Shown here piece after piece: positions 1 to 64,000 of a stretch of 64,000 nucleotides of DNA. Below the pieces are notes generated by a model. The model did not search any database. It was given only the letters and a program-made list of their open reading frames with translations, and was not told the DNA's origin. The position numbers and the translations under genes are program-made. Within the stretch, counting starts at the first letter, position 1; the number at the start of each line of letters is the position of its first letter. The stretch lies in the IMG/VR virus record IMGVR_UViG_3300032249_000861, positions 32,001 through 96,000 of that record. One strand, 5' to 3'. The DNA comes from a virus.

Positions 1-2
1 CT

Positions 3-881
3 GATGATGGAACTACCAAGCGAGTATTTTCTAGTGGAGCAAATGCTAATTACAATATTAATGATTGGTCTATCGTTGGAGATAATAGGGGATTAATTAG
101 ATTTAGAATAGCTGCCAACCTCACTAAAGCTTTCACTTTTAATACTGCTGTTTATGATTTAGATATTATTTCTCCAGGAGATAGATTAAGAAGTATAAGG
201 CTTTCTACTGGAATTATTACTTTAGCAAAAAGAAATACTGAATTATTAGACACTTGCCCATCTGATGTTGATTCTAATATAGACCTAGTAACTCCAACAT
301 TAACCGCTCCAGGTACAACCCCCGGAATCACCCCTACTGTAACAGTAACCTCTGGTCAGGTTGAAGATCTCTGTTTGCCAGAAGACTGTTTAAATCTAGA
401 TATATATTCAGTAGTATACACTGGGAATAGATTAAATCTGCCTGATCTATCAACAGTTAGCGGTTCTGTTACAACAACTGACACTAGATTAATAGAAAAT
501 ATAGAAGTGGCAATAAACAAACTTCAACATAACAGCCCATCTGATCTATGGTTCATATTAAGTCCTCCATCTGGAAATAAAATTCTATTATCTGCCAATA
601 GTAAAATACCAGCATTCAATAATAATTTTAGTTTTATGTTTTCTAATAAAGCCAAGCCTTCTGATTATTTACATAATATATCTAATGGTGGATTGTCTAA
701 TATATATAATAAAACAAATATTATAAACTATAGTAATGAAACACTAACTTCTGGGTTTGGTCATTTGCTTGGAGCTTCTGTTACAGGAAACTGGAATCTT
801 GTGGTTAAGGACACTGATCCGATAGGATCAGGATTAATTGACTCCTGGAAACTAATAATAACATACGCACCACGAGAGTAA
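3..881 (+). CDS. 5'-truncated virion structural protein with C-terminal proprotein-convertase P-domain
   Basis: The frame is open from nt 3 (DDGTTKRVFSS...AVYDLDIISPG...), so the TTG at 375 is not the real start. A T/P linker follows, then a P-domain pattern: IENIEVAI..LQHNSPSDLWFILSPPSG...GNWNLVVKD...GSGLIDSWKLII. Confidence 0.7.
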   Translation, partial: DDGTTKRVFSSGANANYNINDWSIVGDNRGLIRFRIAANLTKAFTFNTAVYDLDIISPGDRLRSIRLSTGIITLAKRNTELLDTCPSDVDSNIDLVTPTLTAPGTTPGITPTVTVTSGQVEDLCLPEDCLNLDIYSVVYTGNRLNLPDLSTVSGSVTTTDTRLIENIEVAINKLQHNSPSDLWFILSPPSGNKILLSANSKIPAFNNNFSFMFSNKAKPSDYLHNISNGGLSNIYNKTNIINYSNETLTSGFGHLLGASVTGNWNLVVKDTDPIGSGLIDSWKLIITYAPRE

Positions 882-885
882 TACA

Positions 886-1095
886 ATGATATTGTTTTCA
901 GAATTTAAATCCGGATCAAATGTAACAATAACTACTCCTAGTAGAGTACTATTCTCTGTTCCTGGCTTCGGAGGGAATGGTGAGCAAATTGTAACAATAA
1001 ACAATGAAATAATTTCATATTCAGCAAATCTATTTAATTCTGGATCCGAAATAAGAGAAGAATCCCCATTAGTTTATGGTATTATATCATCATGA
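886..1095 (+). CDS. small hypothetical protein
   Basis: Fills the gap in the operon; ATGA overlap with the next gene. Confidence 0.6.
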   Translation: MILFSEFKSGSNVTITTPSRVLFSVPGFGGNGEQIVTINNEIISYSANLFNSGSEIREESPLVYGIISS

Positions 1096-1625
1096 GCAAT
1101 AATCCATATATCAATATAATTTCTCCAGAACTCAAAGCAGTATTCAATAACGCAATAGATGCACTACTGCAACAAAACGCACTAACTGTTCAGTGTCGAT
1201 TAAGATACTCTGGACAACAAAACTCAAAATTCTGTTCAAATTGTATTTTTGATGCTATATCTCAGCTATCTTCAAACATTTATAATGGAACAGGATCTAA
1301 TCCATTTTCAGAAGGATCAATTTGTCCAGTATGTATGGGTATGGGCATGATGCTTAGTGACAGTTCTGAGATTGTTTCTTTAGCTTGTATTTTTGATAGT
1401 AAATACTTTGTAAATTATTCTTCTAAAACAATCAATATTCCAGCCGGAACAATTCAAACAATTTGTCATTCTTCTCTTCTTCCTAAAATCCGTAATGCTA
1501 ATGATGTTGTTGTAGATACAACTCTTGAACAATACGGTAATTATATTTATCAAAGGGCTGGAGATCCAGAACCAATAGGATTCGGAGACAACAGATATAT
1601 AGCAACAATATGGAGTAGAAAATGA
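1092..1625 (+). CDS. putative head-closure/head-tail connector protein with CxxC..CxxC zinc finger
   Basis: CSNC and CPVCMGMG motifs; beta-rich C-terminus (YIYQRAGDPEPIGFGDNRYIATIW); position upstream of terminator and tube genes. Confidence 0.5.
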   Translation: MSNNPYINIISPELKAVFNNAIDALLQQNALTVQCRLRYSGQQNSKFCSNCIFDAISQLSSNIYNGTGSNPFSEGSICPVCMGMGMMLSDSSEIVSLACIFDSKYFVNYSSKTINIPAGTIQTICHSSLLPKIRNANDVVVDTTLEQYGNYIYQRAGDPEPIGFGDNRYIATIWSRK

Positions 1626-2263
1626 AATTTGATATTACCATATTAGAAAGTAACAGCCAAATCGCCTCTGCTATTATCCATAGCATAAAAGATGTTATTA
1701 GTGGAGCTATTAAAAAGTCTATGAATAAAATTATAGATGGTGCCAAAGAGATTATATCAGAATCTTTAAGACAAGAACCAGAGTATGGATCTTTGATGTC
1801 TGGTAAGTTGAAAGCAGACTTTGGTATACCTAATTCCTCTGTTGTTCAAAGAGTGGTAGATGCTTTGGTTAATACCGTAATTATGACTGATATGCCTATT
1901 ACCGCAAATAAGAATGGATTGCACGGAGGATTCGTTCTTACAATGATGAAGTCTAGTGATCTTAATGGTGTTATATATCAAGATATCGCTAGTGTATCAG
2001 ATGTTAAAGGCTATACGTTACCGTGGCTAGAATGGCTATTATTACAAAATAATTCTCCAATAATTAAAAACTATGAAGTTAAATACGGTCCGTCTCCATA
2101 CTCTAGATCTGGTTTAGGAATTATGGTTCCATCAGATAGTGACTGGAGAGTTCCTCCGGAATTTGCAGGATCACAAGATAATAACTGGACTACTAGAGCT
2201 GTTGATCGTTCAGAAACCCAAATATATAAACTTATCCAACAGGCTATTGAAAAAAATATATGA
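1622..2263 (+). CDS. putative neck/tail-completion protein
   Basis: Synteny between the connector and terminator genes; ATGA overlaps at both ends; function inferred from position only. Confidence 0.4.
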   Translation: MKFDITILESNSQIASAIIHSIKDVISGAIKKSMNKIIDGAKEIISESLRQEPEYGSLMSGKLKADFGIPNSSVVQRVVDALVNTVIMTDMPITANKNGLHGGFVLTMMKSSDLNGVIYQDIASVSDVKGYTLPWLEWLLLQNNSPIIKNYEVKYGPSPYSRSGLGIMVPSDSDWRVPPEFAGSQDNNWTTRAVDRSETQIYKLIQQAIEKNI

Positions 2264-3249
2264 CAACACAGTTTAACCATGTAGAATCAATAGGTAAAAA
2301 AGACAGATTATCAGGATTAGAAGATAATCTTAAAAGCTTTTTAGACTGGTCATTTTTACAAATTGGTGGATTCGTTAATGTGAATATTCCGACCTCTGGT
2401 ATTGAGACTACTAAAGGTACGGGATTTCATATTATGAAATGTGTTAACGAACCATCAAAGCCATCAAAAACCTGGGAAGCTCCAAGAAAAGACTGGGTTT
2501 ACGAAAACAATAGTCTGCTAAACAATCCAGCATCAATATCATATAATCCATATGGCTCTGTAGCTTCGGGACTAAAAACATCTCCAATATCTTTTTCTGG
2601 AGTTCATCTCAATAATACTTTTTTACCAGCTCCATCAGGTAGCGGCAACTATACATATTCTGTTAATTATCCATTAGGACATATTGTTTTTAATAATAAT
2701 GTAGCGCCCACTAGTACAGTATCAGTATCGTATAGTCACAGATATATTCAAGTATATAAAGCTAGTGATTCAGTATGGTGGAAAGAAATCCAAAAAGAGA
2801 CTTATACTCCACAAATTAAAACCAATGGCGACTACAGTATAACTTCAAATCATAGAGCCCAGCTACCCTGTATAATTGTTGAATTAATTCCTCGTACTGA
2901 GATGATACCATACCAGTTAGGAACAACTGAAAACATTGTTATTCAAGATGTATTCCTACATATTTTTGCTCAAACGGCCAATCAAAGAAATAATATAATA
3001 GATACTTTATTACTTCAAAAAGATAATAGCTTTTGGTTATACGATGTTAGTGCAGTAATAAAAAATAATGCCTACTTGCTAAGTCGTAACGGAGATATTA
3101 ATATTGGTGGACAGAACTATAATACTCTAGTTTCCAACTTTAAGGATCATTGGAGTACTATTAAGAATGCTACTCTCAGTGAATTAAATAATATGAGTGC
3201 TAGTTTATACAATGGCATAGTGAGATGGTCAATAGAAATTTTTCCATAA
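2260..3249 (+). CDS. putative tail terminator protein
   Basis: C-terminal QLPCIIVE...QDVFLHIFA...QRNNIIDTL pattern resembles lambda gpU/SPP1 gp17-like terminators; lies upstream of the tube genes. Confidence 0.5.
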   Translation: MTTQFNHVESIGKKDRLSGLEDNLKSFLDWSFLQIGGFVNVNIPTSGIETTKGTGFHIMKCVNEPSKPSKTWEAPRKDWVYENNSLLNNPASISYNPYGSVASGLKTSPISFSGVHLNNTFLPAPSGSGNYTYSVNYPLGHIVFNNNVAPTSTVSVSYSHRYIQVYKASDSVWWKEIQKETYTPQIKTNGDYSITSNHRAQLPCIIVELIPRTEMIPYQLGTTENIVIQDVFLHIFAQTANQRNNIIDTLLLQKDNSFWLYDVSAVIKNNAYLLSRNGDINIGGQNYNTLVSNFKDHWSTIKNATLSELNNMSASLYNGIVRWSIEIFP

Positions 3250-3283
3250 CAGACAATTTATTTAGGACAAGATAGGAAACAGT

Positions 3284-4027
3284 ATGATTAATACAAAATG
3301 TAAAGAGTGTATGTTTGCACACTCTAACGATAAAAATAATAGTAACCCAATATGTTCTAAAAATATAATAGAACAAATAAAAAATCTTAAAAAGATTACA
3401 CAAGAAGATGGATTTAATATAATAGAAAATTATGCTTGTAGATATGGTTTTTCTAAAGACATTTATGAAAAACACAAGGATAACTGGGATCCACAAGATT
3501 TCGAAAACAGATTACAAGAAAATAGTAAAATTAGATATTACTTATTATTAGACTGTTATGATCCTGATTTAAATTTTAACGATATTATACAAAAAATACC
3601 ACAGCTCAATATACCTCCTAAATCTGTATCTTTTATGTTTAGGAGCTTAAATTTTAGACCATTTATTCAAGAGCACCAAGATTTTTTGTTATCAAACTAT
3701 AAAGATATTCGTTGGAAAGCTCATAATTTTTTGGAAGAGATGCCCCTTGAAGGTGGAATCGATCACATTTTGTCAACCAATGCAAAAAATAATAATACAT
3801 CAATTTTTTTGGTGTATAATGCTAAAGATATCCAGTTTCTAGATAATGATATTCGTACCATTAACGATAATATGATTTTATATCAATCTCCAACGATAGC
3901 AGTAATTGATCGCAACAATAGCTTATATAGGTTAGCCATGTCTTTTGAAAATTATAAACTGGCTAAAACATTGGGTCCAGAATTGATTCCGGTACTAATC
4001 CAAGAAAGTGGTATCGTATACTATTAA
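3284..4027 (+). CDS. hypothetical protein with N-terminal Cys cluster
   Basis: 247-aa ORF with AGGA upstream; CKEC..C..C at the N-terminus. Confidence 0.7.
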   Translation: MINTKCKECMFAHSNDKNNSNPICSKNIIEQIKNLKKITQEDGFNIIENYACRYGFSKDIYEKHKDNWDPQDFENRLQENSKIRYYLLLDCYDPDLNFNDIIQKIPQLNIPPKSVSFMFRSLNFRPFIQEHQDFLLSNYKDIRWKAHNFLEEMPLEGGIDHILSTNAKNNNTSIFLVYNAKDIQFLDNDIRTINDNMILYQSPTIAVIDRNNSLYRLAMSFENYKLAKTLGPELIPVLIQESGIVYY

Positions 4028-4041
4028 TTTTATGTATCATT

Positions 4042-4060
4042 TGGTGTAAGTCTTAATACA
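4042..4060 (+). promoter_or_regulatory. candidate late-promoter motif TGGTGTAA
   Basis: Same 8-mer at nearly the same distance (43 vs 42 nt) before the ATG as at 40503. Confidence 0.35.
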
Positions 4061-4084
4061 CGCACAATACAATGGGAGTTTCAA

Positions 4085-5338
4085 ATGTCTATTAATAACA
4101 GAGTTTACTACGCATCACAAGCAGTACAGTTAAGACCAACTAGTGCAGAAGGAACATCGTTTGGGTACTGGTATCACCCGTTAGCCGTTCAAAGTGTTGG
4201 CATGCAAACCAACTTTACTACTGAGCAAACTTTTCAATTAGGAACAGTAGAACTTTACGATAATGTTGAAACTATTCCAGAAGTAGAAGTAACCATTAAT
4301 AAGGTTATAGATAGTACAGCTCCTCTATATCTAATGTGCATGGGTGGAAGTGCTGGAATACCAGGAGCAGATAACAAGTCATTAGTATCATTATCAAATA
4401 ATAGAGTTCATTTCCGTTTAGGTATTTACGGCGATGATCAACAATACGTCACAGGATCTGCAAAATCTAGTGTTCTCTGTTCTGGTATGTACTTATCTAG
4501 TTTTAATTATACTTTTCCCGTTGATGGTAATGCTACAGAAGAAGTGACTTTAGTAGGCAATAGTAAATTGTGGAATACCGGAAATATTCCGGGAGTACAG
4601 TCTAATAACTTTGCTGCTGGTACAATGTTTGAACCAACTACTGTAGTTAATGGTATAAAGCCGTCAACAAGCAGTGGCATTGTAACTAGACAATATCTTA
4701 ACATTATTGACTCGGTTCTTCCTACTGGAGTGGGAGGAATTAGAACTCCTGACGGAACACATCAACTTCCTCACGTTCAAAATATTACAATTAGTGCTGA
4801 TCTTGGTCGCGAAACCATTAATCAATTAGGTAAATTTGGACCATATTGTCGCTATGCTACTTTCCCAATTGAGGTTACTAGCGAATTTGAAGTTATTGCT
4901 CAAGATGGTGATGGAGTAGATGCTAACGACTTTAAGACTGATGCGTTCTGTGGATCATTAAAGAAAAATTTACATAATAAAACAATCACTTTATCTGTAT
5001 GTGATAAAGAGAGCGGCAATAATGATAATAGTATGACTTTTAATTTGGGAGATAAAAATACATTAACATCAATTAATTATACCGGCGGAGATACTGGTGG
5101 TGGTAATGCCACAGTTTCATATAGCTTCAGAAATTTTAATACCTTTTCTATAACTGCTGTAGGAAAATATAAAAAGGGTATTGCTTTTGCTGATTCCAAT
5201 GGTGCCATATCTACGCAGTCAGTAGTTGTTGATAGTTCAAAACCAGTTGCTCTTGATAAGCCAAAATCAGTCGCTCTTGATAATTCAGAGCCAGTACCAT
5301 ATTTAGATTATAATTCTGGAGATAACAACAATGTCTAA
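4085..5338 (+). CDS. tail tube protein paralog 1
   Basis: Beta-rich; shares YASQ, PL.VQS.G, MYLSS.NYTFPVDGNATEE.TLVG, QN.TI.AD, FP.EVTSEFE and LTS.NYTGGDT.GGN motifs with the next two genes; lies upstream of chaperones and TMP. Confidence 0.7.
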   Translation: MSINNRVYYASQAVQLRPTSAEGTSFGYWYHPLAVQSVGMQTNFTTEQTFQLGTVELYDNVETIPEVEVTINKVIDSTAPLYLMCMGGSAGIPGADNKSLVSLSNNRVHFRLGIYGDDQQYVTGSAKSSVLCSGMYLSSFNYTFPVDGNATEEVTLVGNSKLWNTGNIPGVQSNNFAAGTMFEPTTVVNGIKPSTSSGIVTRQYLNIIDSVLPTGVGGIRTPDGTHQLPHVQNITISADLGRETINQLGKFGPYCRYATFPIEVTSEFEVIAQDGDGVDANDFKTDAFCGSLKKNLHNKTITLSVCDKESGNNDNSMTFNLGDKNTLTSINYTGGDTGGGNATVSYSFRNFNTFSITAVGKYKKGIAFADSNGAISTQSVVVDSSKPVALDKPKSVALDNSEPVPYLDYNSGDNNNV

Positions 5339-6560
5339 TAAAAGAATTTTTTATGCTTCACAAAGTATCAACATTCAGCCAGTTTCAACGGGTACTGCTG
5401 ATCCGATAAACTACAGAGACCCTACTCATTATACTCAGTTTGGAAACGGAAGTAGTTGGGTGGTTCCACTGGGTTTACAAAGTGCTGGTGTTTCAACAAC
5501 ATTCAACTCTGAGCCAGTATCTCAACTTGGTACTCTTCAGGTTTATTCTCAAACAGAAACTTCTCCAGAAGTTGAAGTTACTTTGTCAAAAGTACTAGAT
5601 GGAACAGCTCCATTATATTCTATTTGCACAGCCAAAGTTAATGAGAGCGATACTAGTGAATTAAAGTCAATTAATGCAGATATTACCGAAGTGTCGTCTA
5701 ATATGGTTAATGTTCGCATAGCAGTAACCAAGGATACAGGAGCAGCAGCAACCGGTACTGCCAACTACTATACTCTTTGTGAAAGAATGTACTTATCTAG
5801 TGTTTCTTTTACTTTTCCTGTTGATGGAAATGCTACAGAAGAAATCACATTAGTTGGAACTAATAAGTCATGGAATAGTGGCCCATTAACTCTACCAGGA
5901 GATAATAATGGTACTCCTTATGGAACTGGTACAGAGGCTGTTGTAAGTAGGCAGTATATTTCAGTTACGGGAACAGATACAGCTGCCACTCGTGATAGTA
6001 ATGGAAAAATAAGCGTAAATCCAGCGAACAGTATTCTTCCAACCAGATTGCCTAAATATATTATTAATGGAGTTAGTCAACCTCATTTACAAAATATTAC
6101 AATTAATGCTAATTTTAATCGTGAAAATATTAATGAGCTGGGTTTCTTTGGTCCATACTATAAGTATACCAGCTTCCCTCTTGAGGTGACTAGTGAATTT
6201 GAGGTTATTGCTGTTAGTGGAGATCTAGTATCCGCTAATGATTTTGAATATAAAGATAACGAAGGTAATGACATGACCACTTTTAGCTGCACAACTAAAT
6301 ATGATAATGTTAAGGATGAAGAAATTGTAGTTAAAGTTTGTGGTAATATAGCTGGTAGTAATCTCTATCTTGATCTTGGCAAAAAGAATAAATTAACATC
6401 TGTTAACTATACTGGTGGAGATACTGGTGGCGGTAATGCTACTGTAACTTATAGTTATCAAACATTTAATAAGTTTAATGTAATTCCAGAAGGATCATAC
6501 GCTGACTATGTGACCCATGACGGAACATCCTCATCAACAGAGACACTGGCAAATTACTAA
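5331..6560 (+). CDS. tail tube protein paralog 2
   Basis: Same conserved motif set as paralogs 1 and 3; GGAG SD. Confidence 0.7.
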   Translation: MSNKRIFYASQSINIQPVSTGTADPINYRDPTHYTQFGNGSSWVVPLGLQSAGVSTTFNSEPVSQLGTLQVYSQTETSPEVEVTLSKVLDGTAPLYSICTAKVNESDTSELKSINADITEVSSNMVNVRIAVTKDTGAAATGTANYYTLCERMYLSSVSFTFPVDGNATEEITLVGTNKSWNSGPLTLPGDNNGTPYGTGTEAVVSRQYISVTGTDTAATRDSNGKISVNPANSILPTRLPKYIINGVSQPHLQNITINANFNRENINELGFFGPYYKYTSFPLEVTSEFEVIAVSGDLVSANDFEYKDNEGNDMTTFSCTTKYDNVKDEEIVVKVCGNIAGSNLYLDLGKKNKLTSVNYTGGDTGGGNATVTYSYQTFNKFNVIPEGSYADYVTHDGTSSSTETLANY

Positions 6561-6583
6561 TTCATAAATATAGGAGATTTTAA

Positions 6584-7675
6584 ATGGCCAATAATAATAG
6601 AGTTTTTTACGGTTCTCAGGTAGCCCAACTAAAGCCAGCCACTACTGGCAATAACTATAGCGCTTGGTATCAACCTCTAGGCGTACAAAGTGTTGGATTT
6701 AATACCACTTTTGAAACAGAGCAAGCGTTTCAGTTAGGGGCTCTAGATATTTATGCCATTTCAGAAAATGTTCCTAATGTAGAAACAACAATGTCTAAGG
6801 TTCTTGATGGAACATGTCCACTATATTTAATGTGCATGGGCGGGGAGAACGGCATTAGTGGCGCAAACCTAACAGATTTCTCAGATGACCAAAAGAATAA
6901 TAAGGGGCTTGGTGCTTTAGCTAATAATACTGTTACTTTTAGACTTGGTATATATAATGATACAAAATCCAATGTTGCTGGAGAAACTAGCGACTGGGTT
7001 CAATGTTCTGGTATGTACTTATCAAGTTTAAACTACACCTTCCCTGTTGATGGTAATGCTACAGAAGAAATAACTTTAGTTGGAAACAACAAAAGATGGA
7101 GTCAGAATAATGCAGGCACTATGGGTAATATGACTGCTGTTGCCCCAACAGGAGAATATGCCATAGCCAAAAAACTAGCTCGTCGTCAATTTATTAATGT
7201 AAATGGTTCTACTATGCCTACTGGTAGTGGCGGTCTGCCGACCGGCGTAGCAACCAATGTTGACTTACATTTACAAAATGTTACCATTAGTGCTGATCTT
7301 GGAAGAGATCAAATTAATGAGTTAGGATCATTTGCTCCCTATCACCGCTACGCAACATTTCCTGTAGAAGTTACTAGCGAATTTGAAATGATTGCTACAG
7401 AAGGAGATTGGATTAGTGCTAATGACTTTTTATTCCAAAGCGGATGTGGAGTTAATTACACAAATACTGAGTCTCTACCAATTCAACTGCAAGTATGTGG
7501 CAGTGGTGACGCTACTTTAGAGATTTTCCTTGGTAGTGGTAATCAATTAACTTCCGTTAATTATACTGGGGGAGATACTAGTGGTGGAAACGTATCAGTA
7601 ACATATAGTTTCAGAAATTATAATGATTTCTATATGAAGGCTTCTGGTACATATGCTAGTGTTCCTTCGTTATAA
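6584..7675 (+). CDS. tail tube protein paralog 3
   Basis: Same motif set; strong AGGAG SD; shortest of the three. Confidence 0.7.
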   Translation: MANNNRVFYGSQVAQLKPATTGNNYSAWYQPLGVQSVGFNTTFETEQAFQLGALDIYAISENVPNVETTMSKVLDGTCPLYLMCMGGENGISGANLTDFSDDQKNNKGLGALANNTVTFRLGIYNDTKSNVAGETSDWVQCSGMYLSSLNYTFPVDGNATEEITLVGNNKRWSQNNAGTMGNMTAVAPTGEYAIAKKLARRQFINVNGSTMPTGSGGLPTGVATNVDLHLQNVTISADLGRDQINELGSFAPYHRYATFPVEVTSEFEMIATEGDWISANDFLFQSGCGVNYTNTESLPIQLQVCGSGDATLEIFLGSGNQLTSVNYTGGDTSGGNVSVTYSFRNYNDFYMKASGTYASVPSL

Positions 7676-7747
7676 GATTGGTTTACTATAGAAAAGTAGA
7701 TTGTTGATTTATCAAAGAGACTAAAGGACCAATAAAAGGACACAGGA

Positions 7748-7921
7748 ATGGAAGAGCTATATAATATAGTCGGTCGGTTATATGTCGATATACTTCATGC
7801 TCAGAAGTATGTTGAAAGCATACAAAATCAATTAAAAGACAAAGACACAGAGATCATATTACTAAAATCAAAATTAGTAGGTTTACCAAAAGATAAGGAC
7901 AAAAATGCTGAATCGGTATGA
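7748..7921 (+). CDS. small coiled-coil hypothetical protein (57 aa, not in ORF track)
   Basis: MEELYNIVGRLYVDILHAQKYVESIQNQLKDKDTEIILLKSKLVGLPKDKDKNAESV*; AGGA motifs upstream; ATGA overlap with the 7918 gene. Confidence 0.65.
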   Translation: MEELYNIVGRLYVDILHAQKYVESIQNQLKDKDTEIILLKSKLVGLPKDKDKNAESV

Positions 7922-8928
7922 GTCAGGAACTAGAACAATTTATATATCGTATTATAAGTGCTAAATTATTATTTACCTATAATAACAAAACATATGTTCT
8001 TGTTTCTACTAAACCGATAACTAAATATAGAGCTAATTTATTATATATTTCTATCTTAAATGATGAAAAATATGATGAGTGGATAAGGGCTGAAAATTTG
8101 GACAGATACATGATGTTTCTAGAAGTTTGGAATAGTGATATGTCTAGTTTTATGGAAAAATCAGAGAAACAGATAGAAGACTTAAAAATATCACTTTATA
8201 ATAACAGACTGAATAGTAAGATGACAACGAAAACAAGAAATCAACTAGCACATTTAAGAAAAAGAATATCTGATCTTCAACTTATAAAACAAACATATTA
8301 TGCTCAAACCTTGGAAGGATATGCAGAGAGTATAAAATACGAATATATTATTACGAATACATTATTTCATAATAAAAAAAGAGTGTTTAAAAAATTTGGA
8401 TCAGTACAAACATCATATCAAGAATTTACATCAGTAGTGTCAGAGATAAATAAATATGCACTACAAACATCGGATTACAGAAGAATTGCAAGATCAGATT
8501 TATGGAGATCTTTTTGGACTATAGATAAGACTAACATCTTCCCTGGACCAGTTTCATTATGGACAGAAGAACAACGAACATTGGCAGGATATAGTTCCAT
8601 GTATGATAGTGTATACGAACATCCCGAAAAACCTAATGATTCTGTAATTGATGATGATGATATGCTTGATGGTTGGATGATTAGTCAACGTAGAGCAATA
8701 GAAAAGAGTAAACAACAAGAGTCTATACTCAAGAGCAATTCCAAGCTTGGTAAAGCACAAGAAGTATTTATCTTTACCGATAATGAGCAAGGAATTAAAG
8801 AGGTTATGAGTATGAACTCCGATGAAGCTAACCTAGCCATTGCACAACGATCTAATATACTAAATAATACGCAATCAATAGATCATGCTCGCTTGCCAGA
8901 CGTTCAAAAAGATTTACTAAATAAATAG
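7918..8928 (+). CDS. putative tail assembly chaperone (long form)
   Basis: Lies between tubes and TMP; N-terminal two-thirds align by eye with the 9223 protein; extra C-terminal YDSVYEHPEKP..VIDDDDMLDGW segment. Confidence 0.5.
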   Translation: MSQELEQFIYRIISAKLLFTYNNKTYVLVSTKPITKYRANLLYISILNDEKYDEWIRAENLDRYMMFLEVWNSDMSSFMEKSEKQIEDLKISLYNNRLNSKMTTKTRNQLAHLRKRISDLQLIKQTYYAQTLEGYAESIKYEYIITNTLFHNKKRVFKKFGSVQTSYQEFTSVVSEINKYALQTSDYRRIARSDLWRSFWTIDKTNIFPGPVSLWTEEQRTLAGYSSMYDSVYEHPEKPNDSVIDDDDMLDGWMISQRRAIEKSKQQESILKSNSKLGKAQEVFIFTDNEQGIKEVMSMNSDEANLAIAQRSNILNNTQSIDHARLPDVQKDLLNK

Positions 8929-8938
8929 GATACAATAT

Positions 8939-9226
8939 ATGTCAAATTATCAACAACTACTCTACGACGTAGAAACAAAATTTAAAACAACAATGATTGG
9001 CTCATTGGCCAGATTTGAAGAAACATTTGGTCACTTATGGGAAGAAGAAGGGCCTGATCAACAGGAATATTTAGAATCTTGGGAATATACTCGAAATGCT
9101 ATTCTAAACAATGGAAACAAGCAAATGAGAGCAGCTTTGGATGATTTATCAGATGCTTTATTGGGGTCATATAAAACAAAATATACTTATAAGTTCAACA
9201 ACAGGAATAATGGAGATAAACAATGA
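8939..9226 (+). CDS. hypothetical helical protein
   Basis: 95-aa ORF with AGGA SD; ATGA overlap with the next gene. Confidence 0.7.
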   Translation: MSNYQQLLYDVETKFKTTMIGSLARFEETFGHLWEEEGPDQQEYLESWEYTRNAILNNGNKQMRAALDDLSDALLGSYKTKYTYKFNNRNNGDKQ

Positions 9227-10131
9227 AGACAAAGACTTTCAAAGCTACTATTGACGGTAAGGAAAGAGAATTTTTAGTTAAGACACCTTCTTTGACCGAT
9301 CAAAGAGAAGGACAAAAGGTTTATAACCAAGCTTTTACAGACGCTATTAAGAGCAAGAGTGTTGTTAGGGCTAAATTGGATGATCTATTAGAAGATCAAG
9401 GACTATGGAATGATGAGAAACAGGCTAAGTTCACAGCACTACAAAGAGAACTATTAGACGGCGAGAAAAAGCTAGCTAAGGGCGGGTTTAGTTTAAACGA
9501 AGCCAAAGACCTTGCTATTAAAATGAAGGGCGTGAGAGACGAAATCAGAGATCTAATCAGTGTTAGAACTTCTTTGGACAATCATAGTGCTGAAGGTCAA
9601 GCTGATAATGCTAGATTTAATTATCTTGTATCAGTATGTGTGGTGTATAGTGATAACAAAGAGCCATATTTTAGGAATATGGAAGATTATTTAAATCGAG
9701 CTACTGAAGAAGTTTCTTTATTGGGTGCTCAGAATTTGGCTAATATGATTTACGGATTGGATAATGACTATGAGACTAATTTGCCTGAAAATAAGTTTTT
9801 GAAAAAGTATAGGTTTGTTGATGACAAACTAAGACTAATTGACAAAAAGGGTAGATTAGTAGATGGTGATGGTAGACTAATTGATAGCAGTGGCAGATTT
9901 ATTGATGAAGAAGGCAATTTTGTTGATAAATATGGCAATAAGGTTACTTCAGACGGAGATTATATTGTTGAGCCACAACCGTTTTTGGACGACAATGGAA
10001 ATCCAGTTGTTCTAGAGGAAGAGAAAAAAGATGCACCAGCAAACACTGAGACACCACCAACACCTCTCCCAGTACAACCAGCAGCACCAGCACCAGAGGC
10101 TCAACCGCCAACTCCTCCAACTAATAGTTAG
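9223..10131 (+). CDS. putative tail assembly chaperone with DxxG beta-hairpin repeats and Pro-rich tail
   Basis: Last gene before the TMP; GGAG SD; 7-aa D-x-x-G-(R/N)-(L/F)-(I/V) repeats at about 9820-9960. Confidence 0.55.
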   Translation: MKTKTFKATIDGKEREFLVKTPSLTDQREGQKVYNQAFTDAIKSKSVVRAKLDDLLEDQGLWNDEKQAKFTALQRELLDGEKKLAKGGFSLNEAKDLAIKMKGVRDEIRDLISVRTSLDNHSAEGQADNARFNYLVSVCVVYSDNKEPYFRNMEDYLNRATEEVSLLGAQNLANMIYGLDNDYETNLPENKFLKKYRFVDDKLRLIDKKGRLVDGDGRLIDSSGRFIDEEGNFVDKYGNKVTSDGDYIVEPQPFLDDNGNPVVLEEEKKDAPANTETPPTPLPVQPAAPAPEAQPPTPPTNS

Positions 10132-10156
10132 TGTTTTTTGTTTTATCTTGATTCCT

Positions 10157-10203
10157 AAAAGTATTCCCTGCTCAGACATTGTTTTGGGCCGGGAATATTT
10201 TTT
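10157..10203. terminator. Rho-independent, possibly bidirectional terminator
   Basis: aaaagtattccc...gggaatatttttt inverted repeat with an inner gctcag/ttgggc stem; A-run before and T-run after. Confidence 0.75.
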
Positions 10204-10242
10204 ATTATTACCAATATCCATCTAACTTAATAATATAATTTT

Positions 10243-13200
10243 ATGGCTACAGCTTTTAATTTGACAGCACAACTTAATTTACGCGGTCCAAATAATGTTA
10301 ACAAGATTGTTGCAGACATTAAAAAGCAACTAACTGGTATAACTGCTAATGTTAATTTAAAACTAGACCCTAACGTTGCTAAAAATGTTAAAGCTATTGA
10401 TTATTCGCTAAAATCATTAAATGCTACATTATCTAAAACAACTACAAATGCTGGTTCCGCAGCAGCTGCTATAGCCGCTTTTGGTAAAGCTGTTAATGCT
10501 ATTAGTATAAAAAATGTATCGCCGCAAATTAATGCTGCTGTAGCCAGCATGAATAAGCTAAATAAGTCAAGCAGCAATGTTTCTCAGTCATTAACTGAAT
10601 CAGCAACAGAAATGCAAGAGTTTGGAAAACAAGCAGGATTAGCTATTAGACGTTTTGCGGCATTTAGTGCTGTTACTGGAGTTATCTATAGTTTAAGTAA
10701 TAGTATTACTCAAGGAATTCAAGCATATATAGATTATGATAAAGAACTAGTTCGTTTACAACAAGTTACAGGCGAGACCGCTGGAGGTCTACAATTACTA
10801 CAAGACTCAATTTCTCAACTAGCAACAGGTTTCGGCGTTAGCTCAAAAGAATTAACAACAGTATCAGTTACACTAGCACAGGCCGGTTTAAGTGCTAAAG
10901 ATACCGAAAGAGCCTTAAGAGCACTAGCATTAAGTTCATTGGCCCCATCGTTCGATGATATGAATGAAACTGTAGAAGGTTCTATTGCTTTGATGAGACA
11001 GTTTGGAATTAGTGCTGGACAACTAGAACCAGCTTTAGGTTCCATCAATGCTGTTGCTGCTGCGTTTGCTGTAGAAGCCGATGACTTAATTACTGCTATT
11101 CAACGTACCGGTGGTGTATTCGCCACTGCTAGTAAAGGCGTTAGTGAGGGAACAGATGCTCTTAATGAGTTCATTGCTGTATTTACTAGTGTTAGAGCAA
11201 CTACTCGTGAAAGCGCAGAAACTATTGCTACTGGTTTACGTACTATTTTTACACGTATTCAACGAGGAAGCACCATTGATGCTCTCAAAGAATTCGGCGT
11301 TACTTTAACAGACTCAGAAGGTAAATTTGTTGGAGCGTATAAAGCTGTTCAGTTATTAAGTGAAGGACTGTCTAAAATAGACACAAGAGATATTAAATTC
11401 TCTAGAATAGTAGAAGAGCTTGGTGGTTTTAGACAGATTGGTAAGGTTATTCCTCTTATTCAACAATTCTCTGTTGCACAAAATGCTCTTAAGATAGCTC
11501 AAACAGGACAATCTTCTTTGGCTAAAGACGCATCAACAGCGCAACTATCATTAGCAAATCAAATTCAAAAAGTTCGTGAAGAATTCTTCGCACTATTCCG
11601 TGAAATTGGACAAAGTAAAGGATTCCAGTCATTGCTTACTGGGGTATTAACATTAACAAGAGGTCTAATTAAGCTTGCTGATGTCTCTAAGAGCCTACTT
11701 CCTGCATTAAGTGTTGTACTAGCGTTTAAAGGAGCTAGTGCTTTAACTCAGTTTGCTAGTGGTTTCAGTAAAGGCTTTAGACCTGGCGGCGGCAAACCAG
11801 AAAAAGAAAGACCGCGATTTGCAGATGGTGGACAAGTTAGATACTATGCTAAGGGAGGACATGTTGCTGGTAGTGGAAATTCTGATACGATACCCGCCAT
11901 GCTAACTCCTGGCGAGTTTGTCATAAATAAAAAAGCCGCACGAGCTGTCGGCTCTAAGAATTTAAATAGGATTAATAGATATGCTTCTGGTGGTAAAGTT
12001 AAAGATTTAGTTAATGATCCTAATGGTAAAAAATCTCTTAAAAAGGTCTATGATATAAATAAAGATTTTGATAGTTATGAAGATCCTACAATAGATAGAG
12101 TAGACCTCGACAAAACATATGATCAGTATACACAACAATCTAAACAGATTTGGTTAGAGGCTAATAAAAAATACAAACAAGATTTAGCTCAAGGATACAA
12201 ACCCCAAAAAGGAGACGTCCCCCAATTAGCAAATGCATATATAAAAAGAGAAACTGGTGGACTAGCTCAGAATCTTGGATTCAAAGAACTAAGAGAGCCT
12301 CAGACGGCTAAAAAATTAAATAAAATTCGTGGAGCTTTAGCTGAAAATGAAGTTAAGAAAAGATATAAATTAGGAAATCCTCTCGCTTTACAAGATGGGG
12401 CTGATTTTTATGATGCTAAAAATGACAGATTCGTAGAAATCAAAAATCAGAAAAAACAATTAAAAGATTCTACTCTGATATCAAAAACATTGCTAGCATT
12501 TGCTGCGAGAAAAGGAAACAAGTTAAATAATCAACCAGATTATGTTCCTAGTTTAAAAATTCTTGCTGTTGAAGCTCCAAGCCCAGACAAATATGATGAA
12601 TTTGAAGAAAAAAAACTTGGCGGACCAATTAATAAAAGAGTTAAACAAGCTGTTGACTTCAAGAACCTGCACAAGATTAATGGGTATGCTAAAGGTGGGC
12701 CTATTGCAGCAAATATTACTGATACTACAACAAGCGATGGAGATACATTAAATGTAAATTTTACACCAGAACAAAAACCATTTAATACTTTGAGCAGATT
12801 AGAAAATTGGGATGCTTTTGAAACAGATGATGTTCAAGGTTTCAAAATACCCGAATGGCAAAGAAAATTGGGTAGAGCGGCAGCGAAGGTTACTTCTGAA
12901 GAATACAATAAACAAGATGACAAAGCTTTGAAAGCGTTTAGGTCGTCAAACGGAGCTATGGATAATTATGGTCGCCCAATGTTTAAAGATGATAATTTGG
13001 GGTCAAAATTAAAAAACTTAGGATTAGCTATGCCATATAAAGGTAAAGGCAAAGCTCCTACCAAACAGCTATCAACATGGGGAGACTATAGAAATATTTT
13101 TGGATATGCTCCTTCACAAGCACCAGGATTACAAGGAGAAGAGATATCAGAAGATAAGGCTGTAAAAAAAGCTTTGGGAGGAATGATTCAAAAGTTTGAA

Positions 13201-16200
13201 GAAGGTGGAGTAGCTCAAAGAAAAGTTGGATATATTGATTATGATGTTATAGCTAATGAAGCTAATAAAGATATTGTAGAAAAAGGAATGAAAGAAACAG
13301 GATCTGATGGTCCTAGAATCTATTCAGACTATCTTACCAAATTAGCTGTTAATGCTAGGAAATCTTCTAGTATTCAAAAACTAAGAGCAATCTATGGTGT
13401 TGCTGGTAGTGGTAAAACAACACTAGCTCGCGGTCAAGGAACAGATAATGCTAGACTAAGAAAGACAGAAAGATTTCCAATTCTTAGTCCAGAAGATATT
13501 CAAAAAGCTACTGAAATATTAATCCTAACTAGTAGTGTAAGTCAAACTAAAATGGATGATTTCTTTGGTGATGTTGATAGAGCATATACATTAAGTTCGA
13601 CTACTGATGCAGAAAGAAGCAGAGTAAGGGATCAAAGAGGATCAAGAGATGTTACGGGGATTGGTTTAGAGGGTCGTCAGCCAGGAACTACTATGGGCGT
13701 TTCAGCAGATACTGCTGTTGGAGAGGCTTTATTATCAGATAAACTAGGAGCTAAATCTACAGTATTAGGAAGAAGTGGCTCTGGTAGACTAAGAAGAAAG
13801 AGCGGAAATGAATTAGTAGACATTGTCAAGAAGAGAATTGGTTTTACATGGGGTGGATTTGCCCCAACAACAGCTGGTCATGAATCAATTATGGATGCTG
13901 CTGCTGCTATGGGTATTCCTCCAGAAGACTTTATAGCACTAGTTGGAGCTAACGAAGCCGTAGACGCATCATCTTATCGCACAGCAATATTTGATCAAGA
14001 TTCCAGAGTATTGCTAGCCAAGGCTGGTTTTGGAGCAAAAGGAGCTACTGTACTTCCCAAGCCAAGAGATTTTGAAGTTCCTCAAGGTTTTGATATAACT
14101 CAACAGGGTTCTGATAGAAGACAAGTACTAATTCCCAGCCAAGGTAGTACAGCATTTGTTGCAGATAAAACAGAAGACCAGACAGCAAAATATAGACAAG
14201 CTGGATATGATGTTAAGAACATAGAACGAACCGGTGGTATTAGTGGCACAATGGTTAGAGATTTAATTATAGCTGGAGATATGGCTAAACTTCAATCAGT
14301 ATTGTCTCCTGGCGTATATGATCTTGTCTCGAATAACATAGGAAGAATACAAAATAGAGCTAGTGTTTTACCATCTCTTATAGAACAAGCTCAAAAAGAA
14401 GCACAAGCTGAAATGGGTCAGGTGGATCAACAGATAGAAGCTCTTGGAATCAAGAGAATAGATTCTAAAAAGTTGGAGAGTGACCCAGAATATGCAGCTA
14501 AAGTAGAAGTTCTTAAAGAGTTAAGAGCTAAAAAACAAAAGATCAAATCAGCTGCGGGATTCACCCCATATAAATTATTAGATGCTTTAGCCGAAAAAGA
14601 TCCGCAAAATTATGCATTGGACTTCTCCACATCATCTAACCTGGGTAATGTTCCAGACATGAGGGTCATGGGACAAAACTCACAAGCTTCAATACCAGCT
14701 GGTAGAGTTGCTCAATTAGCTCAAGAAAAAAATAAAAGTATTCAAGACGTTATACTAGAACAGCTAGGCGGATTGGGTGGTCCTGCTGGAGTTAAAAAAA
14801 TACTTGGCATAGGTAGTGGAGATAGAACATTAAGCTCATTATTACAAGCAGGAAATATTAAGGGAGGTAAAGGTCTAGACGAAGCAGCAGACTATGTTAA
14901 CAGAGCTTTAGCCGCTAGGGGTATAAGAGATGCTGCAGAAGCCAAAAGATTAGAGGAGTATCAAGCTAAGGCTCTTCATTTTGGTATTGCTGGTTTATTG
15001 CCAATGGATTACTCAAAAGAATTCGAATGGGATATTGGCGGTACCGATGTTTACGCTACTGCCAGAGGTTTTGGTAGTACGTATTTGGAAGAAGCAAAAC
15101 AAATGCAGAAGGAGTCATCAGAACTAGCTCAAAGATTTGCAGAAAATGTGCAAAATAAAAATATCTTTGGTGGTGGTGAAAAATTGGCTTTTGATTTTGA
15201 CAAAACATTAGTTGAGGATGCAGATATTCTTGATGCTAAGGGCAAGCCAGATATTGCAAAATATTCAAATAGAGAGGCTGTACAAGAAGCTCTCAAAAGT
15301 GCAAGACCAACCAGACTAGCAACTAAATTAAAATCACTCATAGAGCAAGATCCCCCATTTATTAAGAAAACCAGAATACTAACAGCTAGGCCACAAAGCA
15401 CAGCAGACCTTCTTGCACAATCATTACAAAGCTTTGGTCTTCCCTATGCCGAAACAGATATTACTGGAGTTAGTGGTGGCGTTAGTAGCAATATTCCTGC
15501 ATTAAAAGCTGCTAATTTACAGAAAGAAGAGAAACTTATTGATGATAGTTTAGATAATATTATGGCTGTTCGTAAAGCTGGTAAAAAAGGATTTCAATAT
15601 ACTGAACCCAAATCCACAACATCAGAACTAGACGAAAAAATGGGTCAGGGTAATATCGAGGGTGCTATAATAGAAAAAGCTTTGGCTGTTTTGGGTGCTC
15701 CAGTAAGGCCGGATGCTAAACAAAATAGAGCCATAGACTATCCAGACGGTTTAGGTAGTGCATCTCAATTCTTTCCTGGTATTGATCCTGGTATTCCAAC
15801 AGAAGTTAAAAGAACAATTGACGGTAGTAGTTTAGAGAAAGTTAGAGAAGAGATTGGAAGATACATAACAGGAGGAGCCCAAGCTGTTAAATTAGCTAGA
15901 GGTGGAGCCGTTCAAAGCTTTATGGCCGGTGGAGCAGCAACCAAAACCAGAAAAACAAAAGAGCCTTTCGGAACTGGTGAAACAGAATTTCCAACAAGAA
16001 TATCAAAAAAATATGCCGAAGAACAAAAAACTGCTGATGAATTTGCTAAATCTAAATTAGCATGGGATAAGTATCCTAAAGACGAAAGAATAATGGTTGA
16101 CGATACAAAAGTGCAAGAAGCTTATCAGCAACCATTCGATAGAGAAAGATTTGCTTCATCATTCAAAGAAAAAATTAGTCGCGACTCACTATTCCAAAGA

Positions 16201-19200
16201 ATGTCAGATTTTGCTAAGTTTGTAGGACTTCCAGAAGAAGACCTATCAGTAGCATTACCCCTACAATTAGATTTCGGCGCTAGCAAAAGAGGCGGTGGTC
16301 TAGGCATGTTCGCTGCTGCTCAATTTGAAAAAGGAGCAACCGGAATTAGGCCATATGAAGGCTATGATTTATCTAAATTTGGATATGGAGAAAAACAAAA
16401 ACAAGAAGCTTATGGATTAGAGAAGCTTATAACAGCAAAAGAAAAAGAAATAGCAAAGATTAGAAAAACACCAACTGAAACTTATGATGATGGTAGTTTC
16501 TCTTTTGATAGTGAAGCATTCCAGAAAACCAGTATTGAGTTAGATAGCCTTAAAAATAGATTATTTAAACTAAAAGATTTAAAACGTGACGCAGAAAAAG
16601 CGGCACTGTCTGAGCAAAATACTACTTCATCAGCTGCCGGTCGAGGAACTATCAGCTTTGCTTCTTCTATGGGTTACTCTAGCGATACCAAGAACAGCAC
16701 CCTATACCACGAAATGACTCATCAGCTATTTCAAGGACTAAGAACAAAATCAGCAGGGAGTTTTGATAAATATCGAGATAGAGTATCGTCATTATTTTCT
16801 GGAGATAATGATGATTTAGCAGACGCTTTTGACTCCTTAACGGCTGGGGGCGGATATTCTAGTGCTGATGTTGTATATGGTAGAAGCTATAAGTCAAATA
16901 ACTTAAGTCAAATACTTTCGAGCTATTATCGTCAGAATCTTGATTTTTCTAGAAGTGCTGCTACTATTCCCCAAGATACGACAAAAAATCTTGCTAGTTT
17001 AAGTACCCAAAGCACAGCCGCCAAAAGAGCCAGAGAGTATAGACCAATAAATCCTAGAGTTAACGAAGCTTTACTTCAAGCTGGCGATAAGTTTGGAATG
17101 ACTCAAGAGAAGATTGATAGAATGGAAGATAATGGTAAAGAAGAGTTCTTAACAACCTTAATGGAAAAAGCCCCTCAGCTTGATCAAAATTTACAAGGAA
17201 TTTTAGACTCTACTTTAACAGAACTATTGAGTGGAGCTGGAATTCAGAGACAAAAATATGCAGCAGGAAGAAAAGTAGATTACGAATCTGGTGTTGGAGT
17301 ATCACCATTCGGAGGTTCGATATCAAAAAGATTAAGCGAGTCAGTTTATAATCTGCAAAAGGGTACCGGACTAAGTGATCCAGAATTCAATGAGATCAAA
17401 AAGACAGCAGATACATACGGATATAATGAAGAAGAATTTAAAGAATATTTAGCAAAAAGAATACAAGAGAAAAAGAATAAACAGGGACTAAGAGCCAGTC
17501 CATCAGCCTTGGCACAGCAGTTGATGCAACAAAAAACAGTATCAACACCCAAACAGCTAGCATTAGCAGAAACACTAAAGGGTGAGCCAGATGCTGGTTA
17601 TAGACCCATACCAACAGCAGCCGAAAGAATAGCTTCAGATCGAATGGCTGTTCAGAATGCCACAAGAAGATTTGCTAGTGGAGGCACTGTCTCGGCTTTA
17701 GTTAGTAACGGCGAAGCTTATGTTCCGCCAAAAATAGCCAAGAGAATTGGTTATGGTAATCTTAATCGTATGAATCAAGCTGATCGTAACGGGATGAGCA
17801 AGTTCTCTAGCGGTGGTATTAGTGTGTTTAAAGGTCCTGGGACTGGCACTAGTGACAGTATTCCTGCTAATTTACCAGTTGGTAGTTTTATTATTAGAGA
17901 AAAGGCTACGAAGGCTTTAGGTCTTAATAAGGGAGGTGCTGTACCAGCACAAAGATTTGCTACTGGGGGTAGCGTAACAAGCATGATTATGGAATGGTTG
18001 TCATCAGACATGACTGCTGGGACTAAGCCTAAAATGCCTCAAAGACCTGATATTGTTAGTAGGGCTACTGTTACAGCTTCTTCTGATACAACAAAAGAGT
18101 TGGATAATCTAGTTAAATCTCTTAATGCTGTCGGGTTTAGTGCAAAAGAATCTGCAGACATATTGAATAGGGGCGGGCAGGTTAGTTATAAAACTATAGA
18201 AAAAGCTTTGGTTAAAGATATTGAGAGATTAAAAAAATCTACAGCAGGTATAGATCAAATTACTCAAGCAGAAACAACTTTAGCAAGAATTCGTAATCAG
18301 ACAAAAAAAGATGTTGGTAGTAAACAAAAAATGGAGGAAGCTTTCAGAGGATCAGGAAGATCATCCGGCTCTGTGCAGCAAGAAATTTATTCTACAGCCA
18401 TGTCTATGGGCGAACAGAATATAGAAGCAAAAGAAGCTGCGAGAAGAAAGAAAATACCACAAATAGAAAAAAGAGAAAGAAAAAAGCTTATAGAAAGTAA
18501 GCGAGAAGATTTTATTGAGAAAGAATATAAAAATCAAGTAGCTAAAGAACAAAAAACTAAAGGTAGAAAATTAACAAGTACAGAAAAAGATAAAGTTAGA
18601 TCTGATGCAGAGCTTAAGGGAAATACAAAAACTTTTAAATTAACTACAGAAGAAAAAACCAATGTTAAAGCAACAGCACAAGCCAAAACCACATTATCTG
18701 CTGAAGAAAGAACAAAAGAATACAATAAAGCAGCGTTAAGGGCGACAACCTCGGTTACAGGAGCAAGTAAATCAGAATTAGCAGCTAAAAACGTTAAAGG
18801 TTCTGATATCTTAAGATATGCTCAAGAGAGTATGAGAGATCGTAAAACCCTAGCCGAAATGGATAAACAGTTTGTGGCTATGGCAATGGATGAGTATAAA
18901 AATCGTGGCACTGTAAATGGTATAGTTGTTAAGAGTGCGGCTGAAGCTAAAAAAGCTGCTGAAGAGGAGATCTCAAAGAGAAGAGAAGCTATTAATGCGA
19001 GAGCTTCACAGAATGGAGAAAAAGGAGTCGGTGCTGCTGGGTTGAGAGACTATAGAAATAGTCCCATACTTAATCAGATAAAGGGATTTATAAAATCTCC
19101 TGGAAGAGTAATGGGTGGAGTGTCTGTTGCTGCTGGGCTAGCTGCTGGCTCTTCCGATATGATTGCTAAAAATATGTATGATATGAGTACAACAGAGGGC

Positions 19201-22200
19201 CAAGGGAAAGCTGCTAAAACTTCTGCAGCTATTCAGTCTTCTGGTACTATTCTTAGTACTGGATTAGCAGCAGCATCACAGATGGCAACCATACCAGTTA
19301 TTGGTCCTTATGTTGCTGCTCTTACTGCTGTGGGAACAGCTGCTGCAGCTGCTGCTGATTATTTTTATGATTTTACAGGAGCTCAAAAGGCTGCTACTGT
19401 AGAATTCGAAAGATCAGTAAGGGCCAAAGAAATTGGAATTGCTATGGATGGTTTAGATAGAGCATTCCAAAATTTTGAAAAAGACATGGGTAATATTGAT
19501 TTACAAAACGCTTTAGAAAAATCCCTCGGCGGCGCATCCTCTTTGCAAATTAAAGATAATATGGCAGAAAGAGACAATGCTAAAGCAGAGTTCTCTTTAA
19601 AGAATAGAAGTTGGTCGGATATTTTTAGTGGAAACTTCAAAGGTTCCGCCAAGATGGACGCTCTTCAGCAAGGTGCTATGGATAGTGAAATGTCTCAAAA
19701 GATAACACCAATAGCAGATAAGGCTATGTCGTTATATGAGAAACAAATTAGTAGCGGTAAGAGTATACAAGATATTGTTAATAATGTTCGTACAGGAAAT
19801 AAAGAGGCTGGAGCTGCTGGTTTTGCTGTTGCTGCAAGTGTAAATCCCAAGTTGTGGTCAGAGTTAGAAGCCAAGATAGCAAAATCAGGAGATACTTCAG
19901 AGCAGAATAGAGAAAAAATTCAAAAAGAAATAGCTGCTAGAGAATTACTGACCAATGTTCAATTACAGTCAATTGAAAGAATGGCTAAACTAAATAAAGA
20001 GATGGATGCTGCTGATAGAGCTGGTCGCAGATTGGCTGAAACTTTTGAACACATAGGTGAAACTATTGATCAGTCAATTCAGAGAATGCAAAGAGAGTCG
20101 CAAATTCGTCAAGCTCAAGCTAACGACAGAGTAGAAGCTAGAAGAGGAAATGCTGGTTTTGATGAGAGGGCTGTTAATAACAGAAATGTTGGAGTACTAA
20201 CCAGTCCAAAAGCATATCAAAATGATCCTGGGCGCATAGAAGAAGCTATCAGAGCAGGAACTACCGGCATGTCCCCGGAACTTGCTCAAAAAATGGCTGG
20301 TGGAGCTAGATTAGAAGCTACTTTACCTAATGTGATGAGAAATGCAGTATCTTCAGAGCTTAAAACAAATGCCAATTTAGATCTTGCTGAAGCAGCAGAT
20401 GCCGCCAGGAAAAAAGGAACAGAAGCTATTCAAAGGTCTGGATTATCAGAAGCTGACCAAAAAGTTGCTATAGATAAATTAAACACAAAATTAAATAGTG
20501 AACAAGAAAAAGCACAAAAAGAAGGAGGAGATAGTCCAAGACAGAAAGTTGACTTTTTTATTGATTCTGTTAGTGAGCTTGGTCCAGAAATAGCTAATAT
20601 ATTTGGTAATGCTGGTAAGAGACTAGATGATATTATTCAAGCCAGACAAGGAATCTATGATACTTTTGCAAAGAATCTTCAAGCCGCCTCAGAAGCTGCT
20701 AAAAAAGCACGAGAATTTTTCAGTAAAGCAAGAGACATAAGATATAATGCTGGAATGGATTTGAGAGAAGCTCAAACGGGCGTAGGAGAAAGTTATGCTG
20801 AAGCAAAAGCTAAATCTGATAGTAGTATTGCACGATTAACTGGCGGGGTTACCGATCCTCAAGCTATTGGTAGAAATATTGATGCTTTAACGGCTCGTCG
20901 TGATCAGCAAATGAAAGCTAGAGATGCCGCAGCATCTGATCCAAATCTAACTCCAAAACAACAAGAAGATGCGGCCATAAAATTTGCTAAAGATATTCAA
21001 GCTACTAATAATGCTTTAAACGATAATAGAGAAGCACTAGATAAGCTAGCTAATAGTGCTGAAGTAGCACAAAAAGCTTTAGACGAAGTTAAGAACATTA
21101 GAGGACTACAACAAGATAGAGAGAACTTTGTTAATCAATTACTAACAAATACTCCAGCAGAAGCAGACAAACTTAATCAATCATTTATTAGACTTCAGCG
21201 TAACTTGTCTGGTGGGTTAAATAATGCTTCTAATCAAAGAGATGCCCGAAATGCTTTTAATGATACGTTACGTCGTACAGGTAATCTAAGAGAAGCTACT
21301 CGCGCTGGAAATACTGTATTAGCAGATCAAAGAAAACAAACCCTACAGCTGATGCAAGATCCTGGATTTAGGGGTATGATGACCCTTAATATGAAAAATC
21401 AGGGAATGAATGATCAACAGATAGATAAGAAATTCAGAGATCAAGAGAGTATGCTGATGCAGCAGATGGCTGTTGAAAGTGGAATGATCAATAATCCAAT
21501 GGTCAGACAAGCACTAGCCGCAAAACAAGATCCTAATGCTGATCCTGCCATGAAACGTGCTGCTGAACAATTTTTACAGTCAACGGGCTTACAGGCAAAA
21601 GCTACTGAGGAGCAAGGTCGATTAGAATTAGCTAATGTGCAAAGCTTATTAATAACATCTACTGATGATTTAAGAACGTCTATAGATGCTTTAACAACAA
21701 GTATTAATGCTTCGTTAGGTCCAGACGGAGAAAGAGTTCCTGGCGCTGTTGGGCCTATGGTGCCTGTTCCAGCCGGGGCCAGAGGAGCAGGTCCTATTGG
21801 ACGTCCTATTAGACGAGCTACTGGTGGTAAAGTCAATACTCAATATGCTAGTACTGGTAAATTAATAGACTTTTCTCCCAAGGGTACCGACACTGTTCCC
21901 GCCATGTTAACCCCCGGTGAATTTGTTGTTAATGCCAAAGCAACGGCAGACAATTACCCACTGCTAAAAGCTATTAATAATGGAACTAATCTAGTTGGTA
22001 ATACGGCTATGATGAGTAAGGGTGGAGTTGTTTATTTAGATAATGGCGGATTAATAGATGAGTTTAGAAGAATAGATTCTAATAGTTCCAACTTTTTAGA
22101 AGTTGGTGAAATAGATCTTAAAATGATGCAATTATTAGATACAGATAAAGATAATAAAGTTTCATTTAGAGAATATTCTGCAAGAGCAAAGAGCGGTGGT

Positions 22201-25200
22201 AGTGGATCTTCAAGATCTGGTCAAAGATCACCAGTTAATAGTAGTTTTAAAGCCGACAATCTAAGCTTTAAAGCGTATTCTAATGCTAGAGAAGAAAAAT
22301 ACTCAAAAAGATACGAAGGCACCAGAGATCGATTCCCTAGAGAAACAGAGAAATTTTCTAGTGGGGGCTTAGTTACTCCATACTATTTACAGGACGGAAC
22401 AGAAAAACCACTATCTAAAAGACCCTTTATGGTAAAGATGGAGAAACCAGAAGACCCTCTTGAGGCTGCTGAACGCCGTCGTGCCCGTGCTCTTAAAGCG
22501 TCCCATCCAGAGATTACTAGAGTCAGACAACCATCTTTGGTTCCTGGGGATCCTAGAGCATTAAGACACAAAGAAAGCTTCTATAGACTAGATGTTAATA
22601 GTGATGGTGTTCTAGATGCAAAAGAAGGCAGACCACATCCTGAACTTGATAGAGATTTAGATCGAAGAATAACACTAGAAGAATGGGACGGAATCGATCC
22701 TGGTGAATTTGACCCAGATGATTCAAGCCATGTTCTGCGAGACAGTAAAGGCAATCCTTTAACTCCTGGACTTATGGGAAGCCCATTTGAAAAAAGGCAT
22801 CGTTCTTTAATGGCTTCTGTTGCTATGGATGAAGAAAAACTTGCTAAGGGTGAACCTTTAGTGGACTCTAATGGAAAACCCATAGACTTAGCAAGTAAAA
22901 GGAAAGAACTAGCCATATTTAATGCTCAGTCTGGTCTATATAATACTAGTCAATCACTTATAGCAAGACAAAAAAATATTGACGATAGTCTAACCAAACG
23001 ATTAACTGGTGGCGGTTCTCTTCGTAATCCTGATAGTTCTTATGCTGTTACGAGAGAATTTAATAAGATTCGTGATCGGAGATCTGCTTTTGAAGAAGAA
23101 AGAAGAGGTCAAAGAGCCAAAGATGAGAACGCAACAGATGAAGAGATATTTGATCGCACAGTAGAAGCCTATGGGCAGGGAGATTCAGATTATTGGCGTA
23201 GTATGGGCGTTACTGAAGCACCAAACTCTTATGATGAATCTAATACTCTGAATTTTATTCGCTCAGGTGATCGTCTTGCAAGCAGAGGAGATCCTTATGG
23301 AGACAAGGCCAGAGCATATATAGACGGATATATCGCATCACAAGGTGCTAGACAACAGCAGGACAGAGTAGATATTGGCATGGGAAGACCTACCATATCT
23401 CCGGACAAAGCTGTAGTAGGTACTCAAGGTCCAGTAGACGATCTTAATTATTTGATAGACCGAAATGAAGTAGGTAGAGCGGTAAAGTATAAAGCAGAAC
23501 AAGCAAAGACTGAGGAAGAGAATAAGCAGAGAGATGATGCTCAGGTAAAACAAGCAGAAAAACAAGCAAGCTTAGAAAAAAGAGATAAAGAACTAGGCAT
23601 AGACACTAGCGGCATTAATCGAGATATATATGAGAGTGGTGGGGGTTTTTCAAATCAGCCAGGAAGTGGCAGAAAAGTTACAGTAGAAGAACAAACACAA
23701 AGAAAAAGAGAAAGGGCTATAGCAGATAGATTTTCGTTCACAGATAAAACAGGAAAATACTCTACTGCTGGTACTATTGATAAGGTTGATTTTGAAAAAG
23801 GTACAGTTAAAATAGCTAAGATGGATCCGAAAACTGGGGAGCCTATTACCAGAACGGTTCCGGTTTTTGCTGGTGGTGAAACAGAAGAAGCGATTAAGGC
23901 TTCTGGTAGAGATCCCAGAAGATTCAAGGTTGGGGAGAAAGAAGAACAAGTATACACTACTGTACCACTAGATAAGCTTAGTGATAAATCTAGAGATAAA
24001 GTTAGATCTTATGGCTTAGAGAAAGAAGCAGACAAAGCTAAGACTGGTGAAAATTTTACAGTTGGCACTAGTTTTGAAGATTATAAAGGTAAAATATTTA
24101 GAGTAGATGAAAAATCTGAAAAAGTTATTGTTCAAAAGGAAGATGGCAAACTAGTTAGTGTTCCTATGGGAATAATAGATCCCGAAACAAAAAATATAGC
24201 ACTAGATCAAGCCAAGACAGCTACTACAGTTACTGATTTAACACAGAAACAGATGGATGCAGATATCGGTAATATTGATTTCACTTCATCATTACCAGAA
24301 CCTCAGGTTCCATTAATTGAGGACTTTACTGATAGAGCAAATGAAGTTCGTCAAGAGACTATGAACAATGCTGCTTTAGAACAGACAAAGATGGATCAGT
24401 TACCGGTGATGTCTGAACCAGTACCAACTTCAGGTACTATTGATCCTCTTACTGGCAAAGTTGTTGGGAATAATGTTTCTATGGACTTGAATCCAGACGG
24501 AACTCGCACTCCAGAACAATTAAACATATTAAACCAACAAGCTACCAGAGATGCAGACAGACGTAATTCTAACGCAAGATACGAGGAGCTTAGAGCTCGA
24601 TCAAAAGCAGAGTCTTCATATGACAGATCATGGTTTGGAGAAAACTGGCCCAAAGAATGGGGAGGAGTATCAAAGCCCGAAAAAAGATTAACAAGAAAAG
24701 AATTAGAAGAACTTGGGGCTATGGAAAGTGAAAGAGGTGTTCCTGCATTATCAAGATTAGGAGCCAACACAAGAGTAGAACAAACAAGGAGAAATGCTGG
24801 GTTAGACGAAGCACAAATTGAAAGTTTGAGTCAACAAAAAACAGAACAGTTTAAAGCTGAACTTGAGAAAAAAAATGACGCAGAAGGTGGGGTGGCTGTT
24901 GGACTAGCTGCTCAAAGAGCAGTAGTTCCATTATTAGCTGGTGCTACCGCTGTTGCTGCTGCGCCTGCTTTAGTTCCAGCAGGAGTAATTGGTGCTGGAC
25001 TTACCATTGCTGGCGGTGTTGGTTTTAGTTTGGGTGCTAATAAACTACAAGATGTGGCATTAGAAGGTACAGATTTTGACAAGAGGCAAAAAGAATTGGC
25101 AGAAAAAAGGCCAGGAGCAACTGCTGTTGGGTCTTTATTACCAGGATTATTAACGGGCAATCCACTGACTGGTGCAACTACTCTGCGACAAGCACTAGCA

Positions 25201-28200
25201 ACAAGAGCTGCTAGCGGAGCTACTGAAGCAGCACTAGGGGCGGGCATCAGAGGAGCAACTAGTGGTGGAGATTTCGGTACCGTACAAGATGTTGGAATGG
25301 ACTTTATCTCTGGAGCTATTCTTCCGTCTCCTAATTTTGGAGGTAAGGGATCAAAAAACTATAATATTCCAGAAGGTCCAGCAAAACCCAAAACAGAAGC
25401 AGTCGCTTTAAAAGAACTTGCTAAAACAGTTAAGGCTGAACAACGAGCAATCACAGAAGAAAATGTTCTTGATGGTGCTGAAATATTAGCAACAAAAAGA
25501 AAACAAGAAGAAGTTAGAAGAGCAGCACAAGAAAAACAAAGAGTCAGAGATGAAGCAGAAGCAGTGAAAGAATCAGGAAGAGAAAAGGCTGTTTTTGATG
25601 TTTTCACTATTGGAGGAAGATTAAGTGATGATAATATAGCCAGTGCCCTAAAGTCAGCCAAGGAAAAAACTGTAACAGGAACCAAGTTACTAACCGGCAA
25701 AGTTACCGGCAAGCCTAGGGGAGATTTAATAGAGCAGAATCCTACACTAGCTAGTAGACTAGGGGTGTCAACTCCAGGATTAGATGCTGTCAAGAATGGA
25801 CAAAATATAACAGCAAAAGATTTAGTTGCAAAACTAAAAGATGAAGGTTTTAGTGAAGAATATGCTAAGAAGGTCTCAAGAGAGCGTACTCTTAAGATGG
25901 TATCAGATCTTGCTACCGAACGATCAAAAAGAAAAGATGAATCAATACAACAAGTGGCTTCTGAATATAAAGACGCTGTAACTGGTGTTGAAGATCCTAA
26001 TAAGCGAGCCAAAATTAAGGCTAAATTTCAAACCAGACTGCAAAAAGAACTATCGTCTATAGTATCTGACACTAACGACAGAGCAGAAGCATTTGATTCT
26101 GGTATGACGGTTCAAGAACTTAAAAAACAAAGAGCAGCAGAAGCTCAAGCCAAAGATAAAGCAGAGTCTGATAAATTAATACAAGAGTTTGATTCTACTC
26201 TAGGATCAAGTAAGCCAATAACTATTGATAATCCGCCCATCGGAGAACCTCTCGATCTAGGAGTAGACCCACTCGCACCAATAACGTCTGCCAGGGATAA
26301 TGCCGCTACTACGGCAGCTAGTACAAAACCGATATCAACAGAAGAACAGTCTCCGGTTGGAGAAACCACAATTCCTCAGCCTAATAAAGATGCTGCTGAT
26401 ACCGTAACTGCCGGTACAAAACCAGTCGATGCTGCAACAGTAGCAGCAAAAAACCAGACAGTAGTCAAGGCAGCAGAACAAGAAAATACATCTTCGCTAC
26501 AAACATCAGCGATACCGCAGCCCAAACCCTATAATCCTACAGATTATCCTATTATGGATAGTATTATGAGAGGAGGAAAGAACGGCCATTATGGTCCGAT
26601 GGGTACTACTAATATAACAGGTAAACAAAATATTCATGGAATAAGCGGATGGAAAACTAGACTCATACCAAAAGACGACGCGTCTGCAGCAAAAATTAAA
26701 GAATTTTTAGATACTCATCCAGATATAGGGTCATATAAGTTAGCATTAAATGAGGGACCAGTACCAGTATTTAGTGTCTATTTCAAAAAAGGCACCAAAG
26801 ATGAAGCACTATCTTTTGCACAAGCTAGTGAAAAAGGACTAAAAGATAGTTTAGATCCTCGTTTATATCAGGGTGCTGATACTCTGCTAGAAGGGACAAA
26901 TATTTCCGCAAGATTTGATGCTAGAGATCTAAAGAATAAATCAGCATCATCAATTATAGATAGACAACTAGAGAATTCTCCTTTTAGTAGAGGATTTTTA
27001 AAAGCTGAAGAACTGAATCTACAAATACTTCCATCAAATACGGCACCTGGGTCAACGGCTAGCAGAGCAATGCCAAACATTACTGCTGGCACCAGAGGAG
27101 TACCAGATACCGGGTATGTTGATTGGTTAAAAACAAAAAAGTTTTTGGCGAAAGATCCTAAAAAGATAGCTAGTCTAGATGCAGAGATACAAAGAGCTAC
27201 TAACGTAGCAGATGATTGGCTAAAAGAAAATATGTCCGACATCTACAGCGCATCTGCTGAACGAACAGCTAGAGAATCAACAGGCCCACAACAACAAGCA
27301 GTAGTTGAAACAGCAACAAGAGACGCTACGAGCAGGCCAACCAAATCCGGTTTTGTTCGAGATAAATCATTACCGATAAACGAAGTAGACGATCTAGCTT
27401 CTGCCGGATTTGGAGTTATAAGCCCAGACCAAGAAGTAGAAAGTGTTATAAGGGGTGCAAGAGAAAATTTTCTTGGCTCTTTAACTAAACCAGCAGCATT
27501 ATTACAGCCAGAAACATACCAAAAATATGCAGACCAACTATTAGAACTAGAAAAATCAGGAAAAATAAAAATAACCAAAGGCGCTTCATTTGGTACTAGT
27601 GGCCAACCAAGTATATTTGTAGGAAAACCAGAAAATGTAGATATTCTTGCAAAAGCTTTTGAATCTGAAACAGCAAGGACACGAGAAACGAGAGGTTCAA
27701 CATCAAATGAATTTAAAGAAACGGTAGGAAAAGCATTAGGATATAGTAAAGATAGTATAGCCCTACATATATTAGAAAAAGATTGGGATAAAGCAGGATT
27801 AGATATAGACACTATTCAAGATAGATTACAAGTTAGTCGTGGTGCTGCTGCTCGGTATATGGTATCAGAAATTAATAAAGCTAAAGAACAAGCATCAGTT
27901 GAGCAAGGAGTAAAAGAATCAATAAACCCGCCCATCAAAGATCCTATTACTGGAGATGAATTTGAATTAGGACCTGGAGATGATTTTCAATTAGGAGGTC
28001 TTGGAGAAGATCCGTTGGCACCGGCTCCTATAATAAAACCAGAAAATGTATTACCTGAAGCAAGAGCAGAATCAGAAGCTCGTAGAGCCGAAACAGCAAC
28101 CTCACGAACTAAATCTAGTATTGTTGATGAAGATGAGTTTGTTTTAGGAGACATGGAAGATGATAGTACTGTCGTAGCTGTTGAGCCTGACGATGGTTCG

Positions 28201-31200
28201 AACTTTTTTGGAGAAGCATTCGCTGCCGCCGCACAAGAAGCCAGAGCCATAGAAGCAACAAGGGCTCAGATTGAAACCAACGATAAGTTTGTTGTTGACC
28301 AGCCTGATATGATGACAGCTTCAGAGCTTGACCCAATAACAAGAGCTTCTAGTAGGAGGGTTTGGGGATCTGATAAGGCTTTTGAAAATATGCCCAAACC
28401 CAAAATTTCTAGAGAAAAAGTCAAAGCACTAGACACTGGCGAGCCTGACGAGATGACAGCTTCAGAGCTTACTCCTCTACAGAGGGCCGTTATTAATAAG
28501 TCATTCGGACTTGATTCTGATAAAGGTTTCGAATTGCGAGAACAACTTATAGCTCAAAAAAGAGAAGCAGATATACTTCCAGAAGACTTTTTTCCAAACG
28601 GTTCATCAAGAACAGAAACTCCATTATCTTCAGCTAGAACAGAAGCAGAAGCTAAGAATCCTGGTACCGTATTTGAAGGACAGTTAGAAGCAGCATTAAC
28701 CGATGCTTCTTCTCCAGAAGCTTTAAAAGCTTCTGCAGAAGCTCAACAAAGATTAGCAGCACAAAAATTAGCAGCAAAATCTCCAGAACAAATATCTGTA
28801 GAAAAAACATATGGTCCTTTATATAGAGAAGCTAAAAAAGCTAATGATACAGCGGAGATGGCCAGAATACGATTAGAAGCTAATGCAGAATTTAAGAAAC
28901 GCTCTCAAGAAGCTTCTACAAGATCTGAAGATAAAAAGAACAATTTCCTTCCTGTTATGGGTAGGGTCTTAAAGATAGCCGCCCCAATCGGATCAGCTAT
29001 TGGTTATGGACTAGGATCGTTATTAAGTGGTTCTATGGGCAGAAAAAAAGAAGAACCTCAAGATTTAGCTTCTAGGTTAGAAAATGCTTCTGATCTACAA
29101 GAAGTTTTTGATCTTTTAAAACTAGCAGAAAAAGACAAGATAGGAAACCCGACTAATCCTTTAAGAGAAATAGGCGGATCATCCCCACTTATTGCTAAAT
29201 TACAAAAACTAGCTCCAGAAATATATGGTAAAAAAGGTAGTGACTATTTTAGCTCTCAAGACTTAGCAGCTATGCCGGAAGACGCATATAATGAGAATTT
29301 TCTAGAAAGATTAAAAGATAATGCAACATTCGAGAAGATGAAAAGAGAACAAAAGGTAGCTGAACCTGCTCGCTTAAAGAGTGATGAGGCTGCACGGGCT
29401 ACAACAAGAGATCTTATAACGCAATGGTCTCAAGACTTTGCTATGGCGGGTAATGATGTCCGAACTCCTCCAGGTTCTGATCCTAAAAAAGCTAGAAATC
29501 CGTTAAAAGCCATGTCACGAGAAATGGCAGAAAGAGCACAAGAAAGAAGAAGTGGATTCCCCACAGACGATCAAGGAAACGATCTACAGATAGGCACTAT
29601 GATTCCCGCCCCGATATCGGTTTTAGATCGTACAAAAAATGATGCTGCAGCGATGAGAGAAATTGACGAAAAAGATAATAATGCTGCTCCGATGCTGGAA
29701 GTTAAGAAACCAGTAAAGAAATCTCTTGGGGGTTTAATTTATGCGTCGAAAGGAACCTTAGTAAACTACCAACCTCGTGGAACTGACACAGTACCAGCAA
29801 TGTTAACTCCGGGCGAGTTTGTTGTTAATGCCAGAGCAACAGCAGATAACTACCCATTACTAAAAGCTATTAATAGCGGAACTAACGTTGATACTACTGC
29901 TAATATGAGTAAGGGCGGTGTGGTTTATGCTCAAGAAGGAGCATTAGTACCTAGCTTCGGAATGCATATTCCATCTTTAGATCCAGACAAAAATACTAAA
30001 TTAACCCTATTACCAGAAAGCTCTTTAGATCAAGCAAATACAAAAGAAGCTTTTCGAGAATATGGAAACGCTCGACCTTCCTATCAATCAAGACCACAAC
30101 TACCAAAGCCAACTGTTCAATCAGGATCTTTTAAAGAAGGAGTTCATGATAGAAATTCTGTTATAAAAGATAGTGAATATTCTAGAAGTTTAAAGAGAAT
30201 GGGTATTCCACACGTATCACAGAGTGGTGGATCTAAAACCTATTTGGATCAAAATGGCAGAGAAATTTCAGCAAATGAATTTAAACTTTTACCAGAAACG
30301 TCTTTTAATCATCCAGAATATGCAGTCATGCGTAGCAGAGCAGCTTTTGCTGCTGGAGCTGCTAAGTCTGTTGTTCCTCAAATGGGGGCTACGTCTGGGG
30401 CTATAGCAGGAGCAGCTGCCGGAGCCGTATTAGGACCTCCCGGAGTAATTGCCGGAGGCTTGATTGGAGGTTTGACTGGTGGTATAATGGGATCGGCATT
30501 ACAAGAAACAGCATTAGATATAGCAAATCCAGAGGCTAACGCTATAGCTAATCAACTAATGGATCAAAATCCCGTATCAGCAATGGCAGGATCAGCAGCA
30601 GGAGACATTGCAACAGGAGGATTACTATCATTAGCCTTGCCTTCTATACCAACACCAACAAGGGCTGGAGATTCAATGGTTGGTCCCGGAGGACTAACAC
30701 CAAAACAAATAAAACATGCTGAAAAAGGATTAAATAGACCCATATCAGAAGCGATTACTCCGTTTACAGGAATGAAAGGATTTGGAGGTCGTTATGTTGA
30801 CGGTCCAATAAGTGTTGATCAGTTAGTATATAAATCCAGAGACAACTTGGCTGAGAGTATTCATTACTCTGGGGCAGATCCCAAAACATTTGATTCATTA
30901 ACAACAAGATTAACAGAACCTGTTCCTGGAGCTCTTGGTGATTATTACCAGGGACTAAGCAGGATATCTCCTAAAGCTCCTCCAGAACATATTATTGGAA
31001 CAATAGCTCATGAGGCTGGCCATCATTATCAAACAATGAAGGACCCTACTGGAAGATTCGTAAAAACTTGGATGTCAGATAATAGAGATCAAGCAAGTGA
31101 CTGGATTTTAAAAAGAACATCCTCTCCTCAATATCTTGAAACTGCAACTCCAAGAAACCAGGTGAATTATGGAGTTAATGATATGCTGAGTGGGGATTTT

Positions 31201-32967
31201 TATAAACAGAGACAAATGGAACAATTAAGAAAAGAGTTTGGAGAGGATGGTTTTAAGACTTTATTAGAAGACTCGTTAGCACATACTCTAGGGGCTGGTA
31301 AAAAAGGCATAGCTGGAGATGTAAATTCAGCACTAAGATTTGAGTCTCAAAACTATATTCGCGGCAGAACTGGTGGCAGATATGGCGAAGCAGGACTAGC
31401 ATTTGGAGGCGAAGACCTGTCTCGCATAGATCCCGATATAATGGCAAAGGTTGGAGTAAGAGCTCCACAAACCTTAACAGGTCACGACAGAGTTTTAGAC
31501 GCTATGACAAGATATGGTCAGGATAAGGGTTTTGCATTTCCTAATTTTGTAGATAATGCAGAAGTGTCTGGTAGACAAGAATTTCTTACGTCTATGTTCC
31601 AGGATTTAGGAGGAGCAGATAAAGAAGCCAGAGGATTATCTCAAGGATTAGTCAAATTTATCGAAACTAAGGGTGGAGAAGGCGTAAAAATGACTCCACC
31701 GCCACTTCCTCCATCTCCACCACCACTTCCTGTTAATAGATACGCAAATGGCGGAATGGTCAATATGTCTGAAGGTAACAAGATTCCATCCGAAGTATGG
31801 GCAATAGGTACAAAATATACAAATGTTATGTCTCCTGAAGATTTTGAAAAACGCAAAGTCATTAGACCAAAATTATCTGATGATAGTACCTATGATACCC
31901 CCAAGGTTTTTAAAGACTATCACGAAGCACATAAAAAACCTATTAGTATTGATCCAGCATTACTAGATAAACAATCTTCTTTCTCTAAGTATTTACAGTC
32001 TGGCGGTCGAAGAATGTCTAATAATGTTGAAATTGCACCAAAATTAACCACAGATGAAGTATTACAATATTTTCAAAATATAAAAGCAAAAGAACGTCGT
32101 GAAGGTTCTCCTCCTGCTGGTGGTAGGGTTCAATATGCAACTGGTGGAATAGTTTATGCAAATAATGGTGCCCTCATAGCTGCACAACCAATGGGAACTG
32201 ATACTGTTCCAGCGATGCTAACTCCAGGAGAATTTGTTGTCAAAAAAGAACAAGCTCAAAAACACGCTCCAATATTACATGCTATAAATAGTGGAGCTTA
32301 TAGTAGGGGTGGTATTGTTAATTATTTGGCTAATGGTGGTATTGTTAATCCAAACTATTTATCTTATGGTGGCTATGCCAAAATGGGAGAGCAAGATCGT
32401 CGAGATCCATTAAAAGAGATGAGTCAGAGAGTAGCAGAATATAACGCCGCTGCAGCACCTCAACCAGTACCACTTCCTGCTCCAGCCCCAGTTCAAGTTC
32501 CATCTCCAGCACCAGTTGGTGGTGTATCTAATAATATTGGTATAGATTTAGCTGGTTTGCAATCAATAGTGGCTAATTTCCAGAAAACGGTCAATGATTT
32601 TGGAGCATCGGTGCCTTCGCTTTCACAAGTGGCAGAGAGTATGAATACTGGTTTTAGTTCTTTCGTAACAGGAGGATCTCAAATAGGAGAGATGTTAAAT
32701 AGTGCAACAGCTGGTTTACAACAAGTTAATCTTCCTGATAGGATTAGACTAGAAGGTTCAGTAAGTAATAATGTAAATATTAACGGTGCTGAAGCAGCCG
32801 CTAGGGTTATGGATACTATGGGCGGTGCTATTCAACAGGGCGCAAATGAACAAATAGGCAGATTCGCCGGAGCTATTAATAGAGGTATTGGTAATTTGGG
32901 TGAAGGAGCATTAGGTCCAGATACTGGTCAAATTATGGGTCAAATAGGTGGTTCAAATTATGCTTAA
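10243..32967 (+). CDS. giant (7574 aa) tape measure protein / multi-enzyme polyprotein
   Basis: N-terminal TP901-type tape-measure core (YDKELVRLQQVTG...LAQAGL...ETIATGLRTIFTRI...LKEFGV), long helical stretches, five DT.PA.L.PGEF modules, and many embedded enzyme motifs. Confidence 0.9.
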   Translation: MATAFNLTAQLNLRGPNNVNKIVADIKKQLTGITANVNLKLDPNVAKNVKAIDYSLKSLNATLSKTTTNAGSAAAAIAAFGKAVNAISIKNVSPQINAAVASMNKLNKSSSNVSQSLTESATEMQEFGKQAGLAIRRFAAFSAVTGVIYSLSNSITQGIQAYIDYDKELVRLQQVTGETAGGLQLLQDSISQLATGFGVSSKELTTVSVTLAQAGLSAKDTERALRALALSSLAPSFDDMNETVEGSIALMRQFGISAGQLEPALGSINAVAAAFAVEADDLITAIQRTGGVFATASKGVSEGTDALNEFIAVFTSVRATTRESAETIATGLRTIFTRIQRGSTIDALKEFGVTLTDSEGKFVGAYKAVQLLSEGLSKIDTRDIKFSRIVEELGGFRQIGKVIPLIQQFSVAQNALKIAQTGQSSLAKDASTAQLSLANQIQKVREEFFALFREIGQSKGFQSLLTGVLTLTRGLIKLADVSKSLLPALSVVLAFKGASALTQFASGFSKGFRPGGGKPEKERPRFADGGQVRYYAKGGHVAGSGNSDTIPAMLTPGEFVINKKAARAVGSKNLNRINRYASGGKVKDLVNDPNGKKSLKKVYDINKDFDSYEDPTIDRVDLDKTYDQYTQQSKQIWLEANKKYKQDLAQGYKPQKGDVPQLANAYIKRETGGLAQNLGFKELREPQTAKKLNKIRGALAENEVKKRYKLGNPLALQDGADFYDAKNDRFVEIKNQKKQLKDSTLISKTLLAFAARKGNKLNNQPDYVPSLKILAVEAPSPDKYDEFEEKKLGGPINKRVKQAVDFKNLHKINGYAKGGPIAANITDTTTSDGDTLNVNFTPEQKPFNTLSRLENWDAFETDDVQGFKIPEWQRKLGRAAAKVTSEEYNKQDDKALKAFRSSNGAMDNYGRPMFKDDNLGSKLKNLGLAMPYKGKGKAPTKQLSTWGDYRNIFGYAPSQAPGLQGEEISEDKAVKKALGGMIQKFEEGGVAQRKVGYIDYDVIANEANKDIVEKGMKETGSDGPRIYSDYLTKLAVNARKSSSIQKLRAIYGVAGSGKTTLARGQGTDNARLRKTERFPILSPEDIQKATEILILTSSVSQTKMDDFFGDVDRAYTLSSTTDAERSRVRDQRGSRDVTGIGLEGRQPGTTMGVSADTAVGEALLSDKLGAKSTVLGRSGSGRLRRKSGNELVDIVKKRIGFTWGGFAPTTAGHESIMDAAAAMGIPPEDFIALVGANEAVDASSYRTAIFDQDSRVLLAKAGFGAKGATVLPKPRDFEVPQGFDITQQGSDRRQVLIPSQGSTAFVADKTEDQTAKYRQAGYDVKNIERTGGISGTMVRDLIIAGDMAKLQSVLSPGVYDLVSNNIGRIQNRASVLPSLIEQAQKEAQAEMGQVDQQIEALGIKRIDSKKLESDPEYAAKVEVLKELRAKKQKIKSAAGFTPYKLLDALAEKDPQNYALDFSTSSNLGNVPDMRVMGQNSQASIPAGRVAQLAQEKNKSIQDVILEQLGGLGGPAGVKKILGIGSGDRTLSSLLQAGNIKGGKGLDEAADYVNRALAARGIRDAAEAKRLEEYQAKALHFGIAGLLPMDYSKEFEWDIGGTDVYATARGFGSTYLEEAKQMQKESSELAQRFAENVQNKNIFGGGEKLAFDFDKTLVEDADILDAKGKPDIAKYSNREAVQEALKSARPTRLATKLKSLIEQDPPFIKKTRILTARPQSTADLLAQSLQSFGLPYAETDITGVSGGVSSNIPALKAANLQKEEKLIDDSLDNIMAVRKAGKKGFQYTEPKSTTSELDEKMGQGNIEGAIIEKALAVLGAPVRPDAKQNRAIDYPDGLGSASQFFPGIDPGIPTEVKRTIDGSSLEKVREEIGRYITGGAQAVKLARGGAVQSFMAGGAATKTRKTKEPFGTGETEFPTRISKKYAEEQKTADEFAKSKLAWDKYPKDERIMVDDTKVQEAYQQPFDRERFASSFKEKISRDSLFQRMSDFAKFVGLPEEDLSVALPLQLDFGASKRGGGLGMFAAAQFEKGATGIRPYEGYDLSKFGYGEKQKQEAYGLEKLITAKEKEIAKIRKTPTETYDDGSFSFDSEAFQKTSIELDSLKNRLFKLKDLKRDAEKAALSEQNTTSSAAGRGTISFASSMGYSSDTKNSTLYHEMTHQLFQGLRTKSAGSFDKYRDRVSSLFSGDNDDLADAFDSLTAGGGYSSADVVYGRSYKSNNLSQILSSYYRQNLDFSRSAATIPQDTTKNLASLSTQSTAAKRAREYRPINPRVNEALLQAGDKFGMTQEKIDRMEDNGKEEFLTTLMEKAPQLDQNLQGILDSTLTELLSGAGIQRQKYAAGRKVDYESGVGVSPFGGSISKRLSESVYNLQKGTGLSDPEFNEIKKTADTYGYNEEEFKEYLAKRIQEKKNKQGLRASPSALAQQLMQQKTVSTPKQLALAETLKGEPDAGYRPIPTAAERIASDRMAVQNATRRFASGGTVSALVSNGEAYVPPKIAKRIGYGNLNRMNQADRNGMSKFSSGGISVFKGPGTGTSDSIPANLPVGSFIIREKATKALGLNKGGAVPAQRFATGGSVTSMIMEWLSSDMTAGTKPKMPQRPDIVSRATVTASSDTTKELDNLVKSLNAVGFSAKESADILNRGGQVSYKTIEKALVKDIERLKKSTAGIDQITQAETTLARIRNQTKKDVGSKQKMEEAFRGSGRSSGSVQQEIYSTAMSMGEQNIEAKEAARRKKIPQIEKRERKKLIESKREDFIEKEYKNQVAKEQKTKGRKLTSTEKDKVRSDAELKGNTKTFKLTTEEKTNVKATAQAKTTLSAEERTKEYNKAALRATTSVTGASKSELAAKNVKGSDILRYAQESMRDRKTLAEMDKQFVAMAMDEYKNRGTVNGIVVKSAAEAKKAAEEEISKRREAINARASQNGEKGVGAAGLRDYRNSPILNQIKGFIKSPGRVMGGVSVAAGLAAGSSDMIAKNMYDMSTTEGQGKAAKTSAAIQSSGTILSTGLAAASQMATIPVIGPYVAALTAVGTAAAAAADYFYDFTGAQKAATVEFERSVRAKEIGIAMDGLDRAFQNFEKDMGNIDLQNALEKSLGGASSLQIKDNMAERDNAKAEFSLKNRSWSDIFSGNFKGSAKMDALQQGAMDSEMSQKITPIADKAMSLYEKQISSGKSIQDIVNNVRTGNKEAGAAGFAVAASVNPKLWSELEAKIAKSGDTSEQNREKIQKEIAARELLTNVQLQSIERMAKLNKEMDAADRAGRRLAETFEHIGETIDQSIQRMQRESQIRQAQANDRVEARRGNAGFDERAVNNRNVGVLTSPKAYQNDPGRIEEAIRAGTTGMSPELAQKMAGGARLEATLPNVMRNAVSSELKTNANLDLAEAADAARKKGTEAIQRSGLSEADQKVAIDKLNTKLNSEQEKAQKEGGDSPRQKVDFFIDSVSELGPEIANIFGNAGKRLDDIIQARQGIYDTFAKNLQAASEAAKKAREFFSKARDIRYNAGMDLREAQTGVGESYAEAKAKSDSSIARLTGGVTDPQAIGRNIDALTARRDQQMKARDAAASDPNLTPKQQEDAAIKFAKDIQATNNALNDNREALDKLANSAEVAQKALDEVKNIRGLQQDRENFVNQLLTNTPAEADKLNQSFIRLQRNLSGGLNNASNQRDARNAFNDTLRRTGNLREATRAGNTVLADQRKQTLQLMQDPGFRGMMTLNMKNQGMNDQQIDKKFRDQESMLMQQMAVESGMINNPMVRQALAAKQDPNADPAMKRAAEQFLQSTGLQAKATEEQGRLELANVQSLLITSTDDLRTSIDALTTSINASLGPDGERVPGAVGPMVPVPAGARGAGPIGRPIRRATGGKVNTQYASTGKLIDFSPKGTDTVPAMLTPGEFVVNAKATADNYPLLKAINNGTNLVGNTAMMSKGGVVYLDNGGLIDEFRRIDSNSSNFLEVGEIDLKMMQLLDTDKDNKVSFREYSARAKSGGSGSSRSGQRSPVNSSFKADNLSFKAYSNAREEKYSKRYEGTRDRFPRETEKFSSGGLVTPYYLQDGTEKPLSKRPFMVKMEKPEDPLEAAERRRARALKASHPEITRVRQPSLVPGDPRALRHKESFYRLDVNSDGVLDAKEGRPHPELDRDLDRRITLEEWDGIDPGEFDPDDSSHVLRDSKGNPLTPGLMGSPFEKRHRSLMASVAMDEEKLAKGEPLVDSNGKPIDLASKRKELAIFNAQSGLYNTSQSLIARQKNIDDSLTKRLTGGGSLRNPDSSYAVTREFNKIRDRRSAFEEERRGQRAKDENATDEEIFDRTVEAYGQGDSDYWRSMGVTEAPNSYDESNTLNFIRSGDRLASRGDPYGDKARAYIDGYIASQGARQQQDRVDIGMGRPTISPDKAVVGTQGPVDDLNYLIDRNEVGRAVKYKAEQAKTEEENKQRDDAQVKQAEKQASLEKRDKELGIDTSGINRDIYESGGGFSNQPGSGRKVTVEEQTQRKRERAIADRFSFTDKTGKYSTAGTIDKVDFEKGTVKIAKMDPKTGEPITRTVPVFAGGETEEAIKASGRDPRRFKVGEKEEQVYTTVPLDKLSDKSRDKVRSYGLEKEADKAKTGENFTVGTSFEDYKGKIFRVDEKSEKVIVQKEDGKLVSVPMGIIDPETKNIALDQAKTATTVTDLTQKQMDADIGNIDFTSSLPEPQVPLIEDFTDRANEVRQETMNNAALEQTKMDQLPVMSEPVPTSGTIDPLTGKVVGNNVSMDLNPDGTRTPEQLNILNQQATRDADRRNSNARYEELRARSKAESSYDRSWFGENWPKEWGGVSKPEKRLTRKELEELGAMESERGVPALSRLGANTRVEQTRRNAGLDEAQIESLSQQKTEQFKAELEKKNDAEGGVAVGLAAQRAVVPLLAGATAVAAAPALVPAGVIGAGLTIAGGVGFSLGANKLQDVALEGTDFDKRQKELAEKRPGATAVGSLLPGLLTGNPLTGATTLRQALATRAASGATEAALGAGIRGATSGGDFGTVQDVGMDFISGAILPSPNFGGKGSKNYNIPEGPAKPKTEAVALKELAKTVKAEQRAITEENVLDGAEILATKRKQEEVRRAAQEKQRVRDEAEAVKESGREKAVFDVFTIGGRLSDDNIASALKSAKEKTVTGTKLLTGKVTGKPRGDLIEQNPTLASRLGVSTPGLDAVKNGQNITAKDLVAKLKDEGFSEEYAKKVSRERTLKMVSDLATERSKRKDESIQQVASEYKDAVTGVEDPNKRAKIKAKFQTRLQKELSSIVSDTNDRAEAFDSGMTVQELKKQRAAEAQAKDKAESDKLIQEFDSTLGSSKPITIDNPPIGEPLDLGVDPLAPITSARDNAATTAASTKPISTEEQSPVGETTIPQPNKDAADTVTAGTKPVDAATVAAKNQTVVKAAEQENTSSLQTSAIPQPKPYNPTDYPIMDSIMRGGKNGHYGPMGTTNITGKQNIHGISGWKTRLIPKDDASAAKIKEFLDTHPDIGSYKLALNEGPVPVFSVYFKKGTKDEALSFAQASEKGLKDSLDPRLYQGADTLLEGTNISARFDARDLKNKSASSIIDRQLENSPFSRGFLKAEELNLQILPSNTAPGSTASRAMPNITAGTRGVPDTGYVDWLKTKKFLAKDPKKIASLDAEIQRATNVADDWLKENMSDIYSASAERTARESTGPQQQAVVETATRDATSRPTKSGFVRDKSLPINEVDDLASAGFGVISPDQEVESVIRGARENFLGSLTKPAALLQPETYQKYADQLLELEKSGKIKITKGASFGTSGQPSIFVGKPENVDILAKAFESETARTRETRGSTSNEFKETVGKALGYSKDSIALHILEKDWDKAGLDIDTIQDRLQVSRGAAARYMVSEINKAKEQASVEQGVKESINPPIKDPITGDEFELGPGDDFQLGGLGEDPLAPAPIIKPENVLPEARAESEARRAETATSRTKSSIVDEDEFVLGDMEDDSTVVAVEPDDGSNFFGEAFAAAAQEARAIEATRAQIETNDKFVVDQPDMMTASELDPITRASSRRVWGSDKAFENMPKPKISREKVKALDTGEPDEMTASELTPLQRAVINKSFGLDSDKGFELREQLIAQKREADILPEDFFPNGSSRTETPLSSARTEAEAKNPGTVFEGQLEAALTDASSPEALKASAEAQQRLAAQKLAAKSPEQISVEKTYGPLYREAKKANDTAEMARIRLEANAEFKKRSQEASTRSEDKKNNFLPVMGRVLKIAAPIGSAIGYGLGSLLSGSMGRKKEEPQDLASRLENASDLQEVFDLLKLAEKDKIGNPTNPLREIGGSSPLIAKLQKLAPEIYGKKGSDYFSSQDLAAMPEDAYNENFLERLKDNATFEKMKREQKVAEPARLKSDEAARATTRDLITQWSQDFAMAGNDVRTPPGSDPKKARNPLKAMSREMAERAQERRSGFPTDDQGNDLQIGTMIPAPISVLDRTKNDAAAMREIDEKDNNAAPMLEVKKPVKKSLGGLIYASKGTLVNYQPRGTDTVPAMLTPGEFVVNARATADNYPLLKAINSGTNVDTTANMSKGGVVYAQEGALVPSFGMHIPSLDPDKNTKLTLLPESSLDQANTKEAFREYGNARPSYQSRPQLPKPTVQSGSFKEGVHDRNSVIKDSEYSRSLKRMGIPHVSQSGGSKTYLDQNGREISANEFKLLPETSFNHPEYAVMRSRAAFAAGAAKSVVPQMGATSGAIAGAAAGAVLGPPGVIAGGLIGGLTGGIMGSALQETALDIANPEANAIANQLMDQNPVSAMAGSAAGDIATGGLLSLALPSIPTPTRAGDSMVGPGGLTPKQIKHAEKGLNRPISEAITPFTGMKGFGGRYVDGPISVDQLVYKSRDNLAESIHYSGADPKTFDSLTTRLTEPVPGALGDYYQGLSRISPKAPPEHIIGTIAHEAGHHYQTMKDPTGRFVKTWMSDNRDQASDWILKRTSSPQYLETATPRNQVNYGVNDMLSGDFYKQRQMEQLRKEFGEDGFKTLLEDSLAHTLGAGKKGIAGDVNSALRFESQNYIRGRTGGRYGEAGLAFGGEDLSRIDPDIMAKVGVRAPQTLTGHDRVLDAMTRYGQDKGFAFPNFVDNAEVSGRQEFLTSMFQDLGGADKEARGLSQGLVKFIETKGGEGVKMTPPPLPPSPPPLPVNRYANGGMVNMSEGNKIPSEVWAIGTKYTNVMSPEDFEKRKVIRPKLSDDSTYDTPKVFKDYHEAHKKPISIDPALLDKQSSFSKYLQSGGRRMSNNVEIAPKLTTDEVLQYFQNIKAKERREGSPPAGGRVQYATGGIVYANNGALIAAQPMGTDTVPAMLTPGEFVVKKEQAQKHAPILHAINSGAYSRGGIVNYLANGGIVNPNYLSYGGYAKMGEQDRRDPLKEMSQRVAEYNAAAAPQPVPLPAPAPVQVPSPAPVGGVSNNIGIDLAGLQSIVANFQKTVNDFGASVPSLSQVAESMNTGFSSFVTGGSQIGEMLNSATAGLQQVNLPDRIRLEGSVSNNVNINGAEAAARVMDTMGGAIQQGANEQIGRFAGAINRGIGNLGEGALGPDTGQIMGQIGGSNYA
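12300..12600 (+). other. TMP cassette: PD-(D/E)xK-like nuclease domain 1
   Basis: G..AE (GALAENEV), ADF, VEIK motif order. Confidence 0.55.
12700..13040 (+). other. TMP cassette: staphylococcal-nuclease-like (thermonuclease) domain
   Basis: DGDT...RLENWDAFE...G.AA...DNYGR...L.N.GLA. Confidence 0.8.
13380..13700 (+). other. TMP cassette: P-loop nucleotide-kinase-like domain
   Basis: Hydrophobic strand followed by GVAGSGKTTLA; later RxxxR-like lid (RSRVRDQRGSR). Confidence 0.7.
13830..14340 (+). other. TMP cassette: HIGH-superfamily (cytidylyltransferase-like) nucleotidyltransferase
   Basis: GGFAPTTAGH (TxGH) and ISGTMVRDLI (ISxTxxR) signature motifs. Confidence 0.8.
15181..15600 (+). other. 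TMP cassette: HAD-family phosphatase
   Basis: Motif I LAFDFDKTL, motif II ILTARP, motif III K (ALKAA), motif IV LIDDSLDNI. Confidence 0.8.
15640..15870 (+). other. TMP cassette: PD-(D/E)xK-like nuclease domain 2
   Basis: EGAIIE, AIDYP, TEVKRT motif order. Confidence 0.45.
16240..17250 (+). other. TMP cassette: zincin-like metallopeptidase 1
   Basis: GTISF strand, TLYHEMTHQLF at 16708, downstream EEFLT helix. Confidence 0.65.
21883..22035 (+). repeat. conserved TMP junction module, near-identical in protein to the copy at 29779-29928
   Basis: GTDTVPAMLTPGEFVVNA(K/R)ATADNYPLLKAIN.GTN....TA.MSKGGVVY in both; other copies at about 11880, 17850 and 32195. Confidence 0.9.
22060..22690 (+). other. 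TMP cassette: two EF-hand pairs
   Basis: DSNSSNFLEVGE / DTDKDNKVSFRE and DVNSDGVLDAKE / DRDLDRRITLEE loops. Confidence 0.7.
23731..24210 (+). other. TMP cassette: two SHD1 (SLA1 homology domain 1)-like domains
   Basis: FSFTDKTGKYSTAG...TVKI.K...VPLDKLSDKSRDKV; second copy YKGKI.RVD..KVIVQKEDGKLVSVPMGIIDPET. Confidence 0.65.
30900..31670 (+). other. TMP cassette: zincin-like metallopeptidase 2
   Basis: LGDYY, TIAHEAGHHY at 31009, downstream QEFLT helix matching EEFLT in peptidase 1. Confidence 0.65.
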
Positions 32968-32987
32968 TCAATATATGAGAATTTATT

Positions 32988-35900
32988 ATGGCAAATAAAC
33001 TGGTAAAAGTTTTTGATAATATAGGATTTAATTTTCAAATCATTAATGGGAAGATTAGTCCTATAAAAACCCTAGTTGGATTTAATGGGTTAAATCAAAA
33101 ACATGTAGGTTATTATATACCGTATATATGTCGTAATAAAAAACTAAACTTATTAGAGATTGGTATAGGAGATGTTCAAAACGACGATTCTGGTAACGTA
33201 ATTATTAATAAGCATAAAATAGTAGTATCCTCAAATAATAATAATGCTGTTAATTTTGAAAATGATAGTAATAATGAATTTTTTGTTTTTGCCAATCAGA
33301 ATATTTTTAATAGTAGCATTAGTAATGTTGTTGTAATAGACTCTAATACCTTTATAGACAATGTCTCTGCTATTTATCTAGCAGATTGCTCGAACCAATC
33401 AGTATCGGTCACATTACCAGAAATATCTCAAGCAGAAAACTTGGTACTAGAATTTAAGAACATTTCACCTAATCATGATTTAATTATTAGAGATAGTAAG
33501 GGTGGTTCAGTAACTATACTAGATGGTCAAAAAAGTTATTCTAAACTAGTTACCACCAATGACCAATGGATATCTTTAGATAACAATAATAGTACAGAAT
33601 ATCTAAATACTCAATCATCAGAACCAATACTATCTGCTCAAAGTTCTCCTGTTGGCGATGATTTCTCACTACAATATAAACAAGGCAGTAATTTTGCTGA
33701 CTCTAATATGTACTGGGATTCAGTCAATAACGATTTATTATTAGGCGCAGACAATAGTACTGATGCTTACTCAGTCATTCCAACATCTGGTAATAGACCT
33801 CTATATATTAATCAGAAAAAGTTAAATAGTGATTTAGTTGTTTATGGTAGTGGTAATAGGAATCTATTCTTTTCTTATGATGGTAGATTAGGTCTGAATA
33901 TTCCATCAGGATCTAGACCATCTACCATATTTCATATTGTAAATACTGTGTGTCAAGAAGGTTTCAGACTAGAAAATCGTAATGCTTGTCATCCAGCAGA
34001 CATTACTTTATTTCATAAGCCCAACTCAGCTATTGTTAATGGATCTATCATATCTCAAATTAATTTAGCTGGTAAGAATACTAGTGGAAATAAAACAGAT
34101 TACGGAAGCATAGAGGCTTTGGCAATTAATACGACAGCAAATCTTGAAGAAGGAGGATTGCAGTTTAAGATTGCTGCTGCGTCTACTGGAGTAAAAGTTT
34201 TTGACAGTAATTATTCAGCCACAACGGTAGGCTATAGTGGTAATAGTCTAACTATTAATCGTACAGGATCAACAGTATTACAAAATAACAACACCTCTGT
34301 TACTTTGTCTTCTAGTAGTGTGAATATAAGCGGATCAGCAGTAACACTAAATACATCTAATTTAGTTCTTGGTGGTGCGGGATCTTCTGTTAGTGTTCCT
34401 GGTGCAATTGCCGCTGGACCAATATCAGCAACCTCATTACAGTCAAATACTATAATTGCTCCAAATATTGGTAGCGGCAGTTTTATTACAACCAACGGAG
34501 ATAATAGGCTTGTCGGCAGTACCACAATGTCTGTTAATTCTTTGGGTACTCTTAATTTACCCATTACGCCAAACAAACTATTACAAACAACAACAAACGG
34601 TGCCATAACTGGTATATATTCTACAGATGATTATTTCAGAACAGATGGAGATATTGTTTGGAATAAGTACACGCAGAGACTAGCATCAGCCTGTTTAAAA
34701 CAAATAACATTCGTTAACCCCGTATCTGTGGATGAATATAGTGTTGGGGATCAGTTAGCAATTGTATCATCTTCATCTACTTTTTACAGAAGAATTGCGG
34801 ATGTTTATGTTGAGAATAATGCTATCACAGGACTACTAGTTGATCAGGATGTTTCTCCTACAGATATTGATGGAATAACAGTGTACTCTGTTACCAAAGG
34901 AGGATATCTTGATATACAAGTGTCTACCGAAGAAGGAGTAATATCTGATTCTACAAAAAATGTTATTAGCGCTAGACCAGGAACAAGTACGCTATTTAAT
35001 ACTCTACAAAAAGATATAGATTTTTCAGTATACGGCATAGACTCTACCCCAGCATTAAAGATTAAAGCTAACTCTGGTAAAATCAGCATAATTTCTGGTA
35101 TGTATCGCGCCTTTTCTCCAAAGCATGAATTGCCAGCATTTCCAATTGTTGTAACTACTGGTGGTGTCGGTATATCTAATTTATATTCTTCAGCTAATTT
35201 TAATTATAGTAATACCCAAAATTTATTTTCTGGCATAGTATCTGATGTTGGGTCTAATGGACTACCTTCTCATTACGGAACATATGATCAAAATGGTAAT
35301 GCTTCGGAATGGATAGAAAAACCAGGAATGTTAGAAAGTAGAGATAAAGAAGAATTTGTTGCTGGTGGTTCTTATTCTACATCAAATGCTATTGAAGGGA
35401 AAGTCCTAAAACATGTAGAAACATTAATCAGAGCAACTGGATACTCTTACGTCGGCTTTAGAGTAGCATCTCTTTATAACACAACAGATCCCACTAACAT
35501 ATCAGCACCAGACAAATTATCAATGAGCTTTGTTGGCGTTGTTGATCCTCAGAATACTGAAGATGTTTCTACAACCTATATCCGAAGTACTACCGGTGGT
35601 ATTGAACAATTTAATTCAATAGTTATAAATAATCTGGGCGTTGTCGATAGTATGTACAGGATTGGAAAGTATGAAGTAACAAATAAACAATATTGTCAAT
35701 TCTTAAATGTTGTTGCTAAGAATAACGATAGAAGATTATATGATTCTAAAATGGGTAGTGATGCTGTTGGGGGTATTGATCGTATATTTGATGCTGAATA
35801 CATATATATTGTTAAACCTAATATGGATAATAAGCCAGCAGTATTTGTAAGTTATTTAAGTGCTATTAGATTTATTAATTGGCTTCATAATGGAGCTGCT

Positions 35901-36518
35901 ACAAGTATAATTGAATCAAATATTGATTATACTCTAGATATTGGTGCTTATACAATTATACCCATTGGTACAGATTCTTATAATGTTGTCCAGTCTTCTT
36001 ATAGAAAATATTGGCTACCCAACCTTAATGAGTGGCATAAGGCAGCTTATTTTGAACCAGTAGATGTTAATGCTTATGCTGGTACGTCAACAGTTATGGT
36101 TAAGAGAGATGATCCTTATCTTGTTGGTTCTGGTGTTGATACAGATACCAAAAAATTTAAGGAGCTATTTGCTAATCTAAGCATTAGTGGATGGTTGTAT
36201 GTTGACCATTTAATAGTTGGAGATGGAACAATACGGTCATCTAAAAAATTTACCGGCTTAGTCCCTCCGACTGGTAATCCTGCTACTACCCAAGGCGAAG
36301 ACACGACAACACAGTCTACTGGTGGTATCAGGTTGCCACCTACCTCATTAGATGATATTATTAATAAAGACAATAATGCTGCAGAATCAACATCTGCAAC
36401 AACATCTGTTGGAACAAGTATACCTGGCATTCCGTTAAGAAGAGTTCAAGATACTGATTGTGCTGAAAATCCACCTTGGTTCTGTAATCCTAACAATACT
36501 GGTCCAAGCTTATTTTAG
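32988..36518 (+). CDS. tail fibre-like protein with permuted FGE-sulfatase (CLec-fold) domain
   Basis: Fibre-type motifs (SLQYKQG.NFA, GRLGLN..P...FHIV); FGE half-motifs YDQNGNASEW..GFRVA followed by YRIGKYEVTN..WLP..NEW.KAAY. Confidence 0.7.
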   Translation: MANKLVKVFDNIGFNFQIINGKISPIKTLVGFNGLNQKHVGYYIPYICRNKKLNLLEIGIGDVQNDDSGNVIINKHKIVVSSNNNNAVNFENDSNNEFFVFANQNIFNSSISNVVVIDSNTFIDNVSAIYLADCSNQSVSVTLPEISQAENLVLEFKNISPNHDLIIRDSKGGSVTILDGQKSYSKLVTTNDQWISLDNNNSTEYLNTQSSEPILSAQSSPVGDDFSLQYKQGSNFADSNMYWDSVNNDLLLGADNSTDAYSVIPTSGNRPLYINQKKLNSDLVVYGSGNRNLFFSYDGRLGLNIPSGSRPSTIFHIVNTVCQEGFRLENRNACHPADITLFHKPNSAIVNGSIISQINLAGKNTSGNKTDYGSIEALAINTTANLEEGGLQFKIAAASTGVKVFDSNYSATTVGYSGNSLTINRTGSTVLQNNNTSVTLSSSSVNISGSAVTLNTSNLVLGGAGSSVSVPGAIAAGPISATSLQSNTIIAPNIGSGSFITTNGDNRLVGSTTMSVNSLGTLNLPITPNKLLQTTTNGAITGIYSTDDYFRTDGDIVWNKYTQRLASACLKQITFVNPVSVDEYSVGDQLAIVSSSSTFYRRIADVYVENNAITGLLVDQDVSPTDIDGITVYSVTKGGYLDIQVSTEEGVISDSTKNVISARPGTSTLFNTLQKDIDFSVYGIDSTPALKIKANSGKISIISGMYRAFSPKHELPAFPIVVTTGGVGISNLYSSANFNYSNTQNLFSGIVSDVGSNGLPSHYGTYDQNGNASEWIEKPGMLESRDKEEFVAGGSYSTSNAIEGKVLKHVETLIRATGYSYVGFRVASLYNTTDPTNISAPDKLSMSFVGVVDPQNTEDVSTTYIRSTTGGIEQFNSIVINNLGVVDSMYRIGKYEVTNKQYCQFLNVVAKNNDRRLYDSKMGSDAVGGIDRIFDAEYIYIVKPNMDNKPAVFVSYLSAIRFINWLHNGAATSIIESNIDYTLDIGAYTIIPIGTDSYNVVQSSYRKYWLPNLNEWHKAAYFEPVDVNAYAGTSTVMVKRDDPYLVGSGVDTDTKKFKELFANLSISGWLYVDHLIVGDGTIRSSKKFTGLVPPTGNPATTQGEDTTTQSTGGIRLPPTSLDDIINKDNNAAESTSATTSVGTSIPGIPLRRVQDTDCAENPPWFCNPNNTGPSLF

Positions 36519-36537
36519 AAAGCATTAAGGAATAATT

Positions 36538-39021
36538 ATGAGTACTCCATGGTACACAATATTCGGTCCTAGGTCTTGGCCAGGAGTAGAAATCAATACC
36601 GGCAATAAAAAAATAGATGCTGTGTATTATAACCTTTTGAGTGATAACAATGTTCAATTAGCTGCTAGCGGAGTAATGTGGTTAGTTGCTGGTACTGGTA
36701 TCAGAATGATTACTCCTGGTTATGTTGATGTTAGCGGACTAAGAGCACATACTATGCTTTTTAAGGAAGCTAAGAGAATTGATAATAGTGGACAGATTAT
36801 ACCTACTTATATCGGAAGCACAGGATCTGTAGTATATAAATATGATGATCATAATCTTGCTGGTATTCCTAGTAATGAATTAGTATATAATACTGGTATT
36901 GGTAAATTAACAATGCCATCTAAACCGCTAGGAATGTTATATGTTAGTAAAGGGAATACTATAGAGGGAGAAGCTCCTACAAAAGAATTTGGATCATTTG
37001 AAGAGATCGTTCCGGTACCAACAATAGTTGTCCCAGGCGAAGACGGTGCTCCTCCAACCATAGTTCCTTCATATGTTACAGTAAATACTCATGCTATATT
37101 TACCAGCGGCATATCTATATATCCTAATTTAGATAGCTATAAGGGAAGTATTCTAACCCATATGGGTTCTGGAAATAAAGTAGAATGGTCTAATGCTCCG
37201 TACTTAAAAGCAGATGGGGCCACATGGACAAGGTTTCCTAAAAGGCCAATATTTATTGACGGAGATAGAATAATATTTTATAGAGACCAGCCAGCATGGG
37301 CACAAGACTGGGTTAATAGTCCAACACCAGAAATACTTAAAAAAGAATTTGGTATTGGTGAGGATACTATAGAATTGATAACGTTAAAGGACAGATCTGT
37401 TACACAAGTTAAGTTTGCTACCACAATTCTTTACGGTGTTGGAGATGTTCAAACAGAAGATGGTCCAGACTTATTGACTCCATTAACATCTCTATTTACT
37501 ACCGTATCATTTATTGATCCTGATGACACGGCTTCTGGACTAGAAAAAATAGGCTACGCTGTTAAAATCTGTAGTCCAAAACCATGGGATGGAACAGCAA
37601 AAACTAATACTAATGGATATGCATTTTCTGTTACTAAGGGAGCTTATCTTAGTATGCAGTTGTCTCCAGATGCTACTAAGAGATTTAATTGTATTGATGG
37701 GTTTCCTAACAGCCCATTCAGATTTAAACCAAGCACATCAAATAATATTAGCATAAGACCAAATGTTAATACTGGTTTTAATTTACTAGCAGAAAATATT
37801 GACTTCATGGTTTTTGGTCAACGCCAAACAAAGTTCAATAATTATGAAGAAGAGTTATTTGATTTAGACGACTCTCTTACGCCTAGTGGTTTAATTCCAG
37901 CGTTTAAGATAGATGCCAATATACCCAATGCTGCTAGTGGTACTGTAGAGTCAGGGGTTTACTATGTTAAATACTTAGATAGAGCTAGACTTAATCCTTC
38001 GGGATGGAGTTATGACAGTAATCCAAAAATTACTATAAACTCTAAGACAGCATATCAGATATCTTCATTAGCTACTGGAATTAATGCTGGACTAGGTCTA
38101 TATGCTGATTTAACAGTAAGCGGAATAACCTACAGCACTCAGCTTATAGCAGATAAAATATTCTTGAATCCAAAGCCAACAGATGATAACTCTGGTGGGT
38201 ATATTGCTAATTCATTGCTTACTCTCGACAGATCCGGAAGGGTCATCTCTCGTGTTCCTAGACAAAATCCCACAGTTCCATCAGCACCAAGTGGCATAAG
38301 ACTAGATCCTGGTCATACTAATGGAATAGGAAACACAGAAGTTTCTCTCGTATGGATATCGCCAGAGAATGATGGTAGAAGTGCTTTGTTAGGTTATTCT
38401 CTACAGTTCTCTAGTAACGACGGAGAAACATGGACAGACTTACCGAATACCTTATATAGTATTGACAGAGCGTCAGAAGTTACTCCATTAGCAACTATTG
38501 TTGGATTATCTCCTCTTATCTCATATAGATTTAGAGTTGCTGCACAAAATGGAATTGGTGTTGGAGATTATTCAAGTGGTTCTGCTCCTATTGTTCCTGG
38601 TTCTGAAGTTCCCAAAAGACCAGATAATTTCACTTCTAGTAGAGTATTTGATGAAACACTGTATTCTAATATACTTCTTTCTTGGGATCCTCCTCAAGCC
38701 GGAGCAGATTCTGTATTGGGATATGTTATCGAAGAGTCAACAGATGGCGGAGCAACTTGGCAATACTACAATTTACCAACAGCACTAATATCCTCAGATT
38801 CAGAGTTAATATCAGCAACAGAGTCTGTTGTAGATTATGTATATAAAATATCAGCATGGAATTCTTACGGTCAGAGTGCTTTTGCCTATACTTATGTTCA
38901 GGGTAATGCTATTGATGAAGCTGATCCTGAGGAAGAAGCTAGACAAGAAGAAACAGCAAATGACGTTTTAAGTAATTGGGATTTCGGAAAAGTACTATTT
39001 ACAGGAGTATGCCCCACATGA
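36538..39021 (+). CDS. tail-associated protein with two C-terminal fibronectin type III domains
   Basis: PSAP...VSLVW.SP..DG..L.GY...W...GL.P...YRFRVAAQNGIG.G.YS, followed by a second FN3 domain (about 38270-38900). Confidence 0.8.
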   Translation: MSTPWYTIFGPRSWPGVEINTGNKKIDAVYYNLLSDNNVQLAASGVMWLVAGTGIRMITPGYVDVSGLRAHTMLFKEAKRIDNSGQIIPTYIGSTGSVVYKYDDHNLAGIPSNELVYNTGIGKLTMPSKPLGMLYVSKGNTIEGEAPTKEFGSFEEIVPVPTIVVPGEDGAPPTIVPSYVTVNTHAIFTSGISIYPNLDSYKGSILTHMGSGNKVEWSNAPYLKADGATWTRFPKRPIFIDGDRIIFYRDQPAWAQDWVNSPTPEILKKEFGIGEDTIELITLKDRSVTQVKFATTILYGVGDVQTEDGPDLLTPLTSLFTTVSFIDPDDTASGLEKIGYAVKICSPKPWDGTAKTNTNGYAFSVTKGAYLSMQLSPDATKRFNCIDGFPNSPFRFKPSTSNNISIRPNVNTGFNLLAENIDFMVFGQRQTKFNNYEEELFDLDDSLTPSGLIPAFKIDANIPNAASGTVESGVYYVKYLDRARLNPSGWSYDSNPKITINSKTAYQISSLATGINAGLGLYADLTVSGITYSTQLIADKIFLNPKPTDDNSGGYIANSLLTLDRSGRVISRVPRQNPTVPSAPSGIRLDPGHTNGIGNTEVSLVWISPENDGRSALLGYSLQFSSNDGETWTDLPNTLYSIDRASEVTPLATIVGLSPLISYRFRVAAQNGIGVGDYSSGSAPIVPGSEVPKRPDNFTSSRVFDETLYSNILLSWDPPQAGADSVLGYVIEESTDGGATWQYYNLPTALISSDSELISATESVVDYVYKISAWNSYGQSAFAYTYVQGNAIDEADPEEEARQEETANDVLSNWDFGKVLFTGVCPT

Positions 39022-39587
39022 GCCTTCTACTATTTAAAAGAGACGAAACAGGATTCGGTCATCCATCACCAGAACAGTTATCTGTCGGAGAAATTGTTAT
39101 CAATAGCGTCACAGGCAAACTATATACTAAGTTAGTAGATGGTTCTGTTATAGAGTTTATAGGACAAAAAATTTGTTTTGATCCTCTTCCAGAAATATTT
39201 ACACTGTATGAAAATTCATTAATATCCAATGATATTGTTACTAATTTTTGTTGTACTGGTGCTTTATTAGAATTTGAGGTTAAAAAACTAAAGTTAGAAC
39301 CAACACCGTATTCTTTTAGATTTATAGAACTAACGAATAATGCTGACCCGCAAGATATAACAATCCAAGCCCCTAAATTTTCTATATACGAAGAGATTAC
39401 CCCTGCAACACCACCGAGTACAACAGTGACTACTCTAACATACAGAAAAGCTATTGTTCCAATTAACTTAGCTATAAATCTAAGCACTCAAGGGATTAGT
39501 TTGTTTAAGTTTGGTGTTATAGGAGATCCTAGTAGACCACCAATATTAGAAAAAATTGTAACCATCAGATGTCAAGAATCAATATAG
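39018..39587 (+). CDS. short protein with long-tail-fibre-type N-terminal attachment motif
   Basis: Start reassigned to ATG 39018 (ATGA overlap); LFKR...P...QL..GEIVIN...GKLYTK resembles the T4 gp34-type N-terminus. Confidence 0.6.
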   Translation: MSLLLFKRDETGFGHPSPEQLSVGEIVINSVTGKLYTKLVDGSVIEFIGQKICFDPLPEIFTLYENSLISNDIVTNFCCTGALLEFEVKKLKLEPTPYSFRFIELTNNADPQDITIQAPKFSIYEEITPATPPSTTVTTLTYRKAIVPINLAINLSTQGISLFKFGVIGDPSRPPILEKIVTIRCQESI

Positions 39588-39597
39588 GACAACCTTT

Positions 39598-40485
39598 ATG
39601 ATAAATACTATTAATCACAGTCTAGAAGAAGGTGAAGCTGGATTACTACTTCGTTTTAATGTTGATTTAGCACAGCTCAAAAAGAGAGACCAGTATATCG
39701 TTCAGTTTGATTCTCCTGTTTCGTTGCCATATGATCCTCCTGTTACTCTGTCTTTCACACCAGACCCACCATCCTATTCGATTATAAATAGTGGCGGAAT
39801 TATTCCACAAATTTTTGTTAAAATCAAATCTCTTCACAGAGCAGAAACTAAAACTTTACTAAGATTAACTATTAAAGACGTATATAATAATATTTTATAT
39901 ATTGACTATTTGTTAATAGTTTGTTCACCACAGTCCACACTAAAATTTGACGCATCACTATTACCGTCAAATATTGCTGGTAATATCGGAGATAATGGCG
40001 GTAGTAGAATTAAATTATCTCAACCAAATACCATTAGATTAGATAAGGGAATGTCAGTTAAAGGTCCTGGTCTATCTGATAGTATATCATATACTATTAG
40101 AACCATAGAAACTAATGACACTATTGAATTAGATAAATTAATACCAACATTTGATAATAGAACAATAACTGGAACATTTATTTTTACTAGAATTACAGGA
40201 TGTGTCGATCCTGGCTTACTATCTCTAAGATCGTCTCAGCCAGTATATACGATTTTAGATTTTAGTAATAATTGGACATACGAAATTGGTAATAGAATTA
40301 TTGCTCAGTTTATTGTAGAGAATAAAAACGATAATCTAGATACTCTCGTATTATTGCCAATTAAAAATGCTTCTTTGTTAAATAATTCTGACAACTCGGC
40401 TTCAATACCAAGCATCTCTGTAATTAAAGGTGCGGGTAGAGTTATAGGCGATTCTCAGTGTTTATCCGAACTAGTTTTTAGTTAA
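39598..40485 (+). CDS. beta-rich tail-associated hypothetical protein
   Basis: GMSVKGPGL..I..I...TIEL motif seen in phage structural proteins; operon context. Confidence 0.55.
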   Translation: MINTINHSLEEGEAGLLLRFNVDLAQLKKRDQYIVQFDSPVSLPYDPPVTLSFTPDPPSYSIINSGGIIPQIFVKIKSLHRAETKTLLRLTIKDVYNNILYIDYLLIVCSPQSTLKFDASLLPSNIAGNIGDNGGSRIKLSQPNTIRLDKGMSVKGPGLSDSISYTIRTIETNDTIELDKLIPTFDNRTITGTFIFTRITGCVDPGLLSLRSSQPVYTILDFSNNWTYEIGNRIIAQFIVENKNDNLDTLVLLPIKNASLLNNSDNSASIPSISVIKGAGRVIGDSQCLSELVFS

Positions 40486-40502
40486 TTGATAAAATAATAG
40501 CA

Positions 40503-40520
40503 TGGTGTAATTAATTATGA
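40503..40520 (+). promoter_or_regulatory. candidate late-promoter motif TGGTGTAA
   Basis: Second intergenic copy, 42 nt before ATG 40545. Confidence 0.35.
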
Positions 40521-40544
40521 GTTTCCATATTTTGAGTAAATAAT

Positions 40545-41744
40545 ATGATTATAAATAGCCAGTTTTTTATTACATACTACATAGGCACAGAGCCACTTCC
40601 GCTCAAAACCGTACCACCATCACTACCTATCAATAGTGTTGGTCGCATAGAATACGACACTTTCATACAAGCCATAGACACAATTTACGGCAGTCAAACT
40701 CTGGATGGTTCGATTCCAAAATTCTGGACTAGAAGAACCCAGTCCGTTGATCGATTAGGAAATATCAGATATTTTTATGAACCACACCCTGATTCTACAT
40801 TATCTCAATTAGATAGTAAGTCTTCTTATTATTTTATTATTAGAGATACTACAGAAATTCCACTTAGAGTTCCTTCTGTTGGTGGATTATTATTAGGGTT
40901 TACAGATGCTAATAAATTACCAAATGTTCTACCAAGCAGCATACCAAACACAGGACTGTCTACCGATAGTAAATATGCTTTCTCTCCAAAGATCGAAAAT
41001 TTACAACCTTACGAACAATACAGATACGAATTTAAAACAGTTAACTCTAATTGGCCAGTAAGTATTAGCTCCATATCTGGCATAATTAAACCATCAACCG
41101 ACAGAGCTTCTATAGAGAGCAGTATCGGTTTCTGTCCCAGTACTGGAAATTGTGATACTAATATCATGCCTTTTACACTACCAGAAGAATGTACCTTATC
41201 TGGTTCTGATAATAAAACAATTACTATGCAGTTGTCAATAATGCCAGTATCTTACAATGGTATGGAAGTATTGAGTAATCAGTTTACAATTGAGTGTAAA
41301 GACTGTTTGCCAAAACCTTCCATAGTCATTTCTGGAAAATCTTCTCCTCTTGTAGTAGAACCCACAGGAGATGATGCAGAGCCTGCGTCTTATTCCTTTG
41401 AGTTGCTTACCAAAAATTTAGAATTAGATAAAAGCTATTCCTATAATATTGAAGTATTGAGATCAGAGTGGCCATTCCTATTTACTACTCCGACATCTGG
41501 TAATATAATAATTAAATCTTCAACAGACAAGCCTTCACTAGATGGTAAAATATTTTTCTGTCCAACAACTGGGCTATGTCCACCAAATATTAATGGTGTT
41601 GGTAGCTACTCTGTTCCATCATATCCAAAATTCTTAACCGGAGCAGCGTCCTATAATGTTACTCTAAGAGCCGTATTAAATTCTGCTGAGTGCGATACAG
41701 AAACCATATATAGTTTACCTATCACCATATCATATAAAAATTAA
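40545..41744 (+). CDS. Cys-rich repeat protein (2 repeats)
   Basis: Y.Y.F....NWP..IS..SG...FCP.TG.C...C..CLP repeat unit. Confidence 0.75.
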   Translation: MIINSQFFITYYIGTEPLPLKTVPPSLPINSVGRIEYDTFIQAIDTIYGSQTLDGSIPKFWTRRTQSVDRLGNIRYFYEPHPDSTLSQLDSKSSYYFIIRDTTEIPLRVPSVGGLLLGFTDANKLPNVLPSSIPNTGLSTDSKYAFSPKIENLQPYEQYRYEFKTVNSNWPVSISSISGIIKPSTDRASIESSIGFCPSTGNCDTNIMPFTLPEECTLSGSDNKTITMQLSIMPVSYNGMEVLSNQFTIECKDCLPKPSIVISGKSSPLVVEPTGDDAEPASYSFELLTKNLELDKSYSYNIEVLRSEWPFLFTTPTSGNIIIKSSTDKPSLDGKIFFCPTTGLCPPNINGVGSYSVPSYPKFLTGAASYNVTLRAVLNSAECDTETIYSLPITISYKN

Positions 41745-41747
41745 ACC

Positions 41748-43940
41748 ATGAATACAGAACAACCATCTTCACAAACTAACTTTGTATCTTTAGCTGATAC
41801 AACAGAACCAACAAAAGGCCATATCCAAGATCTATCTGCATCGGTTAAAGGATTAATAAAAAGATTAGAATATAAATATGAAATAGAGGGATTGGGAGCA
41901 AATTGGCCATTGGCCATAGTGCCTATTTCTGGTACGTTTATTGCCGCTTCAAGAACAGCAGAGATCAAAGTTAAAGCAGTTTTCTGTCCGAGTATTGCTT
42001 TGTGTCCTTCTGGCAGTCCTGATGTTTTAGACTATAGTTCTAATTATAGCTATGGTATTGATAAAACAAAAAATCTACTATTTTCTACAGTTAGAGCTAA
42101 AGTGTCTGAAGTAAATTCTAATAGTGATTTTCTATATAGCGAACCAGTCACACTCTCTTGTTCAAATTGCTTACCTCAAGTTGGTCCGAGAGTTATATTA
42201 CCGGATACTATGATATTAAATACTGGCACCAAAAATACTATTACCGTTAGTGGTGTTGCTAGTGGTATCTCTCCTGATATTAGATACTCTTACATATTTA
42301 AAGTACTAGATTCTACATGGCCTGTTGATCTGTATCCTATAAGCGGCACTGCCCAGAGCAATACCAATGAGCTTAAGCTATTTACTCAACTAGTATTTTG
42401 TAAAACTTCCGGACTATACGATTCTGGTATGTGTAGCGATTCAGATAAAAGAGCTACTGTTAGTTTAGAGCTATTGCCGTTGTCAGATGATTTTGAAACA
42501 GTGTCTATACTAGCTGTCAACGATACTGAAAAATTAGTCAGTAATAATAGTCTAATACATTGTAATAATTGTTTACCCTCAAATCCAAAAATTACTCTAC
42601 CAGAAACCCTAACATTGAATAGCAGTACTAAAAATACTATCGCTATTACTGGAACAATAAGTGGAATATCTCCCTACACAAGATACTCTTACGTGTTTAA
42701 AACACTAGATACTACTTGGCCAATTGAACTATATCCCATAAGTGGTACAGCATATACTAATGGTGAAGAGTGTAAAGTTTCCACCCAGGTGGTATTCTGT
42801 AAAAATTCTGGATCATATGATTCTGATGCTTGCGGTACTATTAAAAGCAAAAGAGCTACTATTAATTTAGAGGTAAGCTCTTTAAATAATGCTATTAAAT
42901 TAATAAGTAACGATAGTCTAATTTCATGTGATAATTGTATATCTTATCCTAAGGTTACTTTACCAGATATTGTCTTATTAGATGATAAAACCCAAAATAT
43001 CATTACTGTTAGTGGTGTTGCTAGTGGTATATCCCCAGATATTCGTTACTCATATAGATATAAGGTACTAGATGCCACATGGCCAGTTTCTCTTTATCCT
43101 TTGAGCGGAACTATTAAAAGTGCTACCGAAGTAGTATCAATACCAAGTCAGTTAGTATTTTGTGAAACATCAGGGAATTACCAAACTGACATGTGTGGCA
43201 CTCCTAAAGAGAAGAGAGCAACACTAAGTCTGGAACTAACGCCACTAGCATCAGATACTGAAACAGTATCAATTCTGTCTATTAATAATAGTAAGATTAT
43301 CAGCAACGACATGATTGCAGAATGTGACGGTTGTATACTATATCCCAACGTTTCCCTAGTCGCATTATCTTCAAATACCAAAGCTGTTACCTCTGGAGTC
43401 ATTCCTAATAGCGGAGTAAATCCGGCTGTGTCAGGATCAGGAGTATCAGCACTTGGAGATTTACAGCAGATGAGTTCTTCTGTACCGACTGTAGGTATAA
43501 CAACCTCTTCTACCAGTGTCCTACCAATAAGTACAAATAAGGCTAATAGAATAAATATTGCTGCTTCTATTCAAAATGTAAAAATTAATCGTACCTATAA
43601 TTATAGTTTAGAAAATATTGACTCTAATTGGCCGTTGTATGTAGGTTCTATATCTGGTCAAATTACCCCTGTTTCTAGTACCACCACACTAAATTTTGTT
43701 GGAGAGTTTTGTCCAGCTCCGTCGGTATGTCCATCTGGATCATCTGCTGTAATACCATATTCTACAGTTATTAGTCATACTAACTCTTATACATCATCAT
43801 CATTTAGACTTAAGCTGGTTGACCCGATCATTACAGGCTCTTATTATAGTAATAACATTAGGGTCTACTGTAGTGACTGCTCTCAGAATTTTGCCCCAAC
43901 TGTGGTGTCGTCTCAGGTTTCGGAAAACCCCTCTTGTTAA
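41748..43940 (+). CDS. Cys-rich repeat protein (5 repeats)
   Basis: Five WP-centred units joined by CxxC; DNA similarity between 42241-42290 and 43003-43051. Confidence 0.8.
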   Translation: MNTEQPSSQTNFVSLADTTEPTKGHIQDLSASVKGLIKRLEYKYEIEGLGANWPLAIVPISGTFIAASRTAEIKVKAVFCPSIALCPSGSPDVLDYSSNYSYGIDKTKNLLFSTVRAKVSEVNSNSDFLYSEPVTLSCSNCLPQVGPRVILPDTMILNTGTKNTITVSGVASGISPDIRYSYIFKVLDSTWPVDLYPISGTAQSNTNELKLFTQLVFCKTSGLYDSGMCSDSDKRATVSLELLPLSDDFETVSILAVNDTEKLVSNNSLIHCNNCLPSNPKITLPETLTLNSSTKNTIAITGTISGISPYTRYSYVFKTLDTTWPIELYPISGTAYTNGEECKVSTQVVFCKNSGSYDSDACGTIKSKRATINLEVSSLNNAIKLISNDSLISCDNCISYPKVTLPDIVLLDDKTQNIITVSGVASGISPDIRYSYRYKVLDATWPVSLYPLSGTIKSATEVVSIPSQLVFCETSGNYQTDMCGTPKEKRATLSLELTPLASDTETVSILSINNSKIISNDMIAECDGCILYPNVSLVALSSNTKAVTSGVIPNSGVNPAVSGSGVSALGDLQQMSSSVPTVGITTSSTSVLPISTNKANRINIAASIQNVKINRTYNYSLENIDSNWPLYVGSISGQITPVSSTTTLNFVGEFCPAPSVCPSGSSAVIPYSTVISHTNSYTSSSFRLKLVDPIITGSYYSNNIRVYCSDCSQNFAPTVVSSQVSENPSC

Positions 43941-43958
43941 ATAAATAAGGTATATATA

Positions 43959-46274
43959 ATGTCAAATGTTAAAAGCATAGGAATTAAAGTTAGTGGCTTA
44001 AGTCCACTAGAAACATATAATTATCAATTTTCTAATAAGGGCGGAAACTGGCCTGTAAGAGTATCTCCAATTTCTGGAATATTCAAGCCTAATTCTCTAG
44101 ATAATGTATATGAAATTAGATCCTATGTAGAATTTTGTCCCACCACAGGCTTATGTCCAGCAACAGACCCAAATGTTCTGTACAATGCCCCGCCAGTGGA
44201 CGTTAATTCTGGTGCGTCTGTTGATAGAACAGCATTATATTCTGTGGTAGGGTTGTCTGTTACTTCTCACACAACATCAGAAAATGTTTTAGAAAATCAA
44301 ACACTAGTACAATGCGATAACTGTTTGCCAAACATTACTCTAGCTACTGAAGAAACTATATTATTGAATGATTCTTCATTAAATACCAAACAAATAGCTA
44401 CTTCTGTTAATGGCTTAATTCCAAATCAAATATATAACTATGAATTTTCTGCTATTGATAGTAATTGGCCAATAAGAATATCTCCTAGAACAGGATCTAT
44501 AAGATCAGCATCTGATTCTGCAACTATTAGATCCTTAATAACAGTATGTAATAGTGCTGATGATTGTGTAAATTCACTGGAATATAATCCTACTCAAAAT
44601 TGTGATATCGGACAAAATCCTTTTGCTGCCATTAAATTAACGATAACTCCAGAAGGGGGTTATCAGTCTCCAGTATCTTCTGATTTTACTGTTGTTTGCG
44701 AAGATTGTATTCCAAAATTATCTCTAGTATTACCATCAACAATACAATTAGATAGAATATCAAAAAATAAAACTTCTATGAATATGGTAGCATCTAATTT
44801 AAAAATTGGAAAACAATATGTATATAAGATTAATAGTGTAGATGCTAATTGGCCAGCAATTGTTACCCCAATGAGTGGGAAATTAACAGCACACTATGAT
44901 CGTATGGATATTCCAGTTAAAGTTACTCTTTGTTCTTCCACAGGACTATGTCCATCAAATAATCAAGACGTTATAGATTATAGTATAGATGATACTTGTT
45001 TATTAAATTATTCTAATCTAGATAGATTTGTCAGGTTTAATGCGGATATTTCCGCAGATAATTGTGTGGAGTCATTAGATAGAGTTTATAGTAATGATGT
45101 CCTTATTAGCTGCGTAGACTGCTTACCAAAAGTCAAAGTCTACATCCCTAATACTACATTATTATCTTCAGACTCTACTACAAATGTAACTATTTTTAAT
45201 GCTGACTTAACTGATCTTACGCCCAGACAACAATATGAGTACAAATTTAAATCAGTAGATGGCAATTGGCCTATCTTAATATCTCCAATAAGTGGAACAA
45301 TAGTATCAGACAGTACTAGTGCAAGCATATCATCAAGACTAACATTTTGCAGATCAACTGGATTGTGTGATGGGGTAGATAATTTACTAGATTATACATA
45401 TGATACTAGTAGCTTATACACAGAGGGACTAGAAAGATATGGATCTATAGTTTTAGAAGTTAATCCAACGGATTGTTTCGATATGTCTAAGAGTACTAGC
45501 AATACTATGTTGGTTAGATGCGACAATTGTCTGCCAAACCCGACCTTGACCCATCAAACCAATTCATCAACATTATCTGTGCCAGGAGTCAGTCGCTATC
45601 AGCTCTCAACGTCTGCACAAAATTTGATTGTTGGTGAAACATATAGGTACAATATCAATTATATAGACAGCAACTGGCCAACCATAGTATCAAAACAATC
45701 TGGACAATTCGTTGCTGTTGCTGCTAATAAAAACATAACAACAGAACTACAGTTTTGTTTTCCTAGCGGAACCTGTTCGCAAAATCCAATAGACGTGATG
45801 CCATATAGAGTAAGTCCGATTACCAGCAACACAAATAAATATGCAATTATTAATTTATCTATAACAGATATTACTAGCAATAATACTCCTGTTATTAGTG
45901 ATGATTTTTCTCTAACTTGTTCTAATTGCTTACCAGACATTAATTACACTATAGCCTTCTCTGGTAGCCCAACTCTAGTATTACCAAGCAACTGCTGTTC
46001 TGGTAATCAGGTTATGAGAGTTAATATTGGTGGTGCTGTGCCTGGAGATATACACAATTATGTATTATCTTCATCAACACCGAACGTGTCTTTTATGCCA
46101 TCAACTGGTCAGATCGTCTTTAAGCAAGGGGGGTCTGGAACAATTATTAGTATGATGAGCACAGCACTAAGTGACCAAACATCAGCTATAGCACAATGCA
46201 AGCTGACTAATATTAGTTCAAACATAGAAGCTGTTGACTTTTTGGTTATAAAATGTGGATCCAGTGCTTGCTAA
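43959..46274 (+). CDS. Cys-rich repeat protein (5 repeats plus 1 degenerate)
   Basis: Five NWP units, each ending in C-(D/E/V/S)-(N/D)-C-(L/I)-P. Confidence 0.8.
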   Translation: MSNVKSIGIKVSGLSPLETYNYQFSNKGGNWPVRVSPISGIFKPNSLDNVYEIRSYVEFCPTTGLCPATDPNVLYNAPPVDVNSGASVDRTALYSVVGLSVTSHTTSENVLENQTLVQCDNCLPNITLATEETILLNDSSLNTKQIATSVNGLIPNQIYNYEFSAIDSNWPIRISPRTGSIRSASDSATIRSLITVCNSADDCVNSLEYNPTQNCDIGQNPFAAIKLTITPEGGYQSPVSSDFTVVCEDCIPKLSLVLPSTIQLDRISKNKTSMNMVASNLKIGKQYVYKINSVDANWPAIVTPMSGKLTAHYDRMDIPVKVTLCSSTGLCPSNNQDVIDYSIDDTCLLNYSNLDRFVRFNADISADNCVESLDRVYSNDVLISCVDCLPKVKVYIPNTTLLSSDSTTNVTIFNADLTDLTPRQQYEYKFKSVDGNWPILISPISGTIVSDSTSASISSRLTFCRSTGLCDGVDNLLDYTYDTSSLYTEGLERYGSIVLEVNPTDCFDMSKSTSNTMLVRCDNCLPNPTLTHQTNSSTLSVPGVSRYQLSTSAQNLIVGETYRYNINYIDSNWPTIVSKQSGQFVAVAANKNITTELQFCFPSGTCSQNPIDVMPYRVSPITSNTNKYAIINLSITDITSNNTPVISDDFSLTCSNCLPDINYTIAFSGSPTLVLPSNCCSGNQVMRVNIGGAVPGDIHNYVLSSSTPNVSFMPSTGQIVFKQGGSGTIISMMSTALSDQTSAIAQCKLTNISSNIEAVDFLVIKCGSSAC

Positions 46275-46293
46275 ATCTAAGATATAAGAGGAT

Positions 46294-49200
46294 TTGATAA
46301 TGCTAGATATTATAGGACTAAATACTGCCAACTATAAAAATTGTGTAGAGTGGAGATATTTACCTGGAGACTTAACAACCGTTGGCTATAATGGTGGTCC
46401 TAGTTCATATTATACTTATGATCAGTCTGGTAATGTATGGGAATGGACAGATAGTTTAGATACTATTACATACAATAATACTGATTATTATTATCGAAAA
46501 ATCCGTGGCGGGTCTTTTAAAGAGAGTGCTCAAAAATTAAGTTCATTATATAATCATAGTAGATATGTTAGTGATCAACCAGATTCTGATAATGGTCTGG
46601 TTCTGAAAGATGATGTAGGCTTTAGGGTTGTATCAAGAACTAATCCCTTGTCTCTTTCTTATTTTGTAACTGTTTCTGATCCTGGTAATCAGCCTTTAGT
46701 TTTAACCGAAGACTATGCTGGATCATATGGTTCTGTTGATTATGAATATGCAATTAGTCAATTAGAAATTACTAATGATGATTATGTGATGTTTTTAAAT
46801 GCTGTTGACCCAAATGGCTCTAGAACCCAATTGTCTCCAACATCTAATACTTATGGTCAGCCAACAGCCAACAATCAGAATATTCTATATCATTTTTATA
46901 TGTCGTCTGATCCTAGAGGTGGGATTGACTTTAATCCTGGAGAAGCTGTAGGTAGAAAATATTTTTCCAAAAATAATACTGGAAATAAACCCGTTAATTT
47001 TATTACATGGTATATGGCAGCTAGTTATTGTAACTGGCTACACAATAAAGTCTCGGATCCAAATACTACAACCACCAATAGTGGAGCATATAATTTATCT
47101 TTGGACGACAACTTAATAGTACGTGATCCAAATAGTTATTATAGTTTACCTTCGGATGATGAGTGGTTTAAAGCAGCTTATTATAAGGGAGGGTCCGCCG
47201 ATGCAGGATACTGGACATATGCAACAGGTTCCGATGATGCTCCATCGTGTATTGATATTGATGAAAATGGAATAGGTCCATGGCAAAAATCACAAGATTA
47301 TGTTAATATATCCTTAAAAAATCTCAATATTGGACACTCCTATACTGTCTCATTCTCCGTCTCTAAGAACTCTCTATATTCAGTAGAATTAGACAAAAGC
47401 GAATATACATTCATAGCTTCTGCTATAACAGAAAATGTTTTAATATGTGTTACTAAGTATTTGGTAGTTGATTTTTGTATAGTAACATCAACATTATTTA
47501 ATAATACAACAAATACTATTGAATCTGTAGAACCAACAGTCATACAATGTTCTTCAAGAAATGTTTGCAAACTAACTAGAACTCCTACTCCAACAAAAAC
47601 TGTTACTCCAACACCAGCAGCAAGTCAGAGTCCTACTCCAACAACAACTCCTACTCCTACGATAACTCCAACAATAACACCAACAATCACAGTTACCTCA
47701 ACTGCTACTCCAACAGTAACCAGAACAGCAACGCAGACCCCGTCTCTTACAGCTTCTGAAACTGCTACTCCGACAGCCACAAGAACATCCACTCCAACAC
47801 CCACGCCTACAATTACTGTAACAAGAACAGTTACCCCGTCTATTACTGCCACAGCTTCATTAACTCCAACTATAACAGTAACAAGAAGCGAAACACCTAC
47901 TCCAACAGTAACCAAAACAACAACACCAACACCAGCAGCTAGTCAAACACCAACGCCAACCGTTACTCCAACAATAACAGCATCTAGAACGCCAACCGCT
48001 ACAGTTACTCCAACAATCACCATTACTCCTAGTATTACTATAACCAGAAGCTCAACTCCAACGCCAACAGTTACTCGAACAAGTACTGCTACTCCTACGG
48101 TAACACCATCGGTAACGACCTCATTAACTCCGACTATAACAGTAACTAGCACAAATACAAGAACACCAACACCAACAAGAACAACAACACCAACAGTTAC
48201 TCCAACATTGACCCCTACTCCATCAAGACCTTTTGCTTTTGTCAGCACATGGAATACATTAAGTACTAGCACTGGTAGTAGTGGGTCTAATCAAATTAGA
48301 CTACCATTAATATTAGGAGGAACTTATAATTTTACTGTTAATTGGGGAGATGGAACTAGTAATAATATAACTTCTTGGAACCAAACCGAGACAACTCATA
48401 CATATACTAGTACTGGTAGTAAAACTATAACTATTACTGGAACTATCAAAGGATGGGAATTTAATAATAGTGGAGATAGATTAAAGATTACTAATATTAG
48501 TAATTGGGGTCCGGTAGATCTGCATGTGGCTGGCAGTTCCAGAAACTTTAGTGGTTGTGCTAATTTAAATATTACTACTGGAGGATCTCCAGGTATGCCA
48601 GTTCTTTGTACTGGCATGTTTGAGGGTTGTAGTGCTCTTGTTGGAGTTGGTATTAACGATTTTAATATGGCGAATGTAATCAATACTTCATATATGTTCT
48701 CTTCTTGTCCATTCTTTAACGCTCCAATTAATAATTGGAATACTAGTAACATAACCAATATGAGTGGCATGTTCTTTGGAGCTACTAGCTTTAATCAGCA
48801 AATAGGAACTTGGAATACTAGTAAGGTTACTAATATGAGCAGCATGTTTAATGGGGCTGCAAGTTTTAATCAGCCATTAAATACTTGGAATACTTCAGCA
48901 GTTACTAATATGAGTAGTATGTTTGCCAATACGGGCCAGTATAATCAAAGCATGAGTAGTTGGGACACCAGTAAGGTTACTAATATGAGTAGCATGTTTT
49001 TAAACGCTCTTGCTATGGACCAGGACATTAGCATGTGGAATATATCTTTGGTAACGTCTATGGATGTAATCTTAAGAGGTGCAGTTAAGTTTAGTCAAAC
49101 CAATTACCATGCTTTACTTAATTCTTGGGGTAATGGTACTACACCTACTCAAAATAACATTAATTTTACTGTTGATCAAGAATATTCCTCAACAAATGCT

Positions 49201-50085
49201 ACAATAGTAAGCAGAAGACTATATTTAATAAATAATAGGGGTTGGAATATTATTGATCATGGTAATGAAACTAGTATGATATTAAAATATAATAATACTA
49301 ACGATAGTAGATATAATGTTAATAGTGGTTGGTATAGCACTAATGAATTCTTTACTATACTTAGGCCAACAGCAAACGATACCATAGTAGAAGTTAACTG
49401 GGGAAATGGACAAAATTTTGTATATAATATAGGCAACAACGTATTAGCAGGAGTCTATGCTCCTGCTTATTCTACAAATACTACATATACTATTAGAATA
49501 ACAAAAAGAAGTGGGTCTGGAAATATTCGACTGTCTCCTTTTCAATTTTATAATTATGGCGCTAGTTACGGTAACCCACAGTATTATACTCCATTTCAAA
49601 ATAGCGTAACTTCCATAGATAGATTTGGAAGTAACATCATCCTTAGCGATAACGGAAGTCATTTTGCTTATTATTACAATCTTGTTTCGGTGTCAAATAT
49701 AGATGCGCCAATCAATCCACCAGACAATTCCTATCGTAATATCTTTCTTGGTTGTTCAAAGTTTGTTGGAACTGGTTTGAACAATTGGAATACTAGCTCT
49801 ATAACTGATATGTATGCTGCATTTCAGAATAATACTAGTTTCACTTTTGATTTGAGAAACTGGAATTTATCTAATGTTGCAAATATGGATTATATGCTAA
49901 CTGGCGCTAATAATTTTGGTACGACAAACTATAGTAATCTGTTAATATATTTAAATGATAATAATATTAAAAGTAATGTTCCTTTAAGAAGTAGTTCTAG
50001 ATATTTTAACCAAGCCAGCGTAATTTCTGCTAGAGCTAGTTTAGTATCAAGAGGATGGACTATTATAGATAGCGGAGCAATATAA
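46294..50085 (+). CDS. multidomain adhesin: permuted FGE/CLec domain, T/P-rich stalk, BspA/DUF285 repeats
   Basis: FGE motifs at about 46320-47250; TPT repeats 47575-48222; NWGDG..HTY PKD-like unit; FNQPL.TWNTS.VTNMSSMF repeats. The start may be ATG 46300. Confidence 0.85.
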   Translation: MIMLDIIGLNTANYKNCVEWRYLPGDLTTVGYNGGPSSYYTYDQSGNVWEWTDSLDTITYNNTDYYYRKIRGGSFKESAQKLSSLYNHSRYVSDQPDSDNGLVLKDDVGFRVVSRTNPLSLSYFVTVSDPGNQPLVLTEDYAGSYGSVDYEYAISQLEITNDDYVMFLNAVDPNGSRTQLSPTSNTYGQPTANNQNILYHFYMSSDPRGGIDFNPGEAVGRKYFSKNNTGNKPVNFITWYMAASYCNWLHNKVSDPNTTTTNSGAYNLSLDDNLIVRDPNSYYSLPSDDEWFKAAYYKGGSADAGYWTYATGSDDAPSCIDIDENGIGPWQKSQDYVNISLKNLNIGHSYTVSFSVSKNSLYSVELDKSEYTFIASAITENVLICVTKYLVVDFCIVTSTLFNNTTNTIESVEPTVIQCSSRNVCKLTRTPTPTKTVTPTPAASQSPTPTTTPTPTITPTITPTITVTSTATPTVTRTATQTPSLTASETATPTATRTSTPTPTPTITVTRTVTPSITATASLTPTITVTRSETPTPTVTKTTTPTPAASQTPTPTVTPTITASRTPTATVTPTITITPSITITRSSTPTPTVTRTSTATPTVTPSVTTSLTPTITVTSTNTRTPTPTRTTTPTVTPTLTPTPSRPFAFVSTWNTLSTSTGSSGSNQIRLPLILGGTYNFTVNWGDGTSNNITSWNQTETTHTYTSTGSKTITITGTIKGWEFNNSGDRLKITNISNWGPVDLHVAGSSRNFSGCANLNITTGGSPGMPVLCTGMFEGCSALVGVGINDFNMANVINTSYMFSSCPFFNAPINNWNTSNITNMSGMFFGATSFNQQIGTWNTSKVTNMSSMFNGAASFNQPLNTWNTSAVTNMSSMFANTGQYNQSMSSWDTSKVTNMSSMFLNALAMDQDISMWNISLVTSMDVILRGAVKFSQTNYHALLNSWGNGTTPTQNNINFTVDQEYSSTNATIVSRRLYLINNRGWNIIDHGNETSMILKYNNTNDSRYNVNSGWYSTNEFFTILRPTANDTIVEVNWGNGQNFVYNIGNNVLAGVYAPAYSTNTTYTIRITKRSGSGNIRLSPFQFYNYGASYGNPQYYTPFQNSVTSIDRFGSNIILSDNGSHFAYYYNLVSVSNIDAPINPPDNSYRNIFLGCSKFVGTGLNNWNTSSITDMYAAFQNNTSFTFDLRNWNLSNVANMDYMLTGANNFGTTNYSNLLIYLNDNNIKSNVPLRSSSRYFNQASVISARASLVSRGWTIIDSGAI
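47575..48222 (+). repeat. Thr/Pro low-complexity repeat (about 215 aa)
   Basis: TPTPT.T.TPTIT. units; ACTCCAACA-like DNA repeats. Confidence 0.9.
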
Positions 50086-50531
50086 TGAAACTAATTAATA
50101 ATACTAATAAACACATATACTATTATATCTCACAAGACCAAAGTTATGGATTCTTGAATTTTGGACAACAACTAGAAACAAACAGAAATGTTGTTTCTTT
50201 TTTATCGGCTGAAGAATGGAAAAATCATATTAATACTACACTAGGAACAGACACTTGGCTGAACGAAAATTTAAAAAAGGAACTAGAAGAGCAAAGTAAA
50301 GATACAGCAAAACATAGCGATGTTGGATATTTAACAGCTTACAACTTTAGACTACCAGTAAATGAAGAAACCGATTCTAAGCTTAATCAACTATTATCGT
50401 CCAACACAGATCCTGTGAGAATAACTGCTATGTCGGGTGACGTTTATACTTTAAGCAAAGATAATCTAGTATCTTTAATTGATCAATATACAAAAGACAA
50501 ACCCTTATATCTAGCTATGGTAGAGAAATAA
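50085..50531 (+). CDS. hypothetical protein, possible fibre assembly chaperone
   Basis: Directly follows the adhesin with a TAATG overlap; C-terminus loosely resembles DUF4376-type chaperones. Confidence 0.4.
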   Translation: MKLINNTNKHIYYYISQDQSYGFLNFGQQLETNRNVVSFLSAEEWKNHINTTLGTDTWLNENLKKELEEQSKDTAKHSDVGYLTAYNFRLPVNEETDSKLNQLLSSNTDPVRITAMSGDVYTLSKDNLVSLIDQYTKDKPLYLAMVEK

Positions 50532-50532
50532 T

Positions 50533-52035
50533 ATGTTATTAACTTGCAATAGTGCTAATTACGGAAGCAGAGCAGACTGGAATACGTTAGATGGTAATGT
50601 ATCAACAGTTGGTTCTAATGGCAAAAGTAGTTACTATGGCACTTTTGATCAAACGGGAAATGTTAATGAGCTATTAGACACTATTAGCGGTAGTTATCCT
50701 ATGATTCGCGGAGGTTCTTTTAATAATGAACAGACATATCTAACCAAAACATATTTTGGTACGCAAGCAGTAGACGGTAAGACTAGTAATATCGGATTTA
50801 GGGTGGCTAAAGCATCTTCAAGCATAGATGCTACTAATTATGTTTTAGTTGAAAATAAAGATAACGGTGGAGATGGTGGTGGTGTTTTTAGTCCTGGTAG
50901 AGTCAATTATGACTATCAAATAAAAAAATATTTAGTAACTAATAATGAGTATGTAGAATTTTTAAATGCAGTCTCTACTAAGCCTAATACTCTTGGATTA
51001 TGGGATATTAATATGACCGACCCTGTAAATCCTCCAGCCGGATGGATAAGAACAAGAGGTGGTATAAATCGTGCTCTGATTAGCGGATCATATGTCTACA
51101 CTGTTTCTCCAAACATGGGTAACAAACCCGTAAATTATATCAACTGGTTTTCTGCTGTTAGATATATTAATTGGTTGCATAATGGTAAACCAACTGGCGC
51201 TCCAGCAGCTAGTACTACAGAGGATGGAGTCTATACGTTACCCGGTTCTGTTATTCAAGGGACCAGCAAACCATCACCGAATAATAAAAATTCATACTGG
51301 CTTCCTTCGGAGGACGAATGGTATAAAGCCGCATACTACGATCCTAATAAAAACGGACTTGGTTTACCAGGATACTGGACTTATGCAACAATGTCTGATT
51401 CTATTCCTGATGCTGTTGTTGTTGATGCGACAGGAACAGCAAATAATACACATAGTAATCCTAATATTTGTATTAGTCCCACACCAACTCCAACAGTTAC
51501 TCCATCTATTACGGTGTCTCCAACAGTGACTCCTAGTATAACAGTGTCAGTATCTGCAACACTTACAGCCACTCCTACAACAACACCAACAATTACTATT
51601 ACATCTAGTGCTACTCCTACTAAAACACCGACTAAAACTCCAACCATGACTCGTAGCTTAACTCCGACTCCAAGCTTAACCGCTAGTGTTAGTCCTAGTG
51701 TTACTGTCTCAATATCTCCAACAAAAACCCCAACAATGACCAAAACACTAACTCCAACAGTTACTCCTACTGCTAGCGTAACTGTCACTCCTTCAAAGAG
51801 TTTGTGTGCGCAGAAGAAATTAGGAGAATTATTGTATCAGAGTTCTGTTTATGTAAATGACGATATTAAGATACTGCATAAAGGATTTTTATTACAGGGT
51901 AAATTATTGCCTAATATAAGTGTTTTATACGAAGTTCCAGAACCACCCTCAACAACCAGCACAACACCAAATCCAACAAGAACGCCCACACAGACTCCAA
52001 GTTTGTCGCCGTCGCCTACGCCTACTGGTACTTAG
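50533..52035 (+). CDS. permuted FGE/CLec-domain protein with T/P-rich linkers
   Basis: ANY..GTFDQTGNVNE..RGGSF..IGFRVA, then YQIKKYLVTNNEYVEFLNAV..WLPSEDEWYKAAYY; TP repeats at 51475-51795 and 51945-52030. Confidence 0.85.
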   Translation: MLLTCNSANYGSRADWNTLDGNVSTVGSNGKSSYYGTFDQTGNVNELLDTISGSYPMIRGGSFNNEQTYLTKTYFGTQAVDGKTSNIGFRVAKASSSIDATNYVLVENKDNGGDGGGVFSPGRVNYDYQIKKYLVTNNEYVEFLNAVSTKPNTLGLWDINMTDPVNPPAGWIRTRGGINRALISGSYVYTVSPNMGNKPVNYINWFSAVRYINWLHNGKPTGAPAASTTEDGVYTLPGSVIQGTSKPSPNNKNSYWLPSEDEWYKAAYYDPNKNGLGLPGYWTYATMSDSIPDAVVVDATGTANNTHSNPNICISPTPTPTVTPSITVSPTVTPSITVSVSATLTATPTTTPTITITSSATPTKTPTKTPTMTRSLTPTPSLTASVSPSVTVSISPTKTPTMTKTLTPTVTPTASVTVTPSKSLCAQKKLGELLYQSSVYVNDDIKILHKGFLLQGKLLPNISVLYEVPEPPSTTSTTPNPTRTPTQTPSLSPSPTPTGT

Positions 52036-52059
52036 TTAAATAAAAGGACTTAGGACTTT

Positions 52060-54066
52060 ATGGTATATTCCCAAGATTTTTTAGATTCAACATTAGATAA
52101 TATTAATAATATAACAGCTATGACAGCAGGATCAAGTAGTCCTGTTGTACAAGTTCTATTTAAAGGGAGTGGTGTTCATAGTGTTGGTGGACCAACTCCA
52201 TTTGTTGAATTATCAACGTCTGTTGAAAGTAATTCTGTTGGTATTCCAGAATCTACTACTACTAAAATTACATTAACTGGTAAAATTGTTAGACCCCAAG
52301 CTGCTAATGCTACTGGTAGCGGTATTAGCCATGTATTGAGTGGCATAAAACAATTAAATGATTTATTTAAGCCAGAGGAGTTTGGCGAGTTTAAAATACA
52401 GTGTAGCTCTAATGATATTTATAGTGTTACTGGAGTTAAAGTTGTTAGTGTAGATATTAGTAAAACTAGTGATAATTGGGTACAAACGGCCGATTATATA
52501 GTAGTGTTGGAAGGATATAAAAGTGCAATATCAGGATATTCTGTTAAAGGACTAGTTGATTCATGGAGCATAGAGTCTTTGGAAGATTATACATATAGTA
52601 GTTTTACAATTAATAATATTACTCAAAAACAAGAACATCATAATCCTAATTTAAAACCTACAGCACCATCAGTCGGTAATCCACAACCAGGAGGAACACA
52701 GTCCGGAGGTGGTGGAGGTATGAGTCCAAATGTTAATACTGCTACTCTAAATGTAGTGTCTATTCCACAATTTAAAGTTAGTCATACTGTTAGTGCTATC
52801 GGAGTGCCTAGTGGTACTGGAGGTACTCTCTCTAATACTGGCTTAATGAATTCTATTTACCTAAATGCTAAAGCTTGGGTAGATTATAGATTAAATTATA
52901 GCATAACAGCATCTTCAACATCTACTCCATCTGGCCTAATTTTTCTTAATAACCCAGGACAGACTCCTCCTTATCATTTAGCCACAGGATATTTGTATAA
53001 TCATATTCGTAATACAAATTTTAGTATGACAGAAGGTAAATACGAGGTAGTAGATAATTGGATAGCTATGCCAACAGGTATTGGTTTTATAGAAGACTAT
53101 AATATAGATATGTCTACTGATGAAAAGTATATTCATACCGTAAGCGTTAAAGGAGAAATTAGAGGATTATCTTTGGGAGGTGAGTTCGGCTCTGCTCACA
53201 CTCATGTTACAGGAACTAATATGAGTAGTTTAAATGCCCCTCCTTCATTAACAGGATATGGAGGAACCACAGGAGGAACACTCAACCATGATGTTCCAGA
53301 TGTAACTTCGTCAGTGAGTGCGGCAACAACTATAACAACAAATAAATATCAAAACGCACTAAGTGGATGGATATATGATATTAAACCATATTTATATCGT
53401 AGAGCTTGTGTATCTATGAGTACAGCAGATAGAACGGTCGGATATGTTGCTCCATACGCTGATAATGGCCCACAATCTCCTCCAAATAATCCCGTATATG
53501 CTATGCATAGTTTATTAAATATTATTCCAGTATCCACTTCAGAATCTCATAATACTCGTAAGGGCGTTATTTCTTATTCTTATGATTTTAATAATAAGTT
53601 TACAATGATTACAGGAGTAATTGCAGAAAACGTAAGCATAGAAGATACCGGTCCAGTTGATGTTATAGGAGAAGCATTCGTATTGGGTCGCGCTCTTGGT
53701 CCAGTTTTACAAAATCTTGGAACAAAAACCACAGCTAAAAAGAGTGTATCTATAGAAGTTACTGTTGTTCCACCATCTAGTTTAGCCGGATTCTTCATGC
53801 AGAATAGTGTTTGTCCATTATGGACAGGAGGAACAATATTTACTACTATTACAGGTATACTTGAGGCTTTAAAACCATTCGGAGATAGAGCATCATCATT
53901 TATTGGGGCCTCTCCTGTGACTCGTGGAAATGCAACTAATGATACTGGACAAGTGTTTGTTGCTCAAGACAACCAAAGTTGGGATCCTACTAATGGAAAA
54001 TATGTTCGCTCTGTTGCTTGGAATTATCAACAATGTACAAATTCTAGGAACTGGTTAAATCACTAA
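52060..54066 (+). CDS. putative distal tail (Dit-like) / tail-tip protein
   Basis: Beta-rich; PTPFV...KITLTGKIV N-terminus; directly upstream of the hub-like gene. Confidence 0.45.
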   Translation: MVYSQDFLDSTLDNINNITAMTAGSSSPVVQVLFKGSGVHSVGGPTPFVELSTSVESNSVGIPESTTTKITLTGKIVRPQAANATGSGISHVLSGIKQLNDLFKPEEFGEFKIQCSSNDIYSVTGVKVVSVDISKTSDNWVQTADYIVVLEGYKSAISGYSVKGLVDSWSIESLEDYTYSSFTINNITQKQEHHNPNLKPTAPSVGNPQPGGTQSGGGGGMSPNVNTATLNVVSIPQFKVSHTVSAIGVPSGTGGTLSNTGLMNSIYLNAKAWVDYRLNYSITASSTSTPSGLIFLNNPGQTPPYHLATGYLYNHIRNTNFSMTEGKYEVVDNWIAMPTGIGFIEDYNIDMSTDEKYIHTVSVKGEIRGLSLGGEFGSAHTHVTGTNMSSLNAPPSLTGYGGTTGGTLNHDVPDVTSSVSAATTITTNKYQNALSGWIYDIKPYLYRRACVSMSTADRTVGYVAPYADNGPQSPPNNPVYAMHSLLNIIPVSTSESHNTRKGVISYSYDFNNKFTMITGVIAENVSIEDTGPVDVIGEAFVLGRALGPVLQNLGTKTTAKKSVSIEVTVVPPSSLAGFFMQNSVCPLWTGGTIFTTITGILEALKPFGDRASSFIGASPVTRGNATNDTGQVFVAQDNQSWDPTNGKYVRSVAWNYQQCTNSRNWLNH

Positions 54067-54068
54067 TT

Positions 54069-57000
54069 ATGCCAACAAGACCGTGTAGTTCTGAACCTAA
54101 ACAGATTGCTCAAACACTATTTTTAGGAGCTAGCGTAGCTAGTTATAGCACTAATGCTGGTTGGGGTAGTCAACCATCTCAAATTACTGTTAATCTTATA
54201 GAAGATGAAGTTGCACCAAAATGTTTGCCAAGCACCAATGGTACTCCTACTGGACAAACATACAATCAGTTTGCTGCTTCTAGTCATGGTAGTGAAGATG
54301 ATCATTATACTACTTGTGAAGGAATTGGTTGCTATGTTGATAAATATAGTGGAGAAGCTGCCAGCAATACCACTCCTGTTGAAAATCGTATTCTCCCAGG
54401 AAAAGTTTATTATTTTTTAGATACCGATGGAGGCTTAAAGTCTCGTTATTGGAAAAAACCAGATCCTGGATTTTTTGGAAATAGCACAAAAATAGATGAT
54501 AATGGAGCTGATCAAACCGCAGGCACTACAACATATAAATATGATATTATTGATACTCCTGTTTATTTTAAAATGGGTAAATTTACTTTTGGAGGTTTTG
54601 TACAATCTTGGTCAAGAAATTTAAATAGTGGAGGAAAACAATATAGTGTTATAATTAATGGTCCATCAGCTATCTTAAAATCTTGTTATGTTATATTAGA
54701 TAAATTTGCTGGAGCAATTTTTAGTAAAGCCACTTTAGGCAATCCGTATTATGGTACTCCTAAAAATTATACCCAAGCTAATGGCAATGTTACTTATGAT
54801 AATACTGATTTAAACAGGGGAATTTTGCCTAATGTTTTTAATGTTTATGGTTTTTTAGAATCTTTTGGCACAAATAATTTTGGCGGTTCTGGTAAAAACG
54901 AAAATGGAGTTAGTCTTAACTATGTTTTAGACGCTCTGTCAATATTAACATCAATAGCTCCAGGGACTACTCAAGGATTGTGGGCTACTGGAACAACACT
55001 CCCTAGATCAGCATTTTCTCCATTTGGACGAATAATATCCAAATGTATGGCAAAAGATAAAGCAAATAGTGAGATATATAACACTATAGGAACTGGTTTT
55101 TCTTCGTTTGGAATTATTCCACCACAAGTAGCAAACATGGGCGCCCCAAACACCGAAGGAGGAAACAGATGTCAATTTGCTTTAGATTTGAACGAACTTA
55201 TCTACTCAGATCTTGCCAGAACAGTTAAACGAATGCCCGATGACATTAGAACAACTGGACCAGTAATGAGTATTATGGATCTTATTGATTTGGTTGCTGA
55301 AAAAACAGGACAAGACATTTTTATAGAGATGATTCCTACACTTATTAATGGTGTTGTTACGCACGTTATTAAGGTCAGGACTATTTCTCGTTTAAAGCAA
55401 CCTATTCCTAATGTTATTGAGAGCACTATAAAAAATATGCAATGTAATGGATATCACATATCCTCAAACACTTTTGGAAAAGAAAAAAACGAAACTCCAT
55501 CAAGAGCAATGATAATTGGTGGACAACAGCAAAGGCTATACCAGGTTAAAAGTTATAGATTAGCATATTCTCAGTCTAATTTTATTTATAATCCTAAAAC
55601 AGGTACTTTTGTTAACTACAGAGTATATAATCAACCCAATAGTAGTCCCTCTTCTCTGACCTTATTTAATTCAACCAACCAGTATGGTCACGGAAAGATA
55701 AAAACTGCTAATTTTTGTACCACTCGTAATAAACCATTAACAGACTACATAAATGCCAACAATGGATTTTCTTATCATGATATAGTGAGCGACGAAGATA
55801 AAATTGTTGGAACAGCAGCTAGTTTTACCTCCGGAGATGCCACATGGGCAGACACAAATGAAACAGGTAGCGGACTAGATTGTATTACTGGTAATTATAG
55901 TGGCACTATAAAACTAAGACCCAATGCTAGTCCAACCCCAGATCAAGACAGATGGATACCATTATATATGGATACTATTTGTCCATTTTTTGGATTTGTT
56001 AACGACGACACTGCTACGATTTCTGTTAACACAGCTAATTCTGACACCAATACTGACAGTAGACGAATTCGTCCCGTTTGGCTAGACTCATGGACTGGAC
56101 AAATAAACGTTGTAATAAACGTTAATGAATTACCAGAATTAAACGTTAATTTAACTAGAGCCAACCTTGTTGGAGGATCTTTTAATCTTCCATATACTGT
56201 TGCTCGACCTATTATTGGTCCACAACGCGTCTTTAATAATACCGGATCATTAGCGTCTCTACCAAACTCAGAATATTTCTATATTACAGAATCAGAGATA
56301 CGGGCAGCATTGGCTGGTTTTGATAATTTCTTAGTTTATTGTTTATCGAAAACATATAAACCAGATTTAATAGAAATGGTTAGAAGAGCATATTTTCTAC
56401 AAACAAGAAAGAAATTAACAGACTTAGGAGTTTCTACTACTGAAGCTGAAGCAATTGCTTTTAAAGAAACAGACTGGTATTGGAAATTAATGGGAGGTAA
56501 TATAGGCGGAGACTCGTTATATCCAGTACCAATTAGTCCAGACAAAACTGACGGAAGTCAGTATATCCAGGAAAAAGCATTACAAGACTTGAAACTATTA
56601 CATAAGTTTGTAAGCGGAGTTGGTAAACACTATGGTAAAAAATATATGGTTACAGCATGGAATTTACAGGCTTATAAAGACGAAAGTTTATTCGGTGCTG
56701 CTTTTAGTACAACACAGGGATATGGATATGTTTTTTCTGGAGATGGTAAGTTAACATATAACTATACTCCAACAAATGATGGAGCTTGGGAAGAATATGG
56801 TAATATTATTGATGATAGTATTGTTGTTGGAAGTCCTGAGTGGTATTCTATAACAGATGAACAAGGTAAGATCAAGCCTATACTAGGATATAATAATAAC
56901 TACAATTTTGACCATGTCAGATATGCAAAATGCATGGTTGCTAATAATACTAATTTTTCCAACACTAGTAACGAGTGGAATCAATCAAAAGCTAATCCAT

Positions 57001-60000
57001 ATTTTAGTTTTAATACTTGGTTAACTTTGCAAGAGGCTAAAAGAACTACTTGTTCAGATACTTATGTTTTTCCATCATTAGACACTTCGTCATTATCTAC
57101 TTCTGAATATATCGTAATTAATCAAAAGGGCCAACAAACAGCGACTCATGGTTTTGTTACTAGTGCTGGAGGAACGTTCGGTGCAATATCATTAAGTAAT
57201 GCGTTAAATTCTTATAATGCTTGGGGTGAACAGCTTAAAACAATAAATTCCGAGGGAACAACGGTAGCACTAACAAAATCCAAGGTATATATACCTACTA
57301 CAGTAGAAGAAGACTATATTTTCTTAGATCCTATCAACAGAGAGTATGCTAAAATACTTATTGATTCTCCAGGATTGAGTTTGTATTTATCTAGCGAAGA
57401 AAATGCTAAAGATCCTAATAGAACAGTTATCTCTAATGTTGCCTCAGAGGATCTGATTGTTTATTTAAAAACTCATAATGTTTATGATTATGATTGGATA
57501 AGATACATGTTGAGCTATATCGTCCCCATGAGTCCTACTAATGCTATTTTGGGCGGAGACATGTTATATGGTACTCTTGCTGCTAGTAGCAATACTACAG
57601 CCAACAATGTTGAACTGGCACCCAAAGCTGCTCATCCATTCTTTGCAGCAATACCTATAAAGTCTAATGTCTGTGTTTATGGTCCATGGACTAATTATCC
57701 AAATATACGAGGAGTAGATATTTTCCCCAATAGTACTACTGTTGAGCAAAATACTACAGTCTCTCCAATAACATGCACACCATCGTCTTTTGTTACAACT
57801 GCAGAAGCAGCAAAAAAAGCAATCAATAATATGATTACTTCTGTAGAAATTGATGTTCAAGAAGATTTTGTTCCATGGAATTATGGTGGAATGTATAGTC
57901 TAGATATTGCTGCATTTAAAGAAATTGAGACAAAAATAAACTATCAGTCCATAATAGAGACCGCACAAATAGAAATGCCAGGACTTCCATTGTTTAGTCT
58001 TGGTGGATCTTTTGTTTATGCTAATCTTAATTTAAATTATCAAGCATTAACAACTAGGAATATCTCATATACTGCAAGAAATTATACTCCTTCTGTTTTG
58101 GTTGATTTAACATATGCCGGTGGTGGTTTGGTTTATAATCCTAATTCTATTAACGATAATGCATTCACATATTCTGTTGTAGACCTTAAACCAAATGCTA
58201 ATACTGTTCAAGGTCCAATTATTACTAGTATTCAAACATCAATTGGACAACAGGGCATTAGTACAACTTATACTTTTAGAACATATACTAGAAAAATTGG
58301 ACTATTTAATAAAGAAGAAAATGATCGAATGAAAAAATTAGCTAAAATAAATATACAACGAAATAAGCAAATAGCTAATCTTCATACGCAAATGCAAAAT
58401 GTTAAGCAACAACAGCTTAAATTCATGACCGACGAAAGACTTAACAAGGCAGAATTTGGTAGTAGTGACTTATCTTCTAAGCTATATGGTTGGAGTCCTA
58501 GTATGGTAATTATTGGACAAGCAAGACCTTATATTGAAGAACCATTAAGAACTCCTAAGTATATTGAAGATTTTACCTTAAATAGTAATCCTGGTGGTCT
58601 GGGTACTCAACCAGGAACGCCTACAAACTGGAGCGTTCCATACGGAAGTGATCAGGGAGATTCATCGTCAGAAAAGAATGGATTTTTGACAGGCACGAAC
58701 AATGCCAGAACTTTTCTAAAGAGCACAGGAAGAATAACATCAACAGTTCAACTATATGAAAGAAAAGAAGTTAATGGACAATTAGACAAAGACTACGGTA
58801 TGCAATCTGCAATGAGTTTGGACGGTTTGTTATCTCCAATATCTTTTTATCCAACAGATAGAAATTCTACGTTCAGCTATTCTTTGCATGATACTGGTAG
58901 ATGTCCATTTTGTAAAGGTACAAAGGTTAGAAGTGTTGAGACTGTAGAATATTTGTCTAATGGAGCAAAAAATAAAGGAACTATCAACATAACTTGTGAT
59001 AAGTGTACATATCTTAATAAAAAATTAAATGCTGTTTTAAATATTGAAAATGCTGAAGTTCCAATCAATCTTATTACTTTAAATCCTATTATTGTTCCAA
59101 AAGGAGAATTTAAAAATAGTAATAGTCAAAACTATAGTGGTAATCATCCTGATAAATTACATACCGACCTATCTAATGTAGGAGGGTATTTAGGTCAAAC
59201 ACGATATTTTAGAGACAGATTAAGACATTGTATAGAAATTGTAGCACGAGGGTCTGTTCCTCAATCAAAAGCAGGATACGCTCTAGAAACTAGTCGGAAC
59301 GTTAATGAAGCTAGCAGTAATATTACTGCTGATAAATATAATTTAGATTATCATAATGAAGATATTATGCTTAGTCATATGAGAAGTAAGTATGGAGACA
59401 ATAATAATAATACTATAGTTCATGAAAATAATCAAAGATTTATTGGGTTGCGAGGCCCTCTAGTACTACACTCTTGGGGATATGATCAAGATGGATATCC
59501 AGCCCCTAATGCTGCTGATGAACCATATCAATTTGACTCTTATGGTCGCCCTATGAGATTTAAGATAAAGATTGTTCGTAATCCAACAACTAAAAAATAC
59601 AAATCATTAAGTGTTGGAGATGCTTTTTCGTTATCAACAGAAGCAAACGCAGCTGTTTATGCTAAAACTTTTAATAGTCAATATATTCCAAGTACAGTAA
59701 CAGATACCACAGATGTCTATCCTGTAGAACTAACAAATAATCTAAGGCTAGACGGAGGATTTGATCCTGCTCAGGGGTATACTGGAGACATTATTGGTAA
59801 AACACAAAAGTGGAATGGTAGTCGCTGGAGTGAAAAGGTTCTTACCAATGACTTTTATTTAAACTGGGCAGAAAGACCTGATTTATGGAAGGTTGGCCCA
59901 GTTGATTTGGTGTGGGACGAAGAAAGAAGAGTTTGGACAGGGGGTAGTGGAGGGGAGGAGTTGATGCCGCCATATGTTATGACCAATAGTAATGATATTA

Positions 60001-60482
60001 GTTCATTAGATGACTTTTTAAAGAAAAGAAAAAAGAAGAAGGCTTCATACCAGCATATTTATGCAACATTGGAAGAAGATTTAATTAAACAAACAGATTT
60101 TGATGAAACATATGCTACAAGAGCTTTTATCGATGATATAGAATATTCGAAAGACCCATTGCTAAGTGGATATAGGCGCTTAATATATATTAAAGATAAA
60201 TGTGGATATACTGCTCCAAGAGGAACCAAGCTTCTGTGCAGATACAATAGAGTCACGGGATTCTATGAACCAATTAGCAAACCAGTTATTATGGCCAAAG
60301 GATCAATTGTTAGTAGCAATAAAGCAACAATAGAGTTACATTATGTTCAAGGCAGAAGATCAAGTACGGTACCAACAGTTTTAATGGATTATACAAACCC
60401 AATGGCGTTTACAACAACTACAAAATCAATAGGAATGTTTACGTTTATTAATGGGATGTGGACTTTAATTTCTATCAAATAA
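54069..60482 (+). CDS. putative tail-tip hub / central fibre protein (2137 aa)
   Basis: N-terminal hub-like strands (QPSQITVNLIED..VYFKMGKFTFGGFVQSW); later AQIEMPGLP..ITSIQTSIGQQGISTTYTF plus a coiled coil; CxxC..CxxC at 58902-59006. Confidence 0.55.
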   Translation: MPTRPCSSEPKQIAQTLFLGASVASYSTNAGWGSQPSQITVNLIEDEVAPKCLPSTNGTPTGQTYNQFAASSHGSEDDHYTTCEGIGCYVDKYSGEAASNTTPVENRILPGKVYYFLDTDGGLKSRYWKKPDPGFFGNSTKIDDNGADQTAGTTTYKYDIIDTPVYFKMGKFTFGGFVQSWSRNLNSGGKQYSVIINGPSAILKSCYVILDKFAGAIFSKATLGNPYYGTPKNYTQANGNVTYDNTDLNRGILPNVFNVYGFLESFGTNNFGGSGKNENGVSLNYVLDALSILTSIAPGTTQGLWATGTTLPRSAFSPFGRIISKCMAKDKANSEIYNTIGTGFSSFGIIPPQVANMGAPNTEGGNRCQFALDLNELIYSDLARTVKRMPDDIRTTGPVMSIMDLIDLVAEKTGQDIFIEMIPTLINGVVTHVIKVRTISRLKQPIPNVIESTIKNMQCNGYHISSNTFGKEKNETPSRAMIIGGQQQRLYQVKSYRLAYSQSNFIYNPKTGTFVNYRVYNQPNSSPSSLTLFNSTNQYGHGKIKTANFCTTRNKPLTDYINANNGFSYHDIVSDEDKIVGTAASFTSGDATWADTNETGSGLDCITGNYSGTIKLRPNASPTPDQDRWIPLYMDTICPFFGFVNDDTATISVNTANSDTNTDSRRIRPVWLDSWTGQINVVINVNELPELNVNLTRANLVGGSFNLPYTVARPIIGPQRVFNNTGSLASLPNSEYFYITESEIRAALAGFDNFLVYCLSKTYKPDLIEMVRRAYFLQTRKKLTDLGVSTTEAEAIAFKETDWYWKLMGGNIGGDSLYPVPISPDKTDGSQYIQEKALQDLKLLHKFVSGVGKHYGKKYMVTAWNLQAYKDESLFGAAFSTTQGYGYVFSGDGKLTYNYTPTNDGAWEEYGNIIDDSIVVGSPEWYSITDEQGKIKPILGYNNNYNFDHVRYAKCMVANNTNFSNTSNEWNQSKANPYFSFNTWLTLQEAKRTTCSDTYVFPSLDTSSLSTSEYIVINQKGQQTATHGFVTSAGGTFGAISLSNALNSYNAWGEQLKTINSEGTTVALTKSKVYIPTTVEEDYIFLDPINREYAKILIDSPGLSLYLSSEENAKDPNRTVISNVASEDLIVYLKTHNVYDYDWIRYMLSYIVPMSPTNAILGGDMLYGTLAASSNTTANNVELAPKAAHPFFAAIPIKSNVCVYGPWTNYPNIRGVDIFPNSTTVEQNTTVSPITCTPSSFVTTAEAAKKAINNMITSVEIDVQEDFVPWNYGGMYSLDIAAFKEIETKINYQSIIETAQIEMPGLPLFSLGGSFVYANLNLNYQALTTRNISYTARNYTPSVLVDLTYAGGGLVYNPNSINDNAFTYSVVDLKPNANTVQGPIITSIQTSIGQQGISTTYTFRTYTRKIGLFNKEENDRMKKLAKINIQRNKQIANLHTQMQNVKQQQLKFMTDERLNKAEFGSSDLSSKLYGWSPSMVIIGQARPYIEEPLRTPKYIEDFTLNSNPGGLGTQPGTPTNWSVPYGSDQGDSSSEKNGFLTGTNNARTFLKSTGRITSTVQLYERKEVNGQLDKDYGMQSAMSLDGLLSPISFYPTDRNSTFSYSLHDTGRCPFCKGTKVRSVETVEYLSNGAKNKGTINITCDKCTYLNKKLNAVLNIENAEVPINLITLNPIIVPKGEFKNSNSQNYSGNHPDKLHTDLSNVGGYLGQTRYFRDRLRHCIEIVARGSVPQSKAGYALETSRNVNEASSNITADKYNLDYHNEDIMLSHMRSKYGDNNNNTIVHENNQRFIGLRGPLVLHSWGYDQDGYPAPNAADEPYQFDSYGRPMRFKIKIVRNPTTKKYKSLSVGDAFSLSTEANAAVYAKTFNSQYIPSTVTDTTDVYPVELTNNLRLDGGFDPAQGYTGDIIGKTQKWNGSRWSEKVLTNDFYLNWAERPDLWKVGPVDLVWDEERRVWTGGSGGEELMPPYVMTNSNDISSLDDFLKKRKKKKASYQHIYATLEEDLIKQTDFDETYATRAFIDDIEYSKDPLLSGYRRLIYIKDKCGYTAPRGTKLLCRYNRVTGFYEPISKPVIMAKGSIVSSNKATIELHYVQGRRSSTVPTVLMDYTNPMAFTTTTKSIGMFTFINGMWTLISIK

Positions 60483-60485
60483 TCA

Positions 60486-63400
60486 ATGCTATCATCTAGA
60501 CTCGTAGATACAACCGACAAGTGCGATATTATTAAAACATCACTAAAAGATGATTTGTATCCATACACAATATCTTCTGACGGCTCTATAATAAATTATA
60601 GCAATGGCTCTTCTCTAGTAATAAATTATAACCAACTTTCAGCAATAGGAACTTTAGCAAGTCAGTCTTATTCTTCTATTAATACTGACGCCATGGCCGA
60701 CTGTTGGTTGCCAGTTATCGTAGATAGTGACACGTATGTTAGTAATAAGATGCTTTCTGATGATGGTAGTTATGCAAACGCTAATCCCGCTTTATCAAGT
60801 GGTAGATTAGGAATAGAGAACTTTTTATCTTTTACTCCAAGCTTTCGTAATTTCTCTAATGTTGGACAAATGTCTATTGACTGGTTATTAAGTCGTCATA
60901 ATGTTCCATATGCAGTATATTACGGAATAATGTGTTGGGTAAGAAGAAATAGCACTTCTAATGTTATGACTATAGGAGGGTCTTCAGCAAAGCTAGAAAC
61001 TTTTCCAAAAGGCACAAGACTAAAACACTCATCAAGACCAAATGATATTTTAATTAAAATTGATAATAATACATTATTTGTTGTTAATAGTCAAAGATAT
61101 GTTGTGGGTACTTCTATAACGTATAACGATGAAAACACTTTTATACTTCAAGCGGGCACAATAACTCCAGATAACTATTCATTAGCAGATAAATCTATTA
61201 AAGAAACATGGACAACATTATCTACCACAACATCAACAGAGACATTGGACGGCTTTCCAATACAGGGCTTAACAAACAATGTTAGATTGTGGATTCCTGA
61301 TGGAGATTGTTTTTTTTACTACGAATCAGAGCCAGAAAAAATAGTAGCAGAGGCAGCTGGTGTACCAACCAACGGCTTTATTTCGCCTTGCCTAACAAGA
61401 TATTACACCTCTATATATAGAGTACTAACACTTGATCAACCAAGAAGTTTTGCTAAAAAGAATCTGAAAATTTCTAGATGCTATAGAAAAATAGCCCATG
61501 CATTGAGTACTAGTCCTTTTATTGGAGAATTTGCAATAAGAGCATTAGACTGCAAAGACATAAAAGGTATTGTTGATACGTATGTAAGCTCTAGTGCACT
61601 ATCCCGAGACATTAATCAAGAAAAAACTCTTTTAAAAACCGCACTTAAAGATATTAGCTTATACTTACAAAAAACTATTACTACAGGTAATGGAACTTCT
61701 AATACCGGTATATATATTGACACAAAGCCTTCTCCGTATAGTTTAAATAACAATTTAATAGCAAATAAAAGTCAACTGTTTAATAAACTAATTACAAAAT
61801 ATGGCGCTGGGCTATTGATCTCCTCTTCTTCGACGCTTATAGTTAATAATTCTCTATTTAAAGATAATACTGGCGTTGTTATTACTCAGGCAATGGACTA
61901 TTATTGTCCCAAAAACACAACCAATTCTTTGTTGTTTAATAATCAAAGAATATCCTATGACGGGACAACAATACAAACAGTAATGAGTAGTACAGAGTCT
62001 AAGCTTTCTATACAGAATACTATAGACAGAGAAGAGACTGTATCAATACCTCTTTATGATATTGCTAAACCAGATATCGATGGTAATAATTCATTAATCT
62101 GTCCCACACTACTGTATTTAGGATATATCGAGAAACGATATATGTCTAATGATGTATTATATCATCCTCCAAATACATTAATTAATGCCAGTTTGGTATA
62201 TAAGTATGCTATGAAAACCTCCTCATACATTGCTATCGACGGTACTATTAAAGATAATCCGGTATTGATAAAAGGAGAAGAGGCCGGGCCGGAATTAGAT
62301 GCTATGGATTTACTACTAAATGTAAGAGATGATGATAGTTTATTATTGCATGAGACATATATAGAAAATCAAATGTCCTTTTACTGGGAAAAGTTATCAG
62401 GTCCAGAGGACTGTGAATTTATAGAAAACAATGGGGGTTTCATAAATAGTGCCAAACCATCTAACACAACAGCCAATAGTAGGTTTATACAGCTAAAAAT
62501 TAAAAATTCTGGTAAATATGTTGTACAATGTACTGTAAACTCTCCTTATGGAACATTTAAAAAACAAAAAACTATATATGTTTATGATGGGGCTGATCTT
62601 ATAGAAAGGTATAACGACAATGGAGCACCTGCTACATATGTTCCCAATCCCATGATAAATAAGTGGTATGATGAAAATAATCAAATATGGACTACTGTTC
62701 CGGTAATACCAGAAAACGATCCAGAATTTCAACCTATTCCTCTTAATAGAGACAAATTAAGAGTTAGATGCAGTAAATTTAGTAGAGTTGCTATTAGTCA
62801 AGTGGGCGGAGTATTCGCTCCAATAAAAACGGGATTTACCGTTAAAGAATTTATTGGAATGGCAGGATCAGCACCTGCTAAAGAGGTTACTAAATTAGAT
62901 GAGTTATATAAGTTTTCAACAAAAAAAGCATTTACTCCGACAACATCTGCTAGTTTAAGTATAACATATACTCTAGAATCTAATACTATAGCTAAAATTT
63001 TATCAATATATATTGAAAAAGTAAGGAGTAATGCTACAGGATGCGAACAATGTTATAGTTTATATGAACCCAAATTACGGGCAGAAAAAACTACAGTATT
63101 TACAGGATCTAGCAGAGTGAATGCTGTACGGTACAATCGTATTAATAAATCTCCAGAAGGTTTTTTGTTTTATAAGTACAAGAGCAACATAGATGGAACA
63201 TCAGCTAATTCGATTGAAACAGTGTCCTTTGGATATCCGGAAATAACAACAAAAAACTCACCGCCGGTAAAAACATATGGAGGATATAATTTAAGTACTA
63301 TTAACAGTTTTAATATTCAAAACAATATTAATAATACTGTTTATAACTCTATTATTCCTGGTTTACCAACTCCTACTGTTAATGTGGGAGATACCAACTC

Positions 63401-64000
63401 TATAGCTGCTGCACAACCTTCAACGCTACCTCCTGTAACAGGTTTTCCATTAGACGTAGCTAATGACGAAATTCCAGGTAAGCACAAATTATGTTACCAG
63501 AGACAATTACCATATGTAGGTGGCGGACCTATAACATTTAATAAGGGAGTTTTACATCCAAACAGCGGATGGATACCACACACATCTGATGACTACGCCA
63601 TTCATGCTAATCGTAGTAGTGTTTTAAAGTTTAACCCAGGCGCTAGAAGTACCTTTAGTTTTATAGGCCCAAAACTATCTAATATTAGTTCAACGTCTGC
63701 AAATATTTCTAATAATGTTGTTGAGCCAAATATCTTATCTAGTTCTATCGATTTGAAAATATCTCCAGGTGTTCAGTGGGATCCAGATTGTGAATGTGCA
63801 TCTAGCCCGGGTGGCTCGGTACAAATGTATAATGATAATCAAAAACATAAAGAATATATTGATACAACAACAAATAGGTCATCTCATGGATATAGATATT
63901 TAAATGGTGGACAGCCTAAACCATTAGAAAGAACAGCACTAACTAATGAAGCAACATATAATGACGAATTTGGAACAGATCAAGATGAGGATACATTCTC
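60486..64000 (+). CDS. large 3'-truncated tail-associated protein (more than 1170 aa, not in ORF track) with a PKD/Ig-like domain
   Basis: ATG 4 nt after the previous stop (MLSSRLVDTTDKCDIIK...); frame open wherever spot-checked up to the window end; FYWEKLSGP...GKYVVQCTVNSPYG at about 62370-62590. Confidence 0.75.
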   Translation, partial: MLSSRLVDTTDKCDIIKTSLKDDLYPYTISSDGSIINYSNGSSLVINYNQLSAIGTLASQSYSSINTDAMADCWLPVIVDSDTYVSNKMLSDDGSYANANPALSSGRLGIENFLSFTPSFRNFSNVGQMSIDWLLSRHNVPYAVYYGIMCWVRRNSTSNVMTIGGSSAKLETFPKGTRLKHSSRPNDILIKIDNNTLFVVNSQRYVVGTSITYNDENTFILQAGTITPDNYSLADKSIKETWTTLSTTTSTETLDGFPIQGLTNNVRLWIPDGDCFFYYESEPEKIVAEAAGVPTNGFISPCLTRYYTSIYRVLTLDQPRSFAKKNLKISRCYRKIAHALSTSPFIGEFAIRALDCKDIKGIVDTYVSSSALSRDINQEKTLLKTALKDISLYLQKTITTGNGTSNTGIYIDTKPSPYSLNNNLIANKSQLFNKLITKYGAGLLISSSSTLIVNNSLFKDNTGVVITQAMDYYCPKNTTNSLLFNNQRISYDGTTIQTVMSSTESKLSIQNTIDREETVSIPLYDIAKPDIDGNNSLICPTLLYLGYIEKRYMSNDVLYHPPNTLINASLVYKYAMKTSSYIAIDGTIKDNPVLIKGEEAGPELDAMDLLLNVRDDDSLLLHETYIENQMSFYWEKLSGPEDCEFIENNGGFINSAKPSNTTANSRFIQLKIKNSGKYVVQCTVNSPYGTFKKQKTIYVYDGADLIERYNDNGAPATYVPNPMINKWYDENNQIWTTVPVIPENDPEFQPIPLNRDKLRVRCSKFSRVAISQVGGVFAPIKTGFTVKEFIGMAGSAPAKEVTKLDELYKFSTKKAFTPTTSASLSITYTLESNTIAKILSIYIEKVRSNATGCEQCYSLYEPKLRAEKTTVFTGSSRVNAVRYNRINKSPEGFLFYKYKSNIDGTSANSIETVSFGYPEITTKNSPPVKTYGGYNLSTINSFNIQNNINNTVYNSIIPGLPTPTVNVGDTNSIAAAQPSTLPPVTGFPLDVANDEIPGKHKLCYQRQLPYVGGGPITFNKGVLHPNSGWIPHTSDDYAIHANRSSVLKFNPGARSTFSFIGPKLSNISSTSANISNNVVEPNILSSSIDLKISPGVQWDPDCECASSPGGSVQMYNDNQKHKEYIDTTTNRSSHGYRYLNGGQPKPLERTALTNEATYNDEFGTDQDEDTF

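Follow-up and report, generated by a model that had tools for sequence, protein, structure and literature searches.

Can the tape measure protein (TMP) of a phage tail also serve as a carrier of enzymes, and if so, when would those enzymes act? The question is raised by one gene in the stretch of viral DNA that we analysed, 64,000 nucleotides of IMG/VR record IMGVR_UViG_3300032249_000861 (positions 32,001 to 96,000, hereafter the window). An earlier note, made from the letters of the window, had read this gene as a tape-measure core followed by at least eight catalytic domains. All coordinates below are window positions on the plus strand.

A continuous tape measure gene

The gene (10243..32967), as taken from the ORF list and its translation, is a single unbroken ORF of 22.7 kb without stops in the standard code, encoding a 7,574-aa TMP with embedded cassettes. 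An assembly chimera or a wrongly called frame would make of it a set of unrelated pieces joined together; the DNA is metagenomic, an assembler could be misled by the repeated modules, and sister samples contain related strains. Against this, a second assembler produced one 94,758-bp contig that spans 10972-30199 with 0 differences at an even depth of 21.6, colinear relatives come from different samples (the 7,279-aa protein of relative P0003 is colinear with ours), and the 22.7 kb without stops show dN/dS far below 1 all along. With no break found, a chimera is extremely improbable; the 7,574-aa ORF is genuine, as the earlier note had supposed. Its source is an uncultured freshwater phage with a genome of about 200 kb or more.

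The protein is a TP901-type TMP, sited in the tail module. Its canonical core (aa 1-510, 10243..11772), delimited by PF10145, PHROG_28, sharing among homologues and hydropathy, matches PF10145 at aa 188-382 (E 6.9e-22, 78.7 bits against a cut-off of 33.2; 86.5 bits in the genome-wide search) and the PHROG_28 TMP profile (E 4e-29), confirming the classical N-terminal core that had been claimed. The core is common to ∼90 of 101 giant homologues, includes a hydrophobic segment by hydropathy (aa 475-503, 11665-11751), and forms with the first GEFV module, described below, a canonical TMP of ∼590 residues. Relatives were named “TP901 family phage tail tape measure protein” by JGI. Downstream of the gene, an 827-aa protein matches PHROG minor tail proteins and fn3, and a fibre-like 1,176-aa protein has an FGE-sulfatase-type domain; the family search returned no matches for the upstream genes. 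Further along the chain, a long helix-rich backbone (aa 2601-3859, 18043..21819), recognised by coverage, composition and hydropathy and including a hydrophobic segment at aa 3014-3039, is common to about half of the family according to the coverage profile. Hydropathy also reveals a hydrophobic glycine-rich hairpin (aa 4883-4933, 24889..25041) and a hydrophobic hairpin (aa 6719-6754, 30397..30504). The end of the chain (32440..32964) is glycine/alanine-rich in composition and conserved at the C-termini of relatives; by comparison with lambda, T5 and DT57C, we infer that it is part of the tail tip (PMC12617516, PMC10713586). In the siphophage TMPs that have been studied, the N-terminus is head-proximal and the C-terminus lies in the tip (PMC10713586).

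Predicted catalytic domains within the chain

Every motif named in the earlier note is present in the protein and conserved in divergent homologues, the catalytic motifs being invariant among homologues down to 27-36% identity. Pfam matches above the cut-offs are confined to the TMP core and the EF-hands and include none of the enzymes, and the Pfam scan of the protein recognised no cell-wall hydrolase. The eight catalytic domains that had been proposed fared unequally. At least four domains have a recognisable enzyme fold and intact catalytic motifs, namely those resembling staphylococcal-type nuclease (SNase), P-loop kinase, NMN adenylyltransferase (NMNAT) and the HAD phosphatase of Pnkp; the first, third and fourth of these calls were upheld, the kinase is weaker, and the other four (two PD-(D/E)xK, two HExxH) were called by motif alone.

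The SNase-like cassette (aa 796-975, 12628..13167) was identified by alignment A4, in which DGD, R, D, E and DKYGR are invariant, by PDB profile comparison and by P0170. The five best PDB matches of the A4 profile are all thermonuclease (E 3.5e-3 to 6.4e-2), with DGDT, R-x4-D-x2-E and DKYGR aligned, and P0170, assigned to the thermonuclease family by JGI, aligns with the cassette (E 4.5e-6). PF00565 is recorded for relative P0179; searched directly against the 7,574-aa protein it gave no match. Directly upstream, the first PD-(D/E)xK-like cassette (aa 590-795, 12010..12627) has the motifs LAE, GADF and VEIK, conserved in 7 divergent homologues, and is 97% identical in relative L008, against 67% in the flanks. 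The second, a mini-cassette (aa 1798-1875, 15634..15867) with the conserved motifs QxNIEG..E, IDxP and TEVKRT, ends in GGAVQSFMAGG, has 21 invariant columns in alignment A9 and lies on the opposite side of the HAD domain in relative L024. The motifs of both candidate nucleases are present and conserved. Neither domain has a Pfam or PDB match, domain 2 has a pLDDT <50 in the structure model, and we regard both as putative.

Three adjacent or neighbouring domains could handle nucleotides. The P-loop kinase-like domain (aa 993-1192, 13219..13818), part of a cassette and recognised by its conserved motif, model and fold match, has a Walker A sequence (GVAGSGKT, aa 1052) conserved to as low as 33% identity and an AF2 model with pLDDT ∼90. 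In VIA comparison, model residues 9-208 matched zeta toxin (6epg_B, Z 8.1), the only kinase among the matches listed, and a protein-atlas lead pointed to Zeta_toxin/AAA_33 (0.86); PF06414 gave no match to the region. The Walker A motif of the kinase claimed earlier stands, and a zeta-toxin-like assignment is suggested by the model with weaker fold evidence. The adjoining HIGH nucleotidyltransferase (aa 1196-1377, 13828..14373; part of a cassette), NMN/NaMN adenylyltransferase-like with TAGH at 1210 and ISGTMVR at 1333, is identified by PDB profile (MJ0951, E 1.2e-9; NMNAT, 8e-6; MJ0541, 1.7e-4), by Foldseek (PPAT/NMNAT, E 2e-6; 72 matches at E<=1e-3) and by VIA, where M. jannaschii NMNAT (1f9a) superposes with Z 14.1 and rmsd 2.6 over 154/164 residues. 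The S, T and R of ISGTMVR are invariant in 29 sequences. Fourteen of the best 16 VIA matches are NMN/NaMN adenylyltransferases, and PPAT and TmcAL-like proteins score almost as high as NMNAT.

The third member is a capless HAD phosphatase cassette (aa 1645-1785, 15175..15597), in which DFDKT, ILTAR and IDD are invariant in alignment A2 and the model has a pLDDT of ∼80. Its best ∼45 Foldseek matches are all HAD, in agreement with the original call, and PHROG comparison returned a 5'-3' deoxyribonucleotidase (E 7.5e-4). VIA placed T4 Pnkp/Pnkp1 first (Z 11.1/10.3/10.1, against <=8.3 for other HADs; 5uj0_B, Z 11.1, 125/142 residues, rmsd 3.4), so that the model appears closest to the 3'-phosphatase of T4 Pnkp, a likeness to which small size may contribute since both are capless HADs. 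To judge from these resemblances, the trio would either work on nucleotides, in NAD+ re-synthesis, or take part in Pnkp-type healing of nucleic-acid ends. A Nampt-type partner was not found in four complete relatives, nor was RNA_ligase PF09414, searched with an insensitive first-pass filter, in the phage genome or in four complete relatives; neither pathway is supported by context.

Two putative metallopeptidases of HExxH type had also been claimed. The first, possibly zincin-type (aa 2037-2340, 16351..17262; conserved motifs and model), has YHEMTHQ at 2155 and GKEEFLT at ∼2298; YHE..HQ and EEFLT are invariant in 10 homologues with identity down to 34%, and the model is helical with pLDDT 80-90. 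The second (aa 6790-7160, 30610..31722; conserved motifs), with AHEAGHH at 6922 and QEFLTS near 7107, is kept in L041, P0003 and P0104, each ∼70% identical, and missing from five fully compared relatives; the homologue search found no standalone homologues. The two domains share only the EFLT helix (hhalign probability 16%). Their motifs are present and conserved, but support for peptidases stays at motif level, with no PDB match for domain 1, a weak SprT-like match to it (E 0.018) in 2 of the 10 homologues, and no zincin among the fold matches listed for the model, which were all taken up by HAD.

Among the non-catalytic domains, the EF-hand calcium-binding loops (aa 3960-3979 and 4112-4128, 22105..22662) were verified by EF-hand_1, which matches the two stretches with E 1.5e-7 and 30.9 bits against a cut-off of 25.4; EF-hand families are precomputed for relatives P0003 and P0152 too. 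The SHD1-like repeats (aa ∼4490-4640, 23710..24162), proposed from by-eye resemblance, were not confirmed: aa 4330-4800 gave no Pfam match to SHD1 even at E<=10, and BLAST found no similarity between this region and P0179, which carries a precomputed PF03983. An alpha/beta domain (aa 1915-2015, 15985..16287; pLDDT ∼85, model m711fb2677456) had no fold match of its own among the matches listed, which were filled by HAD. A further cassette without recognised fold (aa 5300-5740, 26140..27462), delimited by its identity and dS in relative L013, returned no match in the family search.

Exchange and selection of cassettes

Relatives of the protein form >100 clusters at 50% identity, almost all with the TMP core, and range from 5,198 to 7,733 aa; complete relative genomes with direct terminal repeats (238-244 kb) encode versions of 5,292-6,560 aa. 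A presence/absence matrix, shifting identity ranks and changed order showed that cassettes have been gained, lost, reordered and exchanged among these relatives, the comparison that the earlier note had proposed as a check. Against L013, dS ranges from 0.11 to 0.83 across the protein; the cassette at aa 5300-5740 is 87% identical with dS 0.11 and dN/dS 0.24, whereas core dS is 0.83. For all cassettes dN/dS is 0.08-0.26, with enzyme cassettes at 0.10-0.17 and the core at 0.08. The junction motif [FY]xxGG occurs in 23 copies, compared with 2.5 +/- 1.5 in shuffles. These comparisons show purifying selection on the cassettes and their exchange as units at [FY]xxGG junctions. The anatomy read in the earlier note is right: a true TMP carries several cassettes that look catalytic and are of other kinds than cell-wall hydrolases, and these are conserved and exchanged whole.

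These data also bear on the proposal that the protein is a ruler only, its enzyme-like segments having been exapted as spacers whose catalysis does not matter and which extend the tail to roughly 1 micrometre. In its favour, the length of a tail is set by that of its TMP (Katsura & Hendrix 1984, as cited in PMC12619734), motifs embedded in mycobacteriophage TMPs add to this length (Piuri & Hatfull 2006, cited in the same paper), and relatives differ in size, from 5,198 to 7,733 aa. Spacers of this kind are very unlikely, however, given that DGDT/R/D/E, Walker A, T-x-GH, ISxTxxR, DxDxT, DD and HExxH are invariant at 27-40% identity, that cassette dN/dS is as low as that of the core, and that the models are globular and of high confidence.

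GEFV modules and possible processing of the chain

A module named here after its GEFV element is repeated five times. Module 1 (aa 520-590, 11800..12012; FADGG..YAKGG..IPAMLTPGEFV..YASGG) was recognised by a layout like that of lambda gpH and by PHROG TMP profiles, with whose C-terminal part it aligns. Module 2 (aa 2470-2600, 17650..18042) is degenerate (IPANLPVGSFI) and, like module 5 (aa 7290-7380, 32110..32382), was identified by sequence motif; module 3 (aa 3860-3940, 21820..22062) was identified by motif and by matches to annotated TMPs of cultured phages, and module 4 (aa 6490-6575, 29710..29967) by motif and a PHROG TMP profile (E 1.7e-10). Annotated TMPs matched by the GEFV module are those of Nodularia, Erythrobacter, Pseudanabaena and Mycobacterium phages. 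The presence of hydrophobic segments and of a GEFV element near the C-terminus is shared with other TMPs.

Lambda gpH has the same layout at aa ∼731-787 (FAxGG ... PA..(L/V)..GEFV ... NL.R.. YA(S/T)GG.V), a likeness that we read from the sequences because pairwise BLAST between the GEFV module and gpH gave no significant match. The lambda element lies within gpHC, directly after the estimated cut at ∼690-730. Whereas gpH has one copy near its C-terminus and no enzyme domains, the five copies in the 7,574-aa protein are spread out. During maturation gpH is converted to gpH* and gpHC, and T5 pb2 is also processed (PMC12617516, PMC10713586); the mechanism and exact site of gpH cleavage were called open in a 2025 paper (PMC12617516), so that reading GEFV modules as cut sites is an analogy. 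With that qualification, the GEFV modules and the HExxH domains are the likely places and means of chain cutting.

Cutting could also take place before the tail is complete. The enzymes might be co-expressed with the tail as a late polyprotein and cut at GEFV/GG during assembly, the pieces being lost or staying in the producing cell for nucleotide recycling or late breakdown of host DNA/RNA, with only ruler segments in the tail. The five gpHC-like modules, the 23 junction motifs, the HExxH domains within the chain and the poor fit of folded enzymes in the tube lumen would all suit such a scheme, as would the cutting of lambda gpH and T5 pb2 in assembly, where half of the gpHC copies may be lost (PMC12617516). 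We nonetheless consider it unlikely. Because the cassettes are flanked by the TMP core on one side and the tip-binding end on the other, their excision would fragment the ruler; a TMP is an odd place for late-made nucleases and NAD- or RNA-repair-type activities; and phage P23-45 keeps a large TMP-fused enzyme in its virions that is active in the host (PMC10770324).

Proposed delivery of the cassettes at infection

We favour the reading, at a probability of roughly 55%, that the protein is a TMP with swappable enzyme cassettes between its N-terminal core and tip-binding C-terminus, which is expelled at infection and whose cassettes act early. As with other TMPs, it would be assembled into the tail tube as an extended, metastable chain and ejected into the cell envelope at the onset of infection. 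The cassettes would thereafter fold and become active, in the periplasm or cytoplasm, prior to any phage gene expression; the chain would probably be cut into separate pieces at the five GEFV modules with the help of the HExxH domains, and nucleic acid of the host or of competitors would be the target of the nucleases. Against this reading, three or six copies of folded 20-30 kDa domains are expected to be too bulky for a lumen only 3-4 nm wide. Either the cargo would need to be kept unfolded or, with the full 7,574 residues acting as ruler, the tail would reach ∼1 micrometre. That pre-formed enzymes pass from the tail into the host before the DNA does is plausible by analogy, as is the storage in the tail lumen and delivery before phage gene expression that the earlier note envisaged; both lean on the ejection of other TMPs and on the trans-envelope channel formed by lambda gpH* (PMC12617516; PMC10770324), and the virion RNA polymerase joined to the P23-45 TMP is a precedent (PMC10770324).

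A more elaborate version makes this TMP a programmable multi-effector magazine of a large uncultured aquatic jumbo-phage family. GEFV/[FY]xxGG would be both recombination joints and cut sites, and the released, refolding enzymes (nucleases, an NAD+- or RNA-end-restoring set of kinase, adenylyltransferase and phosphatase, and peptidases) would disarm host defences before genome entry. We hold this version only tentatively, at well under even odds, and the anti-defence and host takeover roles named earlier are guesses.

Alternatively, only part of the chain may line the tube, with cassette-rich parts protruding into or stored in the capsid and following the TMP out. Internal or ejection proteins of T7, P22, N4 and crAss-like phages offer a parallel, the tube has little room, a genome of jumbo size presumably comes with a large head, and phage polyvalent proteins are thought to be capsid-packaged (PMC5512222). 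Yet the cassettes are internal to both ends of a chain whose N-terminus should be head-proximal and C-terminus in the tip (PMC10713586), we saw no head-targeting signal and no MuF/portal association, and siphophage tails are assembled apart from heads, all of which makes storage in the head distinctly unlikely.

If the cassettes are delivered by the tail, as we favour, phage tails would be protein-injection devices with an exchangeable payload besides being DNA conduits, and pre-made phage effectors would have a third route, in addition to packaging in the head and to the one TMP-fused polymerase known so far. Delivery would also explain why these tape measures exceed all others known, with 7,574 aa in this phage and as many as 7,733 aa among relatives, where P23-45 has 5,002 aa. 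Since the family is abundant yet invisible to Pfam beyond the core, it constitutes a store of undescribed enzyme families, probably directed against host defences. The gpHC-like module, being repeated, offers a handle for studying the cutting of lambda gpH, still open in 2025 (PMC12617516).

Comparison with known systems

Within the collection of papers that we searched, no multi-enzyme, cassette-shuffled TMP turned up. Mycobacteriophage TMPs such as that of TM4 have embedded peptidoglycan-hydrolase motifs used at infection (Piuri & Hatfull 2006, cited in PMC12619734). Such motifs are small and act on the cell wall, whereas the cassettes here resemble nucleases and nucleotide-handling enzymes. 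The actinobacterial contractile injection systems with Sle1/Sle2 have a TMP-derived protein in a tail-like tube with an exchangeable ejected domain (PMC13277306; PMC11126660). They are cellular nanomachines with a single functional domain, in contrast to the many cassettes of this virus, and eCIS_core PF13699 gave no match to the 7,574-aa protein.

Polyvalent proteins (Iyer, Burroughs, Anand, de Souza, Aravind 2017; PMC5512222) resemble our protein in that a single, very large chain encoded by a mobile element unites numerous unrelated enzyme domains, and are predicted to be transferred with DNA at the start of invasion. Zincin-type HExxH domains recur among them; here HExxH is followed by an EEFLT/QEFLT helix, and SprT-like matches are weak. 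Polyvalent proteins are linked to head packaging (portal/MuF) or type IV secretion, while the carrier here is a tail TMP, and the word “tape” is absent from Iyer et al. Pfam polyvalent-protein families gave nothing above threshold, LPD23 being an atlas lead only (0.77).

A close counterpart is gp96 of the Thermus phage P23-45 (also in P74-26, G20c and TSP4), a TMP of 5,002 aa that includes a virion RNA polymerase for the transcription of pre-early genes (PMC10770324), a precedent that makes the earlier note's statement that such TMP fusions were not known outdated. A polymerase fusion of the P23-45 type was not found here: the DxDxD motif is missing, the D.D.D strings in the protein being EF-hand loops only, and tblastn of aa 1-1795 and 2000-6900 returned no Thermus phage matches. 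The likeness lies in the arrangement. Both are giant TMPs of long-tailed phages joined to enzyme domains, and in gp96, which also has a metallopeptidase and transmembrane segments, that enzyme is carried in the virion and acts in the cytoplasm before phage gene expression (PMC10770324). Whereas gp96 bears one N-terminal enzyme, the protein described here, 1.5 times longer, has the PF10145 core at its N-terminus and many small, unrelated, swapped cassettes.

The open reading frame and its surroundings

Positions 10243-32967 on the plus strand form a single open frame of 7,574 codons with no stops in the standard code. The uninterrupted 22.7-kb open reading frame (ORF) described in the earlier note, which had also named chimeric assembly as a possibility, is thus borne out. 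A 94,758-bp Logan contig, produced by a different assembler from the probable source run, covers 10972-30199 with no differences and an even depth of 21.6, and other samples yielded a 7,279-aa protein that runs colinearly with the 7,574-aa tape measure protein (TMP) at 65-90% identity; both argue against a chimera, and diverged strains are present in sister samples of the probable source run. The window covers positions 32001-96000 of a linear freshwater IMG/VR virus record of 110 kb (73% complete according to CheckV), and the same protein is also recorded on a 200,684-bp contig. Versions of 5,292-6,560 aa occur in complete terminal-repeat relatives (238-244 kb) and in one 197-kb genome. Taken together, these observations rule out an assembly artefact.

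In two sister samples of the same study (X2 and X3), positions 10200-30199 are represented by related strains with hundreds of differences across the gene, mostly transitions. Their coverage of the gene is patchy and breaks off at some cassette borders, as would be expected if the strains carried different sets of cassettes. G+C is 0.37-0.40 over the TMP gene (10001-32000) versus 0.31-0.37 in the flanks, and the coding strand is strongly purine-rich relative to its neighbours, with an AT skew of up to 0.26.

The classical tape measure core that had been recognized at the N-terminus was confirmed by PF10145 (residues 188-382, E 6.9e-22, far over the cut-off) and by PHROG TMP families (residues 47-500, E 4e-29). 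When 1.84 billion representatives were scanned in full with HMMER, 101 homologues of at least 2,000 aa emerged, about 90 of which share residues 1-580. The kinase-nucleotidyltransferase cassette described below is carried by 71 clusters of 4,165-7,733 aa; nearly all contain PF10145, and many are annotated by JGI as 'TP901 family phage tail tape measure protein'. Across the whole protein, Pfam and PHROGs matches are limited to the core, the EF-hands and a repeated module with the motif GEFV, and a Pfam scan of ten other giant family members returned PF10145 and one aminopeptidase match and nothing else.

The GEFV module occurs five times (aa 550, 2540, 3885, 6517 and 7322) with the pattern ...GG.V...(D)T(I/V)PAMLTPGEFV...NL..IN.YA.GG.V. 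Its matches fall in the C-terminal portion of PHROG TMP profiles and in proteins annotated as TMPs in cultured Nodularia, Erythrobacter, Pseudanabaena, Rhodococcus and Mycobacterium phages. Lambda gpH reads FHFATGG...PAGIVHRGEFVFTKEATSRIGVGNLYRLMRGYATGGYV at ∼aa 731-787, the N-terminal, structurally unresolved part of gpHC just past the estimated gpH* cut at ∼690-730 (PMC12617516). The resemblance is one of layout read from the sequences; pairwise BLAST of the third module against gpH was not significant. We considered that the TMP core might be duplicated within the protein and rejected this, as aa 1-590 and 2900-3940 have only this module in common.

Upstream lie nine consecutive plus-strand ORFs of 177-417 aa (1092-10131), the seven largest of which have no Pfam or PHROG match; these presumably encode structural proteins of the head and tail. 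In the 1,176-aa product of the gene directly after the TMP (32988-36518, plus strand), aa 888-1023 match an FGE-sulfatase/SUMF1-type domain (PF03781, E 1.8e-10), and another gene on the 3' side codes for a PHROG minor tail protein that bears an fn3 domain. Further large ORFs follow at 46294-50085, 54069-60482 and 60486-63998+ (1,263, 2,137 and >1,171 aa); the very large downstream ORFs are probably fibres or receptor-binding proteins.

Identity of the cassettes

Because Pfam alone recognizes only the core and EF-hands, we built alignments from related viral contigs, ran PDB profile searches and made two AlphaFold models. A single-sequence PDB search with aa 1-5000 gave no match. Direct family searches of the genome for PF00565, PF06414 and PF13699 (eCIS_core), which pass through a coarse first filter and are no more sensitive than hmmscan, returned no candidates.

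The predicted SNase domain (aa 796-975) conserves DGD(T/S), R-x4-D-x2-E and DKYGR. Its profile retrieved thermonucleases as the best five PDB matches (E 3.5e-3), with the alignment spanning the whole domain, and a relative named thermonuclease family by JGI aligns at the same position, so the original SNase assignment holds. For the two proposed PD-(D/E)xK nucleases the motifs are conserved. The first (aa ∼690-760) keeps LAE, G(A/P)DF and hE.K in seven divergent homologues, and in the second (aa 1798-1875) 21 columns are invariant, E, ID.P and TEVKRT among them; a PDB profile search with the latter mini-domain and the adjoining alpha/beta domain was empty, and the mini-domain was poorly modelled. 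That alpha/beta domain (aa 1915-2015; 15985-16287) lies between the second PD-(D/E)xK-like element and the first HExxH cassette, is modelled at pLDDT ∼85 and has no family match; it is conserved in relatives, with the motif FDR..F..SFK.KISR. The EF-hands named in the earlier note exceed the Pfam cut-off (aa 3960-3979 and 4112-4128); the SHD1 domain named there found no support in the Pfam scan of the TMP.

The kinase-nucleotidyltransferase block (aa 985-1400) was modelled at pLDDT 87.7 and pTM 0.82. For its C-terminal half, VIA gave Z 14.1 to 1f9a (rmsd 2.6 over 154/164 residues), with NMN/NaMN adenylyltransferases filling 14 of the top 16 rows; Foldseek returned PPAT and NMNAT at E 2e-6 and the PDB profile gave E 1.2e-9 to 8e-6. 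T-x-GH and ISxTxxR are conserved in the homologues. All of this agrees with the HIGH nucleotidyltransferase first suggested, specifically with an NMN/NaMN adenylyltransferase-like fold. The N-terminal half is a weaker candidate, for a P-loop kinase: Walker A is conserved, and zeta toxin (VIA Z 8.1) is the sole fold match among those listed, which fits a lead from a language model to viral clusters of CTP_transf_like plus Zeta_toxin/AAA_33. The domain order is opposite to that of NadR. Short viral IMG/VR contigs (L036-L040) encode nucleotidyltransferase domains 25-27% identical to the cassette, and in BFVD the fold of the cassette recurs in many cytidyltransferase-like proteins (150-1,270 aa) from cyanophages and 'uncultured Caudovirales'. 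The cassette may derive from such a common phage enzyme.

The HAD domain (aa 1645-1785, pLDDT ∼80), also as predicted, has invariant DxDxT, motif II threonine and DD. The first ∼45 Foldseek matches were all HAD phosphatases, and in VIA the T4 Pnkp 3'-phosphatase and Pnkp1 ranked first (Z 11.1, 10.3 and 10.1; generic HADs ≤8.3); a PHROG 5'-3' deoxyribonucleotidase matched at E 7.5e-4, and the PDB profile search was empty. Two readings of the kinase, nucleotidyltransferase and phosphatase trio are possible: NAD+ re-synthesis by the NMNAT-like enzyme and kinase, or Pnkp-type end healing by the kinase and 3'-phosphatase. Searches of this genome and four complete relatives turned up no Nampt-type (PF04095) or RNA ligase (PF09414) genes, which speaks neither for nor against either reading.

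Both HExxH peptidase calls stand as conserved motifs, but family signal is limited to a weak SprT-like match in the first. In ten homologues, some as little as 34% identical, HExxH-1 (aa 2037-2340) keeps YHE..HQ and GKEEFLT without exception, and its model is confident and mainly helical. SprT-like (E 0.018 in two members) is its sole family signal, the PDB profile search was empty, and a protein atlas lead was weak (LPD23, 0.77). HExxH-2 (aa 6790-7160) conserves AHEA.HH and QEFLTS, only among homologues ∼70% identical, and no standalone homologues were found. A similar helix follows each HExxH by 140-185 residues (NGKEEFLTT in 16351-17262, SGRQEFLTS in 30610-31722) and may supply the third zinc ligand of these putative peptidases. 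Since hhalign aligned only this helix (probability 16%), a common origin of the two is not supported.

Exchange of cassettes between relatives

We compared the TMP region by region with five fully recovered relatives. Cassettes are present or absent, and identity ranks change between regions. PD-(D/E)xK-1 is found in just one relative (L008), at 97% identity against 67% for the core. Two relatives share the kinase-nucleotidyltransferase block at 90-91% identity, and two others, whose cores are closer, at 36%. HAD occurs in three relatives, HExxH-1 in three others and HExxH-2 in none of the five. Cassette order also varies: in L019, L026 and L027, HExxH-1 precedes the kinase block. Against a single relative dS ranges from 0.11 to 0.83 across regions, with dN/dS of 0.08-0.26 throughout and 0.10-0.17 in the enzyme cassettes. 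The variable dS and low dN/dS thus mark the cassettes as functional proteins that recombination moves. The junction motif [FYWLM]xxGGx[VIAL] occurs 23 times versus 2.5 ± 1.5 in 500 shuffles (maximum 9), and YAxGGxV ends every HExxH-1 cassette regardless of what comes next.

A cassette with no family match at aa 5300-5740 (26140-27462) is 87% identical at the amino acid level in one relative with dS 0.11, against 0.83 for the TMP cores, which points to its recent transfer on its own.

Proposed delivery and comparison with known systems

The TMP had been proposed to deliver host-takeover or anti-defence enzymes before phage gene expression. Siphophage TMPs are metastable in the tube, are expelled first and form a channel through the envelope (PMC12617516), and in Thermus phage P23-45 the pre-early genes are transcribed by a virion RNA polymerase carried on a 5,002-aa TMP (PMC10770324). 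By analogy, delivery of the predicted enzymes is plausible: the cassettes would be carried along by the TMP and become active immediately in the host. The nucleases and EF-hands would fit surroundings rich in Ca2+, in the periplasm or outside the cell, and the kinase, adenylyltransferase and phosphatase, as they need ATP, the cytoplasm; four hydrophobic stretches could set alternate segments on opposite sides of the inner membrane. The main physical objection to cargo is that a lumen of 3-4 nm offers little room, which implies either unfolded cargo, or a tail of ∼1 micrometre, or a cut chain that is partly unpackaged. The last is the chief rival to delivery.

The earlier observation was largely right. 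Its statement that such fusions are unfamiliar needs qualification, since the polymerase fused to the P23-45 TMP is a precedent. A full-text literature search gave no account of tape measures with several enzymes, and these cassettes occur in none of 50,697 GenBank phage records. Neither a polymerase motif nor, over aa 1-1795 and 2000-6900, sequence similarity to P23-45 gp96 was found in the TMP; gp96 shares the principle but bears one unrelated enzyme. Polyvalent proteins follow a like logic, but their route is the head or a T4SS, and Iyer et al. 2017 (PMC5512222) never mention tape measures. Also among the closest known cases are the processing of lambda gpH and T5 pb2, the cell-wall hydrolase motifs of mycobacteriophage TMPs, and the effectors that contractile injection systems have derived from TMPs (PMC13277306).

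Follow-up and report, generated by a model that had tools for sequence, protein, structure and literature searches.

The DNA analysed here, called the window below, is the whole 64,000-nucleotide stretch covering positions 32,001 to 96,000 of IMG/VR record IMGVR_UViG_3300032249_000861. Positions 10243-32967 of the window are occupied by a single ORF of 7,574 amino acids on the plus strand, in which short motifs of the type [FYLM]-x-x-G-G recur. A preliminary description had proposed that these motifs are a protease cleavage code that separates enzymes carried by the protein, and the locus therefore raises the question of what the motifs belong to, what they mark and whether the chain is cut at them. 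The ORF encodes a tail length tape measure protein (TMP), as identified by family-profile matches: it matches the Pfam family PhageMin_Tail (PF10145, aa 188-382, E 6.9e-22; 78.7 bits, the cut-off being 33.2) and the tape measure families PHROG 28 (E 4e-29) and PHROG 4211. Searches with the whole TMP against Pfam, PHROGs, NCBIfam and PDB sequences returned only the TMP core, tape measure PHROGs and sub-threshold EF-hands, and Pfam searches with three complete relatives gave the TMP core and nothing else. More than 220 IMG/VR relatives carry the same giant ORF, and a megablast search with the head region found no match in cultured phages.

The genes of the window lie on the plus strand throughout, as do all features described below. 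Downstream of the TMP, proteins of 1,176 and 827 aa with FGE-sulfatase and fn3 domains are encoded; family searches with the upstream ORFs gave no match, and thus no chaperone or tube gene was recognised. The N-terminal core of the TMP (aa 1-511, 10243-11775), common to 65 of 65 relatives, closes with a hydrophobic stretch at aa 475-504 immediately 5´ of the first joint, and a helical ruler segment (aa 2580-3857, 17980-21813), common to 20-45 relatives, has another at aa 3002-3038 (both from hydropathy).

The 24 GG motifs and the variant YAAGR named in the preliminary description are indeed present in the ORF where it had placed them, although its total of about 30 was wrong, the list itself holding 25 items. 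YAAGR is a degenerate copy, at whose position orthologues have YAAGG, YASGG or FALGG. Enrichment was assessed with 300 composition-preserving shuffles of the TMP, none of which reached the observed counts: 32 [FYLM]xxGG (8.7 expected), 20 [FY]xxGG (3.1 expected) and 11 [FY][AS]xGG (0.55 expected). The density of [FY]xxGG is 2.64 per 1000 aa in the TMP and 0.63 in the 20 remaining large ORFs of the window. Comparing boundaries with interiors and with other ORFs, a check proposed along with the cleavage code, placed all of the excess at the junctions: 22 of the 32 [FYLM]xxGG are found within 530 aa of junctions, while the remaining 10 (e.g. FTWGG 1201 and LTAGG 2199) are located within cassettes, where their density (1.42 per 1000 aa) is that of the background (1.65 in other ORFs), and the [FY]xxGG excess is confined entirely to 11 short junctions. 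The flanking preferences that had been described were also recovered, with a basic residue at position -1 in 12 of the 24 motifs (14% background) and an aliphatic or aromatic residue at the second position past GG in 21 of 24 (25% background). The spacing of the motifs is not 9-25 aa but bimodal, with 8-11 aa in tandem and 40-66 aa across a conserved core.

Most of the motifs are the conserved edges of a larger unit of about 70 aa, which we call the junction module. Derived from 240 instances (66 proteins), its profile reads roughly GG-[IV][IV]-[FY]-A-x-G-G, 8-20 residues, D-T-V-P-A-M-L-T-P-G-E-F-V-[IV], about 12 residues, L-x-x-[IML]-N, [YF]-x-x-G-G-x-V and [FLY]-A-x-G-G. Six copies with the DTVPAMLTPGEFV core are present in the TMP, and the motifs outside full modules are short double-GG forms of its N-terminal edge (GG-x-[IV]-Q-[KR]-F-A-x-GG). 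Proteins of the giant-TMP family contain 2 to 9 modules each. In complete relatives with at least four modules the distance of the terminal one to the C-terminus is about 70-430 aa and mostly 130-260 aa; two-module relatives differ. Two thirds of the family-wide [FY]xxGG lie inside the module, at 19.4 per 1000 aa compared with 1.04 outside. In the module profile the DTVPAMLTPGEFV core is conserved at 80-97% and the GG motifs at 50-87%, and D, G, E and N are near-invariant across the 240 modules. A folded or binding element thus fits better than a short protease site, and the idea of a free-standing short cleavage code has to be given up. No Pfam family covers the module, and literature searches found no published description of it. 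At the protein level it is kept by purifying selection: between copies F and H, 16 codons differ, all of them synonymously, and the core peptide is identical, while the two junctions share 78% DNA identity over 130 nt with many synonymous differences.

Glycine makes up 8.6% of the TMP and GG alone is over-represented 1.5-fold, so a composition artefact of glycine-rich linkers has to be considered. This chance reading is refuted by the shuffles, by the specific bias at positions -3, -2 and +2, by the retention of the motif at orthologous joints of relatives and by motif density, which is 19 per 1000 aa within modules defined by HMM and 1 per 1000 aa in the rest, and we give it practically no credence. 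Recent DNA repeats were ruled out as well, since module copies have 61-78% DNA identity with many synonymous changes.

Boundaries were defined independently of the motif, as endpoints of BLAST homology blocks of at least 130 aa, and an endpoint counted as near a motif from the list when no more than 10 aa separated the two; the comparison took in about 100 related giant TMPs overall. Among 65 IMG/VR relatives 43% of the endpoints were near a motif (7% expected), and among 31 long relatives 47% (5.7% expected). In the AlphaFold2 models, junctions C, D and YAAGR are linkers with pLDDT<50 beside the confident domains at aa 990-1462, 1487-1873 and 1906-2348. Since homology blocks end at the motifs and the junctions lie in low-confidence linkers, both the proposal that the motifs mark cassette boundaries and the proposal that they are the units at which cargo is inserted are supported, with cassettes gained, lost and reordered there among relatives. 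The closest full-length relative (6,454 aa) is without the blocks at aa 837-976 and ~6507-7154, both bordered by joints, and in four relatives (L012, L013, L014 and L077) the order of the HExxH and P-loop/nucleotidyltransferase cassettes is reversed, with a single Y-A-x-G-G at the joint. The first HExxH cassette is found as a discrete unit at many positions across other giant TMPs. Judged from the models, the joints are flexible linkers between independently folding cassettes, and the comparison of relatives shows them to be points of cassette insertion, deletion and reordering. Domain boundaries without a motif also exist, as at aa 1463-1486.

The joints differ in their make-up along the protein. 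Junction A (aa 512-591, 11776-12015; HMM envelope 526-591) is a full module with the order FRPGG, FADGG, YAKGG, DTIPAMLTPGEFV core and YASGG, and 32 homology-block ends fall at aa 585-599. Junction B (aa 790-819, 12610-12699; KKLGG ... KNLHKING-YAKGG) is a coreless half module resembling the C-terminal half, and the cassette at aa 837-976, which the closest full-length relative is missing, has its left border here. The double-GG mini-joint C (KALGG-MIQK-FEEGG, aa 976-989, 13168-13209) has pLDDT<50 and 16 block ends at aa 975-989; GG-x-IQKF-x-x-GG is kept before its cassette in 17 relatives with differing contexts. At the triple tandem joint D (aa 1874-1897, 15862-15933; pLDDT<50 in both AlphaFold2 models), YITGG, LARGG and FMAGG follow each other at intervals of 9-10 aa, orthologues retain Q-x-F-[AM]-x-GG, and 17-20 block ends fall at aa 1875-1919. 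The degenerate junction YAAGR ... SPFGG (aa 2339-2358, 17257-17316) has 17 block ends at aa 2340-2354, and in L012, L013, L014 and L077 its single motif links the HExxH cassette directly to the P-loop/nucleotidyltransferase cassette.

Junction E (aa 2473-2578, 17659-17976), with FASGG, FSSGG, LNKGG and FATGG, consists of two overlapping modules (HMM envelopes 2473-2528 and 2514-2578), a tandem pair also found in many relatives. Junction F (RATGG, core, MSKGG, LDNGG; aa 3858-3938, 21814-22056) is a full module by HMM match, with 30 block ends at aa 3930-3944. The single FSSGG at aa 4038-4042 (22354-22368), which comes after a segment with EF-hand-like loops (aa 3966, 4117 and 4136), is a candidate boundary in a region that one relative covers. 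Junction H (KSLGG, core, MSKGG; aa 6493-6569, 29719-29949), again a full module by HMM match, is the left border of the ~650-aa block missing from the closest full-length relative, and near the single YANGG (aa 7167-7171, 31741-31755) homology with relative R805 picks up again at aa 7154. The terminal module, junction J (aa 7290-7377, 32110-32373; HMM match), reads YATGG, core, YSRGG, LANGG and LSYGG.

The cargo between the joints includes, according to the models, real enzyme folds. The block at aa 990-1462 (13210-14628; pLDDT 80-96) contains a Walker-A P-loop (GSGKT at aa 1055) and a HIGH-type nucleotidyltransferase fold (TAGHE at aa 1210), for which Foldseek matched PPAT/NMNAT (E 5e-5, TM 0.6-0.66); in relatives this block is placed at differing positions. 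The block at aa 1487-1873 (14701-15861), also confidently modelled, has a HAD-type phosphatase fold (DFDKT at aa 1651) and matched the class B phosphatase AphA (E 3e-4). In the ESM Atlas, aa 985-1880 matched only an unnamed viral cluster (0.76). The labels nucleotidyltransferase and HAD are thus confirmed by models and Foldseek. For the suggested kinase the Walker A motif is present, although family searches did not recover a kinase, and the EF-hand label is weakly supported, its Pfam matches staying below the curated cut-off. The labels nuclease, SNase and SHD1 were not recovered in Pfam, PHROGs, NCBIfam or PDB sequence searches. That the motifs free each enzyme was overstated, since the P-loop, nucleotidyltransferase and HAD domains have no motifs between them, the linker at aa 1463-1486 included.

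Two cassettes contain the HExxH motif behind the label peptidase, for which there is neither a family match nor a confirmed zincin fold. The first, a candidate zincin (aa 1906-2348, 15958-17286; HEMTH at aa 2156), forms a confident AlphaFold2 domain in which HExxH is invariant in 13 sequences. Only 42 homologues were found among 1.84 billion representative proteins, nearly all of them within proteins of 3,000-7,300 aa at varying positions. The cassette had no Pfam match, and comparison of its model with the PDB (Foldseek, VIA-align) gave no zincin match, only uninformative helical-hairpin matches with Z<8. The second cassette (aa 6570-7166, 29950-31740; HEAGH at aa 6923), absent from R805, has a hydrophobic stretch at aa 6718-6753 by hydropathy and no family or PDB sequence match.

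A close link to a TMP of known fate is lambda gpH. The module is homologous to gpH 732-794 (8iyk_H, E 1.6e-5 with the module profile; 21.5 bits with the HMM), which has FATGG and YATGG at its edges as in the joints of the giant TMP. The order of a hydrophobic glycine-rich stretch, module and C-terminal tip-binding tail is the same in both proteins, with gpH 691-712 and 732-794 corresponding to aa 475-504 and junction A, and junction J leaves ~200 aa to the C-terminus as the lambda module does. In contrast, gpH has one module near its C-terminus and no cargo, whereas the giant TMP has six and ~5 short joints with cassettes between them. After tail assembly gpH is cut into gpH* and gpHC, losing a C-terminal piece of ~14 kDa, and the cut has been placed in the glycine-rich region, not to the residue (PMC12617516). 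This region is the glycine-rich stretch at or just before the module; a hypothetical cut at F733|A734 would by calculation give a 12.5-kDa piece and a gpH* of 79.8 kDa.

In T5, pb2 is cut after R1127 (FVPR|AEGGMMYPG) into pb2* and pb2C, past a hydrophobic stretch and with release of a functional C-terminal piece (PMC10038345). R|A-E-G-G-M-M follows the same local pattern as R|A-T-G-G-K-V and F|A-D-G-G-Q-V in the giant TMP, where a basic or aromatic residue, A-x-G-G and a hydrophobic residue are found at aa 526, 580, 2477, 2572, 3858, 7167 and 7298 and at other joints. A search of pb2 with the module HMM (hmmsearch, filters off) found nothing, and hhalign aligned seven columns only (RAEGGMM to RATGGKV, probability 0.3%). 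Because pb2 has no detectable homology, the match is a likeness of five to seven residues found after the fact, and pb2 has a single site without a cassette array. Literature searches found no mapped TMP cut sites beyond lambda and T5.

Our best explanation as a whole, which we hold to be fairly probable, is that the motifs are module edges, that the joints are exchange points in a TMP with multiplied modules and that the chain would be cut at some or all of them. Taken alone, cutting of the TMP at these joints, argued from the analogy with lambda and T5, is possible but falls somewhat short of probable. The TMP would be synthesised as a single chain and enter the tail in that form. Cleavage at all or only some of the joints would follow while the tail assembles or afterwards, as gpH gives gpH* and gpHC and pb2 gives pb2* and pb2C. 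The cut would most likely fall between the aromatic (or basic) residue and A-x-G-G, and the tail would then contain a row of individual proteins, ejected before the DNA. The protease might be a host enzyme, a separate phage enzyme or the module itself; no protease or gpK-like JAB/NlpC protein was found among the 19 neighbouring ORFs of the window and no peptidase family in these or in the TMP, in a phage in which almost nothing matches any family. In an unlikely but more general version, the lambda-type module would be a TMP processing element triggered by assembly and possibly self-cutting, multiplied here so that the ruler is a polyprotein at the same time, which would be split at every [FY]|A-x-G-G into enzymes and membrane-active pieces that enter the host before the DNA, with the joints as standard connectors for cargo exchange.

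The joints might instead be purely structural and never be cut, the module being a folding, hinge or docking element that binds the tail assembly chaperone, the tube lumen or the tail tip, or that keeps three TMP chains in register, with the GG motifs as tight turns at its edges. Cassettes would then recombine at joints because only breaks in linkers give viable proteins. The stronger conservation of the DTVPAMLTPGEFV core compared with the GG motifs fits this, as do the tandem 9-11-aa repeats Y-x-x-G-G-[IV]-V-x-Y, which resemble strand-turn units, and the observation that in 80 of 80 loci the TMP is not split into separate genes at a joint. In lambda the module is retained in the virion as part of gpHC (PMC12617516). 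The 5,002-aa TMP gp96 of Thermus phage P23-45, which is fused to a virion RNA polymerase, is full-sized in virions, polymerase included, and the polymerase is thus not cut off (PMC10770324). Against a structural element stand the low confidence with which the module is predicted as a monomer (pLDDT<40 within the AlphaFold2 model of aa 1860-2600) and the lambda and Douge maps, in which its region has no resolved density (PMC12617516, PMC13033339). Moreover, in each of the two TMPs whose processing is documented, the cut lies at or beside a motif of this kind. A trimer prediction (three copies, 50-row alignment) scored 0.01 with an uncertain fold and speaks neither for nor against a structural element. 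We regard a structural role without cutting as a serious contender, though well short of probable.

If the joints are cut, the TMP's own HExxH domains could do so in cis, as has been proposed by Iyer et al. 2017 for the zincin-like domains of polyvalent proteins (PMC5512222). Two such domains are present (aa 2156 and 6923) and the motif of the first is invariant in 13 orthologues, but structure comparison did not confirm a zincin fold, and lambda gpH, which has the module and is processed, contains no HExxH and has no known enzymatic activity (PMC12617516). As HExxH is altogether missing from 14 of the 17 complete TMPs of the family (2-6 modules each), a peptidase domain of the TMP itself is ruled out as the general protease, and cutting in cis by these domains is hardly probable. 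Autocatalytic cutting by the module upon assembly, via the invariant Asp/Glu or the conserved Asn of L-x-x-[IML]-N-x-G, would agree with the near-invariant D, G, E and N, with the presence of the module at the putative cut site in every context and with the absence of a known maturation protease for the TMPs of lambda and T5 (PMC12617516, PMC10038345). This idea is purely inferential; the module has no likeness to any known self-cleaving fold and no conserved Ser, Thr or Cys nucleophile beside the motif, and we consider it highly improbable.

Di-glycine sites are known from other systems. The adenovirus protease, pS273R of ASFV, ubiquitin-like proteases and C39 bacteriocin leader peptidases are cysteine proteases that cut after GG and are encoded alongside their substrates. 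Their substrates and the joints share a Gly-Gly that is preceded, at a distance of two or three positions, by a hydrophobic residue. The analogy drawn in the preliminary description with adenovirus, ASFV and ubiquitin-like proteases is nevertheless not supported, since these cut after GG, whereas the only mapped TMP cut, that of T5, lies three residues before it and precedes A-x-G-G (PMC10038345), and no such family was found in the window ORFs.

As a carrier, the protein resembles P23-45 gp96, likewise a giant TMP, which delivers an active enzyme to the host via the tail (PMC10770324); the module HMM found nothing in gp96, nor are the motifs enriched there. Among giant TMPs with cargo, gp96 is the one that has been examined at the bench. 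Polyvalent proteins are similar in combining many effector-type domains in one virion-associated polypeptide with variable architectures, and their proteolytic release by a zincin-like domain has been proposed; the word tape is absent from their description (PMC5512222). Nucleotidyltransferase and HAD folds, Walker A, two HExxH motifs and variable architecture are traits of this type in the giant TMP, which differs in that the carrier is the tail ruler, a dedicated conserved joint lies between cassettes and most members are without HExxH.

A portable module that adjoins the lambda cut region is repeated up to nine times in a large family of uncultured phages, exactly at the points of cargo exchange. 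If the joints are cut, neo-N-termini beginning with A-x-G-G are predicted, the tail lumen would be a delivery device for a programmable enzyme set, and the engineering of cargo for delivery by phages could use the joint as a natural connector. Even without cutting, the module is a hitherto undescribed, conserved part of TMPs outside every Pfam family.

The module is also found in mycobacteriophage TMPs such as TM4 gp17 and Douge gp16, the latter matching its profile twice (8zdo_S, 961-1035 and 1411-1469, E 8e-14). Small functional inserts are documented within mycobacteriophage TMPs, and the TM4 TMP has been reported as probably processed (PMC1796659). These proteins have about 1,100-1,700 aa, one or two modules and small cell-wall motifs, and unlike the giant TMP they contain no multi-kilobase string of enzyme-sized cassettes. 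A tblastn search with one module matched TM4 and many other mycobacteriophages, and among the matches listed (40 of 71 cultured-phage records) all were tape measure or tail proteins or unannotated. A few RefSeq records among these matches label the same TMP gene as endolysin.

The plus-strand ORF at 10243-32967, located on a 110 kb IMG/VR record, encodes a tape measure protein (TMP) of 7,574 residues. Its first 500 residues form the TMP core (Pfam PhageMin_Tail, E 6.9e-22; PHROG 28, E 4e-29) and relatives of its N-terminal part are encoded on more than 220 IMG/VR contigs, showing that the giant ORF is no artefact but part of a large uncultured family, in which TMP lengths range from 1,962 to more than 7,000 residues. 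Comparison with cultured phages revealed no close one.

The presence of GG motifs in this protein was noted in the preliminary description, and all motifs listed there were found, although the list of about 30 comprises 25 items, one of them (YAAGR) lacking the GG. We counted 32 [FYLM]xxGG (8.7 expected), 20 [FY]xxGG (3.1 expected) and 11 [FY][AS]xGG (0.55 expected), numbers reached by none of 300 shuffles of the TMP. [FY]xxGG is also enriched over other ORFs, with 2.64 per 1000 residues in the TMP versus 0.63 in the twenty other ORFs of the window. Eleven short junctions, together 530 residues, hold 22 of the 32 [FYLM]xxGG; the other ten lie within cassettes at background density. In the flanks, the second residue after GG is hydrophobic in 21 of 24 motifs (background 25%) and the residue before the motif is basic in 12 of 24 (background 14%). 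The spacing is not 9-25 residues but bimodal, with 8-11 residues in tandem and 40-66 across a conserved core.

This core, G-T-D-T-V-P-A-M-L-T-P-G-E-F-V-V, is nearly identical in five junctions with six copies, since junction E (residues 2473-2578) is a tandem pair. An HMM built from the five clear copies identified six modules in the TMP and 240 in 66 family proteins. The consensus starts with GG, [IV][IV], [FY]-A-x-G-G, a short Gly/Pro-rich spacer and D-T-V-P-A-M-L-T-P-G-E-F-V-[IV], and continues with A, L-x-x-[IML]-N, [YF]-x-x-G-G-x-V and [FLY]-A-x-G-G, thus allowing up to four GG motifs per module. Across the family, [FY]xxGG occurs 19.4 times per 1000 residues in modules and 1.04 times outside (0.44 expected). 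The orphan motifs outside follow a separate consensus, GG-x-[IV]-Q-[KR]-F-A-x-G-G-x-[AV], which is the N-terminal edge of the module used alone. Copies F and H (residues 3858-3938 and 6493-6569) share 78% DNA identity over 130 nucleotides and 16 of their codons differ by synonymous change only; thus, the copies are old and are maintained by selection on the peptide. In many relatives (sequences L004-L083 and P0003-P0041) modules are located fairly regularly, about 1,000-1,300 residues apart (for example at 511, 1710, 2977, 4049 and 5203), and where a complete protein has at least four of them, the final copy usually lies some 130-260 residues before the C-terminus; the arrangement resembles a string of lambda-like TMP units fused end to end.

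The proposal that the motifs mark cassette boundaries was borne out independently by comparison with relatives and by structure prediction. Counting BLAST blocks of at least 130 residues, 43% of the internal block ends against 65 IMG/VR relatives were within 10 residues of a listed motif (7% expected), and against 31 long relatives retrieved with an unrelated query 47% were near a motif (5.7% expected). AlphaFold2 models of residues 970-1880 (37-row alignment, mean pLDDT 83.6) and 1860-2600 (13 rows) show confident domains at 990-1462, 1487-1873 and 1906-2348. Three joints have pLDDT values under 50: junction C at 970-988, junction D at 1860-1905 and the YAAGR/SPFGG junction at 2349-2367. The linker at 1463-1486 contains no motif and is also a homology breakpoint, so that the motif marks most cassette borders but not all.

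Gain and loss of cargo at these sites, also suggested earlier, is seen in the closest full-length relative (6,454 residues, assembled from L005 and L086), which lacks residues 837-976 and approximately 6507-7154, blocks bordered by junctions B/C and H/I-J. A search of 1.84 billion representative proteins gave only 42 homologues of the first HExxH cassette (residues 1893-2345; 15919-17277), which match over its full length and almost all sit within proteins of 3,000-7,300 residues, anywhere between positions of roughly 100 and 4,500. Four relatives (L012, L013, L014 and L077) carry this cassette ahead of the P-loop/nucleotidyltransferase cassette, the reverse of the order here, and a single Q-x-Y-A-x-G-G-K-V, of which YAAGR in our TMP is the degenerate counterpart, joins the two in those relatives. 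Thus, the motifs very probably form the edges of a junction module, conserved in TMPs and also used in a short form, that delimits swappable cassettes.

The module is also present in cultured phages. A profile of 50 module sequences, searched against all PDB sequences, matched tape measure proteins only, at two places in mycobacteriophage Douge gp16 (961-1035 and 1411-1469, E 8e-14) and at one in lambda gpH (732-794, E 1.6e-5), where the sequence reads FATGG ... PAGIVHRGEFVF ... GVGNLYRLMRGYATGGYV. This stretch lies outside every Pfam family, Tape_meas_lam_C stopping at residue 701, and the module is not resolved in the cryo-EM maps of lambda (PMC12617516) or Douge (PMC13033339). With tblastn, one module copy matched 71 cultured-phage records; among the matches listed, all annotated ones lie in the tape measure gene, which a few records label 'endolysin'.

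It is quite possible, by analogy with known phages, that the chain would be cut at the joints after tail assembly. T5 pb2 is cleaved after R1127 (PMC10038345), between FVPR and AEGGMMYPG, at one of just five xxxGG sites found along its 1,219 residues, a pattern like R-ATGG-KV or F-ADGG-QV in our TMP; HMM and profile-profile searches detected no homology between pb2 and the module. Lambda gpH loses a piece of about 14 kDa by a cut somewhere in a glycine-rich region (PMC12617516); a hypothetical cut between F733 and A734 would yield 12.5 kDa and a 79.8-kDa gpH*. The TMP of TM4, which carries the module, was called probably processed (PMC1796659). Furthermore, a hydrophobic stretch followed by a joint is seen in lambda (PMC12617516), T5 (PMC10038345) and at junction A (residues 512-591), immediately preceded by residues 475-504. 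Against cutting, conservation is strongest in the core (80-97%) and not at the putative scissile bond, the GG motifs reaching 50-87%. The joints might instead be purely structural hinges or docking elements, a reading we consider somewhat less likely than cutting. The one giant cargo TMP studied at the bench, P23-45 gp96, is full-sized in virions (PMC10770324); the module HMM did not find the module in it. A gene split at a joint was not observed among the relatives examined (80 loci).

Adenovirus, ASFV and ubiquitin-like proteases cut after GG. The analogy drawn to them earlier fails for this reason, and family searches among the ORFs neighbouring the TMP in the window found no such protease. 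As minor alternatives, the module might cut itself or the zincin-like domains might cut the joints in cis; among 17 complete TMPs of the family, each with 2-6 modules, 14 have no HExxH, and lambda gpH has none, which excludes the protein's own HExxH domains as general protease.

The cargo labels given earlier were only partly confirmed. Between junctions C and D (13210-15861), the model of residues 970-1880 contains a PPAT/NMNAT-type nucleotidyltransferase fold (Foldseek E 5e-5, TM 0.6-0.66) and an AphA-type HAD phosphatase fold (E 3e-4), with fitting motifs TAGHE at 1210 and DFDKT at 1651, in addition to a Walker A motif at 1055. Together these features suggest a cargo for nucleotide or cofactor metabolism that would be injected. 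Both HExxH domains are conserved, and no match was found for their fold; since the model of the first cassette is confident and its homologues are almost all in giant TMPs, it may represent a TMP-specific domain family. EF-hand-like loops are present below Pfam cut-offs, and 'nuclease', 'SNase' and 'SHD1' had no family or PDB sequence match across the TMP. Of about 100 relatives, only one shares the approximately 2,500 residues between modules F and H (3939-6492; 22057-29718), which contain a single FSSGG joint, long low-complexity tracts of acidic residues and the EF-hand-like loops.

A database protein of 6,575 residues (P0007) begins with MAGGVATKTRK, within the F-M-A-G-G joint; most probably this reflects gene calling on a truncated contig and not a true start at the joint. 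The TMP has five hydrophobic, Gly/Ala-rich membrane-like stretches (residues 475-504, 3002-3038, 4882-4933, 6235-6253 and 6718-6753; 11665-11754, 19246-19356, 24886-25041, 28945-29001 and 30394-30501), whereas an ordinary TMP has about two. Upstream, the ORF open at the window start (3-881) matches the proprotein-convertase P-domain (E 1.1e-7), and the remaining ORFs showed no Pfam above curated cut-off and no PHROG family. Directly downstream of the TMP lie two large proteins (32988-36518 and 36538-39021) in which an FGE-sulfatase/SUMF1-like domain (E 1.8e-10) and an fn3 domain (E 1.3e-11) were found; they are probably tail-tip or receptor-binding proteins.

What the first reader, a model, noticed from the sequence alone, without database searches (positions are those of the whole stretch)
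11845..32350. Five copies of the DT(I/V)PAMLTPGEFV module partition the TMP
Seen: copies at about 11880, 17850 (SDSIPANLPVGSFII), 21885, 29780 and 32195, plus a degenerate VSALVSNGEAYV at about 17690. Copies 3 and 4 are almost identical over about 50 aa, yet differ at many third codon positions, which indicates an old duplication under purifying selection. Known: typical siphovirus TMPs carry one such motif near the C-terminus. Inference: the gene grew by repeated duplication of a TMP C-terminal unit, and each module could nucleate oligomerisation, chaperone binding or processing of its segment.
Basis: partly seen in the sequence, partly recalled or inferred. Interest (0 to 1): 0.75.

Follow-up and report, generated by a model that had tools for sequence, protein, structure and literature searches.

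The report
Repeated lambda-type joints partition giant tape measure
The 7,574-residue tail "ruler" protein of this uncultured phage repeats six times a small conserved joint that phage lambda's ruler has once beside its cutting region. The copies sit at the borders between conserved ruler parts and fast-changing inserts; whether they are cut is untested.

Summary
ORF 10243..32967 is one 7,574-aa tape measure protein (TMP). It holds the motif at all five stated places. The "degenerate" sixth copy is a full, conserved subtype that forms a tandem pair with copy 2. Each copy is an ~85-95-aa module: a glycine hinge, a beta-hairpin (DTVPAMLTPGEFV), two short helices and a second glycine hinge.

Copies 3 and 4 are 92% identical over a 38-aa core while their synonymous sites are near saturation (dN/dS about 0.04).

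The module is the element at lambda gpH 730-794. In most cultured-phage TMPs checked it occurs once, 60-150 aa from the C-terminus.

In this clade of uncultured phages, the 150 top-scoring proteins carry 3-11 copies and the complete TMPs in the fetched loci carry 2-6. The copies are old and match by position: 575 of 589 are closest to a module in another protein.

Homology with relatives breaks at the modules: 45% of breakpoints against 12% expected. They separate three conserved parts from three hypervariable inserts.

Cleavage or docking at the modules is inferred from lambda and T5 only. Only an EF-hand is confirmed in the inserts.

This scan has already described the same feature on at least nine other genomes.

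The parts
10243..32967 (+). Tape measure protein gene, 7,574 aa, one uninterrupted ORF
   Evidence: ORF list and translation. PF10145 scores 78.8 bits against a cut-off of 33.2. PHROG 28 and 4211 are tail length tape measure families.
10804..11388 (+). PhageMin_Tail (PF10145) core of the conserved N-terminal part (aa 188-382)
   Evidence: aa 1-~590 is shared by 221 IMG/VR relatives at 51-87% identity.
11770..12036 (+). Module 1 (aa 510-598), the most lambda-like copy
   Evidence: HMM E 7.5e-35. Pairwise vs lambda gpH 705-784: 32% over 81 aa, E 2.8e-7. TIGR01541 positions 253-306, E 0.015, below cut-off. 98 homology endpoints fall in aa 500-599.
12037..17577 (+). Hypervariable insert A (aa 599-2445), with orphan glycine motifs at aa 815, 976 and 1884
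   Evidence: Only 7-49 of 150 relatives cover it, and its sub-blocks are reordered in relatives. Sub-threshold P-loop and HIGH-nucleotidyltransferase hints only. In the closest relative P0029, aa 580-978 is replaced.
17578..17820 (+). Module 2a (aa 2446-2526), subtype (V)SALVSNGEAYVPP, first half of the tandem pair
   Evidence: HMM E 6e-22. 96% identical to the P0029 counterpart. The same pair occurs in 25 distinct relatives.
17776..18003 (+). Module 2b (aa 2512-2587), subtype GTSDSIPANLPVGSFII
   Evidence: HMM E 2.2e-21. AlphaFold2 of the pair gives hairpin plus helices in each half, pLDDT about 80-85.
18004..21771 (+). Conserved body (aa 2588-3843), helical with a hydrophobic stretch; probably the ruler and channel part
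   Evidence: Collinear block from module 2b to module 3 in most relatives. Coverage rises to 120 of 150. A ~1,100-1,300-aa block between modules recurs in complete relatives.
21772..22065 (+). Module 3 (aa 3844-3941)
   Evidence: HMM E 3.2e-38. 107 homology endpoints fall in aa 3900-3999.
22066..29664 (+). Hypervariable insert B (aa 3942-6474), nearly unique to this phage
   Evidence: Mostly 0-4 of 150 relatives cover it. EF-hand_1 at aa ~3960-3979 scores 28.7 bits against a cut-off of 25.4; nothing else passes.
29665..29973 (+). Module 4 (aa 6475-6577)
   Evidence: HMM E 8.6e-37. 63% identical to module 3 over 90 aa. No counterpart detected in P0029.
29974..32085 (+). Hypervariable insert C (aa 6578-7281)
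   Evidence: 2-8 of 150 relatives cover it. No Pfam family passes its cut-off.
32086..32367 (+). Module 5 (aa 7282-7375), the 'last' copy, positional equivalent of the single lambda copy
   Evidence: HMM E 2.1e-39. Its nearest neighbours are the last modules of other proteins.
32368..32964 (+). C-terminal tail (aa 7376-7574), expected hub-plug part
   Evidence: The last module ends a median 136 aa before the C-terminus in 150 relatives. By analogy with lambda gpH 818-849 bound to gpI (PMC12617516); not tested here.

Best explanation
What the modules are: ancient, multiplied copies of the junction element that ordinary lambda-type tape measure proteins carry once, between the ruler body and the small C-terminal piece that plugs the tail tip.

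Anatomy of each copy:
- an upstream sequence-specific glycine hinge, [K/F/R/L]-[A/S]-x-G-G-hydrophobic-[V/I]-Y-A;
- a beta-hairpin (D-T-V-P-A-M-L-T-P-G-E-F-V);
- two short helices (conserved L and N);
- a second hinge, [Y/F]-[S/N/A]-x-G-G-x-[V/I].

Where they sit: in this phage clade the copies lie exactly where conserved scaffold meets hypervariable inserts (aa 599-2445, 3942-6474 and 6578-7281). The scaffold is the N-terminal core, the ~1,250-aa body and the C-terminal tail.

Proposed mechanism (inferred, not shown): the joints act at the protein level. The upstream hinge would be the maturation cut site. Lambda cuts gpH in the glycine run just upstream of its module, and T5 cuts pb2 at R|AEGGMMY. 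The hairpin-helix 'hook' would dock the new end in the tube or hub. The precursor would then become scaffold pieces plus separate insert pieces that leave the tail ahead of the DNA.

What is shown and what is not: homology, copy number, age, selection and border position are shown. Cutting, docking and delivery are inferred.
For: Identity:
- The A2 profile hits lambda gpH 730-794 at E 3.7e-4 in a search of all PDB chains. It also hits Douge gp16 twice (E 9e-14) and JBD30 gp46 1015-1068.
- Module 1 vs gpH 705-784 pairwise: E 2.8e-7.
- Module 1 matches TIGR01541 positions 253-306.

One copy near the C-terminus is the norm in cultured TMPs.

Clade-wide multiplicity: 17,073 representative proteins match the profile, and the top 150 carry 3-11 copies. 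The first copy lies at about aa 508 and the last ends a median 136 aa from the C-terminus. There is about one module per 755 aa.

Age and selection: dN/dS is 0.036 with pS 0.65 for copies 3 and 4. 575 of 589 modules are nearest to a module in another protein; first pairs with first in 111 of 118 and last with last in 86 of 117.

Borders:
- 45% of long-HSP endpoints lie within 40 aa of a module, against 12% expected. Coverage by relatives collapses right after modules 1 and 3.
- Orphan hinge motifs are also enriched at breakpoints, 25% against 7%.
- The short motif occurs 17-22 times against 1-4 expected.

Hinge residues are conserved rather than merely glycine-rich, and T5's R|AEGGMMY fits the upstream consensus (site from PMC10038345).

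Lambda's ~14-kDa gpHC implies a cut near residues 712-720, just upstream of its module (PMC12617516).

AlphaFold2 gives a hairpin plus two helices. The JBD30 authors predicted the same shape for their residues 1022-1066 (PMC11445458).

Negative control: P23-45 gp96, a 5,002-aa cargo TMP reported to stay full-size in virions, has no module and no hinge motif.
Against: - No direct evidence of cleavage at any module here or in any relative.
- The lambda cut site is not mapped, and the protease is unknown in lambda and in T5 (PMC12617516).
- T5 pb2 does not match the module profile; only the short hinge motif resembles it.
- The module region is unresolved in every solved tail (lambda, JBD30, Douge), so docking is conjecture.
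- AlphaFold2 confidence is moderate (mean pLDDT 63-66) and no fold neighbour was found.
- No relative has the gene split at a module, so there is no natural proof that the pieces work apart.
- Enzyme identities of the inserts are not confirmed by Pfam, apart from an EF-hand.
Confidence: 0.45

Rival explanations
1. The modules are uncleaved structural joints. The hairpin-helix hooks of the three or six TMP chains would pack together, or against the tube wall, at intervals. This would keep a very long chain in register and let each insert behave as a separate bead. The protein would stay in one piece.
For: - The module is not an autonomous globular fold, which fits an element that folds on binding.
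- Spacing is regular, about one module per 755 aa.
- The gene is never split at modules.
- P23-45 shows that a giant cargo TMP can stay full-length.
- Strong amino-acid conservation fits a binding interface equally well.
Against: - The two TMPs known to be cut (lambda, T5) are cut at or next to this kind of hinge.
- The hinge residues around GG are sequence-specific, which is unusual for a passive spacer.
- P23-45, the uncut example, lacks the module altogether.
Confidence: 0.3
2. The modules matter mainly as recombination linkers. They would be conserved patches at which co-infecting relatives exchange cassettes, with little function of their own in the protein.
For: Homology breakpoints and cassette replacements pile up at modules and at orphan hinges.
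Against: - Within the genome, synonymous sites are saturated while amino acids are kept (pS 0.65, dN/dS 0.04). Selection therefore acts on the protein, and the DNA offers little identity for homologous exchange.
- The same element is conserved as a single copy in ordinary TMPs that have no cassettes.
- Breakpoints at domain borders are also what selection on viable recombinants would leave behind.
Confidence: 0.1
3. The modules are binding sites for the tail assembly chaperone (the G/GT type) or another assembly factor. They would be repeated so that a very long, insert-laden TMP stays soluble and assembly-competent.
For: The element is short, linear and conserved, and seems to need a partner to fold. 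It recurs along the chain.
Against: - In ordinary TMPs the single copy sits at the far C-terminal end, inside the fragment that lambda cuts off, not along the chaperone-coated ruler.
- No chaperone was identified here: the ten upstream genes have no PHROG match.
Confidence: 0.1
4. The copies are chance or low-complexity matches in a very long glycine-rich protein.
For: The protein is long, and GG dipeptides are somewhat enriched (84 against 55 expected).
Against: - There are four exact 13-residue matches and 85-95-aa similarity, with E down to 2e-32 between copies.
- Thousands of homologues exist.
Confidence: 0.01

Closest known systems
Phage lambda tape measure gpH and its maturation to gpH* plus gpHC (PDB 8IYK; PMC12617516)
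   Same: - Same module by sequence: gpH 730-794 at E 3.7e-4 (profile) and 2.8e-7 (pairwise with module 1).
- Same order of parts: glycine run, module, then a short C-terminal tail.
- Lambda's cut, which releases about 14 kDa, falls in the glycine run just upstream of the module.
   Different: - Lambda has one copy and no inserts; here there are six copies bracketing three hypervariable inserts in a protein nine times longer.
- Lambda's cut site, its protease and the role of its module are unknown, so lambda gives position but not mechanism.
Phage T5 tape measure pb2, cut after R1127 into pb2* and pb2C (PMC10038345)
   Same: - The cut lies directly before A-E-G-G-M-M-Y, which fits the upstream hinge consensus found here.
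- The released C-terminal piece carries an activity and is expelled first.
   Different: The hairpin-helix module is not detectable in pb2. T5 has a single cut and a single small cargo.
JBD30 gp46 'hook' (residues 1022-1066, predicted; PMC11445458) and mycobacteriophage Douge gp16 (PDB 8ZDO)
   Same: - JBD30 1015-1068 aligns to the module, and its authors predicted the same shape: a hairpin plus two helices.
- Douge carries two copies, at 959-1030 and 1411-1462, so a cultured phage already shows duplication.
   Different: Both regions are unresolved in the maps. The JBD30 cut at residue 1066 is only a software prediction. Neither has hypervariable inserts on this scale.
Thermus phage P23-45 gp96, a 5,002-aa TMP fused to a virion RNA polymerase (PMC10770324)
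   Same: It is a giant TMP that carries a functional non-ruler domain into the host.
   Different: It has no module and no hinge motif. The polymerase stays part of full-size gp96 in virions.
Periodic repeat units in tape measure proteins (Belcaid et al. 2011, PMC3271669)
   Same: Both concern internal duplication within TMP genes.
   Different: I saw only the title and abstract, which concern units of TMP length, duplications and losses. From my own knowledge, those are short tandem ruler units. Here the repeats are dispersed, ~90-aa, position-specific joints about 750 aa apart.
Polymorphic toxin systems (CdiA, Rhs) with a conserved motif before a swappable C-terminal domain (PMC3482391)
   Same: It works alike in one respect: a conserved short element marks where variable cassettes are exchanged. 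From my own knowledge, in Rhs that element is also where the chain is cut.
   Different: There is no sequence relation. Here there are several internal cassettes, not one C-terminal tip; a phage tail context; and no immunity genes. This is an analogy only.

Membership tests
Tape measure protein (Pfam PF10145 PhageMin_Tail; PHROG 28) | Match to the family model above its curated cut-off | tested here: met
   PF10145 scores 78.8 bits against a cut-off of 33.2 at aa 188-382. PHROG 28 E 3.9e-29.
Tape measure protein (Pfam PF10145 PhageMin_Tail; PHROG 28) | Position in a tail gene block, upstream of distal tail and hub genes | tested here: inconclusive
   A downstream 827-aa protein gives weak minor-tail PHROG hits. 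The ten upstream genes give none. Tail morphology is unknown.
Lambda gpH-type C-terminal junction element (part of NCBIfam TIGR01541 tape_meas_lam_C) | Significant sequence match to lambda gpH residues ~730-794 | tested here: met
   Profile A2 vs all PDB chains: E 3.7e-4. Module 1 vs gpH 705-784: E 2.8e-7.
Lambda gpH-type C-terminal junction element (part of NCBIfam TIGR01541 tape_meas_lam_C) | Reaches the curated score of TIGR01541 over the whole 332-position model | tested here: not met
   14.4 bits against a cut-off of 104.75, covering positions 253-306 only. The protein shares the element, not the whole lambda C-terminal domain.
Lambda gpH-type C-terminal junction element (part of NCBIfam TIGR01541 tape_meas_lam_C) | Single copy 60-150 aa from the C-terminus | tested here: not met
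   There are six copies. Only module 5 is near the end, 199 aa from it.
Lambda gpH-type C-terminal junction element (part of NCBIfam TIGR01541 tape_meas_lam_C) | Lies beside the maturation cleavage of the TMP | not testable with these tools
   This needs virion proteomics. In lambda itself the site is only inferred from fragment size (PMC12617516).
T5 pb2-type processed TMP | Sequence similarity to pb2 around the R1127 cut | tested here: not met
   Neither the HMM nor hhalign finds a match. Only the A-x-G-G-hydrophobic-x-Y hinge resembles it.
Cargo-bearing TMP (P23-45 gp96, mycobacteriophage TMPs with embedded enzyme motifs) | A recognisable enzyme or other non-ruler domain embedded in the TMP | tested here: inconclusive
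   Only EF-hand_1 passes Pfam's cut-off. P-loop and HIGH-nucleotidyltransferase hints are sub-threshold.

The most novel reading that the evidence does not exclude
The module is a standard, sequence-specific processing-and-docking signal. It would turn the tape measure into a true polyprotein. At assembly or ejection the chain would be cut at every upstream hinge. The tail would then deliver a programmable series of separate proteins into the host ahead of the DNA, and relatives would reprogramme this payload by swapping cassettes at the joints. The same signal would explain the long-unmapped gpH to gpH* cut of phage lambda.
Probability: 0.3. Interest if true: 0.85.

Novelty: new variant of a known kind. 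Interest (0 to 1): 0.6.

Why it matters
Tape measure proteins are known as rulers and channel formers, with an occasional embedded enzyme. Here a whole clade of uncultured phages uses one small conserved joint, present once in lambda, to divide rulers of 2,000-7,900 residues into fixed scaffold and fast-changing inserts. The clade has at least 221 relatives in IMG/VR, and about 17,000 representative proteins in all carry the module.

If the joints are cut, a siphophage tail would be a multi-protein delivery device with standard connectors.

The same element would also point to the still unmapped cleavage site of lambda gpH and to how it is recognised. That question has been open since the 1970s and could be tested with simple lambda genetics.

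If the joints are not cut, they are still an uncatalogued TMP building block with no Pfam family.

Tried and rejected
- Pfam and NCBIfam on the isolated modules: no family, apart from a sub-threshold TIGR01541 match.
- T5 pb2 against the module by HMM and by hhalign: no match, so I do not claim that T5 carries the module.
- AlphaFold2 of one module: low confidence (pLDDT 63). I therefore ran no fold search on it.
- Foldseek of the tandem-pair model against the PDB: nothing at E <= 0.001.
- Search for relatives with the gene split at a module: none in 80 loci.
- Pfam on the three inserts in ten pieces at E <= 0.5: only the EF-hand passes its cut-off. It did not recover the staphylococcal-nuclease, PD-(D/E)xK, HAD or HExxH peptidase domains proposed by other first-stage notes. 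That does not exclude them.
- Literature searches for a description of this module or of giant modular TMPs: nothing specific.
- Not run: multimer structure prediction (not on hand), and a copy count over all 17,073 hits (only the best 150 are returned).
Full report
**What is there**

The window holds one uninterrupted ORF, 10243..32967 on the + strand, of 7,574 codons. Its N-terminal part matches Pfam PF10145 (PhageMin_Tail), at 78.8 bits against a cut-off of 33.2 over aa 188-382. It also matches the tape measure PHROGs 28 and 4211. The assembly is a single 110,025-bp phage contig, and this gene is 20.6% of it. The ten upstream genes have no PHROG match. A downstream 827-aa protein gives weak minor-tail hits.

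**Check of the observation**

- A fuzzy search for DT[IV]PAMLTPGEFV finds the motif at aa 548, 2538, 3883, 6515 and 7320. Four matches are exact.
- Tile-against-whole BLAST shows that the repeated unit is about 85-95 aa. Copy 3 (3852-3941) vs copy 4 (6487-6572) is 63% identical, E 2e-32. Copies 3 and 5, and 4 and 5, are about 48% identical. Copies 1 and 5 are 41% identical.
- A profile of the copies scores six full modules: aa 510-598, 2446-2526, 2512-2587, 3844-3941, 6475-6577 and 7282-7375. The profile was built from these copies, so the BLAST figures above are the independent evidence.
It forms a tandem pair with the SDSIPANLPVGSF copy, and the same pair is present in 25 distinct relatives.
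- Copies 3 and 4 are 92% identical over a 38-aa core, yet 18 of 38 codons differ at the third position. pS is 0.65 and dN/dS is 0.036. Over 55 aa the identity is 73%.

**Anatomy of the module**

An alignment of 99 modules from this protein and its relatives (A2) gives these nearly invariant positions:
- G-G, then A..G (the Y-A-S-x-G stretch);
- D-T-x-P-A-x-L-x-x-G-E-F-V;
- L and N in the following segment;
- a second G-G.

Around both G-G pairs the neighbouring residues are specific rather than merely glycine-rich. Upstream the pattern is [K/F/R/L]-[A/S]-x-G-G-hydrophobic-[V/I]-Y-A. Downstream it is [Y/F]-[S/N/A]-x-G-G-x-[V/I].

AlphaFold2 of a single module is of low confidence: pLDDT 63, with only a helix pair confident. 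AlphaFold2 of the natural tandem pair gives each half a beta-hairpin followed by two short helices at pLDDT about 80-85, with floppy hinges. Foldseek finds no structural neighbour. The module has no Pfam family.

**What it is related to**

- The profile finds three tape measure chains among all PDB sequences: mycobacteriophage Douge gp16 with two copies (959-1030 and 1411-1462, E 9e-14), lambda gpH 730-794 (E 3.7e-4) and JBD30 gp46 1015-1068 (E 0.1).
- Module 1 aligns pairwise to gpH 705-784 at 32% identity over 81 aa, E 2.8e-7. It also matches positions 253-306 of NCBIfam TIGR01541 (tape_meas_lam_C) weakly, far below the cut-off.
- In all three solved tails the module region is unresolved. 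Lambda resolves only residues 818-849, JBD30 the last 33 residues and Douge 1658-1699 (PMC12617516, PMC11445458, PMC13033339).
- The JBD30 authors predicted a 'hook' of two helices and a short hairpin for their residues 1022-1066. This is the same stretch and the same shape.

**Controls in ordinary TMPs**

| Phage TMP | Length (aa) | Module(s) |
|---|---|---|
| RHph_Y3_1 | 1,065 | one, 929-985 |
| Dina | 1,796 | one, 1583-1648 |
| EBPR siphovirus 1 | 2,141 | one, 2019-2080 |
| R6L | 1,099 | one, 974-1030 |
| Nutello | 1,377 | one, 861-943 |
| Nodularia 2AV2 | 3,404 | tandem cluster at 979-1209 |
| T5 pb2 | 1,219 | none |
| P23-45 gp96 | 5,002 | none |

With lambda and JBD30 added, one copy 60-150 aa from the C-terminus is the usual state.

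**The clade**

- The N-terminal 600 aa finds 221 relatives in IMG/VR, on contigs up to 244 kb. The match always ends at about residue 587, which is the end of module 1.
- The module profile finds 17,073 representative proteins at E <= 1e-3. The best 150 are 935-7,872 aa long with 3-11 copies.
- In those 150, the first copy is at about aa 508 and the last ends a median 136 aa before the C-terminus. Copy number follows length (r = 0.71, about 755 aa per copy). 128 of the 150 share this N-terminal core.

**Age of the copies**

Among 589 modules in 118 full-length relatives, 575 have their nearest neighbour in a different protein. First modules pair with first modules (111 of 118) and last with last (86 of 117). 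The copies are therefore ancient and match by position. They are not recent repeats and are not homogenised.

Only the module is repeated. Nothing like the C-terminal tail follows the internal copies.

**Partition**

- Of 751 endpoints of long alignments between this protein and the 150 relatives, 45% lie within 40 aa of a module, against 12% expected. There are peaks of 98 endpoints at aa 500-599 and 107 at aa 3900-3999.
- Coverage by relatives is about 120 of 150 over aa 1-600 and falls to about 10 just after module 1. It rises again to 120 toward module 3 and falls to about 2 just after it. It is 83 at module 4 and about 57 at module 5.
- The conserved parts are thus aa 1-598, 2446-3941 and 7282-7574. 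The hypervariable parts are aa 599-2445, 3942-6474 and 6578-7281.
- The short hinge motif also occurs alone. Phi-[A/S]-x-G-G occurs 22 times against 3.9 expected, and [A/S]-x-G-G-x-[V/I] occurs 17 times against 1.0 expected.
- Of the remaining endpoints, 25% lie within 30 aa of the eight 'orphan' motifs, against 7% expected. They cluster mainly at aa 976 and 1884.
- The closest full-length relative, P0029 (7,279 aa), is 92% identical over aa 1-579. It then carries a different segment up to the orphan motif at 976 and is collinear afterwards.

**What the inserts are**

Pfam confirms only an EF-hand (aa ~3960-3979, 28.7 bits against a cut-off of 25.4). There are sub-threshold hints of a P-loop and a HIGH-type nucleotidyltransferase. 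I therefore call these parts hypervariable inserts. The enzyme identities proposed in other first-stage notes are not confirmed here.

**How it most likely works**

Two tape measure proteins are known to be cut.
- Lambda gpH loses a ~14-kDa C-terminal piece 'from the glycine-rich region'. The site and the protease are unknown, and the fragment stays in the tail (PMC12617516). From the sequence, 14 kDa puts the cut near residues 712-720, in the glycine run directly upstream of the module.
- T5 pb2 is cut after R1127 (PMC10038345). In the sequence this is ...FVPR|AEGGMMY..., which fits the upstream hinge consensus even though pb2 lacks the rest of the module.

P23-45 gp96 is a giant cargo TMP reported to remain full-size in virions. 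It has neither the module nor the hinge motif.

My best reading, at probability about 0.45, is that each module is a sequence-specific joint. Its upstream hinge would be a maturation cut site and its hook would dock the new end. The precursor would then become scaffold pieces and separate insert pieces.

The main rival, at about 0.3, is that the same joints are never cut and serve as docking or registration nodes. Roles purely as a recombination linker or as a chaperone-binding site are less likely. The reasons are saturated synonymous sites with conserved amino acids, and the single C-terminal copy in ordinary TMPs. No relative has the gene split at a module.

**Novelty and standing**

I found no paper that describes this module or its repetition. 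Embedded domains in TMPs and a TMP-fused polymerase are known, so I rate this a new variant of a known kind.

This scan has already reported the same feature on at least nine other genomes, with similar conclusions. I reached the lambda, T5 and JBD30 links from my own searches before reading those notes. I took from them the P23-45 lead, which I then tested.

Noticed in passing
window 17578-18003: Modules 2a and 2b form a tandem pair of two distinct subtypes, (V)PALVSNGEAYVPP... and GTSDSIP..LPVGSF... The pair recurs in 25 distinct relatives. In some of them it sits directly after the N-terminal core, at about aa 510-650, as if insert A had been placed between an ancestral module 1 and the pair.
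   Followed up: partly
window 29665-29973: Module 4 has no detectable counterpart in the closest full-length relative, P0029 (7,279 aa), although the flanks are collinear. This may be a recent gain here or a loss there.
   Followed up: partly
window 22066-29664: This 2,533-aa insert is shared by only 0-4 of 150 relatives over most of its length. It holds an EF-hand that passes Pfam's cut-off, and a hydrophobic stretch with a weak holin-like hit (aa ~4860-4940, E 0.005).
   Followed up: partly
window 13240-14742: There are sub-threshold Pfam hints of a P-loop NTPase followed by a HIGH-type cytidylyltransferase-like domain (E 0.003-0.1). Pfam at E <= 0.5 did not recover the staphylococcal-nuclease-like domain that another first-stage note proposed nearby (12700-13040).
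   Followed up: partly
window 32988-36518, 46294-50085, 50533-52035: Three large downstream proteins each give a weak hit to the same PHROG (18508, annotated 'kinase'). This suggests a shared repeated domain in the tail or fibre genes.
   Followed up: no
window 54069-63998: There are two further giant ORFs: 2,137 aa, and one that runs off the window (2,667 aa in the full contig, contig positions 92486-100489). I did not search either against any family library.
   Followed up: no
window 1-10131: None of the ten ORFs upstream of the TMP has any PHROG match at E <= 1e-3. The head and tail-tube genes of this clade are therefore very divergent from catalogued phages.
   Followed up: no
L081:17122-20781 (T5 pb2): The 'zinc carboxypeptidase' signature annotated in T5 pb2 (G-E-H-G-T-E-V-V) lies 14 residues after the R1127|AEGG cut. 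This is roughly where the modules here have P-G-E-F-V-V. The resemblance is by eye only; profile comparison finds nothing.
   Followed up: partly

Follow-up and report, generated by a model that had tools for sequence, protein, structure and literature searches.

Does a tape measure protein (TMP), lodged in the conduit that carries a phage's own DNA, harbor an active nuclease? The question is raised by a 64,000-nucleotide stretch (the window; positions 32,001 to 96,000 of IMG/VR record IMGVR_UViG_3300032249_000861) from an uncultured phage whose 110-kb record is 73% complete, where a first-pass annotation had proposed an apparently active staphylococcal nuclease (SNase)-like domain inside a giant TMP, kept unfolded or inactive until released.

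The carrier itself is, by its sequence relationships, a genuine tape measure protein. Its open reading frame (ORF; 10243..32967, plus strand), as given by the ORF list, translation, and composition, encodes 7,574 aa and 819.6 kDa without a single cysteine, and matches the TMP core domain PhageMin_Tail (Pfam PF10145; aa 188-382, 10804..11388, plus strand) with E=4.9e-22 and 79.2 bits against a cut-off of 33.2. In tblastn searches residues 1-520 share 24-31% identity with annotated TMPs of cultured siphophages, namely those of Rhodococcus phage Reynauld, Bacillus phages Slash and Stahl, and SPbeta YomI, the last of which is 30% identical to the window TMP core. This first TMP unit is closed by a 'DTxPAMLTPGEFV...NRYAxGG' module (aa ~525-584; 11815..11994, plus strand) of a C-terminal type, which many PHROG TMP families match near their own C-termini (e.g., profile positions 1345-1394 of 1465 and 1883-1938 of 2006) and whose PGEFV motif is repeated along the chain, at aa 556, 3891, 6523, and 7328. 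All genes in the neighborhood lie on one strand: just upstream are two small overlapping ORFs (8939-9226 and 9223-10131) with no family match, and downstream is an 827-aa ORF featuring an fn3 domain and weak matches to PHROG 'minor tail protein' families, while blastn of the neighboring genes against phages returned no match.

The SNase-like domain occupies aa 820-940 (12700..13062, plus strand), and the motifs on which the annotation had relied are all found where it placed them, in the single frame of this ORF: DGDT at aa 832-835 (12736-12747), RLENWDAFE at aa 852-860 (12796-12822), and DNYGR at aa 907-911 (12961-12975). They supply, on the plus strand, equivalents of SNase residues D19 (D832, codon 12736-12738), G20 (G833), D21 (D834, 12742-12744), R35 (R852, 12796-12798), D40 (D857, 12811-12813), E43 (E860, 12820-12822), D83 (D907, 12961-12963), and R87 (R911, 12973-12975). 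The reported bracketing of the domain is likewise borne out, with YAKGG (aa 815-819, 12685-12699) on one side, KALGG (aa 976-980, 13168-13182) on the other, and such xxGG linkers conserved among the relatives. YAKGG ends a duplicated partial linker (aa 793-819; 12619..12699, plus strand) that forms the 5′ boundary of the cassette, its residues 795-819 repeating the pattern of aa 560-584 and its counterpart N(K/R)YAxGG immediately preceding the SNase domain in relatives. Behind the domain comes a variable tail (aa 941-975; 13063..13167, plus strand), which is missing from several aligned relatives and in the AF2 model is helical over residues 129-143, with pLDDT dropping to low values beyond residue 160. 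The 3′ boundary is the downstream linker KKALGGMIQKFEEGG (aa 974-989; 13162..13209, plus strand), matching a pattern conserved in relatives, in which an SNase or PD-like cassette is followed by 'KKxLGGxIQKFxxGG'; both flanking linkers have pLDDT <50 in the model.

Motifs this short, in a low-complexity giant protein, could resemble SNase by chance with no SNase domain present, and several searches would suit such an explanation: the window copy has no PF00565 match in Pfam even at E<=10, PF00565 finds no match in the whole 110-kb record, and the 170-180 aa segment, searched as a single sequence, matches nothing in PHROGs or PDB sequences, nor, by tblastn, any of 50,697 phage records. The chance explanation is nevertheless ruled out, and we assign it a negligible probability. 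When the window segment is combined with 12 shorter relatives, the resulting profile retrieves SNase chains from the PDB sequences with E=2.8e-9 over SNase residues 11-134, and its alignment pairs DGD with D19-G20-D21, R..D..E with R35, D40, and E43, DkYGR with residues 83-87, and GLA with residues 107-109. Two independent structure aligners further rank SNase first for the AF2 model of the segment (pLDDT 76.8, pTM 0.75): the top 50 Foldseek matches in the PDB are all SNase (E 9e-4, prob ~1, TM 0.45-0.50), and among 48,161 chains compared by VIA-align rank 1 falls to SNase 1sta_A (Z 9.3, rmsd 4.6 Å, 119 aligned residues), with SN-like folds throughout ranks 2-13. The family is conserved with invariant motifs, and the modules of two relatives, L016 and L020, do reach PF00565, if barely (22.8 and 21.0 bits, cut-off 21). 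Matches of the model in BFVD are viral stand-alone SNase-like nucleases. It is important to note that structural agreement with SNase is moderate (TM 0.45-0.5, rmsd 4.6-8 Å), that a helix replaces SNase strand β4 of the OB barrel in the model, and that the domain is near-neutral (pI about 6.5-7.8), most family members being basic. Together, the profile and the predicted structure confirm that 12700-13062 corresponds to a compact, diverged SNase-family domain, with the OB-fold recovered by both aligners and the PF10145 match identifying its host protein as a TMP.

Compared with S. aureus nuclease A (PF00565; PDB 1stn, 1sta, 3d6c), to which the profile relates it as a homolog, the window domain has the same overall fold, the same order and spacing of D19-G20-D21, R35, D40, E43, D83-x-Y85-G-R87, and G107-L-A109, and the same freedom from cysteine. 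It differs in being about 20% identical and outside the reach of the Pfam model, in having a shorter β4-β5 region with β4 modeled as a helix, and in belonging to a group whose other members vary in, or lack, the C-terminal helix region. Whereas the staphylococcal protein is a secreted free enzyme, its counterpart here is predicted to lie within a virion protein of 820 kDa.

Conservation across the family bears directly on catalytic competence. D832, G833, D834, R852, D857, E860, and R911 are invariant in 21/21 members and D907 is present in 20/21, at an overall identity of 35-45% and with the C-terminal part of the SNase fold missing from some members; between two relatives, L005 and L007, the SNase cassette differs by 3 synonymous and 0 nonsynonymous changes over 166 codons. 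The complete catalytic residue set is under strong conservation and the domain is predicted to be catalytically competent. Of the wording 'apparently active', what stands is the complete catalytic set; catalysis itself has the status of a prediction. A noncatalytic nucleic-acid-binding module, resembling the SN domains of Tudor-SN and tethering the phage DNA by its leading end to the TMP as a pilot, could be imagined instead, as inactive SN-like folds are common and fill the VIA-align ranks behind SNase, and the domain sits next to where the DNA end is expected to be. We consider such a role very unlikely, given that every member, at this level of divergence, keeps the general base E860, the two aspartates that ligate Ca2+ (equivalents of D21 and D40), and the two arginines that bind phosphate, whereas inactive SN domains lack these residues, and given that the alternative occupant of the same slot also bears a nuclease-type motif.

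That slot is a defined one. Related loci were found with the N-terminal 990 aa of the TMP, the SNase segment alone yielding none. Among 1.84 billion representatives, 20/20 relatives carry the SNase domain inside TMP-like proteins and directly after the first PGEFV module, and no free-standing homolog was found, the sole short match (P0010) being a TMP fragment. In 21 related IMG/VR phages the slot after the first TMP unit is filled by an SNase-like domain in 9 and by a PD-(D/E)xK-like motif in 8. The window SNase cassette has near-identical counterparts in relatives P0002 and P0003; with that of P0002 it shares 93% identity, as against 58% for the TMP core. These comparisons show that the slot is fixed, directly after the first TMP unit, and that the SNase cassette is exchanged between TMP backbones.

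Upstream of the SNase cassette the window TMP features another cargo cassette (aa 585-792; 11995..12618, plus strand), whose PD-(D/E)xK-like motif (E..D..ExK) aligns with modules of five relatives (L014, L021, L002, L004, and L018) and which shares 97% aa identity with L001, as compared with about 68% for the core. It has no Pfam match, a search for homologs 409-2,000 aa long found none, and its AF2 model (pLDDT 42) is too poor for a structure search, so that a putative PD-(D/E)xK nuclease is a suggestion at motif level. In the same protein, Pfam returns two EF-hand matches, both sub-threshold, cytidyltransferase PHROGs match weakly (E 0.03-0.04), and two HExxH motifs (aa 2156 and 6923), neither with a Pfam family match, could mark candidate zincin peptidases such as those suggested to process polyvalent proteins. 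The TMP core and the SNase domain are the only established domains in the protein, the other modules being motifs or sub-threshold matches.

A property common to scaffold and cargo is the total avoidance of cysteine, which is absent from all 7,574 residues of the window TMP, from 55,244 residues of related TMPs, cargo included, and from the 2,285 residues of SPbeta YomI, as compared with a content of 0.93% in neighboring ORFs. This points to a single constraint acting on scaffold and cargo alike and fits with cargo being stored and ejected together with the TMP. The idea that the nuclease remains unfolded or inactive until released thereby gains indirect backing, both from the Cys-free TMPs and the family members missing the C-terminal part of the SNase fold, and from published TMP-fused or TMP-like cargo, thought to suit the tube lumen and to fold after ejection (PMC13277306; PMC10770324). 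Speaking against such storage, at least 3 copies of a chain so rich in globular modules would have to fit into one tail lumen.

The nearest precedent in print comes from Thermus phage P23-45, whose 5,002-aa TMP gp96 contains a virion RNA polymerase as its N-terminal part; the enzyme resides in virions within the full-size TMP and transcribes pre-early genes (Nat Commun 2024, PMC10770324). Both are giant TMPs with a nucleic-acid enzyme in an N-proximal position. In P23-45 the enzyme goes to work on DNA once a new cell is infected. Its two-barrel RNA polymerase, however, lies at the very N-terminus and is the sole cargo of its protein, while here a putative nuclease follows the PF10145 core within a chain of linker-bounded cassettes. 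Enzyme domains built into TMPs and used at entry are also seen in SPbeta YomI, Cys-free like the window TMP, and in mycobacteriophage TM4, with its embedded cell-wall hydrolase motif (PMC1796659), but these attack peptidoglycan, whereas a domain of a nuclease family would have another substrate and perhaps another compartment. Polyvalent proteins of phages and conjugative elements combine many unrelated enzyme modules per giant polypeptide and are predicted to enter along with the DNA and take part in early conflict with the host (Iyer et al. 2017, PMC5512222, which makes no mention of tape measure proteins or SNase domains). The HExxH motifs of the window TMP, zincin-like in pattern, might likewise separate modules; the difference is that here the TMP itself is the carrier and a specific xxGG linker sets off its modules. 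Lastly, Sle1/Tme, TMP-related effectors of contractile injection systems, join a TMP-like coiled-coil carrier to a variable functional domain (PMC13277306) that, much like the proposed SNase cargo, is thought to suit the tube lumen and fold after ejection, but they belong to bacterial nanomachines and carry one C-terminal domain each, not a nuclease, whereas the window protein is a phage one.

Might the domain instead work in the producing cell or during assembly, in late host DNA degradation, in trimming unpackaged DNA, or as a segment removed by proteolysis at the xxGG linkers before tail completion? The conserved linkers around the cassette could be processing sites, for which the HExxH motifs could provide the zincin peptidases, as proposed for polyvalent proteins. 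Yet a domain confined to the producer's cytoplasm would have no reason to follow the TMP scaffold's strict avoidance of cysteine. In addition, the domain has a fixed position inside TMPs, with no free-standing homolog among the 1.84 billion representatives, and in virions of P23-45 the cargo remains attached to the full-size TMP. We regard action in the producing cell as improbable, though less so than the pilot role.

The best explanation, which we favor with moderate confidence, is that a predicted-competent SNase cargo cassette in the N-proximal part of the TMP is delivered ahead of the DNA and cuts host nucleic acid. The cassette would be kept in the tail lumen with the TMP, extended or partly folded; the TMP would exit C-terminus first, so that the N-proximal nuclease leaves last, immediately ahead of the DNA; and after exit the cassette would fold, probably aided by Ca2+ and substrate, and cut the host's nucleic acid, either where entry occurs or just within. 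The phage thus probably delivers a ready-made putative nuclease to its host just ahead of its own DNA, an enzyme that would be at hand before any phage gene expression for host shut-off, nucleotide supply, or attack on defense nucleic acid. A possible counterpoint to delivery is that the cassette is cleaved off before assembly. The incoming genome may be spared by timing, tethering, or low free cytoplasmic Ca2+; as for DNA modification, the 110-kb record lacks five families common in that role (Thymidylat_synt, TGT, DNA_methylase, N6_N4_Mtase, and MethyltransfD12), a weak negative at 73% completeness.

Calcium also bears on where the enzyme would act. Classical SNase, which hydrolyzes DNA and RNA to products with a 3′-phosphate, requires millimolar Ca2+, and the cytoplasm lacks such levels, which makes cytoplasmic action uncertain. 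The nuclease might be active outside the cytoplasm, with the TMP spanning the envelope after ejection and the domain degrading nucleic acid in the wall, periplasm, or capsule/biofilm matrix, or staying at the entry channel to cut the DNA of competitor phages that arrive later (superinfection exclusion). Such a location would suit the secreted, Ca2+-dependent nature of classical SNase, the two sub-threshold EF-hand matches in the same TMP, and a Cys-free chain, typical of proteins that cross or work in oxidizing compartments; SNIPE, moreover, is a nuclease at the TMP conduit able to cut DNA during injection (PMC13190303). On the other hand, known TMP polarity would have the N-proximal slot leave last and travel furthest with the DNA, the nearest viral folds are stand-alone and presumably intracellular nucleases, there is no known substrate in the periplasm, and the N-terminal cargo of P23-45 works in the cytoplasm (PMC10770324). 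On balance, we hold action outside the cytoplasm to be unlikely, if the most serious of the alternatives. Clearing of extracellular DNA before adsorption is in turn unlikely because the TMP is enclosed in the tail until triggering.

Cell-wall hydrolases are known as TMP cargo, and one case of a virion RNA polymerase has been studied; full-text literature searches pairing tape measure proteins with SNase or thermonuclease turned up no paper on an apparently active nonspecific nuclease in a TMP. A bolder reading, which we offer tentatively and think doubtful, is that the slot after the first TMP unit constitutes a dedicated first-strike nuclease position (SNase or PD-(D/E)xK-type) in a large clade of uncultured 50-240 kb phages. 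The enzyme, unfolded and Cys-free in the tail, would exit last beside the DNA end and be switched on only at the entry site, there to destroy host or defense nucleic acids or competitor-phage DNA at a shared entry port, its own genome being spared by timing or Ca2+ gating. If this is true, the phage would mirror, from its own side, the host nucleases that lie in wait at the TMP conduit, SNIPE among them.

The family is invisible to Pfam, and such cargo is therefore probably under-annotated in viromes. Cassette exchange and total cysteine avoidance suggest general design rules for tail-loadable, ejectable proteins, which would be relevant to the engineering of tail-like injection systems. If the domain is both active and delivered, phages are able to introduce into the cell an enzyme that cuts DNA or RNA ahead of all gene expression, which raises the testable question of how the genome that follows through the same channel is spared.

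The ORF that carries the nuclease segment (window 10243..32967, + strand, 7,574 aa) encloses it wholly, and no ORF of at least 80 residues overlaps 12700-13040 on the opposite strand. All motifs named by the first-pass annotation were recovered in frame of this one ORF: DGDT (aa 832-835, 12736-12747), RLENWDAFE (aa 852-860, 12796-12822) and DNYGR (aa 907-911, 12961-12975), bracketed by YAKGG (aa 815-819, 12685-12699) and KALGG (aa 976-980, 13168-13182), each on the + strand. By its sequence, the carrier is a tape measure protein (TMP): residues 188-382 match PF10145 (PhageMin_Tail, 79 bits), and residues 1-520 share 24-31% identity with annotated TMPs of cultured siphophages, among them YomI of SPbeta and the TMPs of Rhodococcus phage Reynauld and of Bacillus phages Slash and Stahl. 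In addition, many PHROG TMP families match, close to their own C-termini, a 'DTxPAMLTPGEFV...NRYAxGG' module at aa ~525-584. Given the PF10145 match, the TMP similarity and this C-terminal-type module, the first ~590 residues look like a complete small TMP unit followed by ~7,000 residues of further modules, with PGEFV-type repeats at aa 3891, 6523 and 7328. The source record is a 110,025-bp IMG/VR contig with an estimated completeness of 73% and a G+C content of ~35%; its other genes mostly lack a recognisable family.

Searched as a single sequence, the segment had no match in Pfam (E<=10), PHROGs or the PDB sequences; tblastn against phage records likewise returned none, nor did the staphylococcal nuclease (SNase) family PF00565 run across the whole 110-kb record. 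Searched exhaustively with HMMER, a set of 1.84 billion representatives yielded 21 proteins at E<=1e-3, including seven at E<=1e-10, and in their alignment D-G-D, R-L, D, E and R are invariant, with a further D and G near-invariant. By column, D832, G833, D834, R852, D857, E860 and R911 are present in 21/21 members and D907 in 20/21, while position 909 (SNase Y85) is Y or F in 19/21. A profile that combines the window segment with its 12 shorter relatives matched staphylococcal nuclease chains at E=2.8e-9, its motifs falling exactly on D19-G20-D21, R35, D40, E43, D83-K-Y85-G-R87 and G107-L-A109 of the Staphylococcus aureus enzyme, and the equivalent modules of two related loci, L016 and L020, score 22.8 and 21.0 bits with Pfam SNase (cut-off 21).

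An AlphaFold2 model of the segment, built on a 21-sequence alignment (pLDDT 76.8, pTM 0.75), retrieved SNase entries as all of its best 50 Foldseek matches in the PDB (E from 9e-4, probability ~1, target TM 0.45-0.50). VIA-align, an independent aligner run against 48,161 chains, also placed SNase first (1sta_A; Z 9.3, rmsd 4.6 Å over 119 residues, 20% identity), with Tudor-SN and extended-Tudor SN-like folds at ranks 2-13, and the best BFVD matches are stand-alone viral SNase-like nucleases of giant viruses, Synechococcus phage S-RIM2 and uncultured Caudovirales. The model deviates in having a helix in place of strand beta4 and a shortened beta5, and the stretch beyond the GLA motif is variable and absent from several relatives. 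Profile, fold searches and invariant catalytic columns together confirm the proposed SNase domain within the TMP (aa 820-940, window 12700-13062), a diverged family member in sequence profile, fold and active site. Its description as apparently active is fair as far as sequence tells. A further deviation of the window's copy is its near-neutral charge where most relatives are basic. We conclude that the segment is a real SNase-type cassette, probably active as a nuclease, and that its carrier is a genuine giant TMP.

The domain lies directly behind the first PGEFV module in 20/20 relatives, low SNase coordinates among them reflecting 5'-truncated gene calls. It is preceded there by N(K/R)YAxGG and followed by KKxLGGxIQKFxxGG or another xGG-PGEFV module; the flanking linkers are modelled at pLDDT <50. 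Among 21 related loci (contigs of 22-244 kb) found in IMG/VR with the N-terminal 990 residues, the first slot holds an SNase-like domain in nine (L005-L011, L016, L020), a module with an E..(P)xD..(D/E)xK motif in eight (L001-L004, L014, L018, L019, L021) and other content in four. The window TMP has both, its PD-like module (aa 585-792, 11995-12618, + strand) preceding the SNase domain and carrying an E..D..ExK motif that aligns with the first-slot modules of the eight. This module matches no Pfam family, a search for homologues of 409-2,000 aa found none, its AlphaFold2 model is unusable (pLDDT 42), and as a nuclease it is an unproven, motif-level candidate. Between it and the SNase domain, aa 795-819 duplicate part of the linker at aa 560-584, such that 'VNKKAxxAVGxKNLxRINRYAxGG' stands on either side of the PD-like cassette (11920-11994 and 12625-12699), a pattern that resembles the trace of a cassette inserted through recombination inside the linker. 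The relative P0002 is without the PD-like module and is 93% identical to the window over aa 796-989 vs. 58% over the TMP core. Compared with L001, 20/210 codons differ in the PD-like module vs. 315/500 in the core, leaving the cassette nearly identical at the DNA level despite diverged flanks; at the window's SNase position L001 has ~580 residues of other sequence, after which 82% identity resumes. Sequence comparison thus indicates that cassettes switch between TMP backbones.

Further features lie on the same chain and elsewhere in the record. SNase leaves 3'-phosphate and 5'-OH ends, the substrates of kinase-phosphatase end-healing enzymes, and the next cassette (13210-15600) contains a P-loop (GVAGSGKT), a TxGH/ISGTxxR nucleotidyltransferase-like pair and a DFDKT HAD-like motif, its sole support being weak cytidyltransferase PHROG matches (E 0.03-0.04); the adjacency may be meaningful or a coincidence. 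Two HExxH motifs (aa 2156, 16708-16722; aa 6923, 31009-31023), in regions with no family match, could be zincin peptidases cutting the TMP chain at xxGG linkers, and two sub-threshold EF-hand matches (aa ~3960-3979, ~22120-22180; aa ~4112-4128, ~22576-22626) mark possible Ca2+ sites in this chain, which also contains the Ca2+-type nuclease. Elsewhere, several large tail-fibre-like proteins (window 32988-36518; genome G000 21579-29443, locus L023) combine Mtd_N and FGE-sulfatase (C-type-lectin-like) domains, an architecture typical of diversity-generating retroelement targets. Sugar-metabolism genes at G000 6554-12677 (L022) encode a GlmS-like amidotransferase with SIS domains, an NAD-dependent epimerase and a GDP-mannose 4,6-dehydratase, and a glycosyltransferase lies at G000 106910-108601.

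The 7,574-residue TMP contains no cysteine, compared with 0-3.8% in other window proteins, and neither do 55,244 residues of TMP ORFs from the 21 related loci (L001-L021, from base 6001), whose upstream neighbour ORFs contain 0.93%; the 2,285 residues of SPbeta YomI are likewise free of it. Two adjoining window ORFs of 730 and 771 residues (41748-46274) are, in contrast to the TMP, cysteine-rich (3.0% and 3.8%). The absence spans enzyme cargo and scaffold alike, and the cargo is therefore under the same constraint as the scaffold, as we would expect if it travels with the scaffold and would not if it were active only in the producer's cytoplasm. The TMP of siphophages (lambda, T5, SPP1, 80alpha) has its C-terminus at the tip of the tail, and this end is first out; the N-proximal SNase cassette would therefore exit last, adjoining the DNA end. 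Because truncated SNase fragments stay unfolded until Ca2+ and nucleotide bind, the fold is by analogy a plausible choice for tail-stored cargo. Lumen adaptation and folding after ejection have been proposed for TMP-like effectors of contractile injection systems (PMC13277306).

The first-pass annotation called a nuclease in the conduit for the phage's own DNA paradoxical, and the worry is real, since SNIPE, a host nuclease at the TMP conduit, cuts incoming phage DNA (PMC13190303). The five common DNA-modification families Thymidylat_synt, TGT, DNA_methylase, N6_N4_Mtase and MethyltransfD12 had no match in the 110-kb, 73%-complete record, which is weak evidence; the genome could be spared by timing, tethering, low free cytoplasmic Ca2+ or nuclease action outside the cytoplasm.

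As a TMP-enzyme fusion, the window protein resembles SPbeta YomI and the 5,002-residue TMP of Thermus phage P23-45. The latter is the published precedent for such delivery: its N-terminal part is a virion RNA polymerase, which virions contain within the full-size chain and which transcribes pre-early genes (PMC10770324). It shares enzyme motifs in a TMP with TM4, where they are peptidoglycan hydrolase motifs (PMC1796659), and as a system resembles polyvalent proteins, in a paper that mentions neither TMPs nor SNase domains (PMC5512222). A full-text literature search found no relevant paper on a staphylococcal/micrococcal-type nuclease in a tape measure protein. Enzyme-carrying TMPs are already known, and an SNase-type cassette in a TMP adds another cargo to that theme.
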